Part shown: one piece after another, positions 1-64,000 of the stretch
How the letters are laid out: every line of letters begins with the position of its first letter
Position numbering within the stretch: position 1 is the stretch's first letter
NCBI GenBank assembly: GCA_049968255.1
Contig: JBMFRB010000001.1
Coordinates: 429,495 to 493,494 of the forward strand
Direction: 5' to 3'
DNA length: 64,000 bases
Origin: Candidatus Sumerlaeaceae bacterium
GTDB lineage: Bacteria > Sumerlaeota > Sumerlaeia > Sumerlaeales > Sumerlaeaceae
Position numbers and translations under genes: made by a program
Notes under the pieces: generated by a model
The model's input: only the letters and a program-made list of their open reading frames with translations
Databases searched by the model: none
Told to the model about the DNA's origin: nothing

Positions 1-249
1 CGTGCCGAACTAGCGGCGCTTCTGTGTCGCAGCGCCAGTATTGCACCCGCGGTAGAGGTAACAATTCGTTTTCTCGATATGCCGCATTCCCATTGGGCCG
101 CACAATGGATTGAGCCACTCTATCGTCGCGACCTCTATGATGGGATTTGGCATGTCAATTTCCTTCCCGACAAGGCAGTGCCGCGCCACGAGCTGACACT
201 CATGCTCGATCGGCTCTTTGAGCCTTTTCGCAATTTAGCTTCACAATAA
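1..249 (+). CDS. 3' end of an S-layer homology (SLH) domain protein (partial, not in the ORF track)
   Basis: Frame 1 is open from base 1 to TAA at 247-249: RAELAALL...FLDMPHSHWAAQWIEPLYRRDLYDGIWHVNFLPDKAVPRHELTLMLDR. This fits the SLH pattern F-x-D...HWA...I..L...G....F.PD...R.E...ML.R. Confidence 0.75.
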   Translation, partial: RAELAALLCRSASIAPAVEVTIRFLDMPHSHWAAQWIEPLYRRDLYDGIWHVNFLPDKAVPRHELTLMLDRLFEPFRNLASQ

Positions 250-293
250 TTGAACGACGGACCAGTTGCCCGCGTTGCACCTAGGCGCGGTTA

Positions 294-331
294 TGCATTG
301 TTGAATATTTGGCTGATTTTCCAATAATGCA
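294..331. promoter_or_regulatory. Candidate ArsR/SmtB operator (nested imperfect inverted repeats)
   Basis: TGCATTGTTG (294-303) / CAATAATGCA (322-331) enclose TATTTGG...CCAATA, directly upstream of the ArsR gene. ArsR-family repressors are typically autoregulatory. Confidence 0.5.
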
Positions 332-346
332 ATATCGAACACTTCC

Positions 347-709
347 ATGAACAAGACTGCGACAAGAAAAAACCTCAAAGAACTGCCCCAATTCTCGATG
401 CGCCATCGGTTGCGAGCTCATATCCTCAAAGCCCTGGCGCATCCAGTGCGTTGGTATTTCGTCGAGGTCCTGGCGCACGGCCCACAGTGCGTGTGTGATC
501 TCCAGCATCTGGTGAATCTCGACATGTCGACTGTGTCGAAGCATCTCGCCGTGCTGAAGCAGGCCGGTATCGTCTGGGACGAAAAACGCGGCACACAGGT
601 GCTTTATCACCTCGCAACCCCGTGTGTGCTGAACGTGATCCCATGCGTCGAAGGAGTACTTGTTGCAGACATCAAACAGAAAATGGAGGCCATGAAGAGC
701 GATGAGTGA
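347..709 (+). CDS. arsR: ArsR/SmtB family metalloregulatory repressor
   Basis: LKALAHPVR...CVCDL...STVSKHLAVLKQAGIV...G..V.Y winged HTH with the alpha3 CVCD metal site. Confidence 0.9.
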   Translation: MNKTATRKNLKELPQFSMRHRLRAHILKALAHPVRWYFVEVLAHGPQCVCDLQHLVNLDMSTVSKHLAVLKQAGIVWDEKRGTQVLYHLATPCVLNVIPCVEGVLVADIKQKMEAMKSDE

Positions 710-2093
710 GATTCCGGGCAACGAGCAAGTACCGAGCGACGACTTTCCCGCGGCATTGAGCGTAAGTCAGCGCTTTGTCACTTTCCTCAGCAGGCTACAA
801 GAATTCGAGTGGAAGACTTTTCTCACATTGCTGTGCGTGTTCATCCTTGCGTATTTCTTGCCCGTGGGCACGCCACGGTTCGATGCCGCGGTTCAGGAAT
901 CGTTGCACCTTGTTAAGTGGTATGCACGCGAGCACGTGCTGTTGTGCCTTGTGCCTGCTTTCTTCATTGCGGGCGCAATTAGCGTATTTGTGAGCCAGGC
1001 TTCAGTGATGCGCTACCTGGGACCCAACGCAAATAAGCTGCTGGCTTATGGCGTGGCTTCTGTTTCGGGCACCATTCTCGCGGTATGTTCGTGCACGGTA
1101 TTGCCGCTTTTTGCGGGCATTTACAAGATGGGAGCAGGATTGGGTCCTGCCATTGCATTCCTATATTCTGGTCCGGCGATCAACATCCTGGCTATTGCAA
1201 TGACAGCGCGCGTGCTAGGTCTGGAGCTCGGCCTTGCCCGGAGCATTGGGGCGGTGAGTTTCAGCGTTTTGGCGGGTTTAGCGATGCACCTGCTTTTCCG
1301 CGGAGAGGAGCGCGAGAAGGGGCGCGTTGCCGCGATGATGCCTGAGCCCGAAGTAAAGCGGCCGTTATGGCAAAACGTGATATTTCTCGGATCTCAGGTG
1401 GCCGTGCTCGTGTTTGCAAACTGGGGCAAGCCTGATGTATCATCCGGATTGTGGTACGCGGTGTACCAACAGAAGTGGCTGATGACCGCCGCCAGCGCGC
1501 TTGTGCTGGCCATAACATTGCGCCAATGGTTTGGCGTGTCGACACAAGCCATACTGGCCAGCATCGTTGCCACGGGTTTGGCCGCATTTGTCGCGCCGCA
1601 TGAACCACTGATTCCTTTCGTCGTCGGTGTTATCGCTCTGACGCTGATCACAGCACTTGGCGCCAACGACGAGCTCAACGCGTGGGCTGCGGCCACGTGG
1701 ACTTTTACCAAGCAGATATTTCCGCTCCTTTTTGCGGGCGTATTTGTGGCCGGAATTTTACTCGGACGTCCGGGGCACGAAGGTCTCATTCCCAACCGCT
1801 GGGTAGAGAGCCTCGTGGGAGGCAATTCCGTGTGGGCGAATTTTTTTGCCAGCGTCTCTGGCGCGCTGATGTACTTTGCCACGCTCACGGAGGTACCCAT
1901 TTTGCAAGGACTTCTTGCAAGCGGGATGGGCAAGGGACCAGCGCTTGCCCTGTTACTTGCGGGACCAGCGTTGTCGCTCCCCAGCATGCTTGTTTTGAGA
2001 AGTATCATGGGCACGAAAAAGATGCTCGTTTATGTGACAATTGTCGTCCTTTTGGCCACGATTTCGGGGCTCCTCTACGGGTCCTTCTTTTAG
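702..2093 (+). CDS. arsP: ArsP/DUF318 family permease
   Basis: Polytopic membrane protein with VCSCTVLP, FLYSGPAIN, MYFATLTEVP and LLAGPALSLPS motifs; overlaps the arsR stop. Confidence 0.85.
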   Translation: MSEIPGNEQVPSDDFPAALSVSQRFVTFLSRLQEFEWKTFLTLLCVFILAYFLPVGTPRFDAAVQESLHLVKWYAREHVLLCLVPAFFIAGAISVFVSQASVMRYLGPNANKLLAYGVASVSGTILAVCSCTVLPLFAGIYKMGAGLGPAIAFLYSGPAINILAIAMTARVLGLELGLARSIGAVSFSVLAGLAMHLLFRGEEREKGRVAAMMPEPEVKRPLWQNVIFLGSQVAVLVFANWGKPDVSSGLWYAVYQQKWLMTAASALVLAITLRQWFGVSTQAILASIVATGLAAFVAPHEPLIPFVVGVIALTLITALGANDELNAWAAATWTFTKQIFPLLFAGVFVAGILLGRPGHEGLIPNRWVESLVGGNSVWANFFASVSGALMYFATLTEVPILQGLLASGMGKGPALALLLAGPALSLPSMLVLRSIMGTKKMLVYVTIVVLLATISGLLYGSFF

Positions 2094-2177
2094 AAAAAGA
2101 AGGGAACACGTTGAAGATCATCGAGCCCCTTTCCAGGCAGACAAAAAATCGAAAAAACAAGAAAGGAGAGTCGCAAG

Positions 2178-2411
2178 ATGGTCAAAATTCAAATTCTGGG
2201 AACGGGTTGCGCCAAGTGCAAGAAGCTCACCGAACTTGCTGAGCAGGCCGCAAAAGAATTGGGCCTTGAGTACGAACTGGAGAAAGTGACGGACATCAAC
2301 AAAATCATAGAGTTCGGCGTGATGTCAACGCCCGCGTTGGCGATTAATGGGCAGGTCAAGCTAGCTGGAAAACTTCCGACTGTGGACGAAATGAAGACGC
2401 TGCTGAAGTGA
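2178..2411 (+). CDS. Small thioredoxin-like redox-active disulfide protein (MTH895/ArsE type)
   Basis: KIQILGTGCAKCKKL...GVMSTPALAING; AAGGAG RBS upstream. Confidence 0.9.
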   Translation: MVKIQILGTGCAKCKKLTELAEQAAKELGLEYELEKVTDINKIIEFGVMSTPALAINGQVKLAGKLPTVDEMKTLLK

Positions 2412-2506
2412 CCGCTCAACCGACAGACGCACGGCGGCGCCTACCACGCGAGGTAAGCGCCGCGCACCCAAGCGCTCAAGATTTCAGAGCAAAAGGAGAG
2501 AAAGAT

Positions 2507-3004
2507 ATGAAGCTCGATGGACTCACAAAAGCAGCTGTTCTTCTCTTTGTCGCCGTCTCGCTTTCGGTCTGGGCAGACACGACCGGAAGCAAAACGCGAA
2601 ATGGTGGTTCCGGCAGCAGCAAACCGGACAAGTTAGAGAGATCCGAAAAGGCTCCAACTGAAAAGACTGTGCTCACTGTGTACTATTTTCACGGTCATGT
2701 TCGATGCTCTAACTGTATCAATTTTGAGCACTTTACCGATGAGCTTCTAAAACGCGATTTCGCAAAGGAGCTCGCAAGCGGGCGCATTGTGTGGAAAGTC
2801 GTAAACGTAGATTTACCTGAGAACTCGCACTTTGTAGACGAGTACAAGCTCTACACCAAGTCGCTGGTCCTTGTGCCGCACAGTTCTGGCAAAAGCGGCG
2901 AGTACAAGAACCTTACGAAAATTTGGCAATTCGCGGGCGACAAGGCAAAGTTCCAGGCTTATGTGAGAGAAGAGATCCTGAAGCTTCTTGGAGAGAGCAA
3001 GTGA
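2507..3004 (+). CDS. ArsF-family exported thioredoxin-fold protein
   Basis: ATG at 2507 follows AAGGAG; N-terminal signal/TM segment; VYYFHGHVRCSNC (CxxC) motif; lies between the Trx and CcdA-like genes. Confidence 0.75.
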   Translation: MKLDGLTKAAVLLFVAVSLSVWADTTGSKTRNGGSGSSKPDKLERSEKAPTEKTVLTVYYFHGHVRCSNCINFEHFTDELLKRDFAKELASGRIVWKVVNVDLPENSHFVDEYKLYTKSLVLVPHSSGKSGEYKNLTKIWQFAGDKAKFQAYVREEILKLLGESK

Positions 3005-3747
3005 TGTTCAATGGGATGGGAACCTCCTGTTTAATCCTCGCCACAGCCCTATGGGTGGGGATACTCACGTCGATAAGTCCATGCCCATTGGCGACAAACA
3101 TCGCCGCGATGTCTTATCTTGCAAAGCATGTCGGCGCCCCCCGCATGGCTGTAGAGCGGGGAGTCCTGTACTCGGTTGGAAGAACTCTTGCTTATATCAT
3201 CCTGGCAGTGATCTTTGTTAAAAGCGCCTTATCCTCCCCCCGAGTGGCCCAAGTTATTCAGAAAGTCATGAGTGTAGTCATTGGCCCGCTACTGATTTTC
3301 ATTGCCTGCTTTCTTCTAGAGTGGGTCCGGTTGCCAAGCTTTTCGCTCGTGGGCGAGAGTGAACGAATTCAAAAATGGGCAGAGCGCTCTGGTAACCTAG
3401 GTGCCCTGCTCCTGGGATTTGTTTTTGCCCTTACGTTCTGCCCGGTGTCAGCAGGCTTGTTTTTTGGCACACTTATTCCCCTCGCGCTTCAGACCCAGTC
3501 TGTGTTCTTCGTGCCTGCCCTCTACGGGCTAGGCTCTGCTATGCCGGTGGTGGCTTTTGCGCTAGTGCTTGTTTTCAGTGCGGCGAGTCTGGGCAAAATT
3601 TTTAACGTCATGACCCATGTGGAGAAATGGGCACGCACCATAACAGCGGTTGTTTTCTTCCTGGTTGGACTGTTCCTCATGTGGCGAAGCTTGCCATTTT
3701 ATGTGGAGTGGCTGGGAATCAGATCATCAATGGAGGGTTTACAATGA
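3001..3747 (+). CDS. ArsG/CcdA-like membrane protein
   Basis: GILTSISPCPLATN and FALTFCPVSA paired Cys-Pro motifs of the DsbD-beta/CcdA family; GTGA/ATG start overlaps the upstream stop. Confidence 0.8.
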   Translation: MMFNGMGTSCLILATALWVGILTSISPCPLATNIAAMSYLAKHVGAPRMAVERGVLYSVGRTLAYIILAVIFVKSALSSPRVAQVIQKVMSVVIGPLLIFIACFLLEWVRLPSFSLVGESERIQKWAERSGNLGALLLGFVFALTFCPVSAGLFFGTLIPLALQTQSVFFVPALYGLGSAMPVVAFALVLVFSAASLGKIFNVMTHVEKWARTITAVVFFLVGLFLMWRSLPFYVEWLGIRSSMEGLQ

Positions 3748-4127
3748 GCTCATGTTCTTGTGGTGCTCGCTTGGTGTACAGAGCTGTGTGCTCCTGTTCG
3801 GGAGCAGCGGACACGGGGTGTATCGCCGATCATGCGGCCCGACTTATTTCAGCACGTAAAATCGCAAAGGGGTCCTGCGCCGCAGCGATAGCCGCTGGCG
3901 ACGAGGAGATTTCCAATTGGACTGTGGCATCGGAACACGTTCTTGTGATTGATGGTTGCGAGAAAAGTTGTGCGAAGAAGATCCTTGAAAGCCGGGGCTT
4001 CATCGACCTGCTTCACGTACGTGTGACGGATTTGGGCATGGAGAAAGGCAAAACGCCTGTTACCGACGAAGCGGTGGAGAAAGTTGTCGCCCACGCGGTC
4101 GCGCTGTTTCCAGCGAAGAAGAAGTGA
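3744..4127 (+). CDS. DGC-domain putative zinc-binding protein
   Basis: CSGAADTG...AAR...SC...IDGCEKSCAKK...DLG.EKG; ATGA overlap with the upstream gene. Confidence 0.8.
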   Translation: MSSCSCGARLVYRAVCSCSGAADTGCIADHAARLISARKIAKGSCAAAIAAGDEEISNWTVASEHVLVIDGCEKSCAKKILESRGFIDLLHVRVTDLGMEKGKTPVTDEAVEKVVAHAVALFPAKKK

Positions 4128-4607
4128 AAGTCACCCAGGAGAGAACCAAACTTCCAGCCAGCAACGAAAACTTGAAAGCTGTAACATGCAACGACACTGA
4201 CTAGTCCTCCAAAAGCCTGAACCTGGATCTCACGTGTGTGCGGTGAAATCCGGGTTGTCTTTTTCCCCCGCCTGTTGAAAAGGGCATGCGAACAAAAAAT
4301 CTTCACTCATCTGAGCGCTGCCACCCGTGCTCTCTGTGAGATAAACTTGGCAGAGGGCCGTCATTCTCGGCAATAGGCTATTCCTGCCCGTATATTCTCG
4401 CTAACAGCAGATGACCGTTTCGCCAAAACGACAGCGCTCCACGTCGATGGAGTTGTCTTTTCCTGAGAATTTTAGTCAGCGACGTCTACCTGTGGCTCTT
4501 TTCTTACTGAGAACGTATGTTCAGAAAATTGTCCTCGAGGGAAGAGCAAAATGAGACAGATTTCGAACGTTTCCGGTGGATGCGGTGGAATAAACTACGA
4601 AACGGAC

Positions 4608-4700
4608 TGGCGGAGAGGGGGGGATTCGAACCCCCGCTACAGGTATTCCCCGTAGGACGGTTTAGCAAACCGCTGCCTTCAGCCACTCGGCCACCTCTCC
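4608..4700 (-). tRNA. tRNA-Ser (anticodon GCT)
   Basis: GGAGAGG/CCTCTCC acceptor stem, G discriminator, encoded CCA, anticodon arm GCGGT-TTGCTAA-ACCGT, long variable arm, GGTTCGAATCC T-arm. Confidence 0.97.
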
Positions 4701-4846
4701 GTTTGCCAAACCTGTCCGAATTTACGTGCTTTGCAGTCAAGTATTCAGTCGCAAGGCACAGTCCGTGCGCTTGCGCACACGGACGATTCCATGCTTGCGC
4801 TGAGTGAGCGTAACTGCGTACTTATTGGCTTTGGAAGGAGCGCTGA

Positions 4847-5968
4847 ATGAGCAACAAGGATGATTCCGCGTGGAATGAGTCGAACTTTCAAGAAATCGAC
4901 AATGAGCACTACGCACGTTTCAAAGATCTTATTGCAGCGGCAGTGCGCGAAGGAGCGAGTGACCTGCATCTGAGAGCTGGTCAACCGCCACGCGTGCGCA
5001 TTGATGGGCAGCTTTACCTCGTGGATGGTCCTCCGATTACCGAGGAGGCGCTCCGGACGTTTGTTTACTCGATGCTCCAGCCGGAACAAATTGAACGTTT
5101 TGAGCGAACGCACGAGCTGGATTTTTCGCAGACCTTCCCTGGGATCACGCGATCGCGTTTCAATCTTTACGTGCAGCAAGGGATGCTGTGTGTGTCCGCG
5201 CGCCTGATTCCCGAGCGCGTTCCCTCTATGGAGGAAATCTTATTGCCGCCCATTGTCTACTCTTTCGTCAATTTGCAGTCTGGGCTTGTTCTGGTCACAG
5301 GGCCCACAGGCAGTGGCAAATCCACGACATTGGCTGCGGTGATTGACTACATCAACGAGAACCGCCGGACGCACATCCTGACAATCGAAGACCCGATCGA
5401 ATATGTGTTCAAAGAGAAGCGTTCCATGATCAGTCAGCGCGAGATGTCGCTCGACACACTGAGTTATCACCACGCACTGCGCCATGCGTTCCGCCAGGAT
5501 CCGGACATCGTCATGATTGGCGAAATGCGAGACCTGGAGACGATGCAAGCGGCCATTACGCTAGCTGAAACAGGACACTTGACGTTTTCCACGCTGCACA
5601 CAACTGAAGCTGCCACGACCATCAACCGCATTATTGACTCTTTCCCGCCGCACCAACAGCCGCAAATCCGAGCGCAGCTCGCTGTGTCGCTCCAGGGAAT
5701 CATCTCGCAGAAGCTCGTTCCGCTCAAAGACCGGCGGGGGCGCGTGGCGGCACGCGAAATCCTCGTTTGCAACCGCGCTGTGCGCAATCTCATCCGCGAG
5801 GGCAAGGTGCCGCAAATTTTCTCAGCTATTCAGACCGGCATTGAAGAAGGAATGATAACGCTCAACGCCTCGCTGGGCGAGCTCTATCGCCAGGGGGTTA
5901 TCAGCTATGAGACAGCCCTCGCCCACGCTACTGATCGGCGTGATTTTGCCCAGAAATACGGCAGTTAG
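4847..5968 (+). CDS. pilT: Type IV pilus retraction ATPase PilT/PilU family
   Basis: ASDLHL, GPTGSGKST Walker A, TIEDPIE Asp box, RQDPD.VMIGEMRD, TLHT His box, AVRNLIRE motif. Confidence 0.93.
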   Translation: MSNKDDSAWNESNFQEIDNEHYARFKDLIAAAVREGASDLHLRAGQPPRVRIDGQLYLVDGPPITEEALRTFVYSMLQPEQIERFERTHELDFSQTFPGITRSRFNLYVQQGMLCVSARLIPERVPSMEEILLPPIVYSFVNLQSGLVLVTGPTGSGKSTTLAAVIDYINENRRTHILTIEDPIEYVFKEKRSMISQREMSLDTLSYHHALRHAFRQDPDIVMIGEMRDLETMQAAITLAETGHLTFSTLHTTEAATTINRIIDSFPPHQQPQIRAQLAVSLQGIISQKLVPLKDRRGRVAAREILVCNRAVRNLIREGKVPQIFSAIQTGIEEGMITLNASLGELYRQGVISYETALAHATDRRDFAQKYGS

Positions 5969-5990
5969 AGCGTAGCGGCGATCGCGGGCC

Positions 5991-6509
5991 TCAGCTTGTA
6001 GGATTGCTCCTAGAGTGGCGGCGACGCCAGTCTTGCTCAAACTCAGCAACGAAACGTTCCTGCTCATCCGTTTCTACGGAGCCAGGCCGCTTGCGCCGCA
6101 CGAATGCGATGGCGTCCCCTGCAGGATAGCCTTGGGTGACGAGATAACAAGATAGCATAGTTCCAGTGCGACCATATCCCGCATGGCAGTGCACCGCTAC
6201 GGCTTTCCCCTGTGCCCGTTGATGGTCGACAAATTCCACAAAGCGGTGCGCCTGCTCGAGGCTCGGCGTGCCAAAATCTGGGATCGGCAGGTGCAAATAA
6301 GGAATGCCAAATTCGGCAAGTGCGTGAAGTGGCAAGCCCGTCTCATCGAGCGAAATCAAGGCTCCGATGCCGTGATTTAGCAGCTGTTGGAGAGCTTGCC
6401 GTAGGTTGCCTGAGGAGTGTGGGTGAGCACATCCGGCCAGGACACCATCCACGACGTACGAAAAATTTCGAAGCAAGCGCACCACTCCTCGCGGCTCGGC
6501 GATTGGCAA
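5991..6509 (-). CDS. Cys-dependent dual-specificity/tyrosine protein phosphatase
   Basis: VHCHAGYGRTG (HCx5R) loop, PIPDF acid loop, RRKRPGSVET..Q. Start codon uncertain. Confidence 0.88.
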   Translation of the reverse strand: MPIAEPRGVVRLLRNFSYVVDGVLAGCAHPHSSGNLRQALQQLLNHGIGALISLDETGLPLHALAEFGIPYLHLPIPDFGTPSLEQAHRFVEFVDHQRAQGKAVAVHCHAGYGRTGTMLSCYLVTQGYPAGDAIAFVRRKRPGSVETDEQERFVAEFEQDWRRRHSRSNPTS

Positions 6510-6533
6510 AGGTGCGCCACCACCAGAAGCCGC

Positions 6534-6971
6534 CTAACAATAATGGTCGAATGCATTGGTCAGGTCGCGTGCAATCGCGTAAGGATCGCGCCCTTCAATA
6601 TCCTGACGCTGAAGCATAAATACAACCTTGCCCTCACGAAGCAAGGCCATTTGAGGCGACGAAGGGGGATAGCCAACAAAGTAGCTGCGAGCCCGTTCCA
6701 CCGCTTCGCGATCCACGCCGGCAAACACGGTGACCACGCGATCGGGCAGTTTGGAGTGGCGAAGAGCCAAGGCGACGGCGGGACGAGCACCGCCCGCTGC
6801 ACAGCCACAGACCGAATTCACCACGACCAGGACGGTGCCTTTGTGGGTGAGGGCTTCATCCACCTGCTCAGGCGTACGCAGATCCTCAACGCCGAGCGAG
6901 GTGAGTTCTTGGCGCATTGGTTCTGTCATTTCCGGTGGATACATGGGGGCCATACGGAAAAAGCTGCTCAT
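6534..6971 (-). CDS. BrxA/BrxB family bacilliredoxin
   Basis: VVNSVCGCAAGGARP (CGC motif), VTVFAGVD, YPPSSP, R.DIEG. Confidence 0.92.
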   Translation of the reverse strand: MSSFFRMAPMYPPEMTEPMRQELTSLGVEDLRTPEQVDEALTHKGTVLVVVNSVCGCAAGGARPAVALALRHSKLPDRVVTVFAGVDREAVERARSYFVGYPPSSPQMALLREGKVVFMLQRQDIEGRDPYAIARDLTNAFDHYC

Positions 6972-7149
6972 TCTTCGTCGCTCCTTGTGGCGCTTGTGTT
7001 TTGGAATCGTGCAGAATTAGTACCTAATTAGTCTGTTTTCATTCAGAATCTTCTCTCAGAGTGCCCTCGGCTAAAAGAGAATGCGCAAAAGCATGCGACA
7101 CTGTGTTATTGATTGAACAGGCAGCAGGATTTTGCCTGATAACGCACAA

Positions 7150-9084
7150 ATGAAAACTGCGCAGAGAAAAGCTTCGGACGAAGAGGCTCTTGCGCGGCTC
7201 ACAAGAGCGCTGGGAGCACTCGCTGTCGTGCTGTGGGCAGCGAGCTGCTACAAGCAATCGTTGCCTTATCCTTTTTTGGGAGCTTTGTGGGCTGGCACGC
7301 TAGCCGTGCTGTGTTTTGTGCTCGGATGGCTGACGCTAATTCGGCCCGCAGCGATCTCGCAGCTCATTGCGCCTCTTGGCGCAGCGTTTGCCTTTACCGC
7401 TTGGACGCTGGCGCGCTGGTGGGCTGACGGCAGGCCGACAGTGGGCGCTGAAAACGTGATCACCGTGCTAACGTGGTGCGCTTGGTTTTTCGTAGCTGCG
7501 CAACTCATTGCACTCGCCCGTGGGCAATTCGCCTCCCACACGGACAGTTCGCACTGTTCGAAAGTTTTGTTTGTGCCAATGGCCGCTCTGGGTGGCCTGG
7601 CCGCCGTCTTCGCGGTGCACTCGATTCTGCAATATACAGTTTTGTACGACCTGCAGCTGAGTGAGCTTCGCGCTTCAATCGGCGATAGAACCCCGACAGC
7701 ACTGGAAATGGGTCTGATTCATCATTTTCAACTCAAGCGAGTCGCTTCTGTGTGGGGTGATCCCAACGCGTTCGCGGCGTTTTGTGCCTTGGGCTTTGGT
7801 GGTGCCCTTTTCACATGGTGGCACGCGAAGGGTTTCAAGTGGGCGATTTTTCTCAGGGGGGCTGGAGCTACAGCGATGGCCCTGTGCGTTGCGGGGATCT
7901 TCCTGAGTGGTTCACGCGGTGGGATCCTTGACCTGGTCGTGCTAGTGGTAGTGGCTGCTGCAATCGCGCGACGGCGCAAGCTCGAGCAAGCCGCAGTCTT
8001 GGCACTTGCGCTCGTTTTGGGCGCAACAGCATTGGCCGATGAACCAAGCCGAGGTCAAGGGCCTCGCGCAGTTTGGTGGAAACGCAGCGATACGATTCGC
8101 GAGCGCCTGCATTACGCGGAGATTGGGTGGAAGGTTTTCTCGAGCTCGCCGCTAGTAGGCGCAGGGCCAGGTTGCGTGGAGAAGTTTTACGGTAGGCTCA
8201 AGACTGCCGAGGCGCGTGAATCGAAATTTCTCCATAATTGGCTTCTGCAGATTGCTGCCGAGACAGGCGTGCTCGGTGTGCTTCTCTACTGCTTCGCCGT
8301 GCTAGCCGTCGTGCGTCTGGCGTGGCGCATGCGGCAGGAATGCGGGTTTTGCAGCGCAGTGCTGACAGCTCTCGTGGTCACATTTCTTTTGGATAGCTTT
8401 ATTGAGCTCTCTTACAACCAACGCGAGCTCATGGCGACATTCAGCATCCTCTGCGGGCTGACAACAGGAGCGGCCGGTCCCCCGGAGACGTTATCTGCAC
8501 GTCAGCAGCGAACCGCCCAGTGGCTCATCGCCGTGATGAGCCTTTTTCTCGGACTGGCAATGGGCCTCATTGCTATTCCGCGCGCATTGGCCAATGGTTT
8601 CCGGGATCTGGCAGAATCAAAACTTGAGGCGAAAGATGCAAACGGTTCCAAAGAAGACCTGCAACGAGCGTTGCGCTGGGCGGGAGAAGATCCCACAAGC
8701 TTGGCGCTTTCTGGGGAGCTTCAGCGCCAGACCCACGATTTTGTAGGGGCGGAGCGCACTTTGCGGCAAGCGCTTCAGGTGGCTCCTTGGAGCGCGAGCC
8801 TTCATGTCCAACTCGCCGCCACTCTTCGTGATCTTGGCAAATTCGATGAGGCCGAGAAGATGTTGCGCGCTGCCATCGAGCTATATCCCACGAAGGCAGA
8901 ATACTGGTACGAACTGGCGCAGTTGCTAGAAACTCGAGGCCGTTTGAGGGAAGCGCGGGAAGCGGCCGAAAAAGCGTGTGAATTTAGCTACCTTTATCCT
9001 GAACGTGACCGAGCACTGAAGCAACGGATCGAGAGTAAATTGCGCGAACAGGACACGACTTACTCTGCCACGGAGTCACCATGA
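7150..9084 (+). CDS. O-antigen ligase/O-oligosaccharyltransferase-like (Wzy_C) membrane protein with C-terminal TPRs
   Basis: Multiple TM helices, GDPNAFA, LSGSRGG, ER.HY..., PLVGAG, HNWLLQIAAETGVLG, then TPR-like repeats. Confidence 0.8.
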   Translation: MKTAQRKASDEEALARLTRALGALAVVLWAASCYKQSLPYPFLGALWAGTLAVLCFVLGWLTLIRPAAISQLIAPLGAAFAFTAWTLARWWADGRPTVGAENVITVLTWCAWFFVAAQLIALARGQFASHTDSSHCSKVLFVPMAALGGLAAVFAVHSILQYTVLYDLQLSELRASIGDRTPTALEMGLIHHFQLKRVASVWGDPNAFAAFCALGFGGALFTWWHAKGFKWAIFLRGAGATAMALCVAGIFLSGSRGGILDLVVLVVVAAAIARRRKLEQAAVLALALVLGATALADEPSRGQGPRAVWWKRSDTIRERLHYAEIGWKVFSSSPLVGAGPGCVEKFYGRLKTAEARESKFLHNWLLQIAAETGVLGVLLYCFAVLAVVRLAWRMRQECGFCSAVLTALVVTFLLDSFIELSYNQRELMATFSILCGLTTGAAGPPETLSARQQRTAQWLIAVMSLFLGLAMGLIAIPRALANGFRDLAESKLEAKDANGSKEDLQRALRWAGEDPTSLALSGELQRQTHDFVGAERTLRQALQVAPWSASLHVQLAATLRDLGKFDEAEKMLRAAIELYPTKAEYWYELAQLLETRGRLREAREAAEKACEFSYLYPERDRALKQRIESKLREQDTTYSATESP

Positions 9085-9947
9085 TTCGTTTGAAGTCCTA
9101 TGCGAAAATCAACTGGTACTTACGAGTGGGGCAGCGCCGTAAGGACGGCTTCCACGAAATCGAGACGATTTTTCAGGAAATTGATCTAACGGACGAGCTC
9201 ACGTTCGAGCCACTCGAGGCGCCCGTGTGCGAAATCCACGGCATGCCTTTCGAGCTACCACCAGAGCAAAATTTGATTTGGCGGGCATGGCAATTGCTGC
9301 GGCGTGAAGTTGGCAACAACGTCGGCGGCATACGCATCGCGGTGCAAAAACGCATTCCAGCCGCTGGAGGCTTAGGAGGGGCGAGTTCGAACGCCGCGAC
9401 AACGTTACGCGCGCTGAACACCATGTTCAGCTTGAAGCTGAGAGTAGAGGAACTTGAAGGTTTGGGCGCCAAGCTTGGTAGCGATGTCGCCTTTTTCATT
9501 CGCGGTGGTTGCGCAGTGGGACGGGGGCGTGGCGAGGTGCTTCAGCAAATCCAAGGTGTGCCGGCCTATCCTCTCGTTCTTGTTTTTCCCGATGCCAAAG
9601 TGCCAACAGCCGAAGCGTACCAGCGCTTGAGTGGCCTCCCGCGGCCTAGACCGCCGGCGCACTTGGAAGCTGTCTTAGCAGCATTACGTGCTGGCGATCC
9701 TGTGGCTCTTGCTCCGCTGCTTCACAATGATTTTCAGATCCTTGTCGAAAAGGAGCTGTGGTTCACCGAGGCCGCTTCGTTGCTTCGCAATTTAGGATGT
9801 CTGAATTTCCTACTCAGTGGAAGCGGAAGTACGGTTTTCGGCCTAAAAAACACACTTGAACACGCATTTTCGAGCCGAAGAAGTAACAATAGCGTAATGC
9901 CAAGCTGGAGTCTGGAGGTCTGGACTCGGCCAGAAACACCAGTGTAG
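9081..9947 (+). CDS. ispE: 4-diphosphocytidyl-2-C-methyl-D-erythritol kinase
   Basis: AKINWYL...DGFHEIET, KRIPAAGGLGGASSNAA, LGSDV.FF, LSGSGSTVF. Confidence 0.93.
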   Translation: MIRLKSYAKINWYLRVGQRRKDGFHEIETIFQEIDLTDELTFEPLEAPVCEIHGMPFELPPEQNLIWRAWQLLRREVGNNVGGIRIAVQKRIPAAGGLGGASSNAATTLRALNTMFSLKLRVEELEGLGAKLGSDVAFFIRGGCAVGRGRGEVLQQIQGVPAYPLVLVFPDAKVPTAEAYQRLSGLPRPRPPAHLEAVLAALRAGDPVALAPLLHNDFQILVEKELWFTEAASLLRNLGCLNFLLSGSGSTVFGLKNTLEHAFSSRRSNNSVMPSWSLEVWTRPETPV

Positions 9948-9979
9948 GAGCAAATTTTACGAGGGGAAACTGAAGCACC

Positions 9980-10294
9980 ATGACTCAACTTGAGATTACA
10001 TCGGTGAACGTCCGTCCGTACGAATCGGAGGACGAGAAGCTCAAAGCTTTTGCTTCAATTGTCTTCAATAATTGTTTTATTGTAAAAGATTTGAAGGTAA
10101 TTGAGGGCACGAATGGCCGTTTTGTTGCGATGCCGAGCCGGCGCGGAAAGGATGGAGTTTTTCGCGACATCGCTCATCCGCTTAATCAGGAAACGCGAGA
10201 CATGATCGAGCGCATGGTCCTTGAGGCCTACGAGCGGGAGGCAAGTCGTGGGTTTCAGGGGTCCCGCCGGGCCAGCGACGGTCTTGACGATTAG
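9980..10294 (+). CDS. spoVG: SpoVG family nucleic-acid-binding protein
   Basis: KLKAFASIVF...KVIEG.NG.FVAMPSR...FRDIAHPLN..TR. Confidence 0.93.
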   Translation: MTQLEITSVNVRPYESEDEKLKAFASIVFNNCFIVKDLKVIEGTNGRFVAMPSRRGKDGVFRDIAHPLNQETRDMIERMVLEAYEREASRGFQGSRRASDGLDD

Positions 10295-10313
10295 GCGCGG
10301 CCTCTACTCGCCG

Positions 10314-12476
10314 TCACTCAAACAGACGAGAATCTTTTTTCGGTTCGGGGTACGGGATCATTTTGGGGGCAATTTCTACACCGCTCGCCCCTGCACCCCC
10401 TTCCACTTCAAGGGGAAGAACGCGGCGGTGAAGAGCCTCCTTGCCAGAGGCTTTGAAGGTAAACGTATGATAAAGGGCGATGGCGCGCGCTTCTAGCCAT
10501 TGCCGCTGCGCCTTGGGGACTTCGCGTATCTCGAATGCTTTTTGATCAGCAAGGCGATAGGAAAAATGGCTGAGATCAGGGGCGAAAGCGATGCCCTCTT
10601 GGGCCAGTTCGCCGTTGCGCTTGTTGCCATCCACCCACTCAGGATGTAGACCGAGTGCTGCGACAAGTTCTTTGTCTTCTGCAAGCATTTTAGGGCTCAG
10701 GACAATAGAACCCGCCGCGAGGGTAGGGTGGAGTTTGTCTAATTCTTTGCGGGCAGTTTTAGCAACTTTAACCTCGGGATATTCTGCAAGCAGCTGTTCA
10801 AGCAACCGCTTTCGTGTCACCAAATCTGCGGCCTGTGCTGCGGAGGCATAAAGCTGACGCGCTTCGTTCTCCCGAACTTTTGCAAGCCGAGCCGGATCTT
10901 CGTCGCCAGCCATTTGCAAGTAAGTGCGAGTTCTGACTGGATCGCCACTCTTTGAGCTCAGGTCGGCAATTTCCTTGGCGATTTCGGCTGAACGCGGCGA
11001 GCCCGGGTAGCGACGAATGTAGGCCGCGCCCGCATCAACGACAGAATCTATAGCCACAACGGTATGAAAGTGCTCGGCAACACCGCGGACGAGCATGTCG
11101 GTGACAAAGAGGGCAGGCACTGTGGCCGGGCTCTGACCTATACTTTGCACCGCTGCGGAGCCAGCGGCATAGAGTGTATCGTCCGTCTTGCGTTTGCCTG
11201 TGACGATAAATTTTTTCCTTTCTTCACGGAGCTGCGCGACGGCTTTATCAAAGGCTGTGTCGAGATTGTATGACGGCGTGTCGAGCAGGCCAGCAGCTGC
11301 GCGTCCTCCAGGCGTTGCTGGTGCAGACTCGGCAATGGAGTGCAAGAGTTCGACAGCGGCATCGTGATCCCCGTTTTGTTCGAGAAGGGCCGCGCGAGCA
11401 TAGCCCGCACTATCGGCCAGGCGCCCGCCGTTTTGCTCGACTTGCTTGAGCGTGGCCGCGTTGCCCGCACAAAGCGCACGTACTGCCTGTTCGAGCGCAT
11501 GCTGTTCCTCGGTCGAGAGCTGATCTTCCCAGTTGCTCACACTCACGGCTTGAAACGTTTCCTCTTCGCTCTCGCGTTGAGCCTTGCGTGCCTCATCGAG
11601 CAGCTGGAGGGCCTGCGTGTTGGTAGTTTCGAAAAAGGCGGCGGTTTCCAAATGAAAGATAGCGGCGCGGTAGTTTCCGGTCTGCATGGCCGCCCGACCA
11701 GCAAGAATCTCCTGTTCCACACGGTCGCGTCGGAGCTTTTCCGAGAGCTGGCGCAAGAGTTCTTCGACCTCGGGTCTTTCCGGCGCCTCCGGGTATTCGT
11801 CGAGAAAACGCCGGGCTAGATAGATCATTCGGCGCTCACGCTCGTTAGTGGTGCGTGCCTTGCGCATCGAATAAGCGGCATCGAGCAGAAGTTGCACGGC
11901 ATCCTGAGGCTGGAACAATGCTAGCTTGGAGAGGCTAGAGGAAGCGCGGTTGAAAACACGGGTGAAACGATTGTAGCGGTTCTCGCCTTTGAGCTGATTT
12001 AGCTCATAATATTCATCATCAAGGAGTGCCTGCATCAAGCGCAAGCGTAGTTCCTCATGGCGAAACTCCTTTGCAGCTTCCTGGCTTGCGCGCAGAAACG
12101 CCTCGCGATTATTTAGCGACATGATAAAGAGATAATGGATGGCACTACTGAGCGTTAGCTCGTTAGCTCTCACCCCTCGTTCCCGCTCCTTAGCCGCCTC
12201 ATGGCGATAGAGTTCAACAAGGCTCTGACGGTCATTGACAAGCACGGCGCCAACGGCCGCGCGGGCAACGTCGTCCCAGGTTTGAGCCTGGGCACGGGCG
12301 GTGTTCACCACTGTGGTCGTTTCATTGCTGCGCGAGGGCGTGGTGGCCAACAGGTTGGAAAAGCAAAAGACTGCGACCAACATCGTGGTCGACAGAGGTA
12401 GGCCAGTTGTTCTCCGTCTCCGCACACCAAATGAGTACGGCTGCGGTGAACTGGCATTCGGTTGAGCTAGCGGCAA
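10314..12476 (-). CDS. Large probably exported helical-repeat hypothetical protein
   Basis: 720-aa ORF with a hydrophobic N-terminal segment and TPR-like helices with repeated F/Y-L/I-xx-YP motifs. True start uncertain. Confidence 0.65.
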   Translation of the reverse strand: MPLAQPNASSPQPYSFGVRRRRTTGLPLSTTMLVAVFCFSNLLATTPSRSNETTTVVNTARAQAQTWDDVARAAVGAVLVNDRQSLVELYRHEAAKERERGVRANELTLSSAIHYLFIMSLNNREAFLRASQEAAKEFRHEELRLRLMQALLDDEYYELNQLKGENRYNRFTRVFNRASSSLSKLALFQPQDAVQLLLDAAYSMRKARTTNERERRMIYLARRFLDEYPEAPERPEVEELLRQLSEKLRRDRVEQEILAGRAAMQTGNYRAAIFHLETAAFFETTNTQALQLLDEARKAQRESEEETFQAVSVSNWEDQLSTEEQHALEQAVRALCAGNAATLKQVEQNGGRLADSAGYARAALLEQNGDHDAAVELLHSIAESAPATPGGRAAAGLLDTPSYNLDTAFDKAVAQLREERKKFIVTGKRKTDDTLYAAGSAAVQSIGQSPATVPALFVTDMLVRGVAEHFHTVVAIDSVVDAGAAYIRRYPGSPRSAEIAKEIADLSSKSGDPVRTRTYLQMAGDEDPARLAKVRENEARQLYASAAQAADLVTRKRLLEQLLAEYPEVKVAKTARKELDKLHPTLAAGSIVLSPKMLAEDKELVAALGLHPEWVDGNKRNGELAQEGIAFAPDLSHFSYRLADQKAFEIREVPKAQRQWLEARAIALYHTFTFKASGKEALHRRVLPLEVEGGAGASGVEIAPKMIPYPEPKKDSRLFE

Positions 12477-12598
12477 GCGCAGAAGAATGAGGCGGCGATC
12501 AACGCTGGTAACAATCGTCGCTCTTTCTCACCGATGATTCGTGCGGGCATTCAGTAGAAAGCCAAGAGTGCATCGAGATATGCCAAGGCGGTGAAGCG

Positions 12599-13933
12599 AT
12601 GAGCTGGCAACAGCGGTTGAAAGCGGTCGTAACGGGTGCGCTGGTTGTCACCCAGCTAATACTGGTGCTGCAGGTATGTGGGCAGATCCCATCAACGAAG
12701 AAGAAAAGTGCGCCCACCCCGATTTCTCAGGCACGTCAGGACCTTGGCGCCATTCGGCCAAGCAATCTTACTCTTCCCCTGTTTGCTGTGTCTGAGTTTG
12801 CCGGTGCGGAAGGGGTGGGAGAAATTGTGACGCGCGACCTTGCACTGGCTGACGTCGCTTCCGCGGCCGAGCATTCGGCTGCCTTAGAGGAAGCACGCCA
12901 AAAGGACCGACAAAGCGGCTCAGTGGTGTTAGAAGGCTGGACGGCCGCCGGCATCCATTATGTGCTGCGGGGCGAACTCAAGGGCGCAACAGCTGCAGCT
13001 GAGCTATACGACGTAGCTTCAAGCCAGCGACTTTTGGGGAAAATCTATTCTGGCCTTCGTGCGGGCGATGAGCGTCGCGTGGCGCATCAAATTGCCGACG
13101 ATATCATCACAGCACTCACGAACCGGCCTGGCATTTTTTCGTCGTATATTTGTGCGCTTGTCGATACCGGAGGCGGAAACAAAGAGGTCGTGGTGATGGA
13201 CGCCGATGGTGGCAACATGCGCCAACTTACGAATGAAGGGGCGTTGCTGTCTACTCCCGCGTGGGGAAAAAACGGAGCAGAAATTTATTTTACTTCTTAT
13301 CGCGATAACAACCCAGATCTTGTTGGCATCACGCTGCGCGGCCAACGTTTCGAGATCAGCCGTCGTCCAGGTCTCAATACTTCGCCCTCATGGAGCGAAG
13401 CTCTCCAACGACTCGCTGTGACGCTTTCAAAAGACGGAAACAGTGAGATCTACACCATGACCCGCGATGGCCGCGACCCAGTTCGTTTGACCGAGAATTC
13501 TGACGCAGACACGGCGCCAGACTGGAGTCCTGATGGAACACAAATCGTTTTTACCTCAGACCGCACTGGTACGCCACAGATCTACGTAATGGGTGCTGAC
13601 GGTTCTTCGCCCACACGCATCAGCACAGGCAAATACTGCGATTCTCCGGTGTGGAGCCCAGACGGATCTAAGATTGCGTATGTCGTGCGGGAAGGTGGGG
13701 AGTTTAACATCTATGTGCACGAACTCGCGTCAGGTGAGCTGACACGAGTCACAGGCGGGCAAGGCGCCAACCGTGATCCTAGTTGGGCGCCAGATTCTCG
13801 GCATATTGTCTTTGAGTCCGATCGAGGCGGAAGGCGCGGCCTCTACATTATGGACATTGCCGTGCGAGTAGCGCATCCCCTAGCGCTTGGCGCCTATTCT
13901 GCACCAGCGTGGGGCCCACCGTTTGCACGCTGA
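12599..13933 (+). CDS. tolB: TolB-like beta-propeller protein
   Basis: TolB N-domain ending AHQIADDI...PGIF, followed by PD40 repeats (PDWSPDG, PVWSPDG, PSWAPD). Confidence 0.85.
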   Translation: MSWQQRLKAVVTGALVVTQLILVLQVCGQIPSTKKKSAPTPISQARQDLGAIRPSNLTLPLFAVSEFAGAEGVGEIVTRDLALADVASAAEHSAALEEARQKDRQSGSVVLEGWTAAGIHYVLRGELKGATAAAELYDVASSQRLLGKIYSGLRAGDERRVAHQIADDIITALTNRPGIFSSYICALVDTGGGNKEVVVMDADGGNMRQLTNEGALLSTPAWGKNGAEIYFTSYRDNNPDLVGITLRGQRFEISRRPGLNTSPSWSEALQRLAVTLSKDGNSEIYTMTRDGRDPVRLTENSDADTAPDWSPDGTQIVFTSDRTGTPQIYVMGADGSSPTRISTGKYCDSPVWSPDGSKIAYVVREGGEFNIYVHELASGELTRVTGGQGANRDPSWAPDSRHIVFESDRGGRRGLYIMDIAVRVAHPLALGAYSAPAWGPPFAR

Positions 13934-14071
13934 GTTCTGGTCGACATGCATGAGAGCAAGGTAGAAGCCGTATATTTGGCGGCCATGCAGGTCGGCGTGC
14001 CTAGGCAACGGTAGTCTATCCAGCACTATCTTTTCGAAAACTCTGAATGCTGCGGAGTTTCGGATCACGGC

Positions 14072-14096
14072 GCCGCATCCCGTGCGGTTTTCTCTT
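14072..14096 (+). terminator. Candidate intrinsic terminator after tolB
   Basis: GCCGCA-TCCCG-TGCGGT stem followed by TTTCTCTT. Confidence 0.4.
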
Positions 14097-14177
14097 CACT
14101 GGCGTCCGCGGCTTGCCAAGAATAGGCAATAGCGTACACACTTTGTACCAGTGCACAAATAAGGAGTTGGGAAACGG

Positions 14178-16925
14178 ATGAGTCAGAATAACATCGCAGA
14201 GAAAGCGCGCACGTGGCTAAGAATGCCGGCGGGGGATTATGAGATCTGGTCGCTTCAGCGGGTGGCTTCGGCCGAAAAACTCGCGCGGCTTCCGGTTTCA
14301 TTGCGCGTGCTGTTGGAAAACGTTTTGCGGACCGACGATGGGACAGAAGAAAGTGCGCAGGCTATCGAGGCCATTTTGAATTGGGACCCGCAACGGGAAC
14401 CTGAGACGGAAATAGGTTTCACCGTAGGGCGCGTTCTGCTGCAGGATTTTACTGGCGTGGCCTGCGTGGCCGATCTCGCAGCAATGCGTGACGCGGTGGT
14501 TCGGTTCGGAAAAGACCCGGCTGCCATCGATCCACTTCAGCCGGTGGAACTCGTCATTGATCACTCGGTGCAAGTGGATGCATTTGGTTCGCCCGAAGCA
14601 CTGCGAATCAATGCACAACGAGAATACGAGCGCAACCGTGAACGCTACATGTTTCTGAAATGGGGTTCACGCGCCTTCCGGCGCCTCCGTGTTGTGCCGC
14701 CAGACACCGGAATTGTGCATCAGGTGAACATCGAGTTTCTCGCGCGAGTCGTGATGACAGAAGAGAAAGAAGGAAAGACCCGCGCTTTTTTTGATACGCT
14801 CGTGGGAACGGATTCACACACGACGATGGTCAATGCCCTGGGCGTGCTCGGCTGGGGTGTGGGCGGCATTGAAGCGGAAGCGGCCATGCTGGGTCAACCG
14901 ATTGCCATGCTCGTTCCTCAGGTGGTAGGAGTAAGGCTTGTGGGCAAAATGCAGGCTGGCACAACCGCGACAGATCTGGTCCTCACCCTGACTCAACGCT
15001 TGCGCCAGCTCGGGGTAGTTGGCAAATTCGTCGAATTCTTTGGGCCCGGCTTGGCCTCGCTCAGTGTGGCAGACCGCGCAACGCTCGCCAACATGGCGCC
15101 CGAATACGGAGCAACCGTTGGATTCTTCCCCGTGGATGATAAAACGTTGGACTATCTACGCTTTACTGGTCGCGACGAAAAACAGATTGCGCTGGTGGAA
15201 GCTTATTGGAAAGAGCAGGGACTGTTCCGCCACGCAAACTTTCAAGATCCAGAATACTCGACAACACTTGAGGTTGACCTTGGCACCATCGAGCCGACTT
15301 TAGCTGGCCCACGTCGCCCTCATGACCGCGTGGCTCTGAGTGACGCAAAGGCAAGTTGGCGACGCGCGCTAGTGGAAAACCTTGTGGCAAAGAACAAAAT
15401 TTCTCAGCAAGAAGGATCAGCTTTTCTTGAGGGGAAAGAGCCTGCCGCGGACAGCGCATTGAAGCGGAGCCTTCACGTTGCCCACAGTGAACGTCCGTTC
15501 GAGATGAAACATGGGAACGTCGTCATCGCTGCGATTACCAGCTGCACGAACACCTCTAACCCGAGTGTGCTCGTGGCAGCCGGATTGCTCTCAAAGAAGG
15601 CCGTGGAGCGAGGGCTACGCACCCAGCCCTGGGTGAAAACAAGTCTGGCTCCAGGTTCCCAGGTTGTATCGGAGTATTTACGCCAGTCCGGATTGCTTGA
15701 ACCCCTCGAAAAGCTACGCTTCCACGTGGTGGGTTATGGTTGCACGACGTGTATTGGTAACAGTGGGCCGCTCCCCGAGCCAGTGGCCAAGGCCATCACA
15801 GATGGCGAACTTGTCGTTGCAGCTGTTCTTTCCGGCAACCGGAATTTTGAGGGACGGATCCATCCGCTTGTCCGCGCAAATTACCTTGCCTCGCCGCCAC
15901 TCGTCGTCGCGTACGCACTTGCAGGAACAATGGACATTGATCTGGCCAACGAGCCCCTTGGCACGGACGCGCATGGCAAGCCGGTCTACCTGCGCGAGAT
16001 CTGGCCTTCGCCAGAAGAGATCAGGCAGGTCATGGAATCGAGCATTCGCTCGGAAATGTTCCGCAACGTCTATGCCAACGTCTTCGAGGGCGACGAGAAT
16101 TGGCGCGCTATTCCGTCCCCCACGGGTGTTCGTTACGAATGGGATCCGCAGTCCACGTATATCAAGGCGCCACCCTTCTTTGAAGGGTTCGGACTTGAAT
16201 CGCCACTCCTGCGCGACATCAGAGGCGCACGGGCATTGGCTGTGCTGGGGCACAGCGTAACAACCGACCACATCTCGCCGGCGGGGTCGATTTCGCCGAA
16301 TTCGCCAGCCGGCCAATACCTCATGTCGCTTGGTATCGAGCCGAAAGATTTCAATTCTTACGGCGCACGGCGTGGCAATCACGAAGTGATGATTCGCGGC
16401 ACTTTTGCGAACATTCGACTGCGCAACGAGCTTGTGCCTGGTGTGGAAGGCGGCTACACCGTGCACTTGCCTGATCGCGAGCAAATGACGATTTACGACG
16501 CTGCGATGCGTTATCGGGCGGAAGGCGTGCCGCTGGTAGTGATCGCCGGTCAGGAATACGGCAGCGGCTCATCGCGCGACTGGGCAGCAAAAGGCACAGC
16601 GCTGCTTGGCGTACGGGCCGTCATTGCGGAAAGTTTCGAGCGTATCCACCGCAGCAACCTCGTCGGCATGGGGGTCCTCCCGCTGCAATTTCGTCCAGGC
16701 GAAACTCGCCAGTCTTTGGGAATCACTGGCTTTGAGACTTTTGATATCGTCGGCATCGCCCAAACACTCGCCCCAAAGAGCGAGGCCACAGTGATCGCGC
16801 GTCGCGACGATGGAAGCCGCGTGGAGTTCCGTGTGCACGTACGCATAGACACGGCGAAGGAGCTCGATTACTATCGGCACGGCGGAATCCTGCAGTTTGT
16901 TCTGCGTCAATTGCTCGTAAATTAG
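14178..16925 (+). CDS. acnA: Aconitate hydratase A
   Basis: LQDFTGV, DHSVQVD, GTDSHT, AITSCTNTSNP, GYGCTTCIGNSG, TTDHISPAG, YGSGSSRDWAAKG. Confidence 0.97.
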   Translation: MSQNNIAEKARTWLRMPAGDYEIWSLQRVASAEKLARLPVSLRVLLENVLRTDDGTEESAQAIEAILNWDPQREPETEIGFTVGRVLLQDFTGVACVADLAAMRDAVVRFGKDPAAIDPLQPVELVIDHSVQVDAFGSPEALRINAQREYERNRERYMFLKWGSRAFRRLRVVPPDTGIVHQVNIEFLARVVMTEEKEGKTRAFFDTLVGTDSHTTMVNALGVLGWGVGGIEAEAAMLGQPIAMLVPQVVGVRLVGKMQAGTTATDLVLTLTQRLRQLGVVGKFVEFFGPGLASLSVADRATLANMAPEYGATVGFFPVDDKTLDYLRFTGRDEKQIALVEAYWKEQGLFRHANFQDPEYSTTLEVDLGTIEPTLAGPRRPHDRVALSDAKASWRRALVENLVAKNKISQQEGSAFLEGKEPAADSALKRSLHVAHSERPFEMKHGNVVIAAITSCTNTSNPSVLVAAGLLSKKAVERGLRTQPWVKTSLAPGSQVVSEYLRQSGLLEPLEKLRFHVVGYGCTTCIGNSGPLPEPVAKAITDGELVVAAVLSGNRNFEGRIHPLVRANYLASPPLVVAYALAGTMDIDLANEPLGTDAHGKPVYLREIWPSPEEIRQVMESSIRSEMFRNVYANVFEGDENWRAIPSPTGVRYEWDPQSTYIKAPPFFEGFGLESPLLRDIRGARALAVLGHSVTTDHISPAGSISPNSPAGQYLMSLGIEPKDFNSYGARRGNHEVMIRGTFANIRLRNELVPGVEGGYTVHLPDREQMTIYDAAMRYRAEGVPLVVIAGQEYGSGSSRDWAAKGTALLGVRAVIAESFERIHRSNLVGMGVLPLQFRPGETRQSLGITGFETFDIVGIAQTLAPKSEATVIARRDDGSRVEFRVHVRIDTAKELDYYRHGGILQFVLRQLLVN

Positions 16926-16958
16926 CCTCCGTTCTGCCCGTTTGCTGAAGACGAGATG

Positions 16959-17001
16959 GGGGCGAGAATATTTGGTGAACGCATTCTCGCCCCTTGACTT
17001 T
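16959..17001 (+). terminator. Candidate terminator hairpin after acnA
   Basis: Perfect 11-bp inverted repeat GGGGCGAGAAT (16959-16969) / ATTCTCGCCCC (16983-16993), followed by TTGACTTT. Confidence 0.5.
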
Positions 17002-17060
17002 AGACGTGGGCCAACTGTCGGAATCGGCTGGTCTCATTGAATTTCTCGCAAGGAGGAAAC

Positions 17061-17984
17061 GTGGTGAACGTTGTGAGCGATTCTGTAGATCTGCGCACGC
17101 TTCCCCTGGAAAAGCTCATCGAGCGCTCCCAGGTACTGGTCGAGGCACTCCCCTACATCCATCAGTTTCGCGGAGCCACAATCGTGGTGAAATATGGAGG
17201 CCACGCTATGGTGGATCCCGTGCTGAAGGCGAGTATCATTCAGGATCTGGCACTCATGGCAATCGTGGGCATGCGACCGGTCGTAGTCCACGGAGGTGGG
17301 CCCGAAATTTCCGCGTTGATGAAAAAGCTCGGGCTTCAGCCGCAATTCGTGGCTGGTCAGCGAGTGACCGATGCAGAGACGCTCGACGTGGCAGAAATGG
17401 TGCTCGCTGGCAAAATCAACAGTGAAATCACGCTTGCTCTCAACCGCGCAGGCGTACGGGCCTGTGGCCTGACGGGCAAGGACATGGGACTCATCTTGGC
17501 GAGGAAACTTTATCACGAGCCCCCCGAGGGTGGACCTAAAGTTGATATTGGTTTCGTTGGCGACGTCGTCCGCATAGATCCCACAATCATCCGCATTCTT
17601 CAGGAAAACGATATTATTCCTGTCATATCGCCGATAGGGGTGGATGAAGACGGCCAGACCTACAACATCAATGCCGACACTGTGGCCAGCGACGTCGCAG
17701 CGGCACTGCGTGCAGATAAATTTATCTTGCTCACGGACGTGCGGGGCATTCTCCGCGATCGACAAGATGAGTCTACTCTCATTCACTCTTTGCGGCAGGA
17801 GGAGATCGAGCCCCTCATCGAGCAAGGAGTCATCCATGGCGGAATGATTCCGAAAGTGCGAGCATGCCTCGACGCATTGCGTGCGGGCGTGAAGAAAACC
17901 CACATTCTCGACGGACGCTTGCCGCACTCCTTGCTGCTCGAAATCTTCACAGACCGAGGAATCGGCACACAGATTGTCCCCTAG
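17061..17984 (+). CDS. argB: Acetylglutamate kinase
   Basis: EALPYI..F.G.TIVVKYGG, VVHGGGP, G.RVTD, YNINAD, GGMIPKV; GTG start after AGGAGG. Confidence 0.96.
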   Translation: MVNVVSDSVDLRTLPLEKLIERSQVLVEALPYIHQFRGATIVVKYGGHAMVDPVLKASIIQDLALMAIVGMRPVVVHGGGPEISALMKKLGLQPQFVAGQRVTDAETLDVAEMVLAGKINSEITLALNRAGVRACGLTGKDMGLILARKLYHEPPEGGPKVDIGFVGDVVRIDPTIIRILQENDIIPVISPIGVDEDGQTYNINADTVASDVAAALRADKFILLTDVRGILRDRQDESTLIHSLRQEEIEPLIEQGVIHGGMIPKVRACLDALRAGVKKTHILDGRLPHSLLLEIFTDRGIGTQIVP

Positions 17985-18020
17985 CAAGAAATCTGTTGGG
18001 ACGCGAAAAAATAGTCGAAT

Positions 18021-19001
18021 TTACAGCTCGCCCTCGCGTCGGAGAATCTCCATGTAGCTGAGCCGTTTCTTTGGACAGATGAAATCGGGATGCTGCGTCA
18101 CGGTGTGGATTTTGCGGCGTAGCTGTTCGGGTGTGAATGGTTTCTCGAGATAGTCCGAGGCCCCAAGTGTAAACGCTTTGGCAATGGCTTCGTGATCAGT
18201 CCGCGACGAGACAAAAATGATTTTGCTCCCGCGCAGGCGTCGGTTGATGCGAATGAGATGCGAAAGATGAAAGCCATTGAGCTTGGGCATCACGATATCG
18301 AGCAGTAGAATGTCCGGCTGATAAGCCACTATTTTTTCTGGCGCGAGTTCTGAATCGGAAATCCCAATGATTTCGTAATCTTCTCGCAAAATGGATTTCA
18401 CATAGTTGACCACATCCACGTCGTCATCAATAATCATTACCCGAACGCGACGTGACGTTGACGGCGTAAGAGGCCGGTGTGGTTGGCTCACGGGCTCTTC
18501 CTCGCCGCGTGCGGGCGTGGGCTTCTCCTCACCCTCTTCACGAGCCCCCATCACGCATTCGCGGTACGGACTATTAGCAACTAGCTCATCGAGCGAGAAG
18601 CGCTTCTGACGAGGCACGATGCAATGCTGCTTCACCATCTGACCAACAAGCTCTAGAAGATCCTGTGGATCGAAAGGCTTCTGGAGGTAGTAATCGCCGC
18701 CAGCACCCATCGCCTCACGCACCGCCTCGTTGTCAGAGCGTCCGGTCAGAAAGACAACCGGCACGTGTGCGAACCTCGCATCTTTCTTGATGGCACGGAC
18801 AGCATCAATGCCCGTGAGCACCGGCATCATCACATCCATGACAATGAAATCGGGTTCGTAGCGATCTATGCGCTCGAGGGCCTCGACGCCGCTCGCGCAC
18901 GTGATCACCTCGAAGTGTTTGCTCAGAGCGTGACTGACAATAAGCCGGACGTCGGGATCATCATCGACGACAAGAACGCGAATGTGCGGAGCTGATGTCA
19001 T
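18021..19001 (-). CDS. Response regulator with two receiver domains and no output domain
   Basis: VLVVDDD...MDVMMP...KPF and IIDDD...LDIVMP...KPF, joined by an acidic/Pro-rich linker. Confidence 0.88.
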   Translation of the reverse strand: MTSAPHIRVLVVDDDPDVRLIVSHALSKHFEVITCASGVEALERIDRYEPDFIVMDVMMPVLTGIDAVRAIKKDARFAHVPVVFLTGRSDNEAVREAMGAGGDYYLQKPFDPQDLLELVGQMVKQHCIVPRQKRFSLDELVANSPYRECVMGAREEGEEKPTPARGEEEPVSQPHRPLTPSTSRRVRVMIIDDDVDVVNYVKSILREDYEIIGISDSELAPEKIVAYQPDILLLDIVMPKLNGFHLSHLIRINRRLRGSKIIFVSSRTDHEAIAKAFTLGASDYLEKPFTPEQLRRKIHTVTQHPDFICPKKRLSYMEILRREGEL

Positions 19002-19096
19002 TTCGCTCCCTCTACTGCGCACAGAGGAGACCCTGCGTCAAGGGTGGAGGTAGAGGAAACGTGTGGCTGGCCATCTCATGAGGCCCGCAATGAGGA

Positions 19097-21106
19097 CTAC
19101 ATTTGTTGGCGCTTTTTCTCGCGCGCGAGGCGCAGCTTTTGTCGCACTTCTTCATTCTCAGGGTGGATCGCAGCCGCAATAGAAAGAAAGTGAACCGCCT
19201 GTTTGTAATTTTGCTCCTCGAGCGCCCGCAGGCCACGCTGATACTGTTCCTGGAACATCCGCTCACTGCGCTCATCCAGTTCTTTAGGTTTCCCCGTAGG
19301 AGAAGTCTCGGTGGTCAGCTGTTCACGCGGCGGCGGGGTCGAAGGGGCTTTCTCCTGTTGGCTCGCGGCAGGCTGAGAAATGGATGTGGGTAATTCGATG
19401 ATTTTCGTCTCTGCTAATTCCTCGTGCTGAGCTTTCCACTGGAGTTTTAGCGTTTTTGTTTCCTCAGGCTCCTGGGCGCGTGGGGACGCGTCCGAGCTTT
19501 CAGGCGGTGGCGGCGAGATGATGATCGTGGAAACGTCCTCGGTCGGCGGTGCTCCAGCTGGCGGTATTTCACTCCTCGCTGCGGGTGATGACAAACCATC
19601 GAGCTCGCCCTCGGCAAGCTGGAGCGCCAAACTATCCAGTTCCAAAGGCTGCAAAGATGATGGTTCGGGCGGCTGACTCGCGGGAGATTCTTGGCTCCTC
19701 TTTTCTCTGCTCTGTTCAGCGATGTCAGCATTTGCTGGCGGCCGGACATCCGCAACCGGAGGTTCAGCCGCGGCAGAGACGCCTCCAAGGATATCCTCCA
19801 ATTGCAGCGCTGGAACGTCTGGCGGGGCGCTATCCGCCAACGTTTGTGCCTCTGAGTCTAGGCCCAGCGAAGCTGGCGGGAGCTCCGATTTCATTTCTTT
19901 GGAAGGCTGTTGGGCGGGTGTGATCACAATTTTGCTGTCTTCAAGATGGGCGGTGTAAGTTTTCTGAGATGGCGACGAGGATTCTTCGATGGGCAACTCA
20001 ATACCGAGATCCTCGAACGAGACAATATTTGGGACATCTCGAGATTGCGAAGTCTCAGTTGGCACAGAGGCACTAAGATCAAAATCTCGCGCAGACGGCG
20101 CCTCCCAAGGCCGCTCGGTGGCGATAGGTGGCGGCTCGGGAAGAGGAACTTCTGGTACGAACTGCTCAGCTGGCGCAACCGCACTGGATTGTGCAGATTT
20201 ATTTTCCGGCGCTTTCTCAGTTGTTGGCATGTCGCTTCCTGCCGCGCCGGTCGTCGCAAACGAGTGCTGCGATCCCAAAATAGGAGAAGAGAGCCCCAAG
20301 CCGGGTGTCGCACTGCTCAGGTCAAGTCCGCCTCCCAGCGCACTGGCGGGCGATGGTGCGAGGGATTCACGGCTATCGCTTGTTGGGCCGAACTCAGGTT
20401 GCGGCGCCGCCTCAACGGTCACTGCTCCACGCGGGGCACTGCTCTTACCCTCGGCAGGCTCTGCGATGGGCTTTTCACCGGCTGCTCGCCTAGTTCTCTT
20501 CTTCTTTGCAAACAAGAACAGAGCAATAGCACCAACACCAAGCAAAACCATAACGATTCCAACAACGATGGCTGGCTGCGCTGGGCGTTGAGAACTCTGG
20601 GCCGCCCGGGTGAGCGCATCTCGCCCCGTTGAACTTGCCAACGGCTCTGGTTGCTTCGAAGCTTGCTGTCCAGTACGTTGGGGGACAACGGCCGGTGTTG
20701 GCCTCCCCAGACTCTCTATGGCTGGGGTCTTTGCTTCCGACGGTTCAACATCAGCTTGCCGGCCCACTTTGGACTGCTGCAAACGCTGCCTGGCCCACTC
20801 ACGGTAAAGTCCAACACTGTCATTGTTGGGCATGATTTGGTTGGCTTCGTCACACAAACGCAGAACCTCGGCATAGTCGCCAGAGACAAAAGCCTTGCGG
20901 ATGATTTCGATTTTTTCGTCGAGCAGTCGCTGCTTCTCGACTTCGTCCGCTGATAGAGCCGCTGAGCCGGCCTCCGTGTTCTGCTGGGCAAGGACAATGG
21001 GAGGCGCAGCACTCGAGAGCAAGACAATAGCCACCACCCACGCTCCAAGGCCGCGTGCTAAGTGAATCTTTGTTTGTCTTTTCTTCGCGTTGACGTTATT
21101 ACTCAT
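19097..21106 (-). CDS. Single-pass membrane protein: signal peptide, small helical domain, TM, long Pro/Glu/Ser/Ala linker, C-terminal TPR
   Basis: Signal-like WVVAIVLLSSAAPPIVLA, TM IVVGIVMVLLGVGAIALFLF followed by KKKRTRR, low-complexity region, terminal QYQRGLRALEEQNYKQAVHFLSIAAAIHPEN TPR. Confidence 0.7.
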   Translation of the reverse strand: MSNNVNAKKRQTKIHLARGLGAWVVAIVLLSSAAPPIVLAQQNTEAGSAALSADEVEKQRLLDEKIEIIRKAFVSGDYAEVLRLCDEANQIMPNNDSVGLYREWARQRLQQSKVGRQADVEPSEAKTPAIESLGRPTPAVVPQRTGQQASKQPEPLASSTGRDALTRAAQSSQRPAQPAIVVGIVMVLLGVGAIALFLFAKKKRTRRAAGEKPIAEPAEGKSSAPRGAVTVEAAPQPEFGPTSDSRESLAPSPASALGGGLDLSSATPGLGLSSPILGSQHSFATTGAAGSDMPTTEKAPENKSAQSSAVAPAEQFVPEVPLPEPPPIATERPWEAPSARDFDLSASVPTETSQSRDVPNIVSFEDLGIELPIEESSSPSQKTYTAHLEDSKIVITPAQQPSKEMKSELPPASLGLDSEAQTLADSAPPDVPALQLEDILGGVSAAAEPPVADVRPPANADIAEQSREKRSQESPASQPPEPSSLQPLELDSLALQLAEGELDGLSSPAARSEIPPAGAPPTEDVSTIIISPPPPESSDASPRAQEPEETKTLKLQWKAQHEELAETKIIELPTSISQPAASQQEKAPSTPPPREQLTTETSPTGKPKELDERSERMFQEQYQRGLRALEEQNYKQAVHFLSIAAAIHPENEEVRQKLRLAREKKRQQM

Positions 21107-21234
21107 GCAGAGTATTCTTTTCCTGCTCGCCCAGTCACGAATCTCATCCATCGAGCGAGCAGGGGAAAATTCTATCAACTGAAAATGATGAAGCAGCTAC
21201 CCTATGTGAGAAGCACAATCGCAGCGCAGCAAAC

Positions 21235-23808
21235 TTATTTTTTCTGCATGCGCTGGAGCTTTTCAATTTTGGCAACGACGTCTCGGTAACCGGCGTCAAC
21301 GTGGAAGATCCGCTTGAACGTTTGAAGAGCGGCAGCAATTTCCCCATCTTTTTCCATCAATTCGGCTGCGCGGTAAAGCAAGGCTTTGAGTTTTGCCGCT
21401 TCGTCAGAGCGGTCTTTCGGGGAGAGTTGGACGCGGCTGAGCATGTCGCGGGCATCGTCATAAAGCCCTTTGAAAGCTAAGACGTAGCCCAATTTCGCGG
21501 CGGCAACGTTGCTGGAATCTGGCGCAAGGGTTGCCTTCTGATACTCGACGATTGCGTCGTTGAGCTGCCCCAGATCATGATAGATATCGCCGAGTTCAAG
21601 ATGCACCAGTCCATCCTTTTCTGGATCGTTGGTGAGGGAATTTCGGAGCTCCTCGATGCGCGCCCGGCGCTCTTTTTCCTGGTAATTTTTGACCAGCTCC
21701 CTCACGGCAGGATCCCCCGGATCCAGTGCCTGAGCGCGCACAGCCAGTGCAAGTGCTTCGGAGAATTGCTTGCGCTTCGCTGCTAGCTGCGCTAACGTGA
21801 CAAGCAGGGGCTTGTTGCTTGAGTCAATTTTTAGCAATTCATAGCCCGCGTCTCGAGCGCGGTCTTCAAGGCCCAACGAAAGCGCGAGCTCAAATTCGAG
21901 GCGCAGCACGGTGGCATTTTTTTCGCCACCCGCGGCAACATAGCGATCTAGATAATTCAGTGCGCTCTCGTTACGGCCAGCTTCCGCGGCGTTCTGGGCA
22001 AGAAAGAGAAGAGACGGGAGGTGATGGGGATTTTCATGGAGGATCTTTTGGGCGCCTTCGAGCAATACGTGTGCACCAGCGATCGTTTCCTCCGAGAGTA
22101 TTTGATAGAGTTTGAACACTTCATCCCATTTGTGCTGGCGGAGGTACAAATCAGCAAGATAGGCCATGAGACGCGAAGTGTGCCCATAGCGCTCGACTAG
22201 CTTCTCGACCTCTCGCATCACGTGCTCGAGCAGTTCGGGGCGGCCATGAAGGAGTTCTTCTAACGCCACGACGACACGGTCTGCATTTCCGCGGGCAGTG
22301 AGGCGATCATAGAGCTGGAAACGCAGCTCAAGGTCGTCGGGAGTTTGCTCAACCTTGCGGGAAAGCTCTTCCAGCTCTTGGTCGAGCAAGAATTCGCGGA
22401 TACGATGCTGCAGGCTCGTGAGGCGGGCCCGTACCTCTGGAGAATTGTCCTCGGGAAGTTTTTCAGCGCGTTGCGCTTGCTTCTGGGCCTCTGGAATACG
22501 GCCCTGCTCGAAATAGCTATAAGCGAGAAGCCATCCGGCTTCCATCGAATGCTCCAAGGCCGGAGAGGAAGCAATAATTTGTTCGACTCGATCGTAGTTC
22601 GCGCGAGCAAAATGCTCGTTGGCGGCTTCCAGCCTTTCCTCGCGTGTGGCATCGCCGAGATCGATGAGGAAGTCGAGCTGAGCCAGAATCTCATCGAGGC
22701 GTCCTTGCCACCGCAAGATCTCGATGAGGCGGCGTCGGTAGCCCGTTTCATTGGGAAAGAGCTGGATGAGCTGCAAGAGGGACTCTTTCTCTAGCTCGAG
22801 CTCGTTAGTTCGGTGCGCCAGGTCGGCCAAAGCCTCGAGCAAGGAGCGGTCGCGCGGATGGTGGCGCAGGGCACGCAGGTATGCTTCTTTCGCTCTGGTG
22901 AAAGGCGGACCGTCGTGCTCATATTCCTTGCACAGGGCTTTGATTTCTTCAAAGGACCCGACTTCGAACGTCAACTCGCAAATGTGTTCGGCCCAGTGAT
23001 GACGCTCGTTAACGTGAAGCTTCTGCAATGCCTCAAGCGCCTTGCGTTTCTGTCCCGTCTTTTCCCACAGCGCGATCAGTTTGCGAAAGAGTGCTGTGGA
23101 AGGAGACAAATGATGGGCTTCCTCGTAGAAATCAGCAGCGCGTTTCAAGTCGCCCTGGCATTCCGCAAGCTGACCAAGCACATTGCAGAGGTCTGCATCA
23201 CGCTCCCCGTCTTCGTAGGCCTGCAGAAGGTAGCGATCGGCGCCCATGCATTTGCCCAATCGCGCAAGCGAGAGAGCGAGAATGTTCTCACCGATGCGAT
23301 GCGATGGACACAGCATAAGACCGATCTTCGCCCACCAATAAGCAATCGTTGCCGGTGCATTATCCAGAGCCTGGCGGGCAAGCTTGATGAAAAGACGCCC
23401 CAACACTCCTTCGGCCCAGACCCAGGCACTCGCTAAGGCAACGACGACAAAGGCGGCGATTCCAACGGCAACGACGTTGTCCAGGTTGACTTGCCAACGC
23501 CCAAGGAAATACCCGCCTAAGAACGAAAAATAACTCGTGACTAAAAGCCAGGTTCGCACGTGGGGGCGCTTAGGACGCATGGGATCGAGTCCCAGGGCAT
23601 AGGCAAGCGCAGAAACCGTCGTGCAACTAAAGAAGAGGGCGGCTGCCACGGGCCCTGCCAATTCGACCAATGAAGTGTAAAGATCATGGAGGACAAGTCC
23701 ATCGCTCCAGAGCACATAATTCAGCACAGCTCCTGCCACGTTGGCCACCATGGCGACAAGGGTGGCAAGTGTGAAAAGCAGGTCGCGTTTGCGATTCCCG
23801 TAAGTCAC
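21235..23808 (-). CDS. Membrane-anchored multi-TPR protein
   Basis: About four N-terminal TM helices, then many TPR motifs, ending ...DAGYRDVVAKIEKL. Confidence 0.8.
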   Translation of the reverse strand: MTYGNRKRDLLFTLATLVAMVANVAGAVLNYVLWSDGLVLHDLYTSLVELAGPVAAALFFSCTTVSALAYALGLDPMRPKRPHVRTWLLVTSYFSFLGGYFLGRWQVNLDNVVAVGIAAFVVVALASAWVWAEGVLGRLFIKLARQALDNAPATIAYWWAKIGLMLCPSHRIGENILALSLARLGKCMGADRYLLQAYEDGERDADLCNVLGQLAECQGDLKRAADFYEEAHHLSPSTALFRKLIALWEKTGQKRKALEALQKLHVNERHHWAEHICELTFEVGSFEEIKALCKEYEHDGPPFTRAKEAYLRALRHHPRDRSLLEALADLAHRTNELELEKESLLQLIQLFPNETGYRRRLIEILRWQGRLDEILAQLDFLIDLGDATREERLEAANEHFARANYDRVEQIIASSPALEHSMEAGWLLAYSYFEQGRIPEAQKQAQRAEKLPEDNSPEVRARLTSLQHRIREFLLDQELEELSRKVEQTPDDLELRFQLYDRLTARGNADRVVVALEELLHGRPELLEHVMREVEKLVERYGHTSRLMAYLADLYLRQHKWDEVFKLYQILSEETIAGAHVLLEGAQKILHENPHHLPSLLFLAQNAAEAGRNESALNYLDRYVAAGGEKNATVLRLEFELALSLGLEDRARDAGYELLKIDSSNKPLLVTLAQLAAKRKQFSEALALAVRAQALDPGDPAVRELVKNYQEKERRARIEELRNSLTNDPEKDGLVHLELGDIYHDLGQLNDAIVEYQKATLAPDSSNVAAAKLGYVLAFKGLYDDARDMLSRVQLSPKDRSDEAAKLKALLYRAAELMEKDGEIAAALQTFKRIFHVDAGYRDVVAKIEKLQRMQKK

Positions 23809-24491
23809 GTTTCCTCCCGGGGGATTCGCCCGTTGCTCACCGCTGATGAAAAGTCGCCTTCAAGCTTACACATGCTATCTTGTGAGTCACGGTGATAGAC
23901 GTAGGTGGGAAATTCAACCTTTTCAATGTGGAGAATGCGCTGGGCGCGCTGGAAAAGTTCGTAGTCGCAACCAAAATTGGGAGAGCGAAAACCACCGAGA
24001 GACACAAAAGCATCTTTTCTGATAAAGAATGTGCCGCCAACGACACAAGCGGAGAGATGGACCAGGCGCGTTGGGTCGTGAACATCGGGAACGTAAGCAC
24101 TGCCGCCCACCACAACGAATCCCCCGTGCACCATGTCCACGTGAGGATGATCTCGGACGAAGTTGAGGCGCAGCTCCAGGTGGGAAGGCAAGTATTCGTC
24201 GTCTGAGTCGAGGAAAGTGATCCAGCGTCCTGTAGCCAGGCGCGCCGCCCGATTACGGGCGCCCACGAGCCCGCGGTTTTCTTGGGAAAGCCAACGAATG
24301 CGTTTATCGCGCTGAGCAAAGTGGGCGAGGATGTGAGGAGTGCTGTCCTGCGAACCGTCGTCCACCACGATGAGTTCCCAGTGCTTGCAGGTTTGTTGCA
24401 GCACGGACTCGATAGCCCGGGACAGCAAGGGCGCACGGTTGTAGGTCGCAAGGAGGATAGAACACGCGGGCTCGGGATAACGCAGCTCCAT
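23805..24491 (-). CDS. Glycosyltransferase family 2
   Basis: SILLATYNR, WELIVVDDGS.D, NRG...ARN, FLDSDD; ATG at 24491. Confidence 0.9.
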   Translation of the reverse strand: MELRYPEPACSILLATYNRAPLLSRAIESVLQQTCKHWELIVVDDGSQDSTPHILAHFAQRDKRIRWLSQENRGLVGARNRAARLATGRWITFLDSDDEYLPSHLELRLNFVRDHPHVDMVHGGFVVVGGSAYVPDVHDPTRLVHLSACVVGGTFFIRKDAFVSLGGFRSPNFGCDYELFQRAQRILHIEKVEFPTYVYHRDSQDSMCKLEGDFSSAVSNGRIPREET

Positions 24492-24652
24492 ACAAGTGTC
24501 AGATCTTGGCATAGTTGATGCGCACTTGTCGAGTGGGATACGCTCTGGCGCGGGGTATTTTATCAACAACACTGAAAAAACTAAATTTACAGCATTTTCG
24601 GAAACCAAACATGGGAGGCGACTGTCTGATACAGAGCAAGGTCCACAGGGAG

Positions 24653-24859
24653 ATGACATACATGACTGCTCAGCAAATTGGCGGTTTGTGGATCATCGCG
24701 CTAGGGCTATTTGTGTTCGCAAGTTCCTTTGCTTTGCGACGCACAACCGCAAACGGCGATGGTGTCCTTTCTCTTGTTGGTTCTCCCCTGCTGACGTGGT
24801 TGACCCGAGTGCTTTCCGTGCTCCTGTGGGGATTGGGCGCGGCGACCTATTACCGTTGA
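24653..24859 (+). CDS. Small two-TM hypothetical protein
   Basis: GGGAG RBS then ATG; two hydrophobic helices; fills an otherwise empty gap. Confidence 0.5.
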   Translation: MTYMTAQQIGGLWIIALGLFVFASSFALRRTTANGDGVLSLVGSPLLTWLTRVLSVLLWGLGAATYYR

Positions 24860-24881
24860 TGACCGGCGTGATGCTCCACGT

Positions 24882-26570
24882 TTATTCGAACTTGGCCACG
24901 AGGATCGTGATGTCGTCGAACTGTTCCTCGGGGCCACGGAAGAGAAGCGTAGCCTCATAAAGCTCGTCGCGAAGTTCATCGGCCGAGAGGTGAAGATTTT
25001 CGCGCACGCTGCTCACAATACGATCAGTCCCAAACACCTGTTTCTGCGCATTGTGCGTGTCCGTGACACCATCGGTGAGCACGATGAGTGTGTCGCCGGG
25101 CTCGACGGTGACGGTTTCGGTCTCATACTCGATGAACTCCATAATTCCGAGAAAACAGCCGCCAGCGGTGAGCTGGCGGTAGGTGCCATTTGGCTTGAAA
25201 AGCAGAGGTGGTAGGTGCCCGGCGTTGGAATACTCGAACGTGCGGTGGGCGGGATCGTACACACCGAAGAACATGGTGACAAACATGTTATTCGAAGCGT
25301 CTTTGCACGTCCAAGAGTTCACCGCCGCCATGAGCTGGGTTAGTGGCAGATCGGGATGCACATGCGTTTGCATGCGAAGGCTAGCGCGAATTGTGGCAGT
25401 GAGAATGGCAGCGGGCATGCCCTTGCCGCTCACATCCGCAACGACGAGAGCCACACGCCCGTCAGAAAGCTCAAAATAATCATAGTAATCGCCGCCTACT
25501 TTTCGGGCGGGCACACTCAGGGCAGCGAAGGCAACACCCTTCACTTCAGGTGCTTTCTTGGGCAAGAGCGCCATTTGAATCGAACGGGCAAGTTCGAGTT
25601 CTTTCTCGAGTTTCTGGCGCTCGATCAGCTGCTGGGTGAGACGGGCATTCTCGATCGCAAGCGCTGCTTGAGCTGCAACCCCTTTCATGAGATCGAGATC
25701 CTCTTCGGTATAGTAAACTTCGCCCGGCACCTGAGAGTCGATGTAGATCACGCCTTCTGCGCCGCTCTTGGTCACAAGCGGAACACACATCGCAGAACGA
25801 ATGCGCCCGCGGATGATACTCTCATTTGCGGCAAATCGGACGTCGGACGGCGCATCGGAGACGAGAATGGCCACTTGCTCGGCCATGCACCGCTCCACAA
25901 TCCCGCGGCTGATATGAATTTCGTCGGAGGCCCCCTCGTGGACGCGCACCACGACGGGATCAAGTATTCCTTCTTCCGCGTCTTTAAGCAGAATGATGCC
26001 GCGGTGGGGAGTTGCCACCTCCCAGATGATGTCCATCAGCTTGTGGAGTAATTCGTTGAGATCCCAAATGGAGCGGATGGAGTCCGTCACGCGGTAGAGT
26101 ACGCGAAGTCGCTCGAACGGATCATTGAGCTGGTCGCGGCGGAAGGGCTCCTGCACGGCAAGTGGCTGCTGGCTTGCGCTTTCGATAAATAGCTGGCCAG
26201 GCGCACGAAGCTCACCATTAGATTCGAGTCTGACCGAGCCCGTGGATTTGGTACGTGGGTCTGGAGCTTCGCCCTCGTCCGGATCCAACTCGAAAAGCAG
26301 AAGACAATCGCCAATCTGGATTCGATCACCACTGTGGAGCTGGATTCGGCCAACAAGTGGCTTATTGTTGACTAGCGTGCCGTTCTTGCTGCCAAGATCT
26401 TCGATCACAAACCCGTGGCGCTGAGCCTGGATGACGGCGTGATGGCGACTTACCCGCTTGTCAATAATCTGCACATCGCACGAGGCACTTCGGCCAAGTG
26501 TGACCGCGCTCGACCCCAGGGGGTAAATCATCCCTGCGTCATGACCTTTCTCAATGATTAGGCGAGCCAT
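24882..26570 (-). CDS. FHA-GAF-SpoIIE (PP2C-type) protein phosphatase
   Basis: FHA: GR...VSRHHA...DLGSKNGT.VN; GAF: IRSAMCVPL...GVIYID; PP2C: VGGDYYD, ADVSGKG, NAGH, TDGVTD, DDIT. Confidence 0.92.
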   Translation of the reverse strand: MARLIIEKGHDAGMIYPLGSSAVTLGRSASCDVQIIDKRVSRHHAVIQAQRHGFVIEDLGSKNGTLVNNKPLVGRIQLHSGDRIQIGDCLLLFELDPDEGEAPDPRTKSTGSVRLESNGELRAPGQLFIESASQQPLAVQEPFRRDQLNDPFERLRVLYRVTDSIRSIWDLNELLHKLMDIIWEVATPHRGIILLKDAEEGILDPVVVRVHEGASDEIHISRGIVERCMAEQVAILVSDAPSDVRFAANESIIRGRIRSAMCVPLVTKSGAEGVIYIDSQVPGEVYYTEEDLDLMKGVAAQAALAIENARLTQQLIERQKLEKELELARSIQMALLPKKAPEVKGVAFAALSVPARKVGGDYYDYFELSDGRVALVVADVSGKGMPAAILTATIRASLRMQTHVHPDLPLTQLMAAVNSWTCKDASNNMFVTMFFGVYDPAHRTFEYSNAGHLPPLLFKPNGTYRQLTAGGCFLGIMEFIEYETETVTVEPGDTLIVLTDGVTDTHNAQKQVFGTDRIVSSVRENLHLSADELRDELYEATLLFRGPEEQFDDITILVAKFE

Positions 26571-26693
26571 CTTTCTGACTGTTTCTAGTAAAGAGAGAGT
26601 TCCTCTGGCAAAATAAAGAAGAAAAAATGGCCGGAAAAATTCAAAGTCGCTCGACCCAGTAATGAAGCAGTGCGCTCATGGCTACGCACACGG

Positions 26694-27293
26694 CTAATTG
26701 AAAGGGTGATCGCTGGTTCGCCAGATGTCACCGTTGCTGACTGTTCCATTGGTGGGATCGTAAATCATGTAGTTATAGTCTGGATCCTGACCTGTGAAAA
26801 TTTCCCAAGAAAACCCAGGATAGGCTTTGATGGGAACGGAATCCTCGTCCAGATCAGGACCATTGGAGCTGATGGCGTAACGGTGAGGCGTTTGCAGGGG
26901 TGTGGCGCCCATTTTGTAAGCGAAGTGCCGCGGTCCCCAATCGATGTGGTTGTCTAGGTCCCAACGCTGCTCGAAGGGGTCGCGCGGAACATGTGTGAGA
27001 TAAGCAATTGGAGTCGTCAGACACTCAAAGCGTTGCCAGCGGGGCGTAAGGAACGTTTCCGGATATCGTCCGTTATCGGTGTGGTAGACTTCCAAGGCGA
27101 CGGCGATGGTCCGGATGTCGTTTTTTGCCAGCGCAACTTTGCTGCGAATCTGCGCTTCGAGAAAATTGGGGAGCGCGGTGGCGGCAAGTACGGAAAGGAT
27201 GGCCACGACCACCAGCAGCTCGACCAAAGTCAGGGCTCGGCTCCTCGGCGAGTAGATGCTAGGGCAACTTACGGATCGAGTCAAATGGGTCAT
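26694..27293 (-). CDS. Type IV pilin/pseudopilin-like protein
   Basis: Class III signal RA|LTLVELLVVVAILSVLA...PNFLEAQIRSKV; C-terminal YDPTNGTVSNGDIWR. Confidence 0.85.
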   Translation of the reverse strand: MTHLTRSVSCPSIYSPRSRALTLVELLVVVAILSVLAATALPNFLEAQIRSKVALAKNDIRTIAVALEVYHTDNGRYPETFLTPRWQRFECLTTPIAYLTHVPRDPFEQRWDLDNHIDWGPRHFAYKMGATPLQTPHRYAISSNGPDLDEDSVPIKAYPGFSWEIFTGQDPDYNYMIYDPTNGTVSNGDIWRTSDHPFN

Positions 27294-27868
27294 GGGGCGG
27301 TTTTCGTTGAAGTGGTTGTCTGGGCTGCCTGGCGACGCATTCGTGATTGCTCACGAATAGCTTTCGAGGCGCGGGCCGCGTAGTCGGCCTCATCACCGTA
27401 GTACTTTTTCAGTTTCTGCGCGTTAGCCTTCTGCTTTTCAACTCGCGCTCTTTGCTCTTCGGCGCGTTTAGCTGCGAGTTCTTTGGCTCTGCTTGTGAGC
27501 TGCTCGCGTTGCTGTGGAGTCAGCACGCGGTTGACTCGAAATCGCAAGGTGCGAGGTTCAGTCGTCTCTTTCGCAATCAGCTCGATTTTCTGTTTTTGCT
27601 CGTCGGTAAGATTGAGTTCCTTGACGAGCTGCAGAAATGCGGGAGGACGCTGCGATGCAGAACGAACTGAGCGAGGCTGAGTTGGACGCTGAACAGGGTT
27701 AGTTCGATTCGTCGCGGCCGCTCGTGTACGAGATGGTACACGATACTGCACGTATTTGTATCCAATGTAAGCCCAAATGCTCCCGATCACGAACAAAAGG
27801 AAAAGAACCTTCCACGAGACGTGCAACCGCGGCGCCTCTTTCAGAACCCTTGTATCCAAGCGTGCCAT
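27290..27868 (-). CDS. Membrane-anchored protein with Spy/CpxP-like LTxxQ motifs
   Basis: N-terminal TM; LNLTDEQKQKI and VLTPQQREQL; stop overlaps the pilin ATG. Confidence 0.6.
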   Translation of the reverse strand: MARLDTRVLKEAPRLHVSWKVLFLLFVIGSIWAYIGYKYVQYRVPSRTRAAATNRTNPVQRPTQPRSVRSASQRPPAFLQLVKELNLTDEQKQKIELIAKETTEPRTLRFRVNRVLTPQQREQLTSRAKELAAKRAEEQRARVEKQKANAQKLKKYYGDEADYAARASKAIREQSRMRRQAAQTTTSTKTAP

Positions 27869-28064
27869 GCGCAACTCCCCCCGTTGAAAAATAATGAGAG
27901 TGGGAGACCAATTCGAGATCCACCTTTTGCTGCTCTACCCCTCTCCATCGTAATTGGTCAGCAAGGAATGGGCCAAAAGAAAGCGAAGGAAATGAGAAGC
28001 TGACAAAAAAGATATGGAGGGCAAGCTTTCCGCAAAACAGACCTTCGAAGCAGCCAAAAGTGTG

Positions 28065-29792
28065 TCATGGCCGAACATGATAGAGATAGAACTCGAATGC
28101 GGAGTCGCACGAACGACTGTTTTCAGGGATGTCGATTTGCTGCAGTTTTTCTGCAAGGCTTGAGCTCCCAAGGCGAAGCGGACGTTTGGCCACATAAAGA
28201 AAGCCGGTCGAGGAAAGTTGTTTGGCCAGTTCGTATGACTTTGCAATTTTGGTTCCGTCCCAGCCAGGGAGAATGACTCGGCTATAAAACAGCCGCGGGA
28301 ACATCGTCGCCAACCAGCTCTGTTCGGTGACGATGGGTTCACCAGGGTCCGTTGCCGCCAGGAATTTTTCAAGGCGACTGATTTGGCGGTATTGGTGAAC
28401 AAGCCGATCGAGATAAACGACGGAATCGGCGAGACCGAGCAGGACCAGGAAAGCGACCAACGCCTTCAGCGCACGATGATAGGGACCTTGGCCACCAGAC
28501 CACAATTCCCTCATGACTGCGAATGCCGCCAGCACCAATCCAGGATAAATCGGTAGCAGAAGTCGCGGACCGAAATTGAGGCCAACGGCCGAGCTTGGCA
28601 CGCTCAGCGCTAATGTCAGAGCCAAGAAAAGAAGAGAGCAGACAACGACGGAGCGCAGGTTGAGAGACTCAAATCTCCCATGGCCGCTTCGCGGTGCGTC
28701 CCACAGGGTCAGCCCGAAAAACACGATTGGTGCCGATGCAACCATGGCGTTAACAAAATATTGTGATACTATCGGTTGCTTTGTATCCCATGCGAAAAAG
28801 CGAGTAACAATCGCGCCGAGGGTGCCCAGGGCAACAAGAAGGACTCTGTGCTGAAGCGACGATGCGGAGCGAACAAACGCCAGGCATCCTAACGCGAGCA
28901 ACAATCCTGCGTCGGCCAGAGGCGCCCCCTGAACAAAGGCCAAATAACGATAGGCGACCCATCCCCTTGATGCGAGAGACCAAGTGTACTCCCAAGACTT
29001 ACCACTCCCCGTGCTCGCACGGAAGAAAAGCGGAACGCCGATGACGGCATGATTCACCACCATGAGTGCGATCGCGCCCGCGGCAAACACGCCCGCTGAC
29101 ACTGCCACGAGACGCCAAGCAGGGCGCAAAAGTAAAACTGCGAGAAAACAGCAAATCGCCCAGAGGAGATACTCCTCACGCATGACAAACGCCAGCCACA
29201 GCAAAACGCCCGCGCCAACAGCGCGTGGCAGTGAGGAGCGACGGGTGGCGTCGAGGAGATAGACTTGTCCCCACACCGCAAAAGCTAGCGCGGGAATAAT
29301 GTCCCAAAAGATATAAACGTACGGGAGAATGGGCGTCGCAAAAATTGCAACAGAGGCAGGAATGGTCGGCCGCTCGAGGCCGCAAAGCCGAGACAACCAG
29401 ATGATGCCCCAAAACAGCAAGATCCCAGTGAAAAGCGGCAATACCCGTAAGCCGCATTGACCGAAGAGCGCATAAAATGGGGCGGTCGCATAGCTAAACC
29501 ACGGTGGGTACTGGGCAAACAGTCGGCCACCATGGACAAACGTCTGAATAAGGCCGAAGGGAACTAGCTCAAAGTTCGGATCGAGATGCTGCAAGGGATA
29601 ATCAAGCCAGAACCCCCCAAAATGATGACGTCCCACGATATTGATGAGTTGGAGGAGGCGCAAGCCGCAATCCACAACCCAAACGCCTTCGCATGGAATC
29701 AGGAAACCAATTGCAATGAGCAAGGCGCTGAGAGCACCTGCAGCCCAAATATTTCTGTCAGGAATTGGGCCCAGCTTGAACATCAGGGTCAT
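28065..29792 (-). CDS. Polytopic membrane protein, putative GT-C-fold glycosyltransferase
   Basis: Many TM helices, first loop with acidic D (VVDCGLRLLQ) and YPP, later GPRLLLP, C-terminal soluble domain. Confidence 0.6.
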   Translation of the reverse strand: MTLMFKLGPIPDRNIWAAGALSALLIAIGFLIPCEGVWVVDCGLRLLQLINIVGRHHFGGFWLDYPLQHLDPNFELVPFGLIQTFVHGGRLFAQYPPWFSYATAPFYALFGQCGLRVLPLFTGILLFWGIIWLSRLCGLERPTIPASVAIFATPILPYVYIFWDIIPALAFAVWGQVYLLDATRRSSLPRAVGAGVLLWLAFVMREEYLLWAICCFLAVLLLRPAWRLVAVSAGVFAAGAIALMVVNHAVIGVPLFFRASTGSGKSWEYTWSLASRGWVAYRYLAFVQGAPLADAGLLLALGCLAFVRSASSLQHRVLLVALGTLGAIVTRFFAWDTKQPIVSQYFVNAMVASAPIVFFGLTLWDAPRSGHGRFESLNLRSVVVCSLLFLALTLALSVPSSAVGLNFGPRLLLPIYPGLVLAAFAVMRELWSGGQGPYHRALKALVAFLVLLGLADSVVYLDRLVHQYRQISRLEKFLAATDPGEPIVTEQSWLATMFPRLFYSRVILPGWDGTKIAKSYELAKQLSSTGFLYVAKRPLRLGSSSLAEKLQQIDIPENSRSCDSAFEFYLYHVRP

Positions 29793-30918
29793 CCTCTCGC
29801 GAGAGAGCTGCAGCTGAATCGGTTTGCTTGACCAGACGCATGATTACGAATCCCGCGTCCCAGGCGCATGCGTGCAAGTATGGGTCGCGCCATCGCAAAG
29901 CGACAACTTCGCCCCCAACAAGCATGGAATCTTCGAGTTGAGGAATCGCAGGATCGGCGAGGTTATAGAGCTGAATGCCGTTCTCATTGTTTGCAACTGC
30001 AAACAGGTCATGCGGGAGAAAGCAGATATCCTGGGCATAATCTGGAAACTTGTTAACGAGGGAAAGTAGCTCCACGGGGGGCGATGTTTCGGCAATTTCA
30101 GTACGGGGCATCGAGATGGCATCTGTGCGAAGAATCGCAAATCCGCCATTGCGCAAGGCGGCCGCAAACAGGGGCGGCGCCGCTTGCACCGCTACGCAAT
30201 AACCGGGGAGCGATATTCGCTGCAAAGGTTGCAGCAGCGCCGGATCTGCGACGCGGAACATCTCTAGTCCGCCCTCATCATTATTCGCCAGTAGAGCAAG
30301 ATGCCCCGCTAGGCAGACATCTGTCGCATAGTCGGTGCCCAGGGTGAATGAGCTTACGACGTTTGGCGCAAGAGGGTTTGTGACATCGAGGATCCGGAGT
30401 CCTCCACCTCCGCAGGCCACAGCAGCATACGCCTTGTCTGCGTGATAAAAAAGGTGAATTTTGGTGGCAATCCCCTCGAGAGGAAGCGCGGCATATGTTG
30501 AAAGATTGTCCGCGCGGAGCGTGAGAAATCCGCGGAACCGATCGGCCACAAAGAGATAACGCCCATCCGAACTTTCCACGATGTGCAATGGTTGCAAGCT
30601 GGCCGGCGGCACATGACGTAAGAGGCGTGGAGCGGCGGGACTTGAGATGTCGACTTCGCTCAGACCTTGAAAATTCTGCGCAACGAACGCACGATTGCCA
30701 ACCAAAGCCACAGCTCGTGCGCGCTTGAGAGGAAGCTGGCCAATTTTCTCCAACTTCCAGAGCTCTTTGCGCTGCAGGCGAGACAACCGCTGCGGATGAC
30801 GAGTCTCTGCGCATGAGGTCACCAAGAGTTCTGCAACAAGCAGAAGAGTTGACAGCGCAAGGCCAGAGAATTTCTGAATAGGCACGAACATAAGCGAATG
30901 GTGAAACATGCGTACCAA
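29758..30918 (-). CDS. LVIVD-repeat beta-propeller protein, possibly a lipoprotein
   Basis: GLSEVDISSP, GLRILDVTNP, GIQLYNLADP repeats; LVTSC lipobox-like site. Start uncertain. Confidence 0.75.
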   Translation of the reverse strand: MVRMFHHSLMFVPIQKFSGLALSTLLLVAELLVTSCAETRHPQRLSRLQRKELWKLEKIGQLPLKRARAVALVGNRAFVAQNFQGLSEVDISSPAAPRLLRHVPPASLQPLHIVESSDGRYLFVADRFRGFLTLRADNLSTYAALPLEGIATKIHLFYHADKAYAAVACGGGGLRILDVTNPLAPNVVSSFTLGTDYATDVCLAGHLALLANNDEGGLEMFRVADPALLQPLQRISLPGYCVAVQAAPPLFAAALRNGGFAILRTDAISMPRTEIAETSPPVELLSLVNKFPDYAQDICFLPHDLFAVANNENGIQLYNLADPAIPQLEDSMLVGGEVVALRWRDPYLHACAWDAGFVIMRLVKQTDSAAALSREDDPDVQAGPNS

Positions 30919-31387
30919 TGACGCAATTGCAATACTTCGCTCCGGCCCAAGACAGCCGAAGTGGTTGGTCCTCGGCTTGAGCTGGCTGGTGCCCGGCTAT
31001 GGATTTTTTGTCCACGGACTTCGGCGTCGTGCAGTGGTTCTCTTCTTGGCGATCGAGGGGACCTTTGCCGTGGGCTGTTTTCTGAGAGGTGGCGTTTTTC
31101 TGCCAGAATTCCGCTGGGGGCATGAGGGGTTTAATATTGTTACTTTGCTAACATTTTTTACGCAGATTTTCAATGGTGGCGGCGCACTCCTGAGCCTTGT
31201 TCCTGAGATCCTAGGAAGCCGCTGGGCTATCTTGCCATATGATGAGGCTTCCTGCTGGGCTGATTTGGGGTCTTTTTACATGCTGGTGGCAGGTGGACTG
31301 AATTATTTTGTCCTCATGAGCACGTTCGACTACTTCTACGGGAAAAAGCAGGCTGTTCAAGCCGATGCGATGGAAGGCGAGTCATGA
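30908..31387 (+). CDS. Membrane protein resembling the DUF6677 family
   Basis: LSWLVPGYG...RR.AV.LF and DLG.FY.LVAG.LN motifs, recalled from that family. Confidence 0.6.
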   Translation: MRTNDAIAILRSGPRQPKWLVLGLSWLVPGYGFFVHGLRRRAVVLFLAIEGTFAVGCFLRGGVFLPEFRWGHEGFNIVTLLTFFTQIFNGGGALLSLVPEILGSRWAILPYDEASCWADLGSFYMLVAGGLNYFVLMSTFDYFYGKKQAVQADAMEGES

Positions 31388-31575
31388 CGAGCGGAATAGT
31401 CTTTGTGCCGTCCTTGGTGTTTTTGATGTTTGTCCTGGCAGGCGTTTACTCACTAGCGCAGGAACCCTTTGCCCACCGCCGACATCTCGCGCGGCAATGG
31501 CTGCGGCGGAGCATCAAACTTGCAAGCGTTTTAGCAGGGATCATGATCCTTGCATTTTTTTTCAGCCGAGTCTGA
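31384..31575 (+). CDS. Small two-TM hypothetical protein
   Basis: ATGA overlap with the upstream gene; two hydrophobic segments around a basic loop. Confidence 0.6.
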   Translation: MTSGIVFVPSLVFLMFVLAGVYSLAQEPFAHRRHLARQWLRRSIKLASVLAGIMILAFFFSRV

Positions 31576-31585
31576 TTTTTTTGTA

Positions 31586-31626
31586 TTGACACCCAAAAAA
31601 TGCTGCTCATAAACGCGGGGTAGAAT
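31586..31626 (+). promoter_or_regulatory. Candidate sigma70-type promoter of the pilin gene
   Basis: Perfect TTGACA at 31586-31591 after a T-tract; possible -10 elements CATAAA (31608) or TAGAAT (31621). Spacing is not ideal. Confidence 0.35.
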
Positions 31627-31675
31627 CGGGGCAAACCCGAAAAAATTCATTATTCCCGGAAAGGAGGGAAACGTA

Positions 31676-32353
31676 ATGAAGAAAGGCTTTACCCTAATCG
31701 AGCTGTTGATCGTGGTGGCAATCATTGCGATCCTGGCAGCTATCGCGGTGCCAAACTTCCTCGAGGCCCAGGTACGCTCGAAGGTCTCTCGTGCGAAGTC
31801 GGATCAGCGCTCGCTGGCAACGGCCATTGAGGCGTACTTTGTCGATAACAACCTGTATCCGGCTGCAGCGCGCGAGGGATCAGGCACTTGTGCTGCCCCG
31901 AACGCAACAGTTCCGGTCAATCCGGCGGGATCTGGCAACTTCAATAAATATGCCAATCCATCGAACCCCAACACGCAGCTGCGCAACGTGTTCAGCTTTG
32001 CAGTGAAGGGAACCACGGCGATAGGCCTGCTGACCACCCCGATTGGCTACATCACCAGCTATCCGGCCGATCCGTTCACGGATACGAAGGGCGCAACATT
32101 CTGCTACTTCGCGAATGCGAATGGGTGGATCCTGTGGAGCCCCGGTCCCGACACGGACGAGGCCCAGGGAACAAACCTGGGGACCAACGCCAACCCGGGG
32201 ACGAACGCTGTTGAGACCTTGTATGACGTTTCGCAGTCTCAGCCAAGCGTTACCCTCGTGGCAGGCATCGGCGGATCTCAGACCAAGGCGTTCACCTATG
32301 ACCCAACCAACGGAACGGTCAGCCCGGGTGACGTTTATCGCGTGAAGCAGTAA
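31676..32353 (+). CDS. Type IV pilin-like protein, candidate major pilin
   Basis: MKKG|FTLIELLIVVAIIAILAAIAVPNF canonical class III signal; AAGGAGG RBS; own terminator; C-terminal YDPTNGTVSPGDVYR. Confidence 0.9.
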   Translation: MKKGFTLIELLIVVAIIAILAAIAVPNFLEAQVRSKVSRAKSDQRSLATAIEAYFVDNNLYPAAAREGSGTCAAPNATVPVNPAGSGNFNKYANPSNPNTQLRNVFSFAVKGTTAIGLLTTPIGYITSYPADPFTDTKGATFCYFANANGWILWSPGPDTDEAQGTNLGTNANPGTNAVETLYDVSQSQPSVTLVAGIGGSQTKAFTYDPTNGTVSPGDVYRVKQ

Positions 32354-32384
32354 GCACGTTTTTGCAGAAAATCTTTAAAGGCGG

Positions 32385-32422
32385 CCGGGCGGCAAACTCT
32401 CTTGTCGCCCGGTTTACTTTTT
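32385..32422 (+). terminator. Rho-independent terminator after the pilin gene
   Basis: CCGGGCGGCAA-ACTCTC-TTGTCGCCCGG stem followed by TTTACTTTTT. Confidence 0.8.
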
Positions 32423-32521
32423 CTCTAAGGCAATGTGGCTGCACTGACGTATCCCCGGCAAACATTCACCTAATTTCGCTTTACTTTCAACTTCTCTCCG
32501 CCCTATCCCAATGCCACTCTT

Positions 32522-33700
32522 ATGCCTCAGAAAACTGACTCGATTACGTCCGTTGAGGAAAGCACCCATCGCCAACGTCGGTGGGGTTGTACGTGCGGGT
32601 GCCTCACCTTCTTGTTGGCGCTGGTCTTGGCAATTCTTGGATTCTTCTACGTCGCACTGAAGCCGTATCCCCTCAATAAACCCGACCGTTGGCTGGGCAG
32701 TGAGACCATCGGGTTTGGCGTACTAAGGCTTAGCTCGGCTGACAGCGGAATTTCGGACTTGTTTAGCTTTGTAGCAACACGACTGGAGGAGAGATGGTCT
32801 CGCGAGCTCAAGGAAAACGAGCGCACTGCCTTCCATTCATTTATCACGCTTGTACGCCAAACAAGTGACTGGGTCTTCTATCCCCCTGTTTATCTGTATT
32901 TAGAGCAGCCAAGCGGTACAACTGCCGTGCGCTTCGCTGGCATTGCGCAATTCCGACACTTTTTTGGCTATCTTGTGGGACGTTCGCTGATCAACTCCCT
33001 CGGCCTTCCAGCGCGGACGGAATCGCCCTCGCTACTCGTCTATGACCTAGGCGGCCAGGAGAAGCAAAAGGCGGTGGTGGCCATCTCGCATCTGCGCCTG
33101 ATGGTCGCGAATGACAATTCGTTGCTGCAGAGCATGGCCTCAGCGGAAAACACTCGATCAGCGAGCACCCCCAGTGAGCGATTTATGACTTACTATGGGG
33201 AACTCCATGCAGACAAACCCGCACCAGGCGAGGATCTTGGACTCGTGCTCGAGAACAAAGACAACGCAATCGCACGCGAACTGGAGAATGTGTTGAAAGC
33301 ATGTGGCCAAAGCCTAGCGTGGGAGCGTATTCAGGAAACAATGGCCAAATACAACGTGGCATTCGAAGATGTGCAGGGGCTGCGCCTCTCCGGGGATGTG
33401 ATTTCAGCTGATCGAGTCAAATGTGTGGCCACGTTCTATGTGGAACAGCCCCCTGCTTTGAAAAGATTTGCGGAAGCTGCGAAGCTTCTTGAAGGACTTT
33501 CGACACCCTCGGCTCAGAAATCTCCAGCTATTTTCACCAAGATTGAAACACAAGCAGGCCGCAATTACGTGAGCGTGACTCTCGAGCTAACAGGGCTGCG
33601 TACACTCTTGGGGACCTGGATTCAGGGCGGCGCCAACGCCACGGGGGCATCGAACTTAGCGTCGACCAAAACCGAGGAATCGGCTACGACCCAGCCATGA
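32522..33700 (+). CDS. Membrane-anchored hypothetical protein
   Basis: 392-aa ORF; RRWGCTCGC followed by a TM helix; stop overlaps the GT4 start. Confidence 0.7.
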   Translation: MPQKTDSITSVEESTHRQRRWGCTCGCLTFLLALVLAILGFFYVALKPYPLNKPDRWLGSETIGFGVLRLSSADSGISDLFSFVATRLEERWSRELKENERTAFHSFITLVRQTSDWVFYPPVYLYLEQPSGTTAVRFAGIAQFRHFFGYLVGRSLINSLGLPARTESPSLLVYDLGGQEKQKAVVAISHLRLMVANDNSLLQSMASAENTRSASTPSERFMTYYGELHADKPAPGEDLGLVLENKDNAIARELENVLKACGQSLAWERIQETMAKYNVAFEDVQGLRLSGDVISADRVKCVATFYVEQPPALKRFAEAAKLLEGLSTPSAQKSPAIFTKIETQAGRNYVSVTLELTGLRTLLGTWIQGGANATGASNLASTKTEESATTQP

Positions 33701-34848
33701 AAAGGATTCGTGTTCTGAGGCTCATCACGTGGTTGCCCAAGGGGGGAATTGAGCGGAAGATCGTTGCAGTGCTGCCCCGGCTCAACAAGGAACTTTTCGA
33801 GCCGCACGTCTGTTGCATCCGAGAGCGTGGGCCACTGGCGGAGGACCTCGAAGCCAAAGGAATTCCCGTGCACGTCGTCCCTTTTCGCAGCCGGCTTCAT
33901 CCGTGGAGCCTTTGGCAATTACATAAGCTGACGAACCGCCTGGCTATCGAGCTCGTTCATGCGCACATGTACCGTGCGAACACCCCCGCCACTGTCCTTT
34001 CCTTGCTTGGGGCCCCGTTCAAAGTCATCGGGCACTACCATAATATCGACACCTGGGAGACATGGCGGCAACTCCAGCTCGACGCCTATCTGGCGCGGCA
34101 ACGCGCCATGAATCTGGCTGTCTCGGAAGCAGTTCGCCGGGACGTCATGCAACATCTGAAGGTTCCAGGTGATAAAATCCGAACCTTACACAACGGTGTG
34201 GATACGCGGGAATATTGTCCGGCAAGCAATAGTGAGCGCGAAGCTCTGCGCTACGCGTTGGGATGGCCAAGCGATGCCTTGGTGGTCATGATGGCTGCGC
34301 GGCTCGTGCCACAAAAGAATCATCGGTTTGTTATCGAAAACGCACGCGACATTATTCGCGATTTTCCCGATCTGTATTTCGTGTTCGCCGGCAACGGCCC
34401 CCTTGAAGCCGAGCTCAAGGAGTTGGCGGGCCAATGCAGGGTGGCTGAACATATTGTGTTCCTTGGCCACCGCGATGATGTCCCCCAGCTGCTCGCCGCT
34501 TCCGACATGAGTATTCTCCCATCCAGCCGCGAAGGCTTTTCTAATACGGTGCTTGAATCCATGGCGTGCGGTCTACCAACGGTCGCGAGCGATGTGGGTG
34601 GCAACCGGGAAATTATCGACCATGGGTTGAACGGGTTTCTGCTGGAAATGGAGAATACGGGGGCAGGCGCCATGCCAAAAGCCACGCAATTCGTGCGTCT
34701 TGTCCGCAGACTTGCAGCCGAGCCGGAGCTACGAGCCCGGATCGGCACGGCCGCGCGGCAGACGGCGCTCCGGTTTAGCTTGGACGTCATGGTGGAAAAG
34801 ACCGAAAAACTTTATCTCGAACTTCTGGGCAGAGGGCGAAGCTTATGA
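33697..34848 (+). CDS. Glycosyltransferase family 4
   Basis: GGIER, AVSEAV, NGVD, ARL..QKNH, EGFSNTVLESMACG.P.VASDVGG. Confidence 0.92.
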   Translation: MKRIRVLRLITWLPKGGIERKIVAVLPRLNKELFEPHVCCIRERGPLAEDLEAKGIPVHVVPFRSRLHPWSLWQLHKLTNRLAIELVHAHMYRANTPATVLSLLGAPFKVIGHYHNIDTWETWRQLQLDAYLARQRAMNLAVSEAVRRDVMQHLKVPGDKIRTLHNGVDTREYCPASNSEREALRYALGWPSDALVVMMAARLVPQKNHRFVIENARDIIRDFPDLYFVFAGNGPLEAELKELAGQCRVAEHIVFLGHRDDVPQLLAASDMSILPSSREGFSNTVLESMACGLPTVASDVGGNREIIDHGLNGFLLEMENTGAGAMPKATQFVRLVRRLAAEPELRARIGTAARQTALRFSLDVMVEKTEKLYLELLGRGRSL

Positions 34849-36116
34849 AAAAAGCGGGTCCAAATGTGACGGCGGTGATCCTTGGCGGGGGACGTGGAAC
34901 GCGGCTTGACCCACTCACACGCTATCGCTCCAAACCGGCTGTCCCCCTCGCTGGCAAGTATCGCCTTATTGATGTGGCCATCAGCAATTGCATCAATTCT
35001 GGCATTCGCAAAATCTACGTCCTCACTCAGTTCAACTCGGCGTCGCTCAATCGCCACATCTCGAAAACGTATAGGTTCGACGATTTCAGTGGTGGTTTTG
35101 TGGATATTCTCGCGGCCGAGCAAACCGTGGAAACGGAGAAGTGGTACCAAGGCACGGCTGACGCGGTGCGCCGCCAACTGCGTCACATTCACGATCATGA
35201 GGTAACGCACTACCTTGTTCTTTCGGGCGACGCCCTTTATCGGCAGAATTTTCAAGACATGATCGCAGACCACGTTGCGGCTGGTGCTGACATCTCGATC
35301 AGTTGCAAGATGGTGAGCGAGCGTGAAGCCCCACAGCTTGGAATTCTCGGCATAGACGAAGCCCGCCAAATTCGATGGTTCCGCGAGAAACCGGTCCCCG
35401 AAGAGCTTCCCAAACTGAAGATGCCGCCTGAAGCTGCTAAGCAGGCCGGCCTCGATTGCACAGCTACACCGTTTCTCGCTTCGATGGGAACTTACTTGTT
35501 TGAGCGCGACGTGTTGAGCAAGGTTCTTACGGAAAACCCGTCGCACGATTTTGGTAAACAAATTATCCCTTGGGCTCTCGACCGTTACAAAGTTCACGCC
35601 CACCTTTTCCACGGATACTGGGAGGACATCGGAACGGTGCGCAGCTTCTACCAGGCAAATCTCGACCTGCTCAAAGATCAGCCCCCGTTCGATTTTTACG
35701 ATCCAGATTTCCCCATCTTTTCACACGCGCGCTTGCTTCCGTGCTCTCGTATCGTGGATTCGCATATCGAGCGGGTACTTGTTGCGGAGGGTTGTTTTAT
35801 CGAAAAAGCGGTCATCCGCAATAGCGTGATTGGAATTCGGAGTCACATTCGCGAGGGCTCCGTGGTCGAAGATTCCATTGTCATGGGTGCTGATTTGATC
35901 GAGACAGAGCCTCCACCGGGTGAACTTCCCTTGGGCATAGGGCCAAACTGCCTTATTCGAAATGCGATCATAGACAAGAACGTCAGGATTGGGCCCAACT
36001 GCCAAATCATCAATACGACAGGCACTCAGCATGCGAATGGTGAGCACGCTTGCATCCGCGATGGAGTGATCATTGTCCTAAAGAATGCAGTCATTCCACC
36101 AAACACCATGATCTAA
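34845..36116 (+). CDS. glgC: Glucose-1-phosphate adenylyltransferase
   Basis: ILGGGRGTRL.PLT..RSKPAVP, TQFNSASL, WYQGTADAV, REKP, ASMG.Y, YWEDIGT. Confidence 0.96.
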   Translation: MKKAGPNVTAVILGGGRGTRLDPLTRYRSKPAVPLAGKYRLIDVAISNCINSGIRKIYVLTQFNSASLNRHISKTYRFDDFSGGFVDILAAEQTVETEKWYQGTADAVRRQLRHIHDHEVTHYLVLSGDALYRQNFQDMIADHVAAGADISISCKMVSEREAPQLGILGIDEARQIRWFREKPVPEELPKLKMPPEAAKQAGLDCTATPFLASMGTYLFERDVLSKVLTENPSHDFGKQIIPWALDRYKVHAHLFHGYWEDIGTVRSFYQANLDLLKDQPPFDFYDPDFPIFSHARLLPCSRIVDSHIERVLVAEGCFIEKAVIRNSVIGIRSHIREGSVVEDSIVMGADLIETEPPPGELPLGIGPNCLIRNAIIDKNVRIGPNCQIINTTGTQHANGEHACIRDGVIIVLKNAVIPPNTMI

Positions 36117-36164
36117 CGCGCAGAAAGCGGTTCTACGATTGGCACTTCCTGGGGCTGTGAAAAA

Positions 36165-36989
36165 TCACTCGGCATCGTTGCCAGTGGAAATGGGGCGGCT
36201 ACGCACGCTCACGATTTTCCAGCCGTTCATAGTTTTGCGCAGCATGTAGCGTTCGTCTTTAGCGATGACTTGTGTACCGACACGATCTTCGCGCAAGCAG
36301 TCCACCGCAGCCATCACATGGCTAATTTTGACATGAAGGTCGAGCACATGCTGCTGAATCTTCTGACCGCTACGTTCCTCGTAGGCTTTCCGTCGGCGCA
36401 CAATGTAGTCGTCGCGGCTTAGCCCAGCACGCATCTCTTCTGCAAGTGCCTCGTATTCAGTGGCGAAATCTCGCGTGTTCCAACTTTCGACGAAGACACG
36501 GACCACTTCTTTCGGATCCTGCTTCCAATCGGCCGGTAATTGCCTCACCGGCAAAAGCTCCGGCTGAGATTCCTCCACTTCCTTGGCATGGTTTCCTTCC
36601 GAGAGATATTGGCGACGCCGGAGCAAATGCTCGACTCGCCCGAGCAGGGCCAGTGGCTCAAATGGTTTCGACAGAAAATCGTCGGCCCTCAGCCCTGCCG
36701 CCCAGAATGACTCTGGCTTGTCGGAGACCGCACCAAGAGAGGAAATAACCATCAGCGGCATGCTGGCAATCTCTGGCGTACGGCGGACACGGCGACAGAA
36801 CTCGAGTCCACTCACTTTCGGCATGCGCAGATCAACGATGGCCATATCGGGGCGCTCGCGAAGGAGGAGCTGCCAGCCTTCTTCGCCATCGTAAGCGCCG
36901 ATGACGGTATGGCCCTTTGTCTTAAGGATGGCTTTGACGTATTCGACAATTTCGAATTCGTCGTCTACGACTAGGATTTTGCACCCCAT
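36165..36989 (-). CDS. Response regulator receiver fused to an uncharacterised C-terminal domain
   Basis: KILVVDDE...VDLRMP...KPF; C-terminal alpha+beta domain ending GWKIVSV. Confidence 0.8.
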   Translation of the reverse strand: MGCKILVVDDEFEIVEYVKAILKTKGHTVIGAYDGEEGWQLLLRERPDMAIVDLRMPKVSGLEFCRRVRRTPEIASMPLMVISSLGAVSDKPESFWAAGLRADDFLSKPFEPLALLGRVEHLLRRRQYLSEGNHAKEVEESQPELLPVRQLPADWKQDPKEVVRVFVESWNTRDFATEYEALAEEMRAGLSRDDYIVRRRKAYEERSGQKIQQHVLDLHVKISHVMAAVDCLREDRVGTQVIAKDERYMLRKTMNGWKIVSVRSRPISTGNDAE

Positions 36990-37012
36990 GGCTTTACTTC
37001 TAGCGTACGCGC

Positions 37013-38125
37013 TCAGCGACATTCAAGTGTTACATGTTCGAGAATAGCGTCCACGGTTGGGGGCACTGATATTGGCTTAGGGGAAAATTCGATGGCGTTC
37101 TTAGGATCCTTGAGACCATGTCCAGTAAGCACGCAGACAATTCGCACTTTGTCCCCCGTCGCATGGGCCCCAACAGCGGCAGGGTGATGTTTGGAAAAAT
37201 ATCCTGCCCGGGCATACTTGAAAAGCCCAGCCACGCTGGCCGCGCTCGCGGGCTCGCAGAAAACTCCTTCGTATCGGGCGAGGAACTGGTACGCAGCAAC
37301 GATTTCCTCATCGCTCACCATATCGATGACGCCATGGGATTCATCACGGGCCGCTTCGGCCAATTTCCAGCTCGCCGGATTTCCGATGCGAATCGCTGTG
37401 GCAAGGGTCTCGGGTTTTTCTACGACGTGTCCGCGCACGATTGGGGCAGCACCCTCCGCCTGAAAGCCCATCATCTTGGGAAGACGACGCACGAGCCCTT
37501 TGCCGTGGTATTCCTTGTAGCCTTTCCAGTAGGCCGTGATATTGCCGGCATTGCCGACAGGGATGAAGTGATAGTCGGGTGCATCGCCAAGAACATCACA
37601 AATCTCGAAAGCCCCCGTCTTTTGCCCCTCGAGACGATAAGGATTGATAGAATTGACAAGGGTAATTTTGAACTGAGTTGTGACCTCGCGCACAATTCGG
37701 AGCGCATCGTCGAAATTTCCCGCCACGGCGAACACCTTCGCTCCATGCATAAGCGCTTGGGCAAGCTTGCCAAGCGCGATGTTTCCATCGGGGATGATGA
37801 CAATGCATGTCATGCCTGCACGCGCCGCATATGCAGCGGCGCTCGCCGAGGTATTGCCCGTGCTGGCGCACATCACGGCGTTCGAGCCTTCTTCCAGAGC
37901 TTTGGTCACGGCCATTGTCATGCCGCGGTCTTTGAAAGAGCCGGTCGGATTCAAGCCTTCGAACTTGAGATAGACCTCGACGTGAGAGCCAACCTCGCGC
38001 GCGACTGCAGGGGCCGGAATCAGCGGCGTATTCCCTTCGTTGAGCGAGACAACAGGCGAATCGGCTTCGACAGGCAAAAACTCTCTGTAGGCAGCAATGA
38101 TTCCAGCCCAGCGCGCTGAGCCCAT
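37013..38125 (-). CDS. thrC: Threonine synthase
   Basis: [19 protein letters not shown] (PLP Lys), [28 protein letters not shown]. Confidence 0.95.
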
Positions 38126-38261
38126 GGCAGCAAGTCCTTTCATCGCAAACAAATTATGATGTTTCGCCGTTTCTCCGTTTTCGCAAAAGAGCGAACGTTA
38201 CGAATCGCAAGAGGCGTCAACTAAAAATCAACTACAAATCAAAAACCAGCACATCTATCGG

Positions 38262-38948
38262 TCAGGTGCTAAAATTGCGCTGTTCGTTGAGCGCAGAATC
38301 CACAAGGGATCGGAGCGAACGCGCTGCAAGTTCAACATTCGGCGCTTCTAAGATCGCTCGAATCATTGCGATTCCATCGGCGCCATAGCGAATTATCTCA
38401 GCGGCCGTCGCAAGGTTGATCCCCCCAAGTGCGACGATTGTTGCCCCTGGGCACTCCCGTCGGGCTTGCGCAATTGTGCTAGGCCCAAGAGGCGCAAGAA
38501 TGCCTTCCTTGCTCGGCGTGGGGTATATTGGGCTCAATGTCACGGCGGGGATTCCACGTTCGAAAACGGATTTTGCCTCGTCTACACTATGAGCAGAATA
38601 GATCGTATGTAATCCGGCGTTTTTTTCAAGCCACTGCGCCAACTCGGTTGGCTGCGCCGGGGACCACGTTGAGCTCTGAAGGTGAACTCCGTGGAGCATC
38701 TCAGGTGAGAGGTCGGGGAACCAAGAGCCAGCGTTGAGAAACAGAAGAGCCCCATGGGCATCGCACAGTGGTTTGAGCGTTGAGAGATATTGGAAAATCT
38801 GCGCACGCGTAGCGCTCTTTTCCCGCAACTGAACAGACGTCACTCCCCCACGCAGCGCTTGGTCGACGAGGACGCCAAGCTCATCCGGCGAACGCAACCG
38901 CCCATCGGTGATGAGATAAAGTCGCAGATAGTCGCAAAGTTTTGGCAT
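38262..38948 (-). CDS. thiE: Thiamine phosphate synthase family (ThiE/TenI)
   Basis: LYLITD, VQLREK, SAHS, SPIYPTPSK, ALGGI. Confidence 0.8.
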   Translation of the reverse strand: MPKLCDYLRLYLITDGRLRSPDELGVLVDQALRGGVTSVQLREKSATRAQIFQYLSTLKPLCDAHGALLFLNAGSWFPDLSPEMLHGVHLQSSTWSPAQPTELAQWLEKNAGLHTIYSAHSVDEAKSVFERGIPAVTLSPIYPTPSKEGILAPLGPSTIAQARRECPGATIVALGGINLATAAEIIRYGADGIAMIRAILEAPNVELAARSLRSLVDSALNEQRNFST

Positions 38949-38981
38949 TGCCGTTATTTTCCACGACGAAAAACCGTGCTG

Positions 38982-38997
38982 ATAAACGAACGTTTAT
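38982..38997. promoter_or_regulatory. Perfect palindrome, candidate operator
   Basis: ATAAACG-AA-CGTTTAT in the divergent thiE / FMN-reductase gap. Confidence 0.45.
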
Positions 38998-39012
38998 TGC
39001 ACTGTTTCTCGA

Positions 39013-39041
39013 AAAGAATCTCTGACGGCTAGAGATTCTTT
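39013..39041. repeat. Perfect 11-bp inverted repeat
   Basis: AAAGAATCTCT-GACGGCT-AGAGATTCTTT. Confidence 0.7.
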
Positions 39042-39122
39042 AGGTTCAAAAATCCATGCTTGCGGCCGATCGAGAAATTGTAAAAACTTATACAGCATCA
39101 TTCACCGGGGACATCAAAATTT

Positions 39123-39716
39123 ATGGCCAAAGTTCTTGGGATTTGCGGAAGCTTGCGGGATCATTCCCATACACGGGTGTTGTTAGAAATCGCTCTGCAG
39201 CATGCGCGACGATGTGGTTCGGAAGTGGAACTGCTCGACCTTCGCGAGTACCCGCTTCCCCTATTTGAGGCACATCGGCAATATGATTGCAACGCCACAG
39301 TGCAGAAGGTGGTGGCAAAGATCAAGGAAGCCGATTGCTACCTCGTGGGGACGCCCGAGTACCATGGCTGCATGAGTGGCGCACTCAAGAATTTTTTCGA
39401 TTTTGTATACACAGAGATTTCTGGCAAACTCTTTGGTGTGGTTGCAGCAACGGGCGGAAGTCAGGGAGTAAGCTCATTGGACAATTTACGAGCATGCCTG
39501 CTTTACTGTCACGCATGGGTTCTGCCTTACAATGTGGCCGCTTCGCAGCGAGATTTCGACGACAATGGACGCTTGGTGAACGAACAAGTTTTGGATCGTC
39601 TTGCGCGCCTTGGGCGCGACGTGGCTGTCTATGGGCCGCTTTTGGTGAATCAATTTCGCGCTGATTTAGAACTGCCGCCGGATGCTGCTCAAAGTTTTGC
39701 AGGGTGGGTTCGTTGA
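39123..39716 (+). CDS. NADPH-dependent FMN reductase (flavodoxin-like)
   Basis: GICGSLR..S.T, TPEYHG..SG.LKNFFD, GK..G. Confidence 0.9.
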   Translation: MAKVLGICGSLRDHSHTRVLLEIALQHARRCGSEVELLDLREYPLPLFEAHRQYDCNATVQKVVAKIKEADCYLVGTPEYHGCMSGALKNFFDFVYTEISGKLFGVVAATGGSQGVSSLDNLRACLLYCHAWVLPYNVAASQRDFDDNGRLVNEQVLDRLARLGRDVAVYGPLLVNQFRADLELPPDAAQSFAGWVR

Positions 39717-39833
39717 AATCATGGTGGCCGGGCAACTCAGAGAAGGCAAGCTAGTAGACCGCAGCGTCCTTTCTTGCTTTTGTCTGTAGCTGGCGCCAGA
39801 ATTGTTTGACACACACGAAAGGGAGGAGAAGCT

Positions 39834-42800
39834 ATGCAATTCGCGGTGTGGGTATTGATTGCCGTTCTCATGTTTGTAGGGGGACAAACTCGCGGCGAGG
39901 ATTTTCAACTGGCCACAAAAGTTACTGGTCTAAATTCTCCCAACGAGCCGGTACTTTACGACGTCGACGCTGACGGTCATTTCGAGGTTCTGCTCACGGG
40001 AGTCAATGGCGAGGTCGCTGCATATCGTTTGCCCTCACTGTCAATCCTTTGGAAGACAAAGCTCCCTGCGAAAGGACTCACTTCTGCAGCAATCGGTGAT
40101 TTGCTGGGAACGGGCGAGGGTATCGCTGTTCTTGGCTCAGGCGACGGGAATGTTTTTTTCGTCCGAGCTGGCAGCGGAGAAATTCTTGCAACCTTGCCTC
40201 TGGGCAAAGCGGTGTCGGTGGCTCCAACTATTCTCCCCGCGCCGGATGAAACCACGGCATCTGCGGAAAGCGCAGTCGTTTGCGACGAGTTTGGTGAAGT
40301 GCATCTCGTCAAACTCGAGGGCCAAACGCCTTGGGTTGTTTTTTCCAGCCCGAACACACTAGAAAGTCCCACGGGGGAACAGATCTCGCTCGGTCGTGTC
40401 AACTACCCCGCCAGCATCGCTGATATTGACGGCGATCATAAACCGGAAATCGTCGTTGGGACGGCTCTGGGGAAAGTTGTGGCGATCAGCTCGACAAATC
40501 CCAGGACACGTTATGTGTGGCACGGCCCCCAAGGGCTCTCGATTATCACAAACGTGGCAGCAGGGGATTTTTTCGGACTAGGTCGCGATGCGCTGGTCTT
40601 TGGAACGAACGCAGGCAACCTCTTCGCTATCGCGTTTGATCCCGCCACGCACACCCTGAAAACTGCTGTTGGTCAACTCAAGCTGTCGGGGCCTGCGAAC
40701 GGTCACATTCTCGCTGCCGATTTCGATGGTGACCACTTGCCCGACGTCATCGCGGGTTGCGACAACGCGGTCCTTAGCTTCGCCCCGGCTGTAGGATTTG
40801 TGCCGCGCGGTCAGCCCTATGGGGCGAACGCTCCGCCTTTCAGCCCTGTCGCGCTTATTGCGCTCGCCGACAAAACGTACCGCGCTCTCGTTATCGACGG
40901 GAAAGGAATTCTTCATCTCATCGATCCAATCAAGACTTCACCTTCGGGGTCGCTTGCGCTCGACACTGTCGCCAATAGTACAATTGTCGGAGGCAACTTG
41001 ACCAACGCGGGATTTCCCGAGCTCGTCTATCTGACAAAAAACAGAGCGCGACTGACGTATGTGGGACTAACGGAGCGCAAGGTCTCGTCCGAAATTTCAC
41101 CAGTGTTGGCGATGGGCAGCAATTTCCAGCGCAGCGGGGAGATCGGTACGAGACCCCTTGCACAGTTGAAAGCAAACCGCGAACGTTTCGCCAAGCTTTT
41201 AGCCTCACAAGTAGCCGAAGCAAAGCAGCTTTACGACATGGGCCGCTATGCCGAGTGCCGAGCGACGCTGGCGCGGGTTTTGCAGGCCGTGGCGGATCAC
41301 CGTGAAGCGATATCTCTCGAACGTAAGGCAGCATTCCGCCAGCATTGGCTCCTGTATGTCGCTCTGATGCTCCTCGTGGCGGGTACGGCCGGAATCGGAG
41401 TTTGGGCGGTCATGAGGCTCCGCCTACACCGAAGTGCCATTGAGAATGTGGAAAAGCTGATAGAAATCCAAGCCTACCCGCAGGCAGCCGCGCTGCTTCA
41501 GGAACTGCGGCGGAAAGACCCCAAGAATGCGACGTTTTTGCGCCTTCTCGCGAAGGTCTATCTTTTGTGGGAACGCATTGGGACTGACACGATTCGCGTT
41601 TTAGAAGAGGCGCACCGCACCTTCCCTGACGACTCGGGGATTACGCTCGCGCTAGCCAAAGCTTACGCCGAAACGGGCGTGGAAAACGAGCAAGCCCTCG
41701 AGCTCTACCAAATCGCCCTGGCAGTCATGGAAGGCGAACGCGGGGACATCGCCTATCGGGCGGCGAAGATTTTTGAGACCAAGGGAAACGTCGAACAAGC
41801 GATTCGGCATTACAGGCTGGCTGAAAAAGAAGGATGCACCGCCCCCGATTTGCAGGCACGGCTCGTGGAACTTTACCTCGCTACTCATCAGTTCAACGAG
41901 AAAACCCTGCCAGCGTTCGAAAGCATGTTTTCGGAGTACACTCAGGACGCGCGGTTCCTTGAAGGGCTGTGCCGCGCCCAGGCGGCTGCGCGACGTGTGG
42001 ACGACCGCGCGCGTGCTGCCGCATCGAGCTTGCTCGCTCTCAAGCCAGACTCCGTCGTCGCCCTTCGGCAGCTAGCCAAATGCGAACTTCAGGCGGGTCG
42101 CCACGAAAAGGCGAAGAACTTCGCGGAGCGAGCATTTGCCCTAGAGCCAAATGATGACGAAACGGCCTTGGTGTTAGCGTTCTGTTATTCCGCCTTGGAA
42201 TTTTTCGAACCCAAGGCGCGCGAGATTTACAGACGCGCTCTTGCCTTGGATCCGCAAAACCCCACTTTCCTCCGGTGCGCAGCACTGACTGATCACACAA
42301 CGTTGGGTAGGCCTCTTGATGAAACTGATTTCGACATTCTTAAGCGCGCCGTCCAGGCTAACCCTAACGACGTGGTCCTGTTGCGTACCTACGCCGAAGA
42401 GTGCCGAAAACGAACTGATTTCACCAGTGCCCGTGAAGCGCTCGAGAGACTCTTGGAACTCGGAGGCCAGAGCTCGGCAGTGTATTGCAGTTTGGCAGAG
42501 GTGTATGCCTTACAGGGCGAATTCAGCTCTAAAGCCATTCCTGCCTATGAGGAAGCCCTGGCCGCTGACCCTGAGAACGCAACCTACTTGGAGGCATTGG
42601 CCCGCAGTTACATAGTTGCAGGACGCAAAGATCCCGCCGCAATTCAGTTGATCGAAAAGGCGCTCAAAAAAGTGCCTCGTGCCATTGAGCTGGGGGTGTA
42701 CCTTGCAAAAAATTATCTAGAGACAGAACGTTATGAGGACGCACTGAAACTTGCTCGTTGGCTACTAGAGCGCGATAAAGAAAATGAGGAAATTCAGAAG

Positions 42801-44675
42801 CTCTTCGCCCAAGCCTCATTCGCTTCTAACCGACTCGATGAAGCGATAGAGCAGTATCAGCACGTCTTGGCCAAACACCCTGATGATTCCGAAGCCTTGG
42901 TGAACATTGCGCTCGCGTTTGCGCGAAAACACCGCACGGATGCAGAAGCCGCGCAGCGCTACACGGCCGCACTGGCGGTGTCACCCGCCCAACCATTGAT
43001 CAGGTTCATGCTGGCGCGCCATCACGCCATGGCGGGACGTTATGGCGCAGCCTTGGATCAATTGGCCGAAATCCTGCGTATATCGAACGAACATCAGCCG
43101 CGACTTTTAGACGAAGTGAGGCTCTATCTGGCCCATGCGCCGGATCGCGCCGACCTGCGCTGGTTCTGCGCCACCCTCCTCACTGAAATGGAACACATGG
43201 ACGAAGCATGCGAGGAGATTGAAAACCTTCTCGCGCTCGAGCCCGGCGAGACAAAAGCAATCCTTCAGGCCTACGATCGCATTTTGGGCAAAGACCCTCT
43301 CAACGTCACAGCTCTCGTCGGTAAGGCACGCCTGTTGCGGGCGATGGGAAATCACGAGGCGGCCAAGCCGCTGCTGGAGCAAGCTCACCGCATTTCACCA
43401 AAGAATGCCGATGCGCGCAACGAACTAAAAGAACTCTACGAGGAAATTCTCCAAGAAAAGGACGAAACGGAGATCCGTTTCGAACTCGCCAAGCTTCATT
43501 TTGAAGAAGGCGCCTACGACAGAGCAATCGCCCTGTTCCAGAAAACAGTTCTAGATTTCCGCTTCGAGAACGAATCCATCAAGATGCTGGCGCGCTGCTT
43601 CATGGAAAAAGGCATGCTCGAGTTCGCATTCCAGGAGCTGCGCAAACTCCTGATTGATGACGAGGTCAAGGAACTGCTCTACACGCTTGCCCAGCGCTAC
43701 GAAGCGAAAAATGATTTCGTCGGCGCCAAGCAGGTTTACCGCGTGCTTTTCGCCGCCGATATGAACTACCGCGACGTGAAACATCGTTTCGAGATGCTCG
43801 CTGGCGCCACGAGTGACCCCCTGGCTCTCGATAGGTCTGAGCTTATCACCCAACTGGGCGAACGAGCACGAAGCCGCTACGAATTGGTGGAAGAGCTGGG
43901 TCGCGGAGCAATGGGGGTGGTTTACCGGGCTCGCGACAATGAGCTTGAAGAAATCGTCGCGCTCAAAATTTTGCCTGAGAATTTGTCGCAAAATCCCGAG
44001 GCACTTCATCGTTTCCGCGCGGAAGCACGCGCTGCAAGGCGACTTTCGCACCCAAACATTGTACGCATCCACGACATCGGCGAAGAAAAGGGGCGTAAAT
44101 ACATCTCGATGGAGTTTGTCCGGGGAACCGACCTGAAACGCTATTTGCGGCAGAAGGGCAAGTTGAGCATTGAAGAAGCGATCTCGATCATTCTGCCCTT
44201 ATGCGATGCTCTTGACTACGCGCACAGCAACTCGATCGTGCACCGCGACATCAAGCCAGCCAATATTATGATCACGGAACAGGGCGTTGCAAAACTTAGC
44301 GATTTTGGCATCGCCAAGGTCTTGGAACTGACAAGCGAAACCGTGACCGGTGCAATCATTGGGACACCCCTCTACATGAGTCCGGAGCAGGTGCAAGGCC
44401 AACCGGTCGATCACCGCGCCGACATTTACTCGCTGGGCATCACGTTTTATGAGCTGCTCGCCGGCAAACCGCCCTTCACGGAGGGCGACATTGCGTATCA
44501 GCACTGCCGTGTGCCGGCACGCCCGATTCCGGGTGTTCCAGAAGAGCTCAACGTTATCATCTTGAAATGCCTGGAAAAAGACAAAGAGAAGCGATGGGCC
44601 AGCGCGGCAGAACTCGCCCAAGCCCTGCGCTCGTGGTTCGAAAAATGGCAGCAGAGCAAACCGCTTGTGTCGTAG
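39834..44675 (+). CDS. Receptor-type Hanks Ser/Thr kinase: signal peptide, FG-GAP propeller, TM, TPR array, C-terminal kinase
   Basis: DVDADG, DIDGDH and DFDGDH motifs; TM WLLYVALMLLVAGTAGIGVWAV; TPRs; LGRGAMGVVY, VALK, HRDIKPAN, DFGIA, GTPLYMSPEQ. Confidence 0.92.
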   Translation: MQFAVWVLIAVLMFVGGQTRGEDFQLATKVTGLNSPNEPVLYDVDADGHFEVLLTGVNGEVAAYRLPSLSILWKTKLPAKGLTSAAIGDLLGTGEGIAVLGSGDGNVFFVRAGSGEILATLPLGKAVSVAPTILPAPDETTASAESAVVCDEFGEVHLVKLEGQTPWVVFSSPNTLESPTGEQISLGRVNYPASIADIDGDHKPEIVVGTALGKVVAISSTNPRTRYVWHGPQGLSIITNVAAGDFFGLGRDALVFGTNAGNLFAIAFDPATHTLKTAVGQLKLSGPANGHILAADFDGDHLPDVIAGCDNAVLSFAPAVGFVPRGQPYGANAPPFSPVALIALADKTYRALVIDGKGILHLIDPIKTSPSGSLALDTVANSTIVGGNLTNAGFPELVYLTKNRARLTYVGLTERKVSSEISPVLAMGSNFQRSGEIGTRPLAQLKANRERFAKLLASQVAEAKQLYDMGRYAECRATLARVLQAVADHREAISLERKAAFRQHWLLYVALMLLVAGTAGIGVWAVMRLRLHRSAIENVEKLIEIQAYPQAAALLQELRRKDPKNATFLRLLAKVYLLWERIGTDTIRVLEEAHRTFPDDSGITLALAKAYAETGVENEQALELYQIALAVMEGERGDIAYRAAKIFETKGNVEQAIRHYRLAEKEGCTAPDLQARLVELYLATHQFNEKTLPAFESMFSEYTQDARFLEGLCRAQAAARRVDDRARAAASSLLALKPDSVVALRQLAKCELQAGRHEKAKNFAERAFALEPNDDETALVLAFCYSALEFFEPKAREIYRRALALDPQNPTFLRCAALTDHTTLGRPLDETDFDILKRAVQANPNDVVLLRTYAEECRKRTDFTSAREALERLLELGGQSSAVYCSLAEVYALQGEFSSKAIPAYEEALAADPENATYLEALARSYIVAGRKDPAAIQLIEKALKKVPRAIELGVYLAKNYLETERYEDALKLARWLLERDKENEEIQKLFAQASFASNRLDEAIEQYQHVLAKHPDDSEALVNIALAFARKHRTDAEAAQRYTAALAVSPAQPLIRFMLARHHAMAGRYGAALDQLAEILRISNEHQPRLLDEVRLYLAHAPDRADLRWFCATLLTEMEHMDEACEEIENLLALEPGETKAILQAYDRILGKDPLNVTALVGKARLLRAMGNHEAAKPLLEQAHRISPKNADARNELKELYEEILQEKDETEIRFELAKLHFEEGAYDRAIALFQKTVLDFRFENESIKMLARCFMEKGMLEFAFQELRKLLIDDEVKELLYTLAQRYEAKNDFVGAKQVYRVLFAADMNYRDVKHRFEMLAGATSDPLALDRSELITQLGERARSRYELVEELGRGAMGVVYRARDNELEEIVALKILPENLSQNPEALHRFRAEARAARRLSHPNIVRIHDIGEEKGRKYISMEFVRGTDLKRYLRQKGKLSIEEAISIILPLCDALDYAHSNSIVHRDIKPANIMITEQGVAKLSDFGIAKVLELTSETVTGAIIGTPLYMSPEQVQGQPVDHRADIYSLGITFYELLAGKPPFTEGDIAYQHCRVPARPIPGVPEELNVIILKCLEKDKEKRWASAAELAQALRSWFEKWQQSKPLVS

Positions 44676-44726
44676 GAAAGGATGACCAATGTCACTCGGG
44701 GCTACTGGCCAAAAACAACCGGGGCT

Positions 44727-45356
44727 TTAGCGTCCGATCCCGGCGCGCAAGTAGCCGTTATCATCGAGGTAACGCAGGAGCACTGCCACGCACTCCTCCA
44801 CAGAGAGCTTGTCCGTGCGCAAGTGGATCTCTGGAGCCAAAGGCGCCTCGTAGGGCGCATCGGGGGATACGCCGGTGAAGCTTTTAATCTCGCCGCGCAT
44901 GGCTTTTTCATAAAGCCCTTTGGGGTCACGCGATGCGCATACCTCGATCGGGGCGTCCACAAATGTCTCAATGAATTCACCCGGAGCAAGGAGTTGGCGC
45001 ACGCGATCGCGATCTTCGCGATAGGGACTAATGAAGCTTGTGATGACGATGAGGCCAGCATCCACAAATAGCTTCGCGACTTCGCCGATCCGGCGGATGT
45101 TTTCTGCCCGATCCTCTGGGGAGAAACCTAGATTTTTGTTCAAGCCGTGACGGATGTTATCACCATCAAGAACGTAGGTCGCGTGCCCACGTTGGATAAG
45201 GACTTGTTCGAGGGCCATAGCGATTGTGCTTTTCCCGCATGCTGAGAGACCTGTCAGCCAAAGGCAACAAGGCCGCTGTCCCAGAAGGTGCATACGTTCT
45301 TCGCGCGTGACATGGCCGGGATGCCAAGTGATGTTCTGTGCTTTCTGAATCGTCAT
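44727..45356 (-). CDS. cysC: Adenylyl-sulfate kinase
   Basis: [39 protein letters not shown]...PYE.P. Confidence 0.95.
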
Positions 45357-45685
45357 CCGTCTTCAACTCCTTGATTGGATTCTCGCGAGCCCCATTGGTT
45401 TTGCCGCTCTCAGAGCCACAAAGAAGGGGAATCCTAAATTATAAAAAGAGGGAGTGGTAAAAATTCACTATAATACGACTAGCTTTATAGAGTAATTAGC
45501 GAAATAAATTACCGCTACTTGCATGTAAGGGACTTAGAAATCTTGCCGTATTTTATTGCTTTATTGCCGAATGAAAATGTTGTCGGAGAATCTTTGATTT
45601 TAGATCTCTGAAAAAAAGATACTTATCTACTATTCTCCCTGGATTCTCTTTTAGCGATGCCGGTGAGCTTTCTTTTCCATAAGTT

Positions 45686-45828
45686 CCGCGCGGTTCCCAT
45701 GAGAATGACTGTGCGGCGTCTAAATGCAGCTTATTCTTAGGGGTACTCCTAGAGTGCCGGCGACGGTGAGACCTCGTGGAAGCAGTCGCTTCCTTTTCGC
45801 GAGGCAACCGTAAGGGAATCGCAATCCC
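45686..45828 (+). other. Multi-hairpin structured leader or ncRNA candidate
   Basis: Four consecutive stems with G-U pairs favouring the + strand (see findings). Confidence 0.35.
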
Positions 45829-45855
45829 ACCGCGACAACGCAACAAAGGACTACT

Positions 45856-47121
45856 ATGGAGCAGTTCAAAAAAATTGTGCTTCCCAACGGCGTGAGAATC
45901 GTTCTGGAGCGCATCCCCTACGTTCGCAGCGCCTCCGTGGGCATCTATCTGGAAGTGGGGAGTCGCAATGAGAAACCCGAGGAGCATGGGCTGTCGCATT
46001 TCGTGGAGCACATGTTCTTCAAAGGCACTCGGCAGTACGACGCCATGGCGCTCTCTGTGCTGATCGATAAGCTAGGTGGCAACGTGAACGCTTTCACCAC
46101 GCAGGAGAATATTGCGATTTCGGCTAAGGTGATAGATGAAGATCTGTCCGCAGCTATCGATTTGCTGGCGGAGATCTACCTCGACAGTGTGTTTGCTCCG
46201 GAGGAAATTGAGCGCGAACGCAACGTTGTGTTGGAAGAGATTAAGATGTACAACGACACGCCAGACGAACTCGTTCTGGACGTGTACCTGGATCACCTCT
46301 ATGCCGATCATGCGCTTGGCCGGCCGATTCTTGGCACGCCGGATCAGGTGCGACGTTTCACGCGCGACGACATTGTTCGTTACTTGAACCGCGAGTTTGC
46401 CCCGGACCGCGTGGTTGTGGCTTTAGCGGGGAACTTTGATCTGCGGCGTATCGAGCCGCAACTGAGACGGATTTTCGAGCGACTGGAACCCAATGGTTGG
46501 GAACGCAATCCCCTCGAGCCGCCTGCGCCGACCTTTCAAAGCTATAACTTGGATCGCGACACGGAACAGGTGCATTTCTGCATGGGGACGGATGGTCCGC
46601 CGCGCGACAGCGAGGACCGTTATGCCTTTGCGATTCTTAGCACCATTCTTGGCGGTTCGACGTCTTCACGCATTTTCCGCGAGGTGCGCGAAAAGCACGG
46701 CCTGGCTTATTCGATCGGCACGTTCGATTGCTCGTTCCGCGATGCAGGGGCGATCGCCGTAACTGGGGGGACAAGTCCAAAGCATATTCATCAAGTGGTG
46801 CGGTTGTGCCTCGACGAGATCCACAAACTCTACACGGAAGGCGTCTCGGAGGAAGAGGTCGACAACGCCCGCCAGCAGATCAAAAGTTCGTTGATCCTGG
46901 GCATGGAAAATAGTGCCACGCGCATGGGGCGCCTTGCGGAGTGCGAAATTTTCTACGGTGAGTACATTCCCGTGGACCGCGTGCTGGCACGAATCAACGC
47001 CGTCACGCCCGACGACGTACAACGAGCTGCCGAGATTTACTTGAAGGACAGACCGGTGTCGTTTGCATCCATTGGCCCGTCGCACAAGTTCGAGCTTTCC
47101 TTCTGCGGCATGACCTTCTGA
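45856..47121 (+). CDS. M16B family zinc peptidase
   Basis: GSRNE...GLSHFVEHMFFKGT (HxxEH), NAFT, E.ERNVVLEE, SSR.F.EVREK.GLAY. Confidence 0.93.
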   Translation: MEQFKKIVLPNGVRIVLERIPYVRSASVGIYLEVGSRNEKPEEHGLSHFVEHMFFKGTRQYDAMALSVLIDKLGGNVNAFTTQENIAISAKVIDEDLSAAIDLLAEIYLDSVFAPEEIERERNVVLEEIKMYNDTPDELVLDVYLDHLYADHALGRPILGTPDQVRRFTRDDIVRYLNREFAPDRVVVALAGNFDLRRIEPQLRRIFERLEPNGWERNPLEPPAPTFQSYNLDRDTEQVHFCMGTDGPPRDSEDRYAFAILSTILGGSTSSRIFREVREKHGLAYSIGTFDCSFRDAGAIAVTGGTSPKHIHQVVRLCLDEIHKLYTEGVSEEEVDNARQQIKSSLILGMENSATRMGRLAECEIFYGEYIPVDRVLARINAVTPDDVQRAAEIYLKDRPVSFASIGPSHKFELSFCGMTF

Positions 47122-47253
47122 GAGCTGCTGCGTTCTCCCAGAAGGCCCAGACAATAAGGCGGTGAGGACTGTCCATTTTTCGTTTGTCCAAGAAGCCCAT
47201 GCAGTGGCGGCCGCCATGTGTTGTAGCGAGGAGAAAAAAGAGTGAACGCGGGC

Positions 47254-48540
47254 CTAGCCGGCGGCAAGCAGGTGTTGTGCGGCGGCCCGGGCAGCCACAT
47301 AGGCACTGGACCAAGCCCATTGGAAATTAAATCCCCCTAGGCGCCCGTCCACATCGAGGATTTCGCCACAAAGATGCAGTCCGGGGATCTTGCGCGATTC
47401 GAGGGTACGCCAGCTTACTTCGTCGAGATGAACTCCGCCGGCTGTGACTTCAGCGGCGGAAAACCCTCTATCGCCGATCACACGCAGGGGCAGCGCAAAC
47501 ATGGATGCTGCGAGAGCAGACATCTCGTCGCGACGAAGCTGGCCCATGCGGCGGGTGGCAAGTATCCCCGCAAGTGCTTCTGCAAAACGCTGGGGATAGA
47601 GTTGCGCTAGTACTGCGGCCACAGTTCGGCGAGGATGGTCGGCTCTCTCGCGCTGCAGGAAAGCCGAAGCCTCATGAACGCACCCGAACTGGGGATGCCC
47701 AAGCGTGAGCTCGAGAGAGCCGCTGCCACTCCGAAGTGCACGAGTCACGTGGCGCGACAAGTCGAGGACAGCCGGCCCACTCACGCCAAAGTGGGTAAAA
47801 AGGATCGGCCCGAATGTCTCATAAGTCGCACCGTCCTGCGGGTTGATGAAACGGAGGCGACAAAGGAAGGAGATCCCCGCAAACTCTGCAAAACGCCCCC
47901 CGGCGCTTTGGTCGGGAGAGAGAACAAGAGGAACGAGCGCGGGCACAGGATCGACGACGGTGTGACCTAGCTTGCGCATCCAGTGCAGTCCAGCGCCATC
48001 GCTGCCGGATTTAGGGAGAGCAAGACCACCGGTGGCAAGAATCACACGCTTTGCAATGCATGAGCATCGGGTGAGCGCCCATTGGAGGAGAAATCCTGGC
48101 GAAATTGGTTCCAGGTTTTCGATTCTGGCCCCCGAGATGATCTTGCAGCCTCGCTCGGTGGCGCCACGCACCAAAGCATCGCGCACGGATGCTGCCTCAT
48201 AGGTGGCTGGGAAGTACTTACCCTTTTCTTCGAGCACGAGCTCGACACCGAGAGAGCGGAACCAGTCAATTGTCTGCTTCACGTTGAAGCTGCGCAGAAC
48301 ATTGCGCACGACAATGCTCGAGCTGCTCCAGAAATCGCGTTCCGTCACGATGGCGTTTGTCACATTGCACCGCCCACCGCCGCTCACCAAGATTTTGGTG
48401 CCAATGCGAGTGGCGCCCTCGAAGACCATGATGCGCAAGCGCCGCGCCGAGTCATGGGTTGCAGCAAAGATTGCAGCCGCAAGCCCAGAGGCACCTCCCC
48501 CAATAATCGCAATGTCTGTTTTGATTTGTTGTTCTTTCAC
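47254..48540 (-). CDS. HI0933/YhiN/BaiN family flavoprotein
   Basis: GGGASG, G.KILVSGGGRCNVTN, ATGG...P..GSDG.G, LFTHFG.SGP, VTAGGV, GE.LDVDG..GGFN.Q.A. Confidence 0.92.
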   Translation of the reverse strand: MKEQQIKTDIAIIGGGASGLAAAIFAATHDSARRLRIMVFEGATRIGTKILVSGGGRCNVTNAIVTERDFWSSSSIVVRNVLRSFNVKQTIDWFRSLGVELVLEEKGKYFPATYEAASVRDALVRGATERGCKIISGARIENLEPISPGFLLQWALTRCSCIAKRVILATGGLALPKSGSDGAGLHWMRKLGHTVVDPVPALVPLVLSPDQSAGGRFAEFAGISFLCRLRFINPQDGATYETFGPILFTHFGVSGPAVLDLSRHVTRALRSGSGSLELTLGHPQFGCVHEASAFLQRERADHPRRTVAAVLAQLYPQRFAEALAGILATRRMGQLRRDEMSALAASMFALPLRVIGDRGFSAAEVTAGGVHLDEVSWRTLESRKIPGLHLCGEILDVDGRLGGFNFQWAWSSAYVAARAAAQHLLAAG

Positions 48541-48685
48541 ACGTCTCGGCAGTGGCCTCTTTTTTTTCGACGTTAGCGGCGAAGGTTGATAGCGGCCAGT
48601 GACTATGGGCAGGCCTCACCGCTGCTCAAGCGCACCGGATGCCCGACCGGTTGGTGAAACCGGTCCGTTTCCGCGCCGTCATGGG

Positions 48686-51001
48686 TCATGAATTTTGGCC
48701 GGTCATTGGCGCCGCTGCCGGTTCGGGCACTACGACCGTTCCAGCCGGCTTCGAGCGCGCCTGTCCCGGTTGCGGGTAATCGACTCGGCGATGATAGCGG
48801 CTCAGGAGAGTTTTCACAAATACCTCGAAAATTTCGTGCAGGTCTTCAAAAGTCATTTTGCACTCGTCGAACTGGCCGTCGCTGAACTTGTCCTGGATGG
48901 TTTGGCGCACAAGCCGATAAACGTCTTCTTCGCGCACGATCTTCCCCGTAAGTTTTGCAGTGGCGGTGGCTTCAACTGCGTCAGCCAGCATGACGATGGC
49001 GGCCTCGCGGGTTTGAGGTTTAGGGCCTGGATAGCGGAATTCCTCTTCGTCGAGCGTACTGATTTGTGTTCCTAACTGCTGGCGCGCCTGTTCATAAAAG
49101 TATTTGATGAGCGAGGTGCCATGGTGTTGGGGTATAAAATCAATGACTTGTTGCGGGAGCCGGAAGCGGCGCGCCAACTCAATGCCTTCGCGCACGTGGT
49201 TTTTTATGATGAGGCAGCTGAGAAATGGGGACATGCGCGAGTGAATGCGGCGTTCTTCGGGGGTGACCTGGTTTTCGGTGTAATACTTAGGTTTGAGCAG
49301 TTTTCCCACGTCGTGAAAATAAGCTCCAGCGCGAACAAGAAGGTAATTGGCGCCGATACGTTCTGCGGCGGGTTCTGCAAGCTTTGTCACATTGAGGACA
49401 TGCTGATAGGAGCCTGGCGCGCGTTCTTCCATGAGACGCATAAGAGGATGTTCGATACTTGTGAGCTCCATGAGGCGCACGTCGGTGACTATGCCGAAAA
49501 GGCTTTCGATGAGGGGAAGTCCACCCACCGCCAACACGTAGCAGGCGAGGCCATTGGCCACCGCGAGAATTGCCACGTCCGCACGGATGGCCAAACGGTT
49601 GAACATCACGGCACTGACGATGGCAAGCAAGGCATTGAGGGCTGCTAGGCGCAGTCCAGCCATGAGCACCTCGCGGCGTTCGCGCACGGAGTGGAGGAAC
49701 ACAACGCCTGCGAGACCGCTCACAGCACCGACGAAGGTCGGCCAGAAGCTTCCGTGGAAGGCAAGTCCTGCAGCTAGGGCGGACACCAACGAAATGACGA
49801 TAGCCAGCTGGGGCTCGAAGAGAATAACGTCAAGCATTCCTACTAAGCCGGCCGGATAAGCAAACGTCGAAAGAACAACATCGTCGGAAAGGGTGAACAC
49901 AAACTTTCCCACCGCTAATGCAAACACCGATGGAAGCGCAAGCATCGCGATGCGCGCCGGGGTGAACAAAAAATCGCGAACATAGCGCGCGGCGAAGCCT
50001 GCGACGAATGCCATGGCTAACGCAACGATCAATGCGTTGGAAAATAAGCGCAGCGTGTCATAGCGCCGCAGCTTCTTGTCGAGCAGGCCAAGTAGCTCAA
50101 CCTGGAGAGAAGACAGTCGCTCGCCACGTGTGATGACACGGTTGCCCGCCGCGACTTCGAATTTGCGCTGAACTTTTTTGAGTGCCGCTTCGAGCGACTC
50201 AGCGGTAAGGTGTTCGCTGTAAACAATGTTGGGACGCAAGATGGGGAGCAAGAGCTCGGTGTAAGCTTTTCTCCATTCGGGCGCGACGGGCGCTCGCGCA
50301 AAAGCTCTGCGTTCGAGGAAACTCTCGACTTCTGTTGGATACTCCAGGACGCGCTCGAGGTCAAAGGTTGTGGTACGATCGAGTGCCGACGGGGCAGCGC
50401 TCAGGATTCGCAAACGCCCCGTCAATGCGGCGCCAATCAACAGACGCTTATCGTTAGTGATGCCGCGTTCGGAATAAAGGGTGCGGAGCACTTCGAGCAA
50501 ATCTGTGTGAAGGCGCGGATCGTCCGCATGGGCAATGAGAAACTCGCAAGTCGGGTGGGAAAGCTCCACGCCGTATGCGGTTCGCAGTTTCTTCTGAAAA
50601 ACCGACTGAGAGCTAGGTAGATCGCGAGCTTTGCTCGCCTCGTTCAAAACGCGTTCAAGGAGTTCTACTGTGCCGTGCTCGACAGCTACATCGTGGACAA
50701 AGATTTTCGCGTGTTGAGAGCGAATTTCTGCCTCATCTCGTGCAACTTGTTCCGTATCCTCGACGGCAAGGGCGAAGGGGGTCACGACATCGCCTTCCGT
50801 CCATTCTTGGCCGACCTCGGCCCGAAAGGGCGTGAATCGGGGAATGGGACCGACAATGACAACAAGCCCAAGCCATACGACGATCACTGTGGCCCACCGC
50901 ATGAGCGAATCGAGGCGCGAGGCCAAGGGCGATTTGGGCGACCGCCCGGCTACATTGCGGCTCTCGACGGTGCGACGCGCTCTGTCAACTAGCTTGCCCA
51001 T
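48686..51001 (-). CDS. 7TM-HD phosphohydrolase (PgpH/YqfF-like)
   Basis: N-terminal TM, extracellular domain, about 7 TM helices, then APGSYQH, YFHDVGK, ENQ, QHHGT, YPGPKP, MLAD.VEA. Confidence 0.88.
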   Translation of the reverse strand: MGKLVDRARRTVESRNVAGRSPKSPLASRLDSLMRWATVIVVWLGLVVIVGPIPRFTPFRAEVGQEWTEGDVVTPFALAVEDTEQVARDEAEIRSQHAKIFVHDVAVEHGTVELLERVLNEASKARDLPSSQSVFQKKLRTAYGVELSHPTCEFLIAHADDPRLHTDLLEVLRTLYSERGITNDKRLLIGAALTGRLRILSAAPSALDRTTTFDLERVLEYPTEVESFLERRAFARAPVAPEWRKAYTELLLPILRPNIVYSEHLTAESLEAALKKVQRKFEVAAGNRVITRGERLSSLQVELLGLLDKKLRRYDTLRLFSNALIVALAMAFVAGFAARYVRDFLFTPARIAMLALPSVFALAVGKFVFTLSDDVVLSTFAYPAGLVGMLDVILFEPQLAIVISLVSALAAGLAFHGSFWPTFVGAVSGLAGVVFLHSVRERREVLMAGLRLAALNALLAIVSAVMFNRLAIRADVAILAVANGLACYVLAVGGLPLIESLFGIVTDVRLMELTSIEHPLMRLMEERAPGSYQHVLNVTKLAEPAAERIGANYLLVRAGAYFHDVGKLLKPKYYTENQVTPEERRIHSRMSPFLSCLIIKNHVREGIELARRFRLPQQVIDFIPQHHGTSLIKYFYEQARQQLGTQISTLDEEEFRYPGPKPQTREAAIVMLADAVEATATAKLTGKIVREEDVYRLVRQTIQDKFSDGQFDECKMTFEDLHEIFEVFVKTLLSRYHRRVDYPQPGQARSKPAGTVVVPEPAAAPMTGQNS

Positions 51002-51046
51002 GGCGTAGGCGGAAAGCCAAATCTCCCGGAGGTTTATAACCTCAGC

Positions 51047-52129
51047 TTAGCTTTGCGGTACAATTTTCACCGGCTCTGGTGACGCAGTGTCATCGGCCGA
51101 TGGCTCTTCCGCAAGCATTTCCGGACGACCGCCGCGCCGATATCCTAAAGGGAGCTCAGGTTGGGTGGTGCTGGCACGCTCGGCTGCGTCGTAGGCGCGA
51201 ATGATTTTCTGGATGAGCTCATGGCGGACCACGTCTGTCTCGTCGAAACGCACGAATTCAATGCCCTCGATGTTGCCTAACACGCGGTGCGCGTGGACGA
51301 GTCCCGATTCCTTGCCCGCCGGCAAGTCAATCTGCGTAACATCGCCTGTGATCACTGCTTTCGAGTCATTGCCCAGACGCGTGAGAAACATTTTCATCTG
51401 TTCAACAGAGGTGTTCTGCCCCTCATCAAGGATAACAAACGCACTATTGAGCGTGCGGCCACGCATAAACGCCAGCGGAGCTATCTCTACTGTGCCATTT
51501 TCGATGAGCTGACGTGCGCGCTCGGGGTCCACCATGTCGTAGAGGGCGTCGTAAAGTGGGCGCACAAACGGATCAAATTTTGCGGCAATGTCACCTGGGA
51601 GAAAGCCAAGCTTTTCTCCTGCTTCCACTGCCGGGCGGACAAGGATGATCCGGCGCACCTGGCTGGTGATAAGGTAATGCACAGCCATCGCCATGGCAAG
51701 ATAAGTTTTGCCAGTTCCAGCAGGGCCGATGGCAAAAACGATGTCGCAACGCCTTATGGCATCCAGATAGTGCTTCTGATGCGCAGTCATTGGGGCGACG
51801 CCACGTTTTTTCAGCGGAAGTGTTACGCGGTCGGAGAAAATTTGGTGCAGATCCTCATCTCGCTCTTGTTTGATACTTTCCACAGCATAGCGAATCTGGC
51901 GTTTTGTCAGGCCGTTTTTCGTGCGGGAGAAATTCAACAGATGCTCGATAAGGCGGCAGGCTTGCTCGACCTTCGGCGCGTCGCCAATAATTTTGAGGGT
52001 TGTTCCGCGCGGGACAATGCGTACTTCGAATTGAGCTTCCAGCTCGCGCAGTTTTTCGTCGTTCTTGCCGCAGAAATCGAGGATTTCCGAGGCACCTAAT
52101 TCGACAATCTGCTCAAAAAGTTCCGTCAA
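51047..52129 (-). CDS. phoH: PhoH family ATPase
   Basis: GPAGTGKT, RPAVEAGEKLGFLPGD, PLAFMRGRT, LDEGQN, GD.TQIDL, VVRH. Confidence 0.95.
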   Translation of the reverse strand: MTELFEQIVELGASEILDFCGKNDEKLRELEAQFEVRIVPRGTTLKIIGDAPKVEQACRLIEHLLNFSRTKNGLTKRQIRYAVESIKQERDEDLHQIFSDRVTLPLKKRGVAPMTAHQKHYLDAIRRCDIVFAIGPAGTGKTYLAMAMAVHYLITSQVRRIILVRPAVEAGEKLGFLPGDIAAKFDPFVRPLYDALYDMVDPERARQLIENGTVEIAPLAFMRGRTLNSAFVILDEGQNTSVEQMKMFLTRLGNDSKAVITGDVTQIDLPAGKESGLVHAHRVLGNIEGIEFVRFDETDVVRHELIQKIIRAYDAAERASTTQPELPLGYRRGGRPEMLAEEPSADDTASPEPVKIVPQS

Positions 52130-52428
52130 TGTCTGGTGTTTTTACCTCCTCCGTATCCCCGACTGACGGCCGTTCGGAGTCGACGGGGCATTTGTTTGTT
52201 TTCAATAGTAACTACAGTAAGGGGCAGCACCGATTCAAAAGGGGAAGCCACATTAAATTCCACTGAAAGCTCGTCGGTGAAGTGCTCAGGAATTTTTGTT
52301 TTGAAGTGGGTAGGGCTGCTGTCGTCTAATACGAAGCAATTCAAGGAGGCTGGCCCAGGCGTAAGCTCGGAAATACCTTCAGGATATGATGGAAGCCTCA
52401 CGAGGAAAACGACGCAAAAGGAAGTGCG

Positions 52429-53904
52429 ATGCGAATTCTCTTGGTATCGTCGGAAGTCGAGCCGTTTGCAAAAACTGGAGGGCTCGCTGATGTTGCGGGA
52501 AGTCTGCCGCTGGAACTTGCGCGGCTAGGCCACGATGTGCGCGTGGCCATGCCGAAATATCGCGCGGTGGATGAATTGCGTTTCAATCTCGTCCCAATTC
52601 TCGATGAGATCATTGTGCGGCTGGGCGACACTTCTTACCTGACGCAAATCAAGCGCTCTTACTTTCCGAAAACTCAGGTGCCCGTTTACTTTGTCCAATG
52701 TCACAGCTGTTTCGACCGTGACGGCCTCTATCAGGAAAATGGCGTAGATTATCATGACAACGAAGTGCGTTTCGGGGTTTTCTGCAAAGCGGTGATTTGG
52801 TTGCTTAAGGCCCTGGATTGGATGCCAGACGTTATTCATTGCAATGATTGGCAAACCGCGCTAATCCCCATTTTCCTGCACAATGACTCCGAAGTTGCAG
52901 CTGCTGACCCAGCATTCACGCGAATGAAGGTCTTGTATACGATACACAATTTGGCTTATCAAGGGCTCTTCGAACTGGACTCGCTGAAACGGCTTGGGCT
53001 GCCACTGTCGTTGTTCACGCCAGAGAAACTCGAGTTTTATGGCAAGATCAACTTGATGAAGGGCGGCATTGTGTTCGCCGATGCTGTTTCTACAGTCAGT
53101 CGCCGTTATGCGGAAGAAATCCAGACACCTGAATTTGGGTGTGGCTTGGACGGTTTGCTGCGGCAGCGGCGCGACCGTCTCTACGGGATCATGAATGGCA
53201 TAGACTATACTATTTGGGATCCGCAGAGGGATCCGCACTTGCCGGTGCACTATAGCCCCAAATCGCTTGGCGGAAAGACGCGCTGCAAGAAGGCGCTGCA
53301 AAAGGAATTGGGCCTCGAGGAGAACACAGACATACCGCTGGTGGCCATGATTTCCAGGCTCGACCCGCAGAAGGGATTTGATCTCGTCGTGGAAGCTCTG
53401 GAGGCCATCATGGCCGAAAACCTTCAATTTGTGCTACTCGGCACAGGCCAACCACGCTACCATGAGATTTTCGGGGAAGCGGCGAAACGCTGGCCAGGCC
53501 GGATGAGCGTGAATCTACGCCTGGACGTACCGCTGTCGCATCGCATCGAGGCAGGCGCTGATATTTTCCTTATGCCCTCGCGCTACGAACCGTGCGGACT
53601 CAATCAGCTTTATTCGATGCGCTATGGGACGATTCCCGTGGTTCGCCACACGGGTGGCCTTGCGGATTCTGTGACAGACGCCTGCGAAACGAACATTAAA
53701 GCCGGCACAGCCACAGGTTTTGTGTTCGAAGACTTCAGCGCCCACGCTATGATGGAGGCGCTGCGGCGCGCCTTTAGTGCGTATAAGAAAAAGCCGCTCT
53801 GGCGACAACTCCAACGCACAGCTATGGCTCAAGACTTCTCCTGGCATGCTTCGGCGAAAAAATACGAAGATCTTTTCACTAAAATGACCAGTGGACAGGT
53901 GTGA
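52429..53904 (+). CDS. glgA: Glycogen synthase
   Basis: KTGGLADV, HCNDWQ, TIHNLAYQG, NGID, SRL..QKG, PSRYEPCGLNQ. Confidence 0.96.
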   Translation: MRILLVSSEVEPFAKTGGLADVAGSLPLELARLGHDVRVAMPKYRAVDELRFNLVPILDEIIVRLGDTSYLTQIKRSYFPKTQVPVYFVQCHSCFDRDGLYQENGVDYHDNEVRFGVFCKAVIWLLKALDWMPDVIHCNDWQTALIPIFLHNDSEVAAADPAFTRMKVLYTIHNLAYQGLFELDSLKRLGLPLSLFTPEKLEFYGKINLMKGGIVFADAVSTVSRRYAEEIQTPEFGCGLDGLLRQRRDRLYGIMNGIDYTIWDPQRDPHLPVHYSPKSLGGKTRCKKALQKELGLEENTDIPLVAMISRLDPQKGFDLVVEALEAIMAENLQFVLLGTGQPRYHEIFGEAAKRWPGRMSVNLRLDVPLSHRIEAGADIFLMPSRYEPCGLNQLYSMRYGTIPVVRHTGGLADSVTDACETNIKAGTATGFVFEDFSAHAMMEALRRAFSAYKKKPLWRQLQRTAMAQDFSWHASAKKYEDLFTKMTSGQV

Positions 53905-53912
53905 TTGGTTTG

Positions 53913-54719
53913 CTACACGCGAAATTCTCGCCTGGCGTACACCACACACGCGAGGACGAGACCGCCAAGCCCCACTCCCATGAAAAGACTCCACGTGGCT
54001 AGGGGCAGGGATTTATGGGCGAGAATTTCGATTGGCTTGTAGTGATTGAAAAGGGAAAGGCGTGCCCATGGTCTGGCGGCGTCCCAAAGTTGGGCCACAA
54101 AATTTCCCACATACATCGCAAGCAGGACGCTCACGCTCCAGCCTGCGGCATCCGAACGCGTGTCGGCGATCGCCGAGAAGAAAAGACTTCCTCCCGCGAC
54201 AGCAAAACCAAGCGCAAATAGGGCCAGACCCAGTTGCAAAAGCTGCGTGGCTGACGGCAAAGTGTAACCAAGCCGGGTGAAGCCAAGGATGGTGCCCAGA
54301 ATCGCCGACGTCGAAGCGACAGCGAGCCAAACGAGCGGCGTGGCGAACGCATAGGCCGGTAGGAGCGGCCGTGCTATTGGACGCGCCAAGAGATGGGTGA
54401 TCGTGAGGCGCTCGACCTGACCAACAAGAAATTCGACAGTGCAGGTGACGGCGAGTGCACAAATGACAATCAACACAAAGGGATGTTGATACGCAAGTGT
54501 CAGGATTCCAGCCACCGAATCAGGGGCGAGGCGATCCATCCCCAAAAAACTTTGTACGGCCTTTGGAATCACCCGCATCAGGAGCGTGGGCGCTCCTTCG
54601 AGGTTGAGAATGAAGCCGCGATAAACAAACGCCATCATGTAGTGAAAGCCAAAAAGCGCTAATGCGGCGAGTATTCCGGTCGGTGAGCTCCGACGCAGAT
54701 AATAGCGCAGGAGAATCAT
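53913..54719 (-). CDS. ABC-2 type transporter permease
   Basis: Six TM helices, E......LLARPI.R motif; directly follows the ABC ATPase. Confidence 0.8.
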   Translation of the reverse strand: MILLRYYLRRSSPTGILAALALFGFHYMMAFVYRGFILNLEGAPTLLMRVIPKAVQSFLGMDRLAPDSVAGILTLAYQHPFVLIVICALAVTCTVEFLVGQVERLTITHLLARPIARPLLPAYAFATPLVWLAVASTSAILGTILGFTRLGYTLPSATQLLQLGLALFALGFAVAGGSLFFSAIADTRSDAAGWSVSVLLAMYVGNFVAQLWDAARPWARLSLFNHYKPIEILAHKSLPLATWSLFMGVGLGGLVLACVVYARREFRV

Positions 54720-55678
54720 TATGCTCCGTCCTTCGGTAACCGATAGTAATCGAGAAGGTGTTCAAGCGCGGCGGACTCAATACGGACATCTGCGATGGGC
54801 AAATGGGTGAGTTCGTGGAGCACGTCTGGCACCACATCAGGCTCAATGCGATAAACGAGCCAGCCGTTCTCTTCGCGGAGTAAATCGGCAAACGGCAATC
54901 GGGGCGCACGCGCAGGTTGGGAATGCGCCGCGTGGTCCATCTTTATGTAAAGTAGCCGATGGGCAGTGTCAGTGAACTCAGCAACGCGAAAACAGTTGAG
55001 CAACTTTCCCTCGCTGAGTACGGCGATACGATCGCAAAGTTGCAGCGCTTCGCTCAGGACATGCGTGGAGAAGAGGATAGCGGTCCTCGATGTCGCTCGC
55101 TCCCGAAGGATCTCATAAAGAACTTGCTGGGCAACAGGGTCGAGTGCAGTGGTCGGTTCATCCAAGATCACAAGTTCCGGATCGTGCTGGAGCGCGGCAA
55201 TCAAGCCGAGCTTTTGCTTCATTCCGCGGGAGTACTTGCGGATGGTGAGTCGCAAATCGGCCGCGCTCAGCTGGAAGCGCTCGCACAGCTCGTTGCGCCT
55301 ATTGACAGGAACACGTGAAAGCTTGCCGAGCAGTTCAAGCAGGCGAGCACCGGTTTGCGCTTCGTCGAAAGCGAGATCACCCGGCAGATAACCGATTCGC
55401 CGCCGTATGAAGCACGCACGCCAAGAACGAGGCGCGATGCCGAATAGTGTGACGTGGCCTTTTGAAGGACGAATGAAGCCAAGAATGGCGCGAAGGGCTG
55501 TTGTTTTCCCTGCGCCGTTGGGACCGAGCAGACCCAAAATCTCCCCTGAATGAAGTTCCAGATCAAGGGCAGTCAATGCAGGGCGCGGTCCATAATGTTT
55601 CGTGAGCGCGACTGCATGCACGACAGGCTTGGAACTGGGGGCAGGTGCTTCAAGATGCTCTTCCATGTAAGGCTTCAT
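54719..55678 (-). CDS. ABC transporter ATP-binding protein
   Basis: GPNGAGKTT, YSRGMKQK, ILDEPT..LDP, STH. Confidence 0.93.
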   Translation of the reverse strand: MKPYMEEHLEAPAPSSKPVVHAVALTKHYGPRPALTALDLELHSGEILGLLGPNGAGKTTALRAILGFIRPSKGHVTLFGIAPRSWRACFIRRRIGYLPGDLAFDEAQTGARLLELLGKLSRVPVNRRNELCERFQLSAADLRLTIRKYSRGMKQKLGLIAALQHDPELVILDEPTTALDPVAQQVLYEILRERATSRTAILFSTHVLSEALQLCDRIAVLSEGKLLNCFRVAEFTDTAHRLLYIKMDHAAHSQPARAPRLPFADLLREENGWLVYRIEPDVVPDVLHELTHLPIADVRIESAALEHLLDYYRLPKDGA

Positions 55679-56079
55679 TCCTCCCAGCCAAAGGCGTCGC
55701 GATGTAACTCCAGCATTTCGATCCGTCCGTCGGGGCGCAGAATTACGCTCACAATATCAAACGTCGAAGGCGAGGGCTGGCGAAAAGACCTAAGATAGTG
55801 CCGAGCAGCTCGGCGGATATGGCGGCGCTTCTCGCTATCGACCGCATCTTCGGGGGCGAATTTGTCGAGTGTGGAGCGCGTTTTGACTTCCACAAAATGC
55901 AAGCGATCATTGCGCTCGGCGATGATGTCGATCTCGCCCGCGGGACACCGATAATTCCGCTCAATGATGCGAAACCCCTCGTTTGCAAGAAAACGCGCAG
56001 CGATTTCTTCGCCTTTGTCTCCAAGCTGGCGATTGAGGGTATCGCGCTGTTCTTGATCGTGGCGCCCCATCGTGGCCAT
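55675..56079 (-). CDS. yraN: YraN (UPF0102) family protein
   Basis: LG..GE..A..FL...G.RIIERNYR...GEIDII......FVEVKTR, FD.V. Confidence 0.92.
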   Translation of the reverse strand: MATMGRHDQEQRDTLNRQLGDKGEEIAARFLANEGFRIIERNYRCPAGEIDIIAERNDRLHFVEVKTRSTLDKFAPEDAVDSEKRRHIRRAARHYLRSFRQPSPSTFDIVSVILRPDGRIEMLELHRDAFGWEE

Positions 56080-56141
56080 GATATCTCACAGCTCCCTTGC
56101 CCTGAGTCAAGAAACCAAGATCGCAGCCAGCACCGGGTGGT

Positions 56142-57332
56142 TCAAAGGATGTTGATGTCGCGCTTGCACTCGATGTTGTCGTAGCCGTGTGGGTTGCATG
56201 CGGCACAAGTGGGATGCAGCTTGAGACGGGCGAGCGAACGGCGCAACTCGAGGTATGGCCGGCTATTCCAAATCTCTAGAAAATCCTGCTCCCGCAAATT
56301 ACCGAATGCTTTGCCATAGTAACCACATGGGTGAAGCGACCCATCAGGATAGATCTGCACTGCGCGCCAAGGAGCCTCACAAAAAGTGGAATATTCCCCT
56401 CTAATGTCATCGCCCGAGCGGCTTTCGAAAGGCGGAAGCTCATAGGGGGCGAGACGCTCATCTTGCACGGGAAGCAGGAGATAGATACCCAGCTCGTAGG
56501 CGCGGCGCTTGGCCTCCACCAAAATGGGCATGACGGTTTCCCAATCTTCAATAGCTTGGTCGAGACCGGAGGTCATTGGGAGATAGCGAATTGCCTCGAT
56601 CACCACGGCTCCGACACGTTTCGCGAAGTCCACAAGCAAGGGGAGTTCCGCCACTGTGGATTTCATAAGGACCATGTTGAGCTGGATGTAAGGACGTGGC
56701 GTGCCGCGGTCAGCTTTGACGGCGGCCAGAGTCTCAAGATTCTCGACGAGTTTCTCCCAGCGCGCGTTGACGCGAATGCCCTCGTAGGTCTCTTTCGTGG
56801 CGCCGTCAATCGAAACAGCAATGGACTCGATCCGAGGATTCTCGACAAGGCGTTCGCAGCGGCGGCGCGTGAGAAGTGTGCCATTAGTGACGAAGCCCAC
56901 ACGGGGACATTTCCCCTCGCCGACGATGTCGAGGATTTCATCAAAATGACGCGACATGAGGGGTTCATATTGGCAGGCTAGTGACACCGTCTGCGCGTAG
57001 CAGAAGACTTGGTCGACAATTTTGCGGAAGAGCGCCGGCTCCATGTCGAACTTGGGCTGCCTCACTGTGGCTGGGTAAAAGCACATTTTGCACAGGAGAT
57101 TGCATTTGTTCGTAATATCCATGCGCACGCGCAACGAACCCACAGTGGGCTCGTGGCGGTATGACCCGAGCGGATCGCGAAGATCTTCGATGAACGATCG
57201 CAACATCGCTGTGCAAAAGCGTACTTGTGCGGCACGGTTTTGTTCGCAAATTGAACGATGCGAAATGTTTTGGCTAACGCTGTTCCGATCTCCCCATAGG
57301 CGACGATTGGCCGCACGTCGGTAAAAACGCAT
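56142..57332 (-). CDS. Radical SAM protein with C-terminal SPASM/twitch domain
   Basis: CNLLCKMC, TNG.LL, SIDG, FC.APW...I.PDG...PC...GNL....EIWN...C..C. The start may be the ATG at 57206. Confidence 0.88.
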   Translation of the reverse strand: MRFYRRAANRRLWGDRNSVSQNISHRSICEQNRAAQVRFCTAMLRSFIEDLRDPLGSYRHEPTVGSLRVRMDITNKCNLLCKMCFYPATVRQPKFDMEPALFRKIVDQVFCYAQTVSLACQYEPLMSRHFDEILDIVGEGKCPRVGFVTNGTLLTRRRCERLVENPRIESIAVSIDGATKETYEGIRVNARWEKLVENLETLAAVKADRGTPRPYIQLNMVLMKSTVAELPLLVDFAKRVGAVVIEAIRYLPMTSGLDQAIEDWETVMPILVEAKRRAYELGIYLLLPVQDERLAPYELPPFESRSGDDIRGEYSTFCEAPWRAVQIYPDGSLHPCGYYGKAFGNLREQDFLEIWNSRPYLELRRSLARLKLHPTCAACNPHGYDNIECKRDINIL

Positions 57333-57487
57333 TCGAGACTAATGGCTTTCTCGCTGTTTCCTGAGGAGTCGGGCTGCTGCAGCGTTTCCCTAATTACCCC
57401 CCAAGGTCAGCGAGAGTCGCTAGCATCGAAATCAGTGCAGATGTGCACAGAGGAAAGAATTGAACTCGGCTAACGGAAACTGAAGGC

Positions 57488-57540
57488 GCCGGCTACTTGG
57501 ACGGTGGGAACATTCGACATGTGGCCCCCAAGCAGCCGGC
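57488..57540 (-). repeat. 13-bp hairpin downstream of the exported-protein gene
   Basis: Minus strand GCCGGCTGCTTGG...CCAAGTAGCCGGC; one G-U pair on the minus strand, an A-C mismatch on the plus strand. Confidence 0.5.
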
Positions 57541-57574
57541 TCTGCAGGTCTGGCACTGCTACACCGACAAAGAA

Positions 57575-58255
57575 TCAATCTTGCTTGAGAAATCGGCCGA
57601 TAAAGACGTGTGCATCCTTCTTTTTGAGTGAGCCGTAGACTCCAAATCCATCAGTGAGCAGACGCTTGCCGTCAATGCGCTCGCGCGAGTGCTCAATGCC
57701 ATCGTTGATCTGTGAAAGGAAGAAGACAGAGCCATCATTGTAGTGGCCAATCTGCTTGAAGGTGCTACCATCGGGCTGTTGCACCGTGCAGAAGATTTTT
57801 TCGCCTTCCACTGTGTAAATGGCGGTGACTTTTGTGACCCACAACTTGGAAATGAGATCGCCGCTCCACATTTCCATTTTCATGGAGCCATCCGCTTGTG
57901 GCGTGAAGGTGATGCGCATTTTGTTGTGCTGTTCGAGACGCCCCTCCACAGAATAGACCCAGAAATCTCCCTGCCACGTGCCCGCGTAGCGCTGGAAAAG
58001 ATCCTTTGGTGGCTTCTCCCAATCGAGGGCAGCTTTGAGCTTTTTTACCTGCGCGGGATCAGGTGTTGGAGTGGCGGAGGTCAGTTTGTCGCCACCGGCC
58101 CGTTTGGCGTTGGGGCCCTTCTCTGCAGCAGCGGCCTGTTCTTGTTGCGTTTGATCCTTGCCGAGAAAATTCGAGAGCCAGCCAGCCCGTGCCGGCATAG
58201 GAGTAAAAACAAGTGTTAAAATAGTGACCGCAAGTAGTACTAAAATCCTACGCAT
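57575..58255 (-). CDS. Exported hypothetical beta-rich protein
   Basis: AAAGGA RBS; signal peptide MRRILVLLAVTILTLVFTPMPARA; AGTWQG motif and alternating beta-strand pattern. Confidence 0.7.
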   Translation of the reverse strand: MRRILVLLAVTILTLVFTPMPARAGWLSNFLGKDQTQQEQAAAAEKGPNAKRAGGDKLTSATPTPDPAQVKKLKAALDWEKPPKDLFQRYAGTWQGDFWVYSVEGRLEQHNKMRITFTPQADGSMKMEMWSGDLISKLWVTKVTAIYTVEGEKIFCTVQQPDGSTFKQIGHYNDGSVFFLSQINDGIEHSRERIDGKRLLTDGFGVYGSLKKKDAHVFIGRFLKQD

Positions 58256-58343
58256 ACGTGTATTTCCTTTTCGAGAGTGTGCTTTGGCCCCGATGAGCCA
58301 AAGCGCATCGCAACTCACTGACTTCGTGCAACAATGCAAGAGA

Positions 58344-59300
58344 ATGGATAATCGCGTGGCAACAACAATTCGGCCGGAAGTCGCACGACTTCAGCAAAAT
58401 ATCGAGCAAGTCATCAAGGGCAAGTCGGAGGTTGTGAAAAACCTTCTCATTGGTTTTCTCGCACAGGGGCACATTCTGCTGGAGGACGTGCCTGGGGTGG
58501 GCAAAACGACGCTGGCGCAGCTTTTGGCCCGATCGCTGAACCTGAGTTTTTCGCGGATTCAATTCACAAGCGACCTGCTGCCTTCGGACATTATTGGCGC
58601 AGTGATTTTCAATCAGAGCTCGCATGAATTTGAGTTCAAACCCGGACCGATCTTCGCGAATGTCGTGTTGGCCGACGAGATTAACCGCACTACGCCCAAA
58701 ACGCAGTCGGCCCTGCTGGAGGCCATGAATAGCGCTCAGGTGTCTGTAGACAAACACACCTACGATTTGCCGCGGCCTTTCATGGTGATCGCCACACAAA
58801 ACCCTATCGAATTCCATGGGACATTTCCGTTGCCCAAATCGCAAATGGATCGCTTCTTGATGCGCTTGGAAGTTGGCTACCCGAGCATCGAAGACGAAGT
58901 GGAGATCCTACGTGACCAGCGCGAGGTTGGCTACATCGAGTTTGTGAAACCCGTGTTAGAAGCTCAGGATGTGCTCGATCTTCAGAGACGCGTGCAAAAG
59001 GTTGAGATTGCTGATGAGCTGCTCCATTACCTCGCAAGAATTGTGACAGCGACGCGTGAATCGCAGCTCATCGAATTGGGCGCGAGCACTCGTGCTGCTC
59101 TAGCACTGCGCCGTGCCGCACAGGCGCGCGCATTCTATGAGGGCCGCGATTATTGCATTCCCGACGACATCAAAACGATGGTGGTGCCGGTGCTGGCCCA
59201 TCGGATTCAGGCTGTGCGTACGTTTGAGCACAACGGCGCCGAATCCGAAGAGGTACGAGCCCTGCAAAGAATTTTGCAAGAGGTGGAGGCCCCCCTCTGA
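58344..59300 (+). CDS. MoxR family AAA+ ATPase
   Basis: LLEDVPGVGKT, RIQFTSDLLPSD, LADEINR, QSALLEAM, ATQNP, MDRF, VLAHR. Confidence 0.93.
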   Translation: MDNRVATTIRPEVARLQQNIEQVIKGKSEVVKNLLIGFLAQGHILLEDVPGVGKTTLAQLLARSLNLSFSRIQFTSDLLPSDIIGAVIFNQSSHEFEFKPGPIFANVVLADEINRTTPKTQSALLEAMNSAQVSVDKHTYDLPRPFMVIATQNPIEFHGTFPLPKSQMDRFLMRLEVGYPSIEDEVEILRDQREVGYIEFVKPVLEAQDVLDLQRRVQKVEIADELLHYLARIVTATRESQLIELGASTRAALALRRAAQARAFYEGRDYCIPDDIKTMVVPVLAHRIQAVRTFEHNGAESEEVRALQRILQEVEAPL

Positions 59301-59563
59301 TAGACCGAAATGCTCTGACATTGGAGAATGGATGGGCAGCGCGTAGCGCGCAAATTTAGCCAACATGAGGCGTCGCGCTCAAGGCAAGACGCCTCCCTGA
59401 GGCGAAGCCTGCTGCTATGAGGCTCAGACCGGACAGAGGGAACGCACACCAGCTGCGTGACAAGGTTTTTTCGCAATACGATTTTCACCGAAGGATAAAC
59501 TTGTTTCGCTTCAGGAGCGCACTGCACAACGGGGAACGTATGGCTTGAGAGAGAATCTGGCGT

Positions 59564-61294
59564 TCAGTGGCCGGACGCCACGGCTTCGCACGGTGCGGGA
59601 GCAGACACGTCCTTGGGTGTTGGTTTTGCTTGGGATGCTTGTGCGCAAGCTTTTCTATTTTTCAGGAATCCGGTCAAGCGGCGCTTGGCTGCTCGTGCGC
59701 GTTCCGAAACCCAGAGGAACTGACGGAAGCCGCGGCGCGCCTTGATGTAATGAAGCTCCGCTTCGAGCTCGCGTAGGCGGTCCGCCAGCCGATAGACCTC
59801 GCGTAGATAATTGTCCGCGAGAATTTTCGAATCGAGCCCCTCATGTGTGAGGCGCACTGTTGTTCCCGCAATAGCTTCGAGCAGTGAAGGATTGCGGCGC
59901 AGCTCCTCATTGTTGAGGAGGAATTCGGCATCTTTGTCCGACAGATCCACCGTTGAGGCGATGTAATAGAGCGCATTCCAGTAGCGGAAGCGCTGGTAGT
60001 CCGCGACAGGGGATATGCCTGCTTCCTTACACATATGCCAGATAGGCATGCCAGGATAAATGATAAGGATGCCCATGCGCATCTCGTAAGGTTTGGGCAG
60101 TTCACGAAGAAGCTCGAACGTCGCACGACAGTCTTCGTCCGTTTCGAAGGGGTTGTTCGTGATAATGTCATAAAACGCCCGAAGACCGGAAGCGTGGATA
60201 TTGTGTGCCGCTTCAAGCACGCGTTCGCGTGTCGTGCGTCGATCGTAGAGCTCGTTCGCAATGCGTTCGCTTCCGCTCTGGATTCCCATCGCGACAAATT
60301 CCGCATGATGGTCTTTGAGAATCTGCAGCATCTCTGGGCGCGCGTAGTTGGGATGTGTCTGGCACCCAAAGGGCATTCGGATACGCGCCGAATACTCGTT
60401 GAAAAACTCGCGCATGCGCTCGGGACGGACCGTGAATATGTCGTCTTCGATTTCGAGATAAAAGTTGCCCATGCGCGCTTTGGCCTCCTCGAGCTCCTGC
60501 ATGCAATGGGGAATCGAGCGAAAGCGCAATTTGGCAATGTCCGGCATGACATTTTTTGTTAGCGAATAAACACAATAGGTACAGACGTAGGGACAGCCGC
60601 GGCTGGTGAGGATTTTGTAGTAAGTGTGAAGCTCGCTAAAATCGTGGGGGCGTCCTTCCAACAGTTCATTATCGTCGAGGTAGTAAATCCCTTCCGGGCC
60701 AAAATAGGGATAAGGGATCGAGTCAAGGTCCTTTACGACCGGACCGACAGGATTGCGATGGAGCTTGCCCCGCTCGCGCCAAACGATGTTGGGGGTTTGA
60801 CGCCAATCTTTGCCTTCCTCGAGTGCCTTGAGAAAATCGCCAAGAATGAGATCACATTCGCCGACGAACGCCACGTCGCAGAATTCTGCTGATCCGATGG
60901 GATCGAGTGTGACGTGCGGCCCTCCCCACGAAACCACAGCTTCAGGCGCTGTTTGCTTTGCAATTTGCGCAAGGCGTTTGGCCTGGGCCACAAAAGCCGT
61001 GTAGACGCTGATGCCAATAAAATGAGGGCGAATTTTACGGATAAGCTGCTGGAGCAACTCCTTTTCGGTGGGCGAAAGCGGCTCGGGGTAAGAAAGAATT
61101 TTGAGTCCGCCGCCTGGCAGAACACTCACCTGCCAAAGCGGGTCCCAGCCATCGTTGCTGGGGATATCGCGCGTACGCGTGAGCTTGGCGCAAACCAGGT
61201 AGGCCTCGTGTCCCTCGGCGCGCAGATTTGCAACAAGTTGTCGCGTGCCAAGGTCCGATTCATTGTAGGGCGTGATGAGGAGCACTCGCGCCAT
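59564..61294 (-). CDS. B12-binding domain radical SAM protein (paralog 2)
   Basis: N-terminal Rossmann-like cobalamin domain (IGISV, WGGPHVT, GE.D), SRGCPYVCTYC, EDDIF, GIQSGS.RI, NPFET.ED. Confidence 0.9.
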   Translation of the reverse strand: MARVLLITPYNESDLGTRQLVANLRAEGHEAYLVCAKLTRTRDIPSNDGWDPLWQVSVLPGGGLKILSYPEPLSPTEKELLQQLIRKIRPHFIGISVYTAFVAQAKRLAQIAKQTAPEAVVSWGGPHVTLDPIGSAEFCDVAFVGECDLILGDFLKALEEGKDWRQTPNIVWRERGKLHRNPVGPVVKDLDSIPYPYFGPEGIYYLDDNELLEGRPHDFSELHTYYKILTSRGCPYVCTYCVYSLTKNVMPDIAKLRFRSIPHCMQELEEAKARMGNFYLEIEDDIFTVRPERMREFFNEYSARIRMPFGCQTHPNYARPEMLQILKDHHAEFVAMGIQSGSERIANELYDRRTTRERVLEAAHNIHASGLRAFYDIITNNPFETDEDCRATFELLRELPKPYEMRMGILIIYPGMPIWHMCKEAGISPVADYQRFRYWNALYYIASTVDLSDKDAEFLLNNEELRRNPSLLEAIAGTTVRLTHEGLDSKILADNYLREVYRLADRLRELEAELHYIKARRGFRQFLWVSERARAAKRRLTGFLKNRKACAQASQAKPTPKDVSAPAPCEAVASGH

Positions 61295-61555
61295 GATTTA
61301 GCTGACTCCATCAGAGTTTTACCGCAGCGAACAGCCGGAAATTGTTAATTTCCGCTCAACGCCGAAAATAGTACCTAATGCGTTCGCTTACTGTGTGTCC
61401 ACAAAAAAGTCAAACTTCTTTGCCACCTGAGGTAATAATCCCACGCACAATTGGCACCGCAATAGGAAAGTGATTCTTCTACATACAGCGCGGGCAGCGA
61501 CACATATAGCCACGCAAACAACGGAGCCTAAGCATTTTCCCTGGCGTCTAGCGCG

Positions 61556-63367
61556 CTAGATTCCGATCTGACGTGCGAGCCGCTCGCCGCTGGGATTAGT
61601 CGGCATCGCCAAATGATCGTTGGCATGCCCATTCCCGTTGCGAGCGCAGCCACACGGGTCTGCTGCCTGTGATGCATAAGCCTCACGTTGATTTTGCGCG
61701 TGAGTACCAGTTCCATTGCCATTGTGATAATGGGGCTTCAACCCGAGCACGTCGTGCTTGAGGTGACGCAAGCGATCGGAAATACGAAGGAATTGTTCAA
61801 AGCCTCGGCGCGCCTTGATATAGCGCAGTTCTTCCTCGAGTTCATGAACTCGTGCGGCCAGCCGACGCACTTCCCGCAAATAGTTGTTTGCGATGCTGCA
61901 GAGCTCCCCATTTTGACGAACAAACCGAACCGTGGTGGCCACGACGGATTCCAGAAGCGAAGGATCGCGGCGGAACTGTTGGTTTTGCAAAAGCTCCTCG
62001 GCCTGCTCATCGCTCAGGTCCACCGTAGAGGCTAAGTAATAGAGTGCGTTCCAGAAGCGATACTGCTGGAAATCCACCACGCGCGGCAGTCCACGCTCCT
62101 CACGCATTCGGGAGATAGCAATACCTGGGTAAAAATTCAAAATCCCCATCTGAAGGCCGTAGGGTTTGGGAATTTGACGCAAAAGTTGGAAGGTCTCAAC
62201 CCGGTCCTCTTCTGTCTCGAATGGGTTGTTTGAGATGATATCATAAAACACGCGGATGCCAGATTCGTGGATATTTTTCGCAGCCTGCAAAACGGTGGCG
62301 TTGGTGACGCGTCGATCGAAGATTTCCGTCGCTATGCGATCGCTGCCTGTCTGGATCCCCATGATGATGAACTCGACATTGTTTTCTTTGAGGATCTGCA
62401 GCATTTCCGGGCGCGCATAGTTGGGGTGCGTGTAGCACCAGAAAGGCATCCGGATGCGACGTGCGTACTCTTTGAAGAACTCGCGCATGCGCTCGGGTTT
62501 GACGGTGAAAATGTCGTCCTCAATCTCCATGAAAAAGTGGCCCATGCGCGCTTTGGCTTCCTCGAGCTCGCGCATGCAGTGATCAATCGAGCGGAATCGA
62601 AGGCGCGACGTGTCGGGCATGACCTCTTTCTGAAAAGAAAGCATGCAGAACGTGCAGGCATAAGGACAGCCGCGGGTCGTCATGATTTTGAATGACGAGT
62701 TCAACTCACTCGAGGGAAAGGGACGGCCTTCTATGAGCTCATCGTCTTCGAGATAATAAGCGCCTTCAGAGCCAAAAAAGGTGAACGGGAGTGAGTCGAG
62801 GTCCTTGATGACGGGACTGACTGGCTGACGATGGACTTTGCCTTGTTCGCGCCAGACAATGTTGGGGGTCTGGCGCCAATCCCTGCCGGTATCAAGGGCA
62901 CGAGCAAATTCCACGAGCGGAAGATCACATTCGCCCACAAAGGCCACATCGCAGAGTGCTGCCGAACCAACAGGATCCAAGGTCACGTGCGGGCCACCCC
63001 AGCCGACGATGGCGTCGGGAACGGTGCGACGAATCACGGCTGTGACCTGATTTGCCTGTGGAACAAAAGCAGAGTAAACGCTGAGGCCGACAAAATGGGG
63101 GCGGCTCCTCCGCAGGAGATCCTCCAACAAGTGGATTTCATGCTCGGAGAGTGGGTAAGGATAGGAAAGAACGCAGCGCCCGCCCGATGGAGTGAGCTCG
63201 GTCTGCCAATCGGGATACCATTCTTCGTCTGGGGCAAGATCTTTTTTCCTGTACTGCTTTAGGCAGAGTAGATACGCTTCGTGTCCCTCTGCCCGTAGCT
63301 CGGACACAAGCTGGCGGACTCCTAAATTGAACTCGTTGTACAGCGTGATGAGTAGGAATCGTGCCAT
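61556..63367 (-). CDS. B12-binding domain radical SAM protein (paralog 1)
   Basis: ATG at 63367 after GAGGGAG; WGGPHVT, TRGCPYACTFC, EDDIF, GIQTGS.RI, NPFET.ED. Confidence 0.9.
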   Translation of the reverse strand: MARFLLITLYNEFNLGVRQLVSELRAEGHEAYLLCLKQYRKKDLAPDEEWYPDWQTELTPSGGRCVLSYPYPLSEHEIHLLEDLLRRSRPHFVGLSVYSAFVPQANQVTAVIRRTVPDAIVGWGGPHVTLDPVGSAALCDVAFVGECDLPLVEFARALDTGRDWRQTPNIVWREQGKVHRQPVSPVIKDLDSLPFTFFGSEGAYYLEDDELIEGRPFPSSELNSSFKIMTTRGCPYACTFCMLSFQKEVMPDTSRLRFRSIDHCMRELEEAKARMGHFFMEIEDDIFTVKPERMREFFKEYARRIRMPFWCYTHPNYARPEMLQILKENNVEFIIMGIQTGSDRIATEIFDRRVTNATVLQAAKNIHESGIRVFYDIISNNPFETEEDRVETFQLLRQIPKPYGLQMGILNFYPGIAISRMREERGLPRVVDFQQYRFWNALYYLASTVDLSDEQAEELLQNQQFRRDPSLLESVVATTVRFVRQNGELCSIANNYLREVRRLAARVHELEEELRYIKARRGFEQFLRISDRLRHLKHDVLGLKPHYHNGNGTGTHAQNQREAYASQAADPCGCARNGNGHANDHLAMPTNPSGERLARQIGI

Positions 63368-63558
63368 GTTTTTCTCCCTCTTGTTGCTACGATTTTCAAA
63401 ATGCACTCAAGAGCATTCAATAACTCATTCACAATAGTACCAACCTATTACCATATGGCACTTAGAACATCGTTCGTTGCAATCAAAAAGAAAGAGCGGA
63501 AGGATCTTTTCGATCCCTCCGCCAGTCATTTGATGTTGCCAGCGTTCGGCCCAGTTGC

Positions 63559-64000
63559 TTATGGCTCAGGTTCGTCTGCGACGTACACCCGAATCTTGTC
63601 GACAGTATAGAGCATACCCTCGTTATTCTGGTCAACGCCGCTGCTCCATGTGTCGAGCAAGCCGAAGCCGATCTTCAGGTCGCGCCGCGGTGAAGCCACG
63701 TTCTGCCCAGGTCCTGGCAACGAGGTCAGGTTGGGCATCTTCGTGGTAATCGGGCCAGAGACATCCGGCCGGATCTCGCCGTTGAGCGGTGAGCTCAACA
63801 ACAGTGTGTACCAGCAACCATTTTCACCCGGCACTTCTTTGTCGGGGTTCTGGTTGCCGACACCCGGCAGATGCTGCCACGCCAAGGCTCTCGCCTGCGC
63901 CCCAGGCAACGCGTATGCACCACCAACCTCGTACAGCAGGTTGTACAGGAACGCGCCAAAGCGGAGATACAGACGCATCTGCGCCTGTGCGTTCGAGTTA
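63559..64000 (-). CDS. C-terminal part of a hypothetical protein (partial)
   Basis: The frame stays open past the ATG at 63978 to the window edge (NSNAQAQMRLYLRFG...); no recognised motif. Confidence 0.6.
   Translation of the reverse strand, partial: NSNAQAQMRLYLRFGAFLYNLLYEVGGAYALPGAQARALAWQHLPGVGNQNPDKEVPGENGCWYTLLLSSPLNGEIRPDVSGPITTKMPNLTSLPGPGQNVASPRRDLKIGFGLLDTWSSGVDQNNEGMLYTVDKIRVYVADEPEP

What the first reader, a model, noticed from the sequence alone, without database searches (positions are those of the whole stretch)
21250..43799. Two distant proteins share a ~110-aa 'YRDV' TPR module, a possible SgmX-like GTPase-effector domain linking the kinase to pilus control
Seen: the C-terminus of the 857-aa TPR protein (~21250-21610; LELGDIYHDLGQLNDAIVEYQK...KGLYDDA...KALLYRAAELME...FKRIFHVDAGYRDVVAKIEKL) aligns by eye with the segment just before the kinase domain (43458-43799; FELAKLHFEEGAYDRAIALFQK...KGMLEFA...KELLYTLAQRYE...YRVLFAADMNYRDVKHRFEML). 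Known: the last three TPRs of Myxococcus SgmX bind MglA-GTP to activate type IV pili. From memory they have a similar D..YRDV end, which I have not verified. Inference: one small-GTPase input could dock on both a membrane scaffold and a receptor kinase. With PilT and two pilins in the same window, this may be an undescribed polarity/pilus phospho-circuit.
Basis: partly seen in the sequence, partly recalled or inferred. Interest (0 to 1): 0.8.

Follow-up and report, generated by a model that had tools for sequence, protein, structure and literature searches.

The report
SgmX-type TPR module on kinases
Two distant proteins of this uncultured Sumerlaeota bacterium do share a specific 120-residue TPR module of the kind that ends the Myxococcus pilus regulator SgmX, but the module is kept in many relatives that have no MglA GTPase, so it is more likely a general docking module than a dedicated MglA sensor.

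Summary
The end of the 857-aa membrane TPR protein and the segment just before the kinase domain of the 1613-aa receptor kinase are the best-matching pair of TPR stretches between the two proteins. Profile tests make the match specific (hhalign Prob 98.7, E 2.5e-16, single hit). The genome holds six copies. Five sit directly before all five C-terminal Ser/Thr kinase domains. One ends the TPR protein.

The SgmX lead is right at domain level. The modules map in register onto the C-terminal part of NCBI's SgmX profile and onto the C-terminal triad of SgmX-like proteins, which ends "FRDV/FREV". The genome also encodes a clear MglA, about 12 kb beyond the window, and a longer MglA paralogue.

The functional inference is not supported. 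All 19 MglA-less Sumerlaeota genomes tested keep the module, in both kinase and kinase-less forms. In another group of phyla, 17 of 18 module-bearing genomes lack MglA. No link to mglA or conserved link to pilus genes was found.

Best reading: a conserved partner-docking or regulatory TPR triad, homologous to SgmX TPR12-14, with an unknown ligand. MglA docking remains possible (about 12%). The scan had not noted this before on other DNA.

The parts
21235..23808 (-). P0001: 857-aa membrane-anchored all-TPR protein. It is conserved at about the same length across Sumerlaeota.
   Evidence: Translation. Only TPR families in Pfam. Three hydrophobic segments at aa 10-28, 47-65 and 112-130. 16 further proteins of 839-897 aa. 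Collinear profile alignment with SgmX-like proteins: 655 columns, Prob 98.5.
21238..21621 (-). C-terminal YRDV module of P0001 (aa 730-857): three TPRs and a capping helix. It is the most conserved part of the family.
   Evidence: SgmX 896-1014, E 3.8e-7; 64.1 bits with an HMM built from other phyla; invariant columns cluster at aa 738-849.
21277..21288 (-). Y-R-D-V (aa 841-844) at the start of the capping helix of P0001.
   Evidence: This corresponds to the usual TPR junction 'DPxYxxA' (my reading of the hits listed).
39834..44675 (+). P0002: 1613-aa receptor Ser/Thr kinase. Order of parts: signal/TM, FG-GAP ectodomain, TM, TPR array, YRDV module, linker, kinase.
39891..41357 (+). Predicted extracytoplasmic FG-GAP-type region (aa 20-508).
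   Evidence: Pfam FG-GAP_3 and FG-GAP. It lies between hydrophobic segments 1-19 and 509-527. The topology is inferred.
41358..41414 (+). Transmembrane segment (aa 509-527).
   Evidence: Kyte-Doolittle mean 2.15 over 19 aa.
41451..43454 (+). Generic cytoplasmic TPR array (aa 540-1207).
   Evidence: Pfam TPR_19, TPR_14, TPR_16 and others. These stretches score at most 11.5 bits with the module HMM, against 64.9 bits for the module.
43455..43811 (+). Juxta-kinase YRDV module of P0002 (aa 1208-1326).
   Evidence: 27% identical end to end to the C-terminal triad of an SgmX-like protein, E 2e-10; Prob 98.8. The AF2 model shows seven helices at high pLDDT.
43767..43778 (+). Y-R-D-V (aa 1312-1315) at the start of the cap helix.
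   Evidence: Residues 123-126 of the modelled segment, cap helix H126-136.
43812..43877 (+). Linker between the module and the kinase ('GATSDPLALDRSELITQLGERARSR'). Its first half is predicted to be flexible.
   Evidence: pLDDT below 50 for model residues 136-148 (aa 1325-1337), pTM 0.62. The 'G[AS]TSDP' motif is kept in some lineages only.
43878..44612 (+). Hanks-type Ser/Thr protein kinase domain (aa 1349-1593).
   Evidence: Pfam Pkinase E 3.3e-60. HRD motif 144 aa from the end.

Best explanation
The shared segment is a distinct, ancient subtype of TPR domain: three repeats plus a capping helix that begins [YF]-R-[DE]-V. It is homologous to the C-terminal triad of SgmX-like proteins. In Sumerlaeota it has two uses. 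(a) It is the element just before the catalytic domain, joined by a flexible linker, in every kinase of this genome whose kinase domain is C-terminal. Those five kinases have otherwise unrelated sensor parts: an FG-GAP receptor, an Hsp70 fusion, repeat/propeller proteins and TM-repeat proteins. (b) It is the extreme C-terminus of a conserved, membrane-anchored, SgmX-like TPR scaffold (P0001). I infer that it is a protein-docking or regulatory module. It would either bind a partner or peptide that brings the kinase to its activator or substrate, or fold back to hold the protein inactive until a ligand releases it, as has been proposed for SgmX. P0001 would offer the same docking surface without a kinase, acting as scaffold or competitor. 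The ligand is unknown. MglA-GTP may be one ligand in species that have MglA, but it cannot be the conserved one. Shown: the existence, specificity, copy number and architecture of the module, its homology to the SgmX C-terminal type, and its independence from MglA across genomes. Inferred: docking or regulation, and any shared ligand.
For: Specificity. Six copies, aligned through the cap. The regex caught 9 ORFs with an HRD motif, out of 11 kinases over the Pfam cut-off. Five have the HRD 140-162 aa from the end and all five carry the module; the other four have none. Deep conservation of both forms: the P0001 family forms one clade and the window-kinase orthologues one clade in a 61-row module tree. 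The invariant columns of the P0001 family cluster in the module. The cap is kept in kinase orthologues of 14 genomes (2 of the 16 fetched stretches were dropped because my script picked the wrong frame). The cassette is abundant: the best 120 of 7,618 hits cover at least 78% of module plus kinase (119 of them at least 93%), and every hit with a phylum-level name is Sumerlaeota. Homology to the SgmX C-terminal type. Flexible tether to the kinase. Independence from MglA.
Against: No binding partner was identified and no experiment exists. In PDB the module profile matches only consensus and generic TPRs, over profile positions 5-103, so most of its length is ordinary TPR. 'YRDV' is a variant of the common TPR junction. 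The external modules used for the HMM were picked with a profile made from this genome's own copies, which is partly circular. Their match to the SgmX profile is independent of that. Three of the six modules (L002, L003, L004) give no SgmX hit at E <= 1. MglA-positive genomes carry more copies (mean 4.9 in 9 genomes) than MglA-negative ones (mean 2.7 in 19). This is confounded by phylogeny but leaves some room for a link. The AF2 model gives no contact information, so autoinhibition is untested.
Confidence: 0.6

Rival explanations
1. One reading: in this organism the module is an MglA-GTP effector domain, as in SgmX TPR12-14. One small GTPase would then dock on the membrane scaffold P0001 and on the receptor kinases, coupling polarity or pilus control to Ser/Thr phosphorylation.
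For: The module is homologous to the SgmX C-terminal triad. That triad alone pulls down MglA-GTP and not MglA-GDP (Mercier 2020, passages). This genome has MglA, a second longer MglA paralogue, and a weak Roadblock-like gene next to mglA (Pfam E 0.0064, below the cut-off). There is a precedent for an MglA-kinase contact: MasK interacts with MglA in yeast two-hybrid (PMC3546991, passages citing earlier work). MglA-positive Sumerlaeota carry more module copies.
Against: The module is present in 19 of 19 MglA-less Sumerlaeota genomes, some 95-98% complete and one a single contig. These include orthologues of both window proteins with an intact cap. In the other phyla 17 of 18 module-bearing genomes have no MglA at E <= 1e-20, and all 17 of those also have none at E <= 1e-6. 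mglA lies about 12 kb beyond the window end, about 31 kb from the kinase gene and 52 kb from P0001, among unrelated genes. The P0001 gene cluster is conserved only within the same family.
Confidence: 0.12
2. The module serves the kinase itself. It would be a juxta-kinase dimerisation or autoinhibition element that sets trans-autophosphorylation. P0001 would be a kinase-less relative that heterodimerises with the kinases, as decoy or anchor.
For: There is a strict association with C-terminal kinase domains, 5 of 5 against 0 of 4. The spacing is fixed and the helix before the kinase is conserved. In this genome and one same-family genome P0001 sits in a gene cluster with an FHA-GAF-PP2C phosphatase, which points to phospho-Thr signalling.
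Against: The same module ends hundreds of all-TPR proteins with no kinase in phyla where no cassette was seen. The linker is predicted to be disordered, and the model's pTM of 0.62 gives no confident packing on the kinase. The PP2C linkage is not conserved in three other families. Neither homo- nor heterodimer prediction was run.
Confidence: 0.15
3. There is no specific function. The segment is the structurally constrained end-cap of a TPR solenoid, and its recurrence reflects paralogy of a kinase cassette plus common descent of TPR ends.
For: PDB hits are generic TPRs only. YRDV resembles the ordinary 'DPxYxxA' junction, and similar strings occur inside giant TPR proteins. One generic C-terminal TPR end in the genome scores 38.9 bits, within the range of the weakest true copies.
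Against: The module is the most conserved part of the P0001 family. It is kept through the Sumerlaeota radiation in two separate protein families. It gives a single, in-register profile hit among many TPRs. Other TPR triads of the same kinase score at most 11.5 bits. In SgmX the homologous triad has a demonstrated ligand.
Confidence: 0.13

Closest known systems
SgmX of Myxococcus xanthus, C-terminal TPR12-14 (the MglA-GTP-binding, autoinhibitory domain); NCBIfam NF052243
   Same: Three TPRs and a cap at the end of a long TPR protein. There are in-register profile matches to SgmX positions about 892-1014. SgmX-like proteins end the triad with FRDV/FREV. The P0001 family aligns collinearly with SgmX-like proteins.
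   Different: No SgmX orthologue is present: the best match in the genome is 37 bits against a cut-off of 1800. P0001 has N-terminal membrane segments. In five proteins the module precedes a kinase. The module persists without MglA. MglA binding is untested here.
MasK, the MglA-interacting protein kinase of M. xanthus
   Same: A membrane-associated protein kinase functionally tied to MglA and type IV pili (PMC3546991, passages).
   Different: The paper has no mention of TPR or tetratricopeptide (0 occurrences of either term). No MasK sequence was available for comparison. masK lies next to mglBA, whereas here mglA is unlinked.
Bdellovibrio Bd2492/Bd2490 (SgmX1/SgmX2)
   Same: TPR proteins related to SgmX in an organism that has MglA.
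   Different: [quoted passage not shown] The window modules resemble the C-terminal part.
TPR-containing Hanks kinases such as mycobacterial PknG (Pfam PknG_TPR)
   Same: A Ser/Thr kinase combined with a TPR domain. P0002 gives a weak PknG_TPR hit at aa 947-1103 (E 1.9e-5, below the cut-off).
   Different: In PknG the TPR follows the kinase (recalled, not checked here). Here the kinase is C-terminal, and the weak hit lies in the generic TPR array, not in the module.

Membership tests
SgmX (NCBIfam NF052243, equivalog_domain, cut-off 1800 bits) | Full-length match above the curated cut-off | tested here: not met
   P0001 scores 24.2 bits. The best place in the genome scores 37.1 bits.
SgmX (NCBIfam NF052243) | C-terminal TPR triad of the TPR12-14 type | tested here: met
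   The P0001 module maps to SgmX 896-1014 with E 3.8e-7 as its top family. Two kinase modules hit the same positions at E 0.024 and 0.003, and three of six give no hit. hhalign to the C-terminal triad of SgmX-like proteins gives Prob 98.8. The sequence of M. xanthus SgmX itself was never seen.
SgmX (functional definition) | Binds MglA-GTP through the C-terminal triad | not testable with these tools
   This needs a pull-down or ITC. It is known for SgmX from Mercier 2020.
SgmX (functional definition) | Occurs together with MglA | tested here: not met
   The module is present in 19 of 19 MglA-less Sumerlaeota genomes. In other phyla 17 of 18 module-bearing genomes lack MglA. This genome itself has MglA.
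SgmX (functional definition) | N-terminal TPRs that activate type IV pili, and genetic linkage to pilus function | tested here: inconclusive
   The P0001 family aligns collinearly with SgmX-like proteins at 20% identity. Pilin-like genes lie upstream in this genome and in one same-family genome only.
Hanks-type Ser/Thr protein kinase (Pfam PF00069) | Pkinase domain above the cut-off, with an HRD catalytic loop | tested here: met
   E 3.3e-60, 204 bits, aa 1349-1593. HRDxKPxN motif.
Tetratricopeptide repeat (Pfam TPR clan) | Matches to TPR profiles and an all-helical hairpin fold | tested here: met
   The AF2 model shows seven helices.
MglA family small GTPase (the genome's gene, outside the window) | Full-length similarity to solved MglA | tested here: met
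   199 aa, E 6e-62 to 6h17 over residues 1-196, and 5.8e-54 to Thermus MglA 3t12.
MglB (Roadblock/LC7 GAP) | Roadblock domain above the Pfam cut-off | tested here: not met
   The gene next to mglA scores 16.6 bits against a cut-off of 23. The genome search gave 0 at E <= 0.001. No PDB relative was found.

The most novel reading that the evidence does not exclude
In MglA-bearing Sumerlaeota the SgmX-type triad is a GTPase-effector socket built into receptor Ser/Thr kinases. MglA-GTP, or its long paralogue, would dock on the juxta-kinase module of five kinases and on the membrane scaffold P0001, giving a direct small-GTPase-to-Hanks-kinase polarity circuit. MglA-less lineages would keep the module for an older ligand.
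Probability: 0.12. Interest if true: 0.8.

Novelty: new variant of a known kind. Interest (0 to 1): 0.42.

Why it matters
The only functionally defined member of this module type is SgmX TPR12-14, the MglA-GTP receptor that switches on type IV pili in Myxococcus. This work shows three things about the triad: it belongs to a much wider family, it occurs in phyla without MglA, and it was recruited as the element next to the catalytic domain of a whole set of Sumerlaeota kinases. Together these change how the SgmX domain should be read. MglA binding is probably a lineage-specific use of an older docking or autoinhibitory module. They also give a concrete handle, a 120-residue domain with a conserved surface, for finding what controls these otherwise unstudied kinases. 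I found no paper in the held library on Sumerlaeota kinases or on MglA-effector TPRs fused to kinases.

Tried and rejected
1. Complex prediction of the genome's MglA (15-row alignment) with GTP and the P0001 module (aa 725-857, 17-row alignment) gave no verdict: score 0.07 against a mark of 0.32, controls not run. A first job that also held Mg failed uncounted.
2. The global representative search with the six-copy profile was swamped by generic TPR proteins (311,274 hits at E <= 0.001). It was useful only for picking out full-length C-terminal copies.
3. The PDB profile search returned only consensus and generic TPRs and no SgmX structure.
With 5 sequences its patterns came from the generic N-terminal half, so only about the first 23 of 80 loci are true modules. 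No Myxococcus record appeared, and I never obtained M. xanthus SgmX itself.
5. Synteny as evidence for a phospho-circuit was rejected. The PP2C-GT2-P0001-693aa-response regulator order is found in one same-family genome and not in three other families.
6. Reading the higher module count in MglA-positive genomes as co-occurrence was rejected, because it follows phylogeny.
8. The 'YRDV' string alone is not diagnostic: it occurs in 17 ORFs of the genome, and only 4 of those are in the TPR module.
Full report
What is there. The window lies in a 3.12-Mb, 31-contig genome (95.75% complete) at C1:429495-493494. Named relatives of its proteins are all Candidatus Sumerlaeota, which agrees with earlier notes on this genome.

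P0001 (window 21235-23808, minus strand, 857 aa) has three N-terminal hydrophobic segments followed only by TPR-family matches.

P0002 (39834-44675, plus strand, 1613 aa) has these parts in order:
- a signal/TM segment
- an FG-GAP-type region
- a TM segment at aa 509-527
- a long TPR array
- a Pkinase domain at aa 1349-1593 (E 3.3e-60)

The observation. A generic TPR HSP follows closely at 36.2 bits. Two further tests separate the pair from generic TPR likeness.
- In a Smith-Waterman scan of 6,035 window pairs across both TPR regions, the module pair is first at score 100. The 6,011 other pairs have mean 43.7, sd 10.1 and maximum 81.
- hhalign of the kinase-cassette family (19 sequences) against the full-length P0001 family (17 sequences) returns a single hit, module to module, Prob 98.7, E 2.5e-16, 131 columns running through YRDV.

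More than two copies. The genome contains six copies:
- the two in the window
- C5 (1124 aa), ending the module with YRDV
- C8 (873 aa), YRDV
- C3 (1169 aa), an Hsp70-TPR-kinase fusion, SYRDA
- C2 (889 aa), NYEDV

The genome has 11 kinases above the Pfam cut-off, and my HRD-motif regex caught nine of them. Five have the kinase at the C-terminus and all five carry the module just upstream. The four with an N-terminal or central kinase do not. The unit is therefore a cassette of module, linker and kinase joined to unrelated sensor parts, plus one kinase-less protein (P0001) that ends with the module.

An AF2 model of P0002 aa 1190-1613 has mean pLDDT 85.6 and pTM 0.62. It shows the module as seven helices, with YRDV at the start of the last (capping) helix. 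A low-confidence linker follows (aa 1325-1337), then the kinase.

Relation to SgmX. The literature part of the finding is correct. SgmX has 14 TPRs, and TPR12-14 alone pulls down MglA-GTP but not MglA-GDP (Mercier 2020, passages). No SgmX structure is in PDB by sequence search.

NCBIfam holds an SgmX profile, NF052243, of 1065 positions.
- The P0001 module matches positions 896-1014 as its best family (E 3.8e-7).
- Two kinase modules match the same positions weakly (0.024 and 0.003).
- Three modules give no match at E <= 1.
- In the whole genome only YRDV modules map to SgmX 891-1040. All other TPR hits map to the N-terminal or middle parts. No orthologue exists: the best match is 37 bits against a cut-off of 1800.

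Full-length copies of the module also end long all-TPR proteins found by the global search. For 5 of 6 of them the SgmX profile at 892-1014/1020 is the top family (four at E 1e-12 to 1.3e-14, one at 1.1e-6).

SgmX-like proteins of 643-883 aa from another phylum have N-termini that score 147-295 bits on SgmX positions 1-458. They carry the same triad at their C-terminus, ending 'EMEKDFRDVQERLAGL', 'NDSEFREVKQRIAEL' or 'MDKTFREVSSKVDAL'.
- Both window modules align with one of them end to end (27% identity, E 2e-10 each).
- The kinase-cassette profile hits only that triad in the full-length SgmX-like alignment (Prob 98.8, E 8.3e-17).
- The P0001 family aligns collinearly with them over 655 columns (Prob 98.5).

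I never saw M. xanthus SgmX itself.

MglA. The genome does encode MglA. It is a 199-aa protein at C1:505309-505905, about 12 kb past the window end, with E 6e-62 to M. xanthus MglA over its full length. The next gene is at best a very divergent Roadblock protein (16.6 bits, below the cut-off). A second, 354-aa MglA paralogue lies on C9. The neighbours of mglA are sugar-modifying and redox enzymes, with no TPR, kinase or pilus gene among them.

The test that decides the interpretation. MglA was found in 53 of 75 Sumerlaeota genomes. Whole families lack it (f8 0 of 7, f16 0 of 7).

I searched for the module in 28 of these 75 genomes: all 19 of the MglA-negative genomes I selected, and 9 MglA-positive ones.
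- All 28 have it, with 1-6 copies each.
- Orthologues of the window kinase in MglA-less lineages keep the cap, for example 'DITYRDVKGKLE'.
- P0001-type kinase-less ends, with a stop 118-135 aa after the module start, were found in 13 of 13 MglA-less genomes examined. A fourteenth locus was a kinase type.

Outside the phylum, true C-terminal modules occur mainly in MAGs labelled Vulcanimicrobiota, Xenobia or UBP9, and Omnitrophota.
- Of 18 such genomes, 1 has MglA at E <= 1e-20.
- The other 17, together with three near-complete MglA-less Sumerlaeota genomes, have none even at E <= 1e-6 (0 of 20).
- The same query did find MglA in other genomes.

In a tree of 61 modules, the P0001 type is one clade (83/92) and the window-kinase orthologues are one clade (95/92). 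The Vulcanimicrobiota and SgmX-like modules group together (99/90). Both Sumerlaeota uses are therefore old and separately maintained.

Counter-points. MglA-positive genomes have more copies (mean 4.9 against 2.7), but this follows family boundaries. The external modules were chosen with a profile of this genome's copies, so the ranking is partly circular.

Pilus and phospho-circuit context. A PilT-like ATPase (4847-5968) and pilin-like genes (26694-27293, 31676-32353) are in the window. The kinase gene, however, is flanked by an FMN reductase and an APS kinase.

P0001 lies in a minus-strand run with the following order:
- pilin-like genes
- FHA-GAF-PP2C phosphatase
- GT2 glycosyltransferase
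- P0001
- a 693-aa protein
- a double-receiver response regulator

That order is kept in one genome of the same family, but not around P0001 orthologues of three other families. It suggests a local tie to phospho-Thr signalling, but it is not a conserved system.

Conclusion. The segment is a real, specific, ancient TPR triad of the SgmX C-terminal type. In Sumerlaeota it was built into a kinase cassette and into a membrane scaffold. The most likely role is docking of a partner or autoinhibition, with an unknown ligand (0.6). Dedicated MglA-GTP docking is not excluded for this MglA-bearing species, but the phyletic pattern makes it unlikely as the conserved function (0.12). A kinase-intrinsic dimerisation or inhibition role (0.15) and a purely structural cap (0.13) remain open.

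Literature searches found nothing on Sumerlaeota kinases, nor on MglA-effector TPRs fused to kinases, in the held library. MasK is the known precedent for an MglA-kinase contact. I did not open any supplements.

Noticed in passing
G000:C3:171851-175360 (locus L003), outside the window: A 1169-aa protein joins a complete Hsp70/DnaK-like N-terminal part, a low-complexity linker, a TPR region with the module (SYRDA) and a C-terminal Ser/Thr kinase. An Hsp70-TPR-kinase fusion is unusual.
   Followed up: partly
G000:C9:88101-89165 (locus L145:602-1666, minus strand), outside the window: A second MglA-family GTPase of 354 aa: an MglA domain plus a C-terminal extension of about 160 aa with no Pfam match. 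A long form of 350-490 aa is found in many Sumerlaeota genomes beside the 200-aa form.
   Followed up: partly
G000:C1:504795-505340 (locus L006:951-1487, minus strand), outside the window: The 178-aa gene overlapping the end of mglA has only a sub-threshold Roadblock/LC7 hit (16.6 bits) and no PDB relative. It may be a very divergent MglB, or something else.
   Followed up: partly
window 24882-26570 (-): FHA-GAF-SpoIIE(PP2C) phosphatase, two genes upstream of P0001 on the same strand. It is conserved next to P0001 only within the same family.
   Followed up: partly
window 19097-21178 (-): A 693-aa protein directly downstream of P0001, with hydrophobic segments and no Pfam match. The protein-atlas nearest clusters are TPR proteins at score 0.87, which is a lead only.
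   Followed up: partly
window 18021-19022 (-): A response regulator with two receiver domains and no output domain. By eye, both keep the usual acidic pocket and the Asp, Thr/Ser and Lys positions.
   Followed up: no
window 26694-31123 (-) and 31676-32353 (+): A cluster of pilin-like or pseudopilin genes (N_methyl, T2SSG) with large proteins of unknown family, one of them carrying LVIVD repeats. A PilT-like T2SSE ATPase lies far away at 4847-5968.
   Followed up: no
window 56142-63406 (-): Three radical-SAM genes, one with a SPASM domain and two with B12-binding domains, lie close together. This may be a peptide- or lipid-modification cluster.
   Followed up: no
G000:C1:94863-101342, outside the window: A 2607-aa TPR protein holds the genome's strongest matches to the N-terminal part of the SgmX profile (about 35-37 bits) but has no YRDV module.
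   Followed up: no
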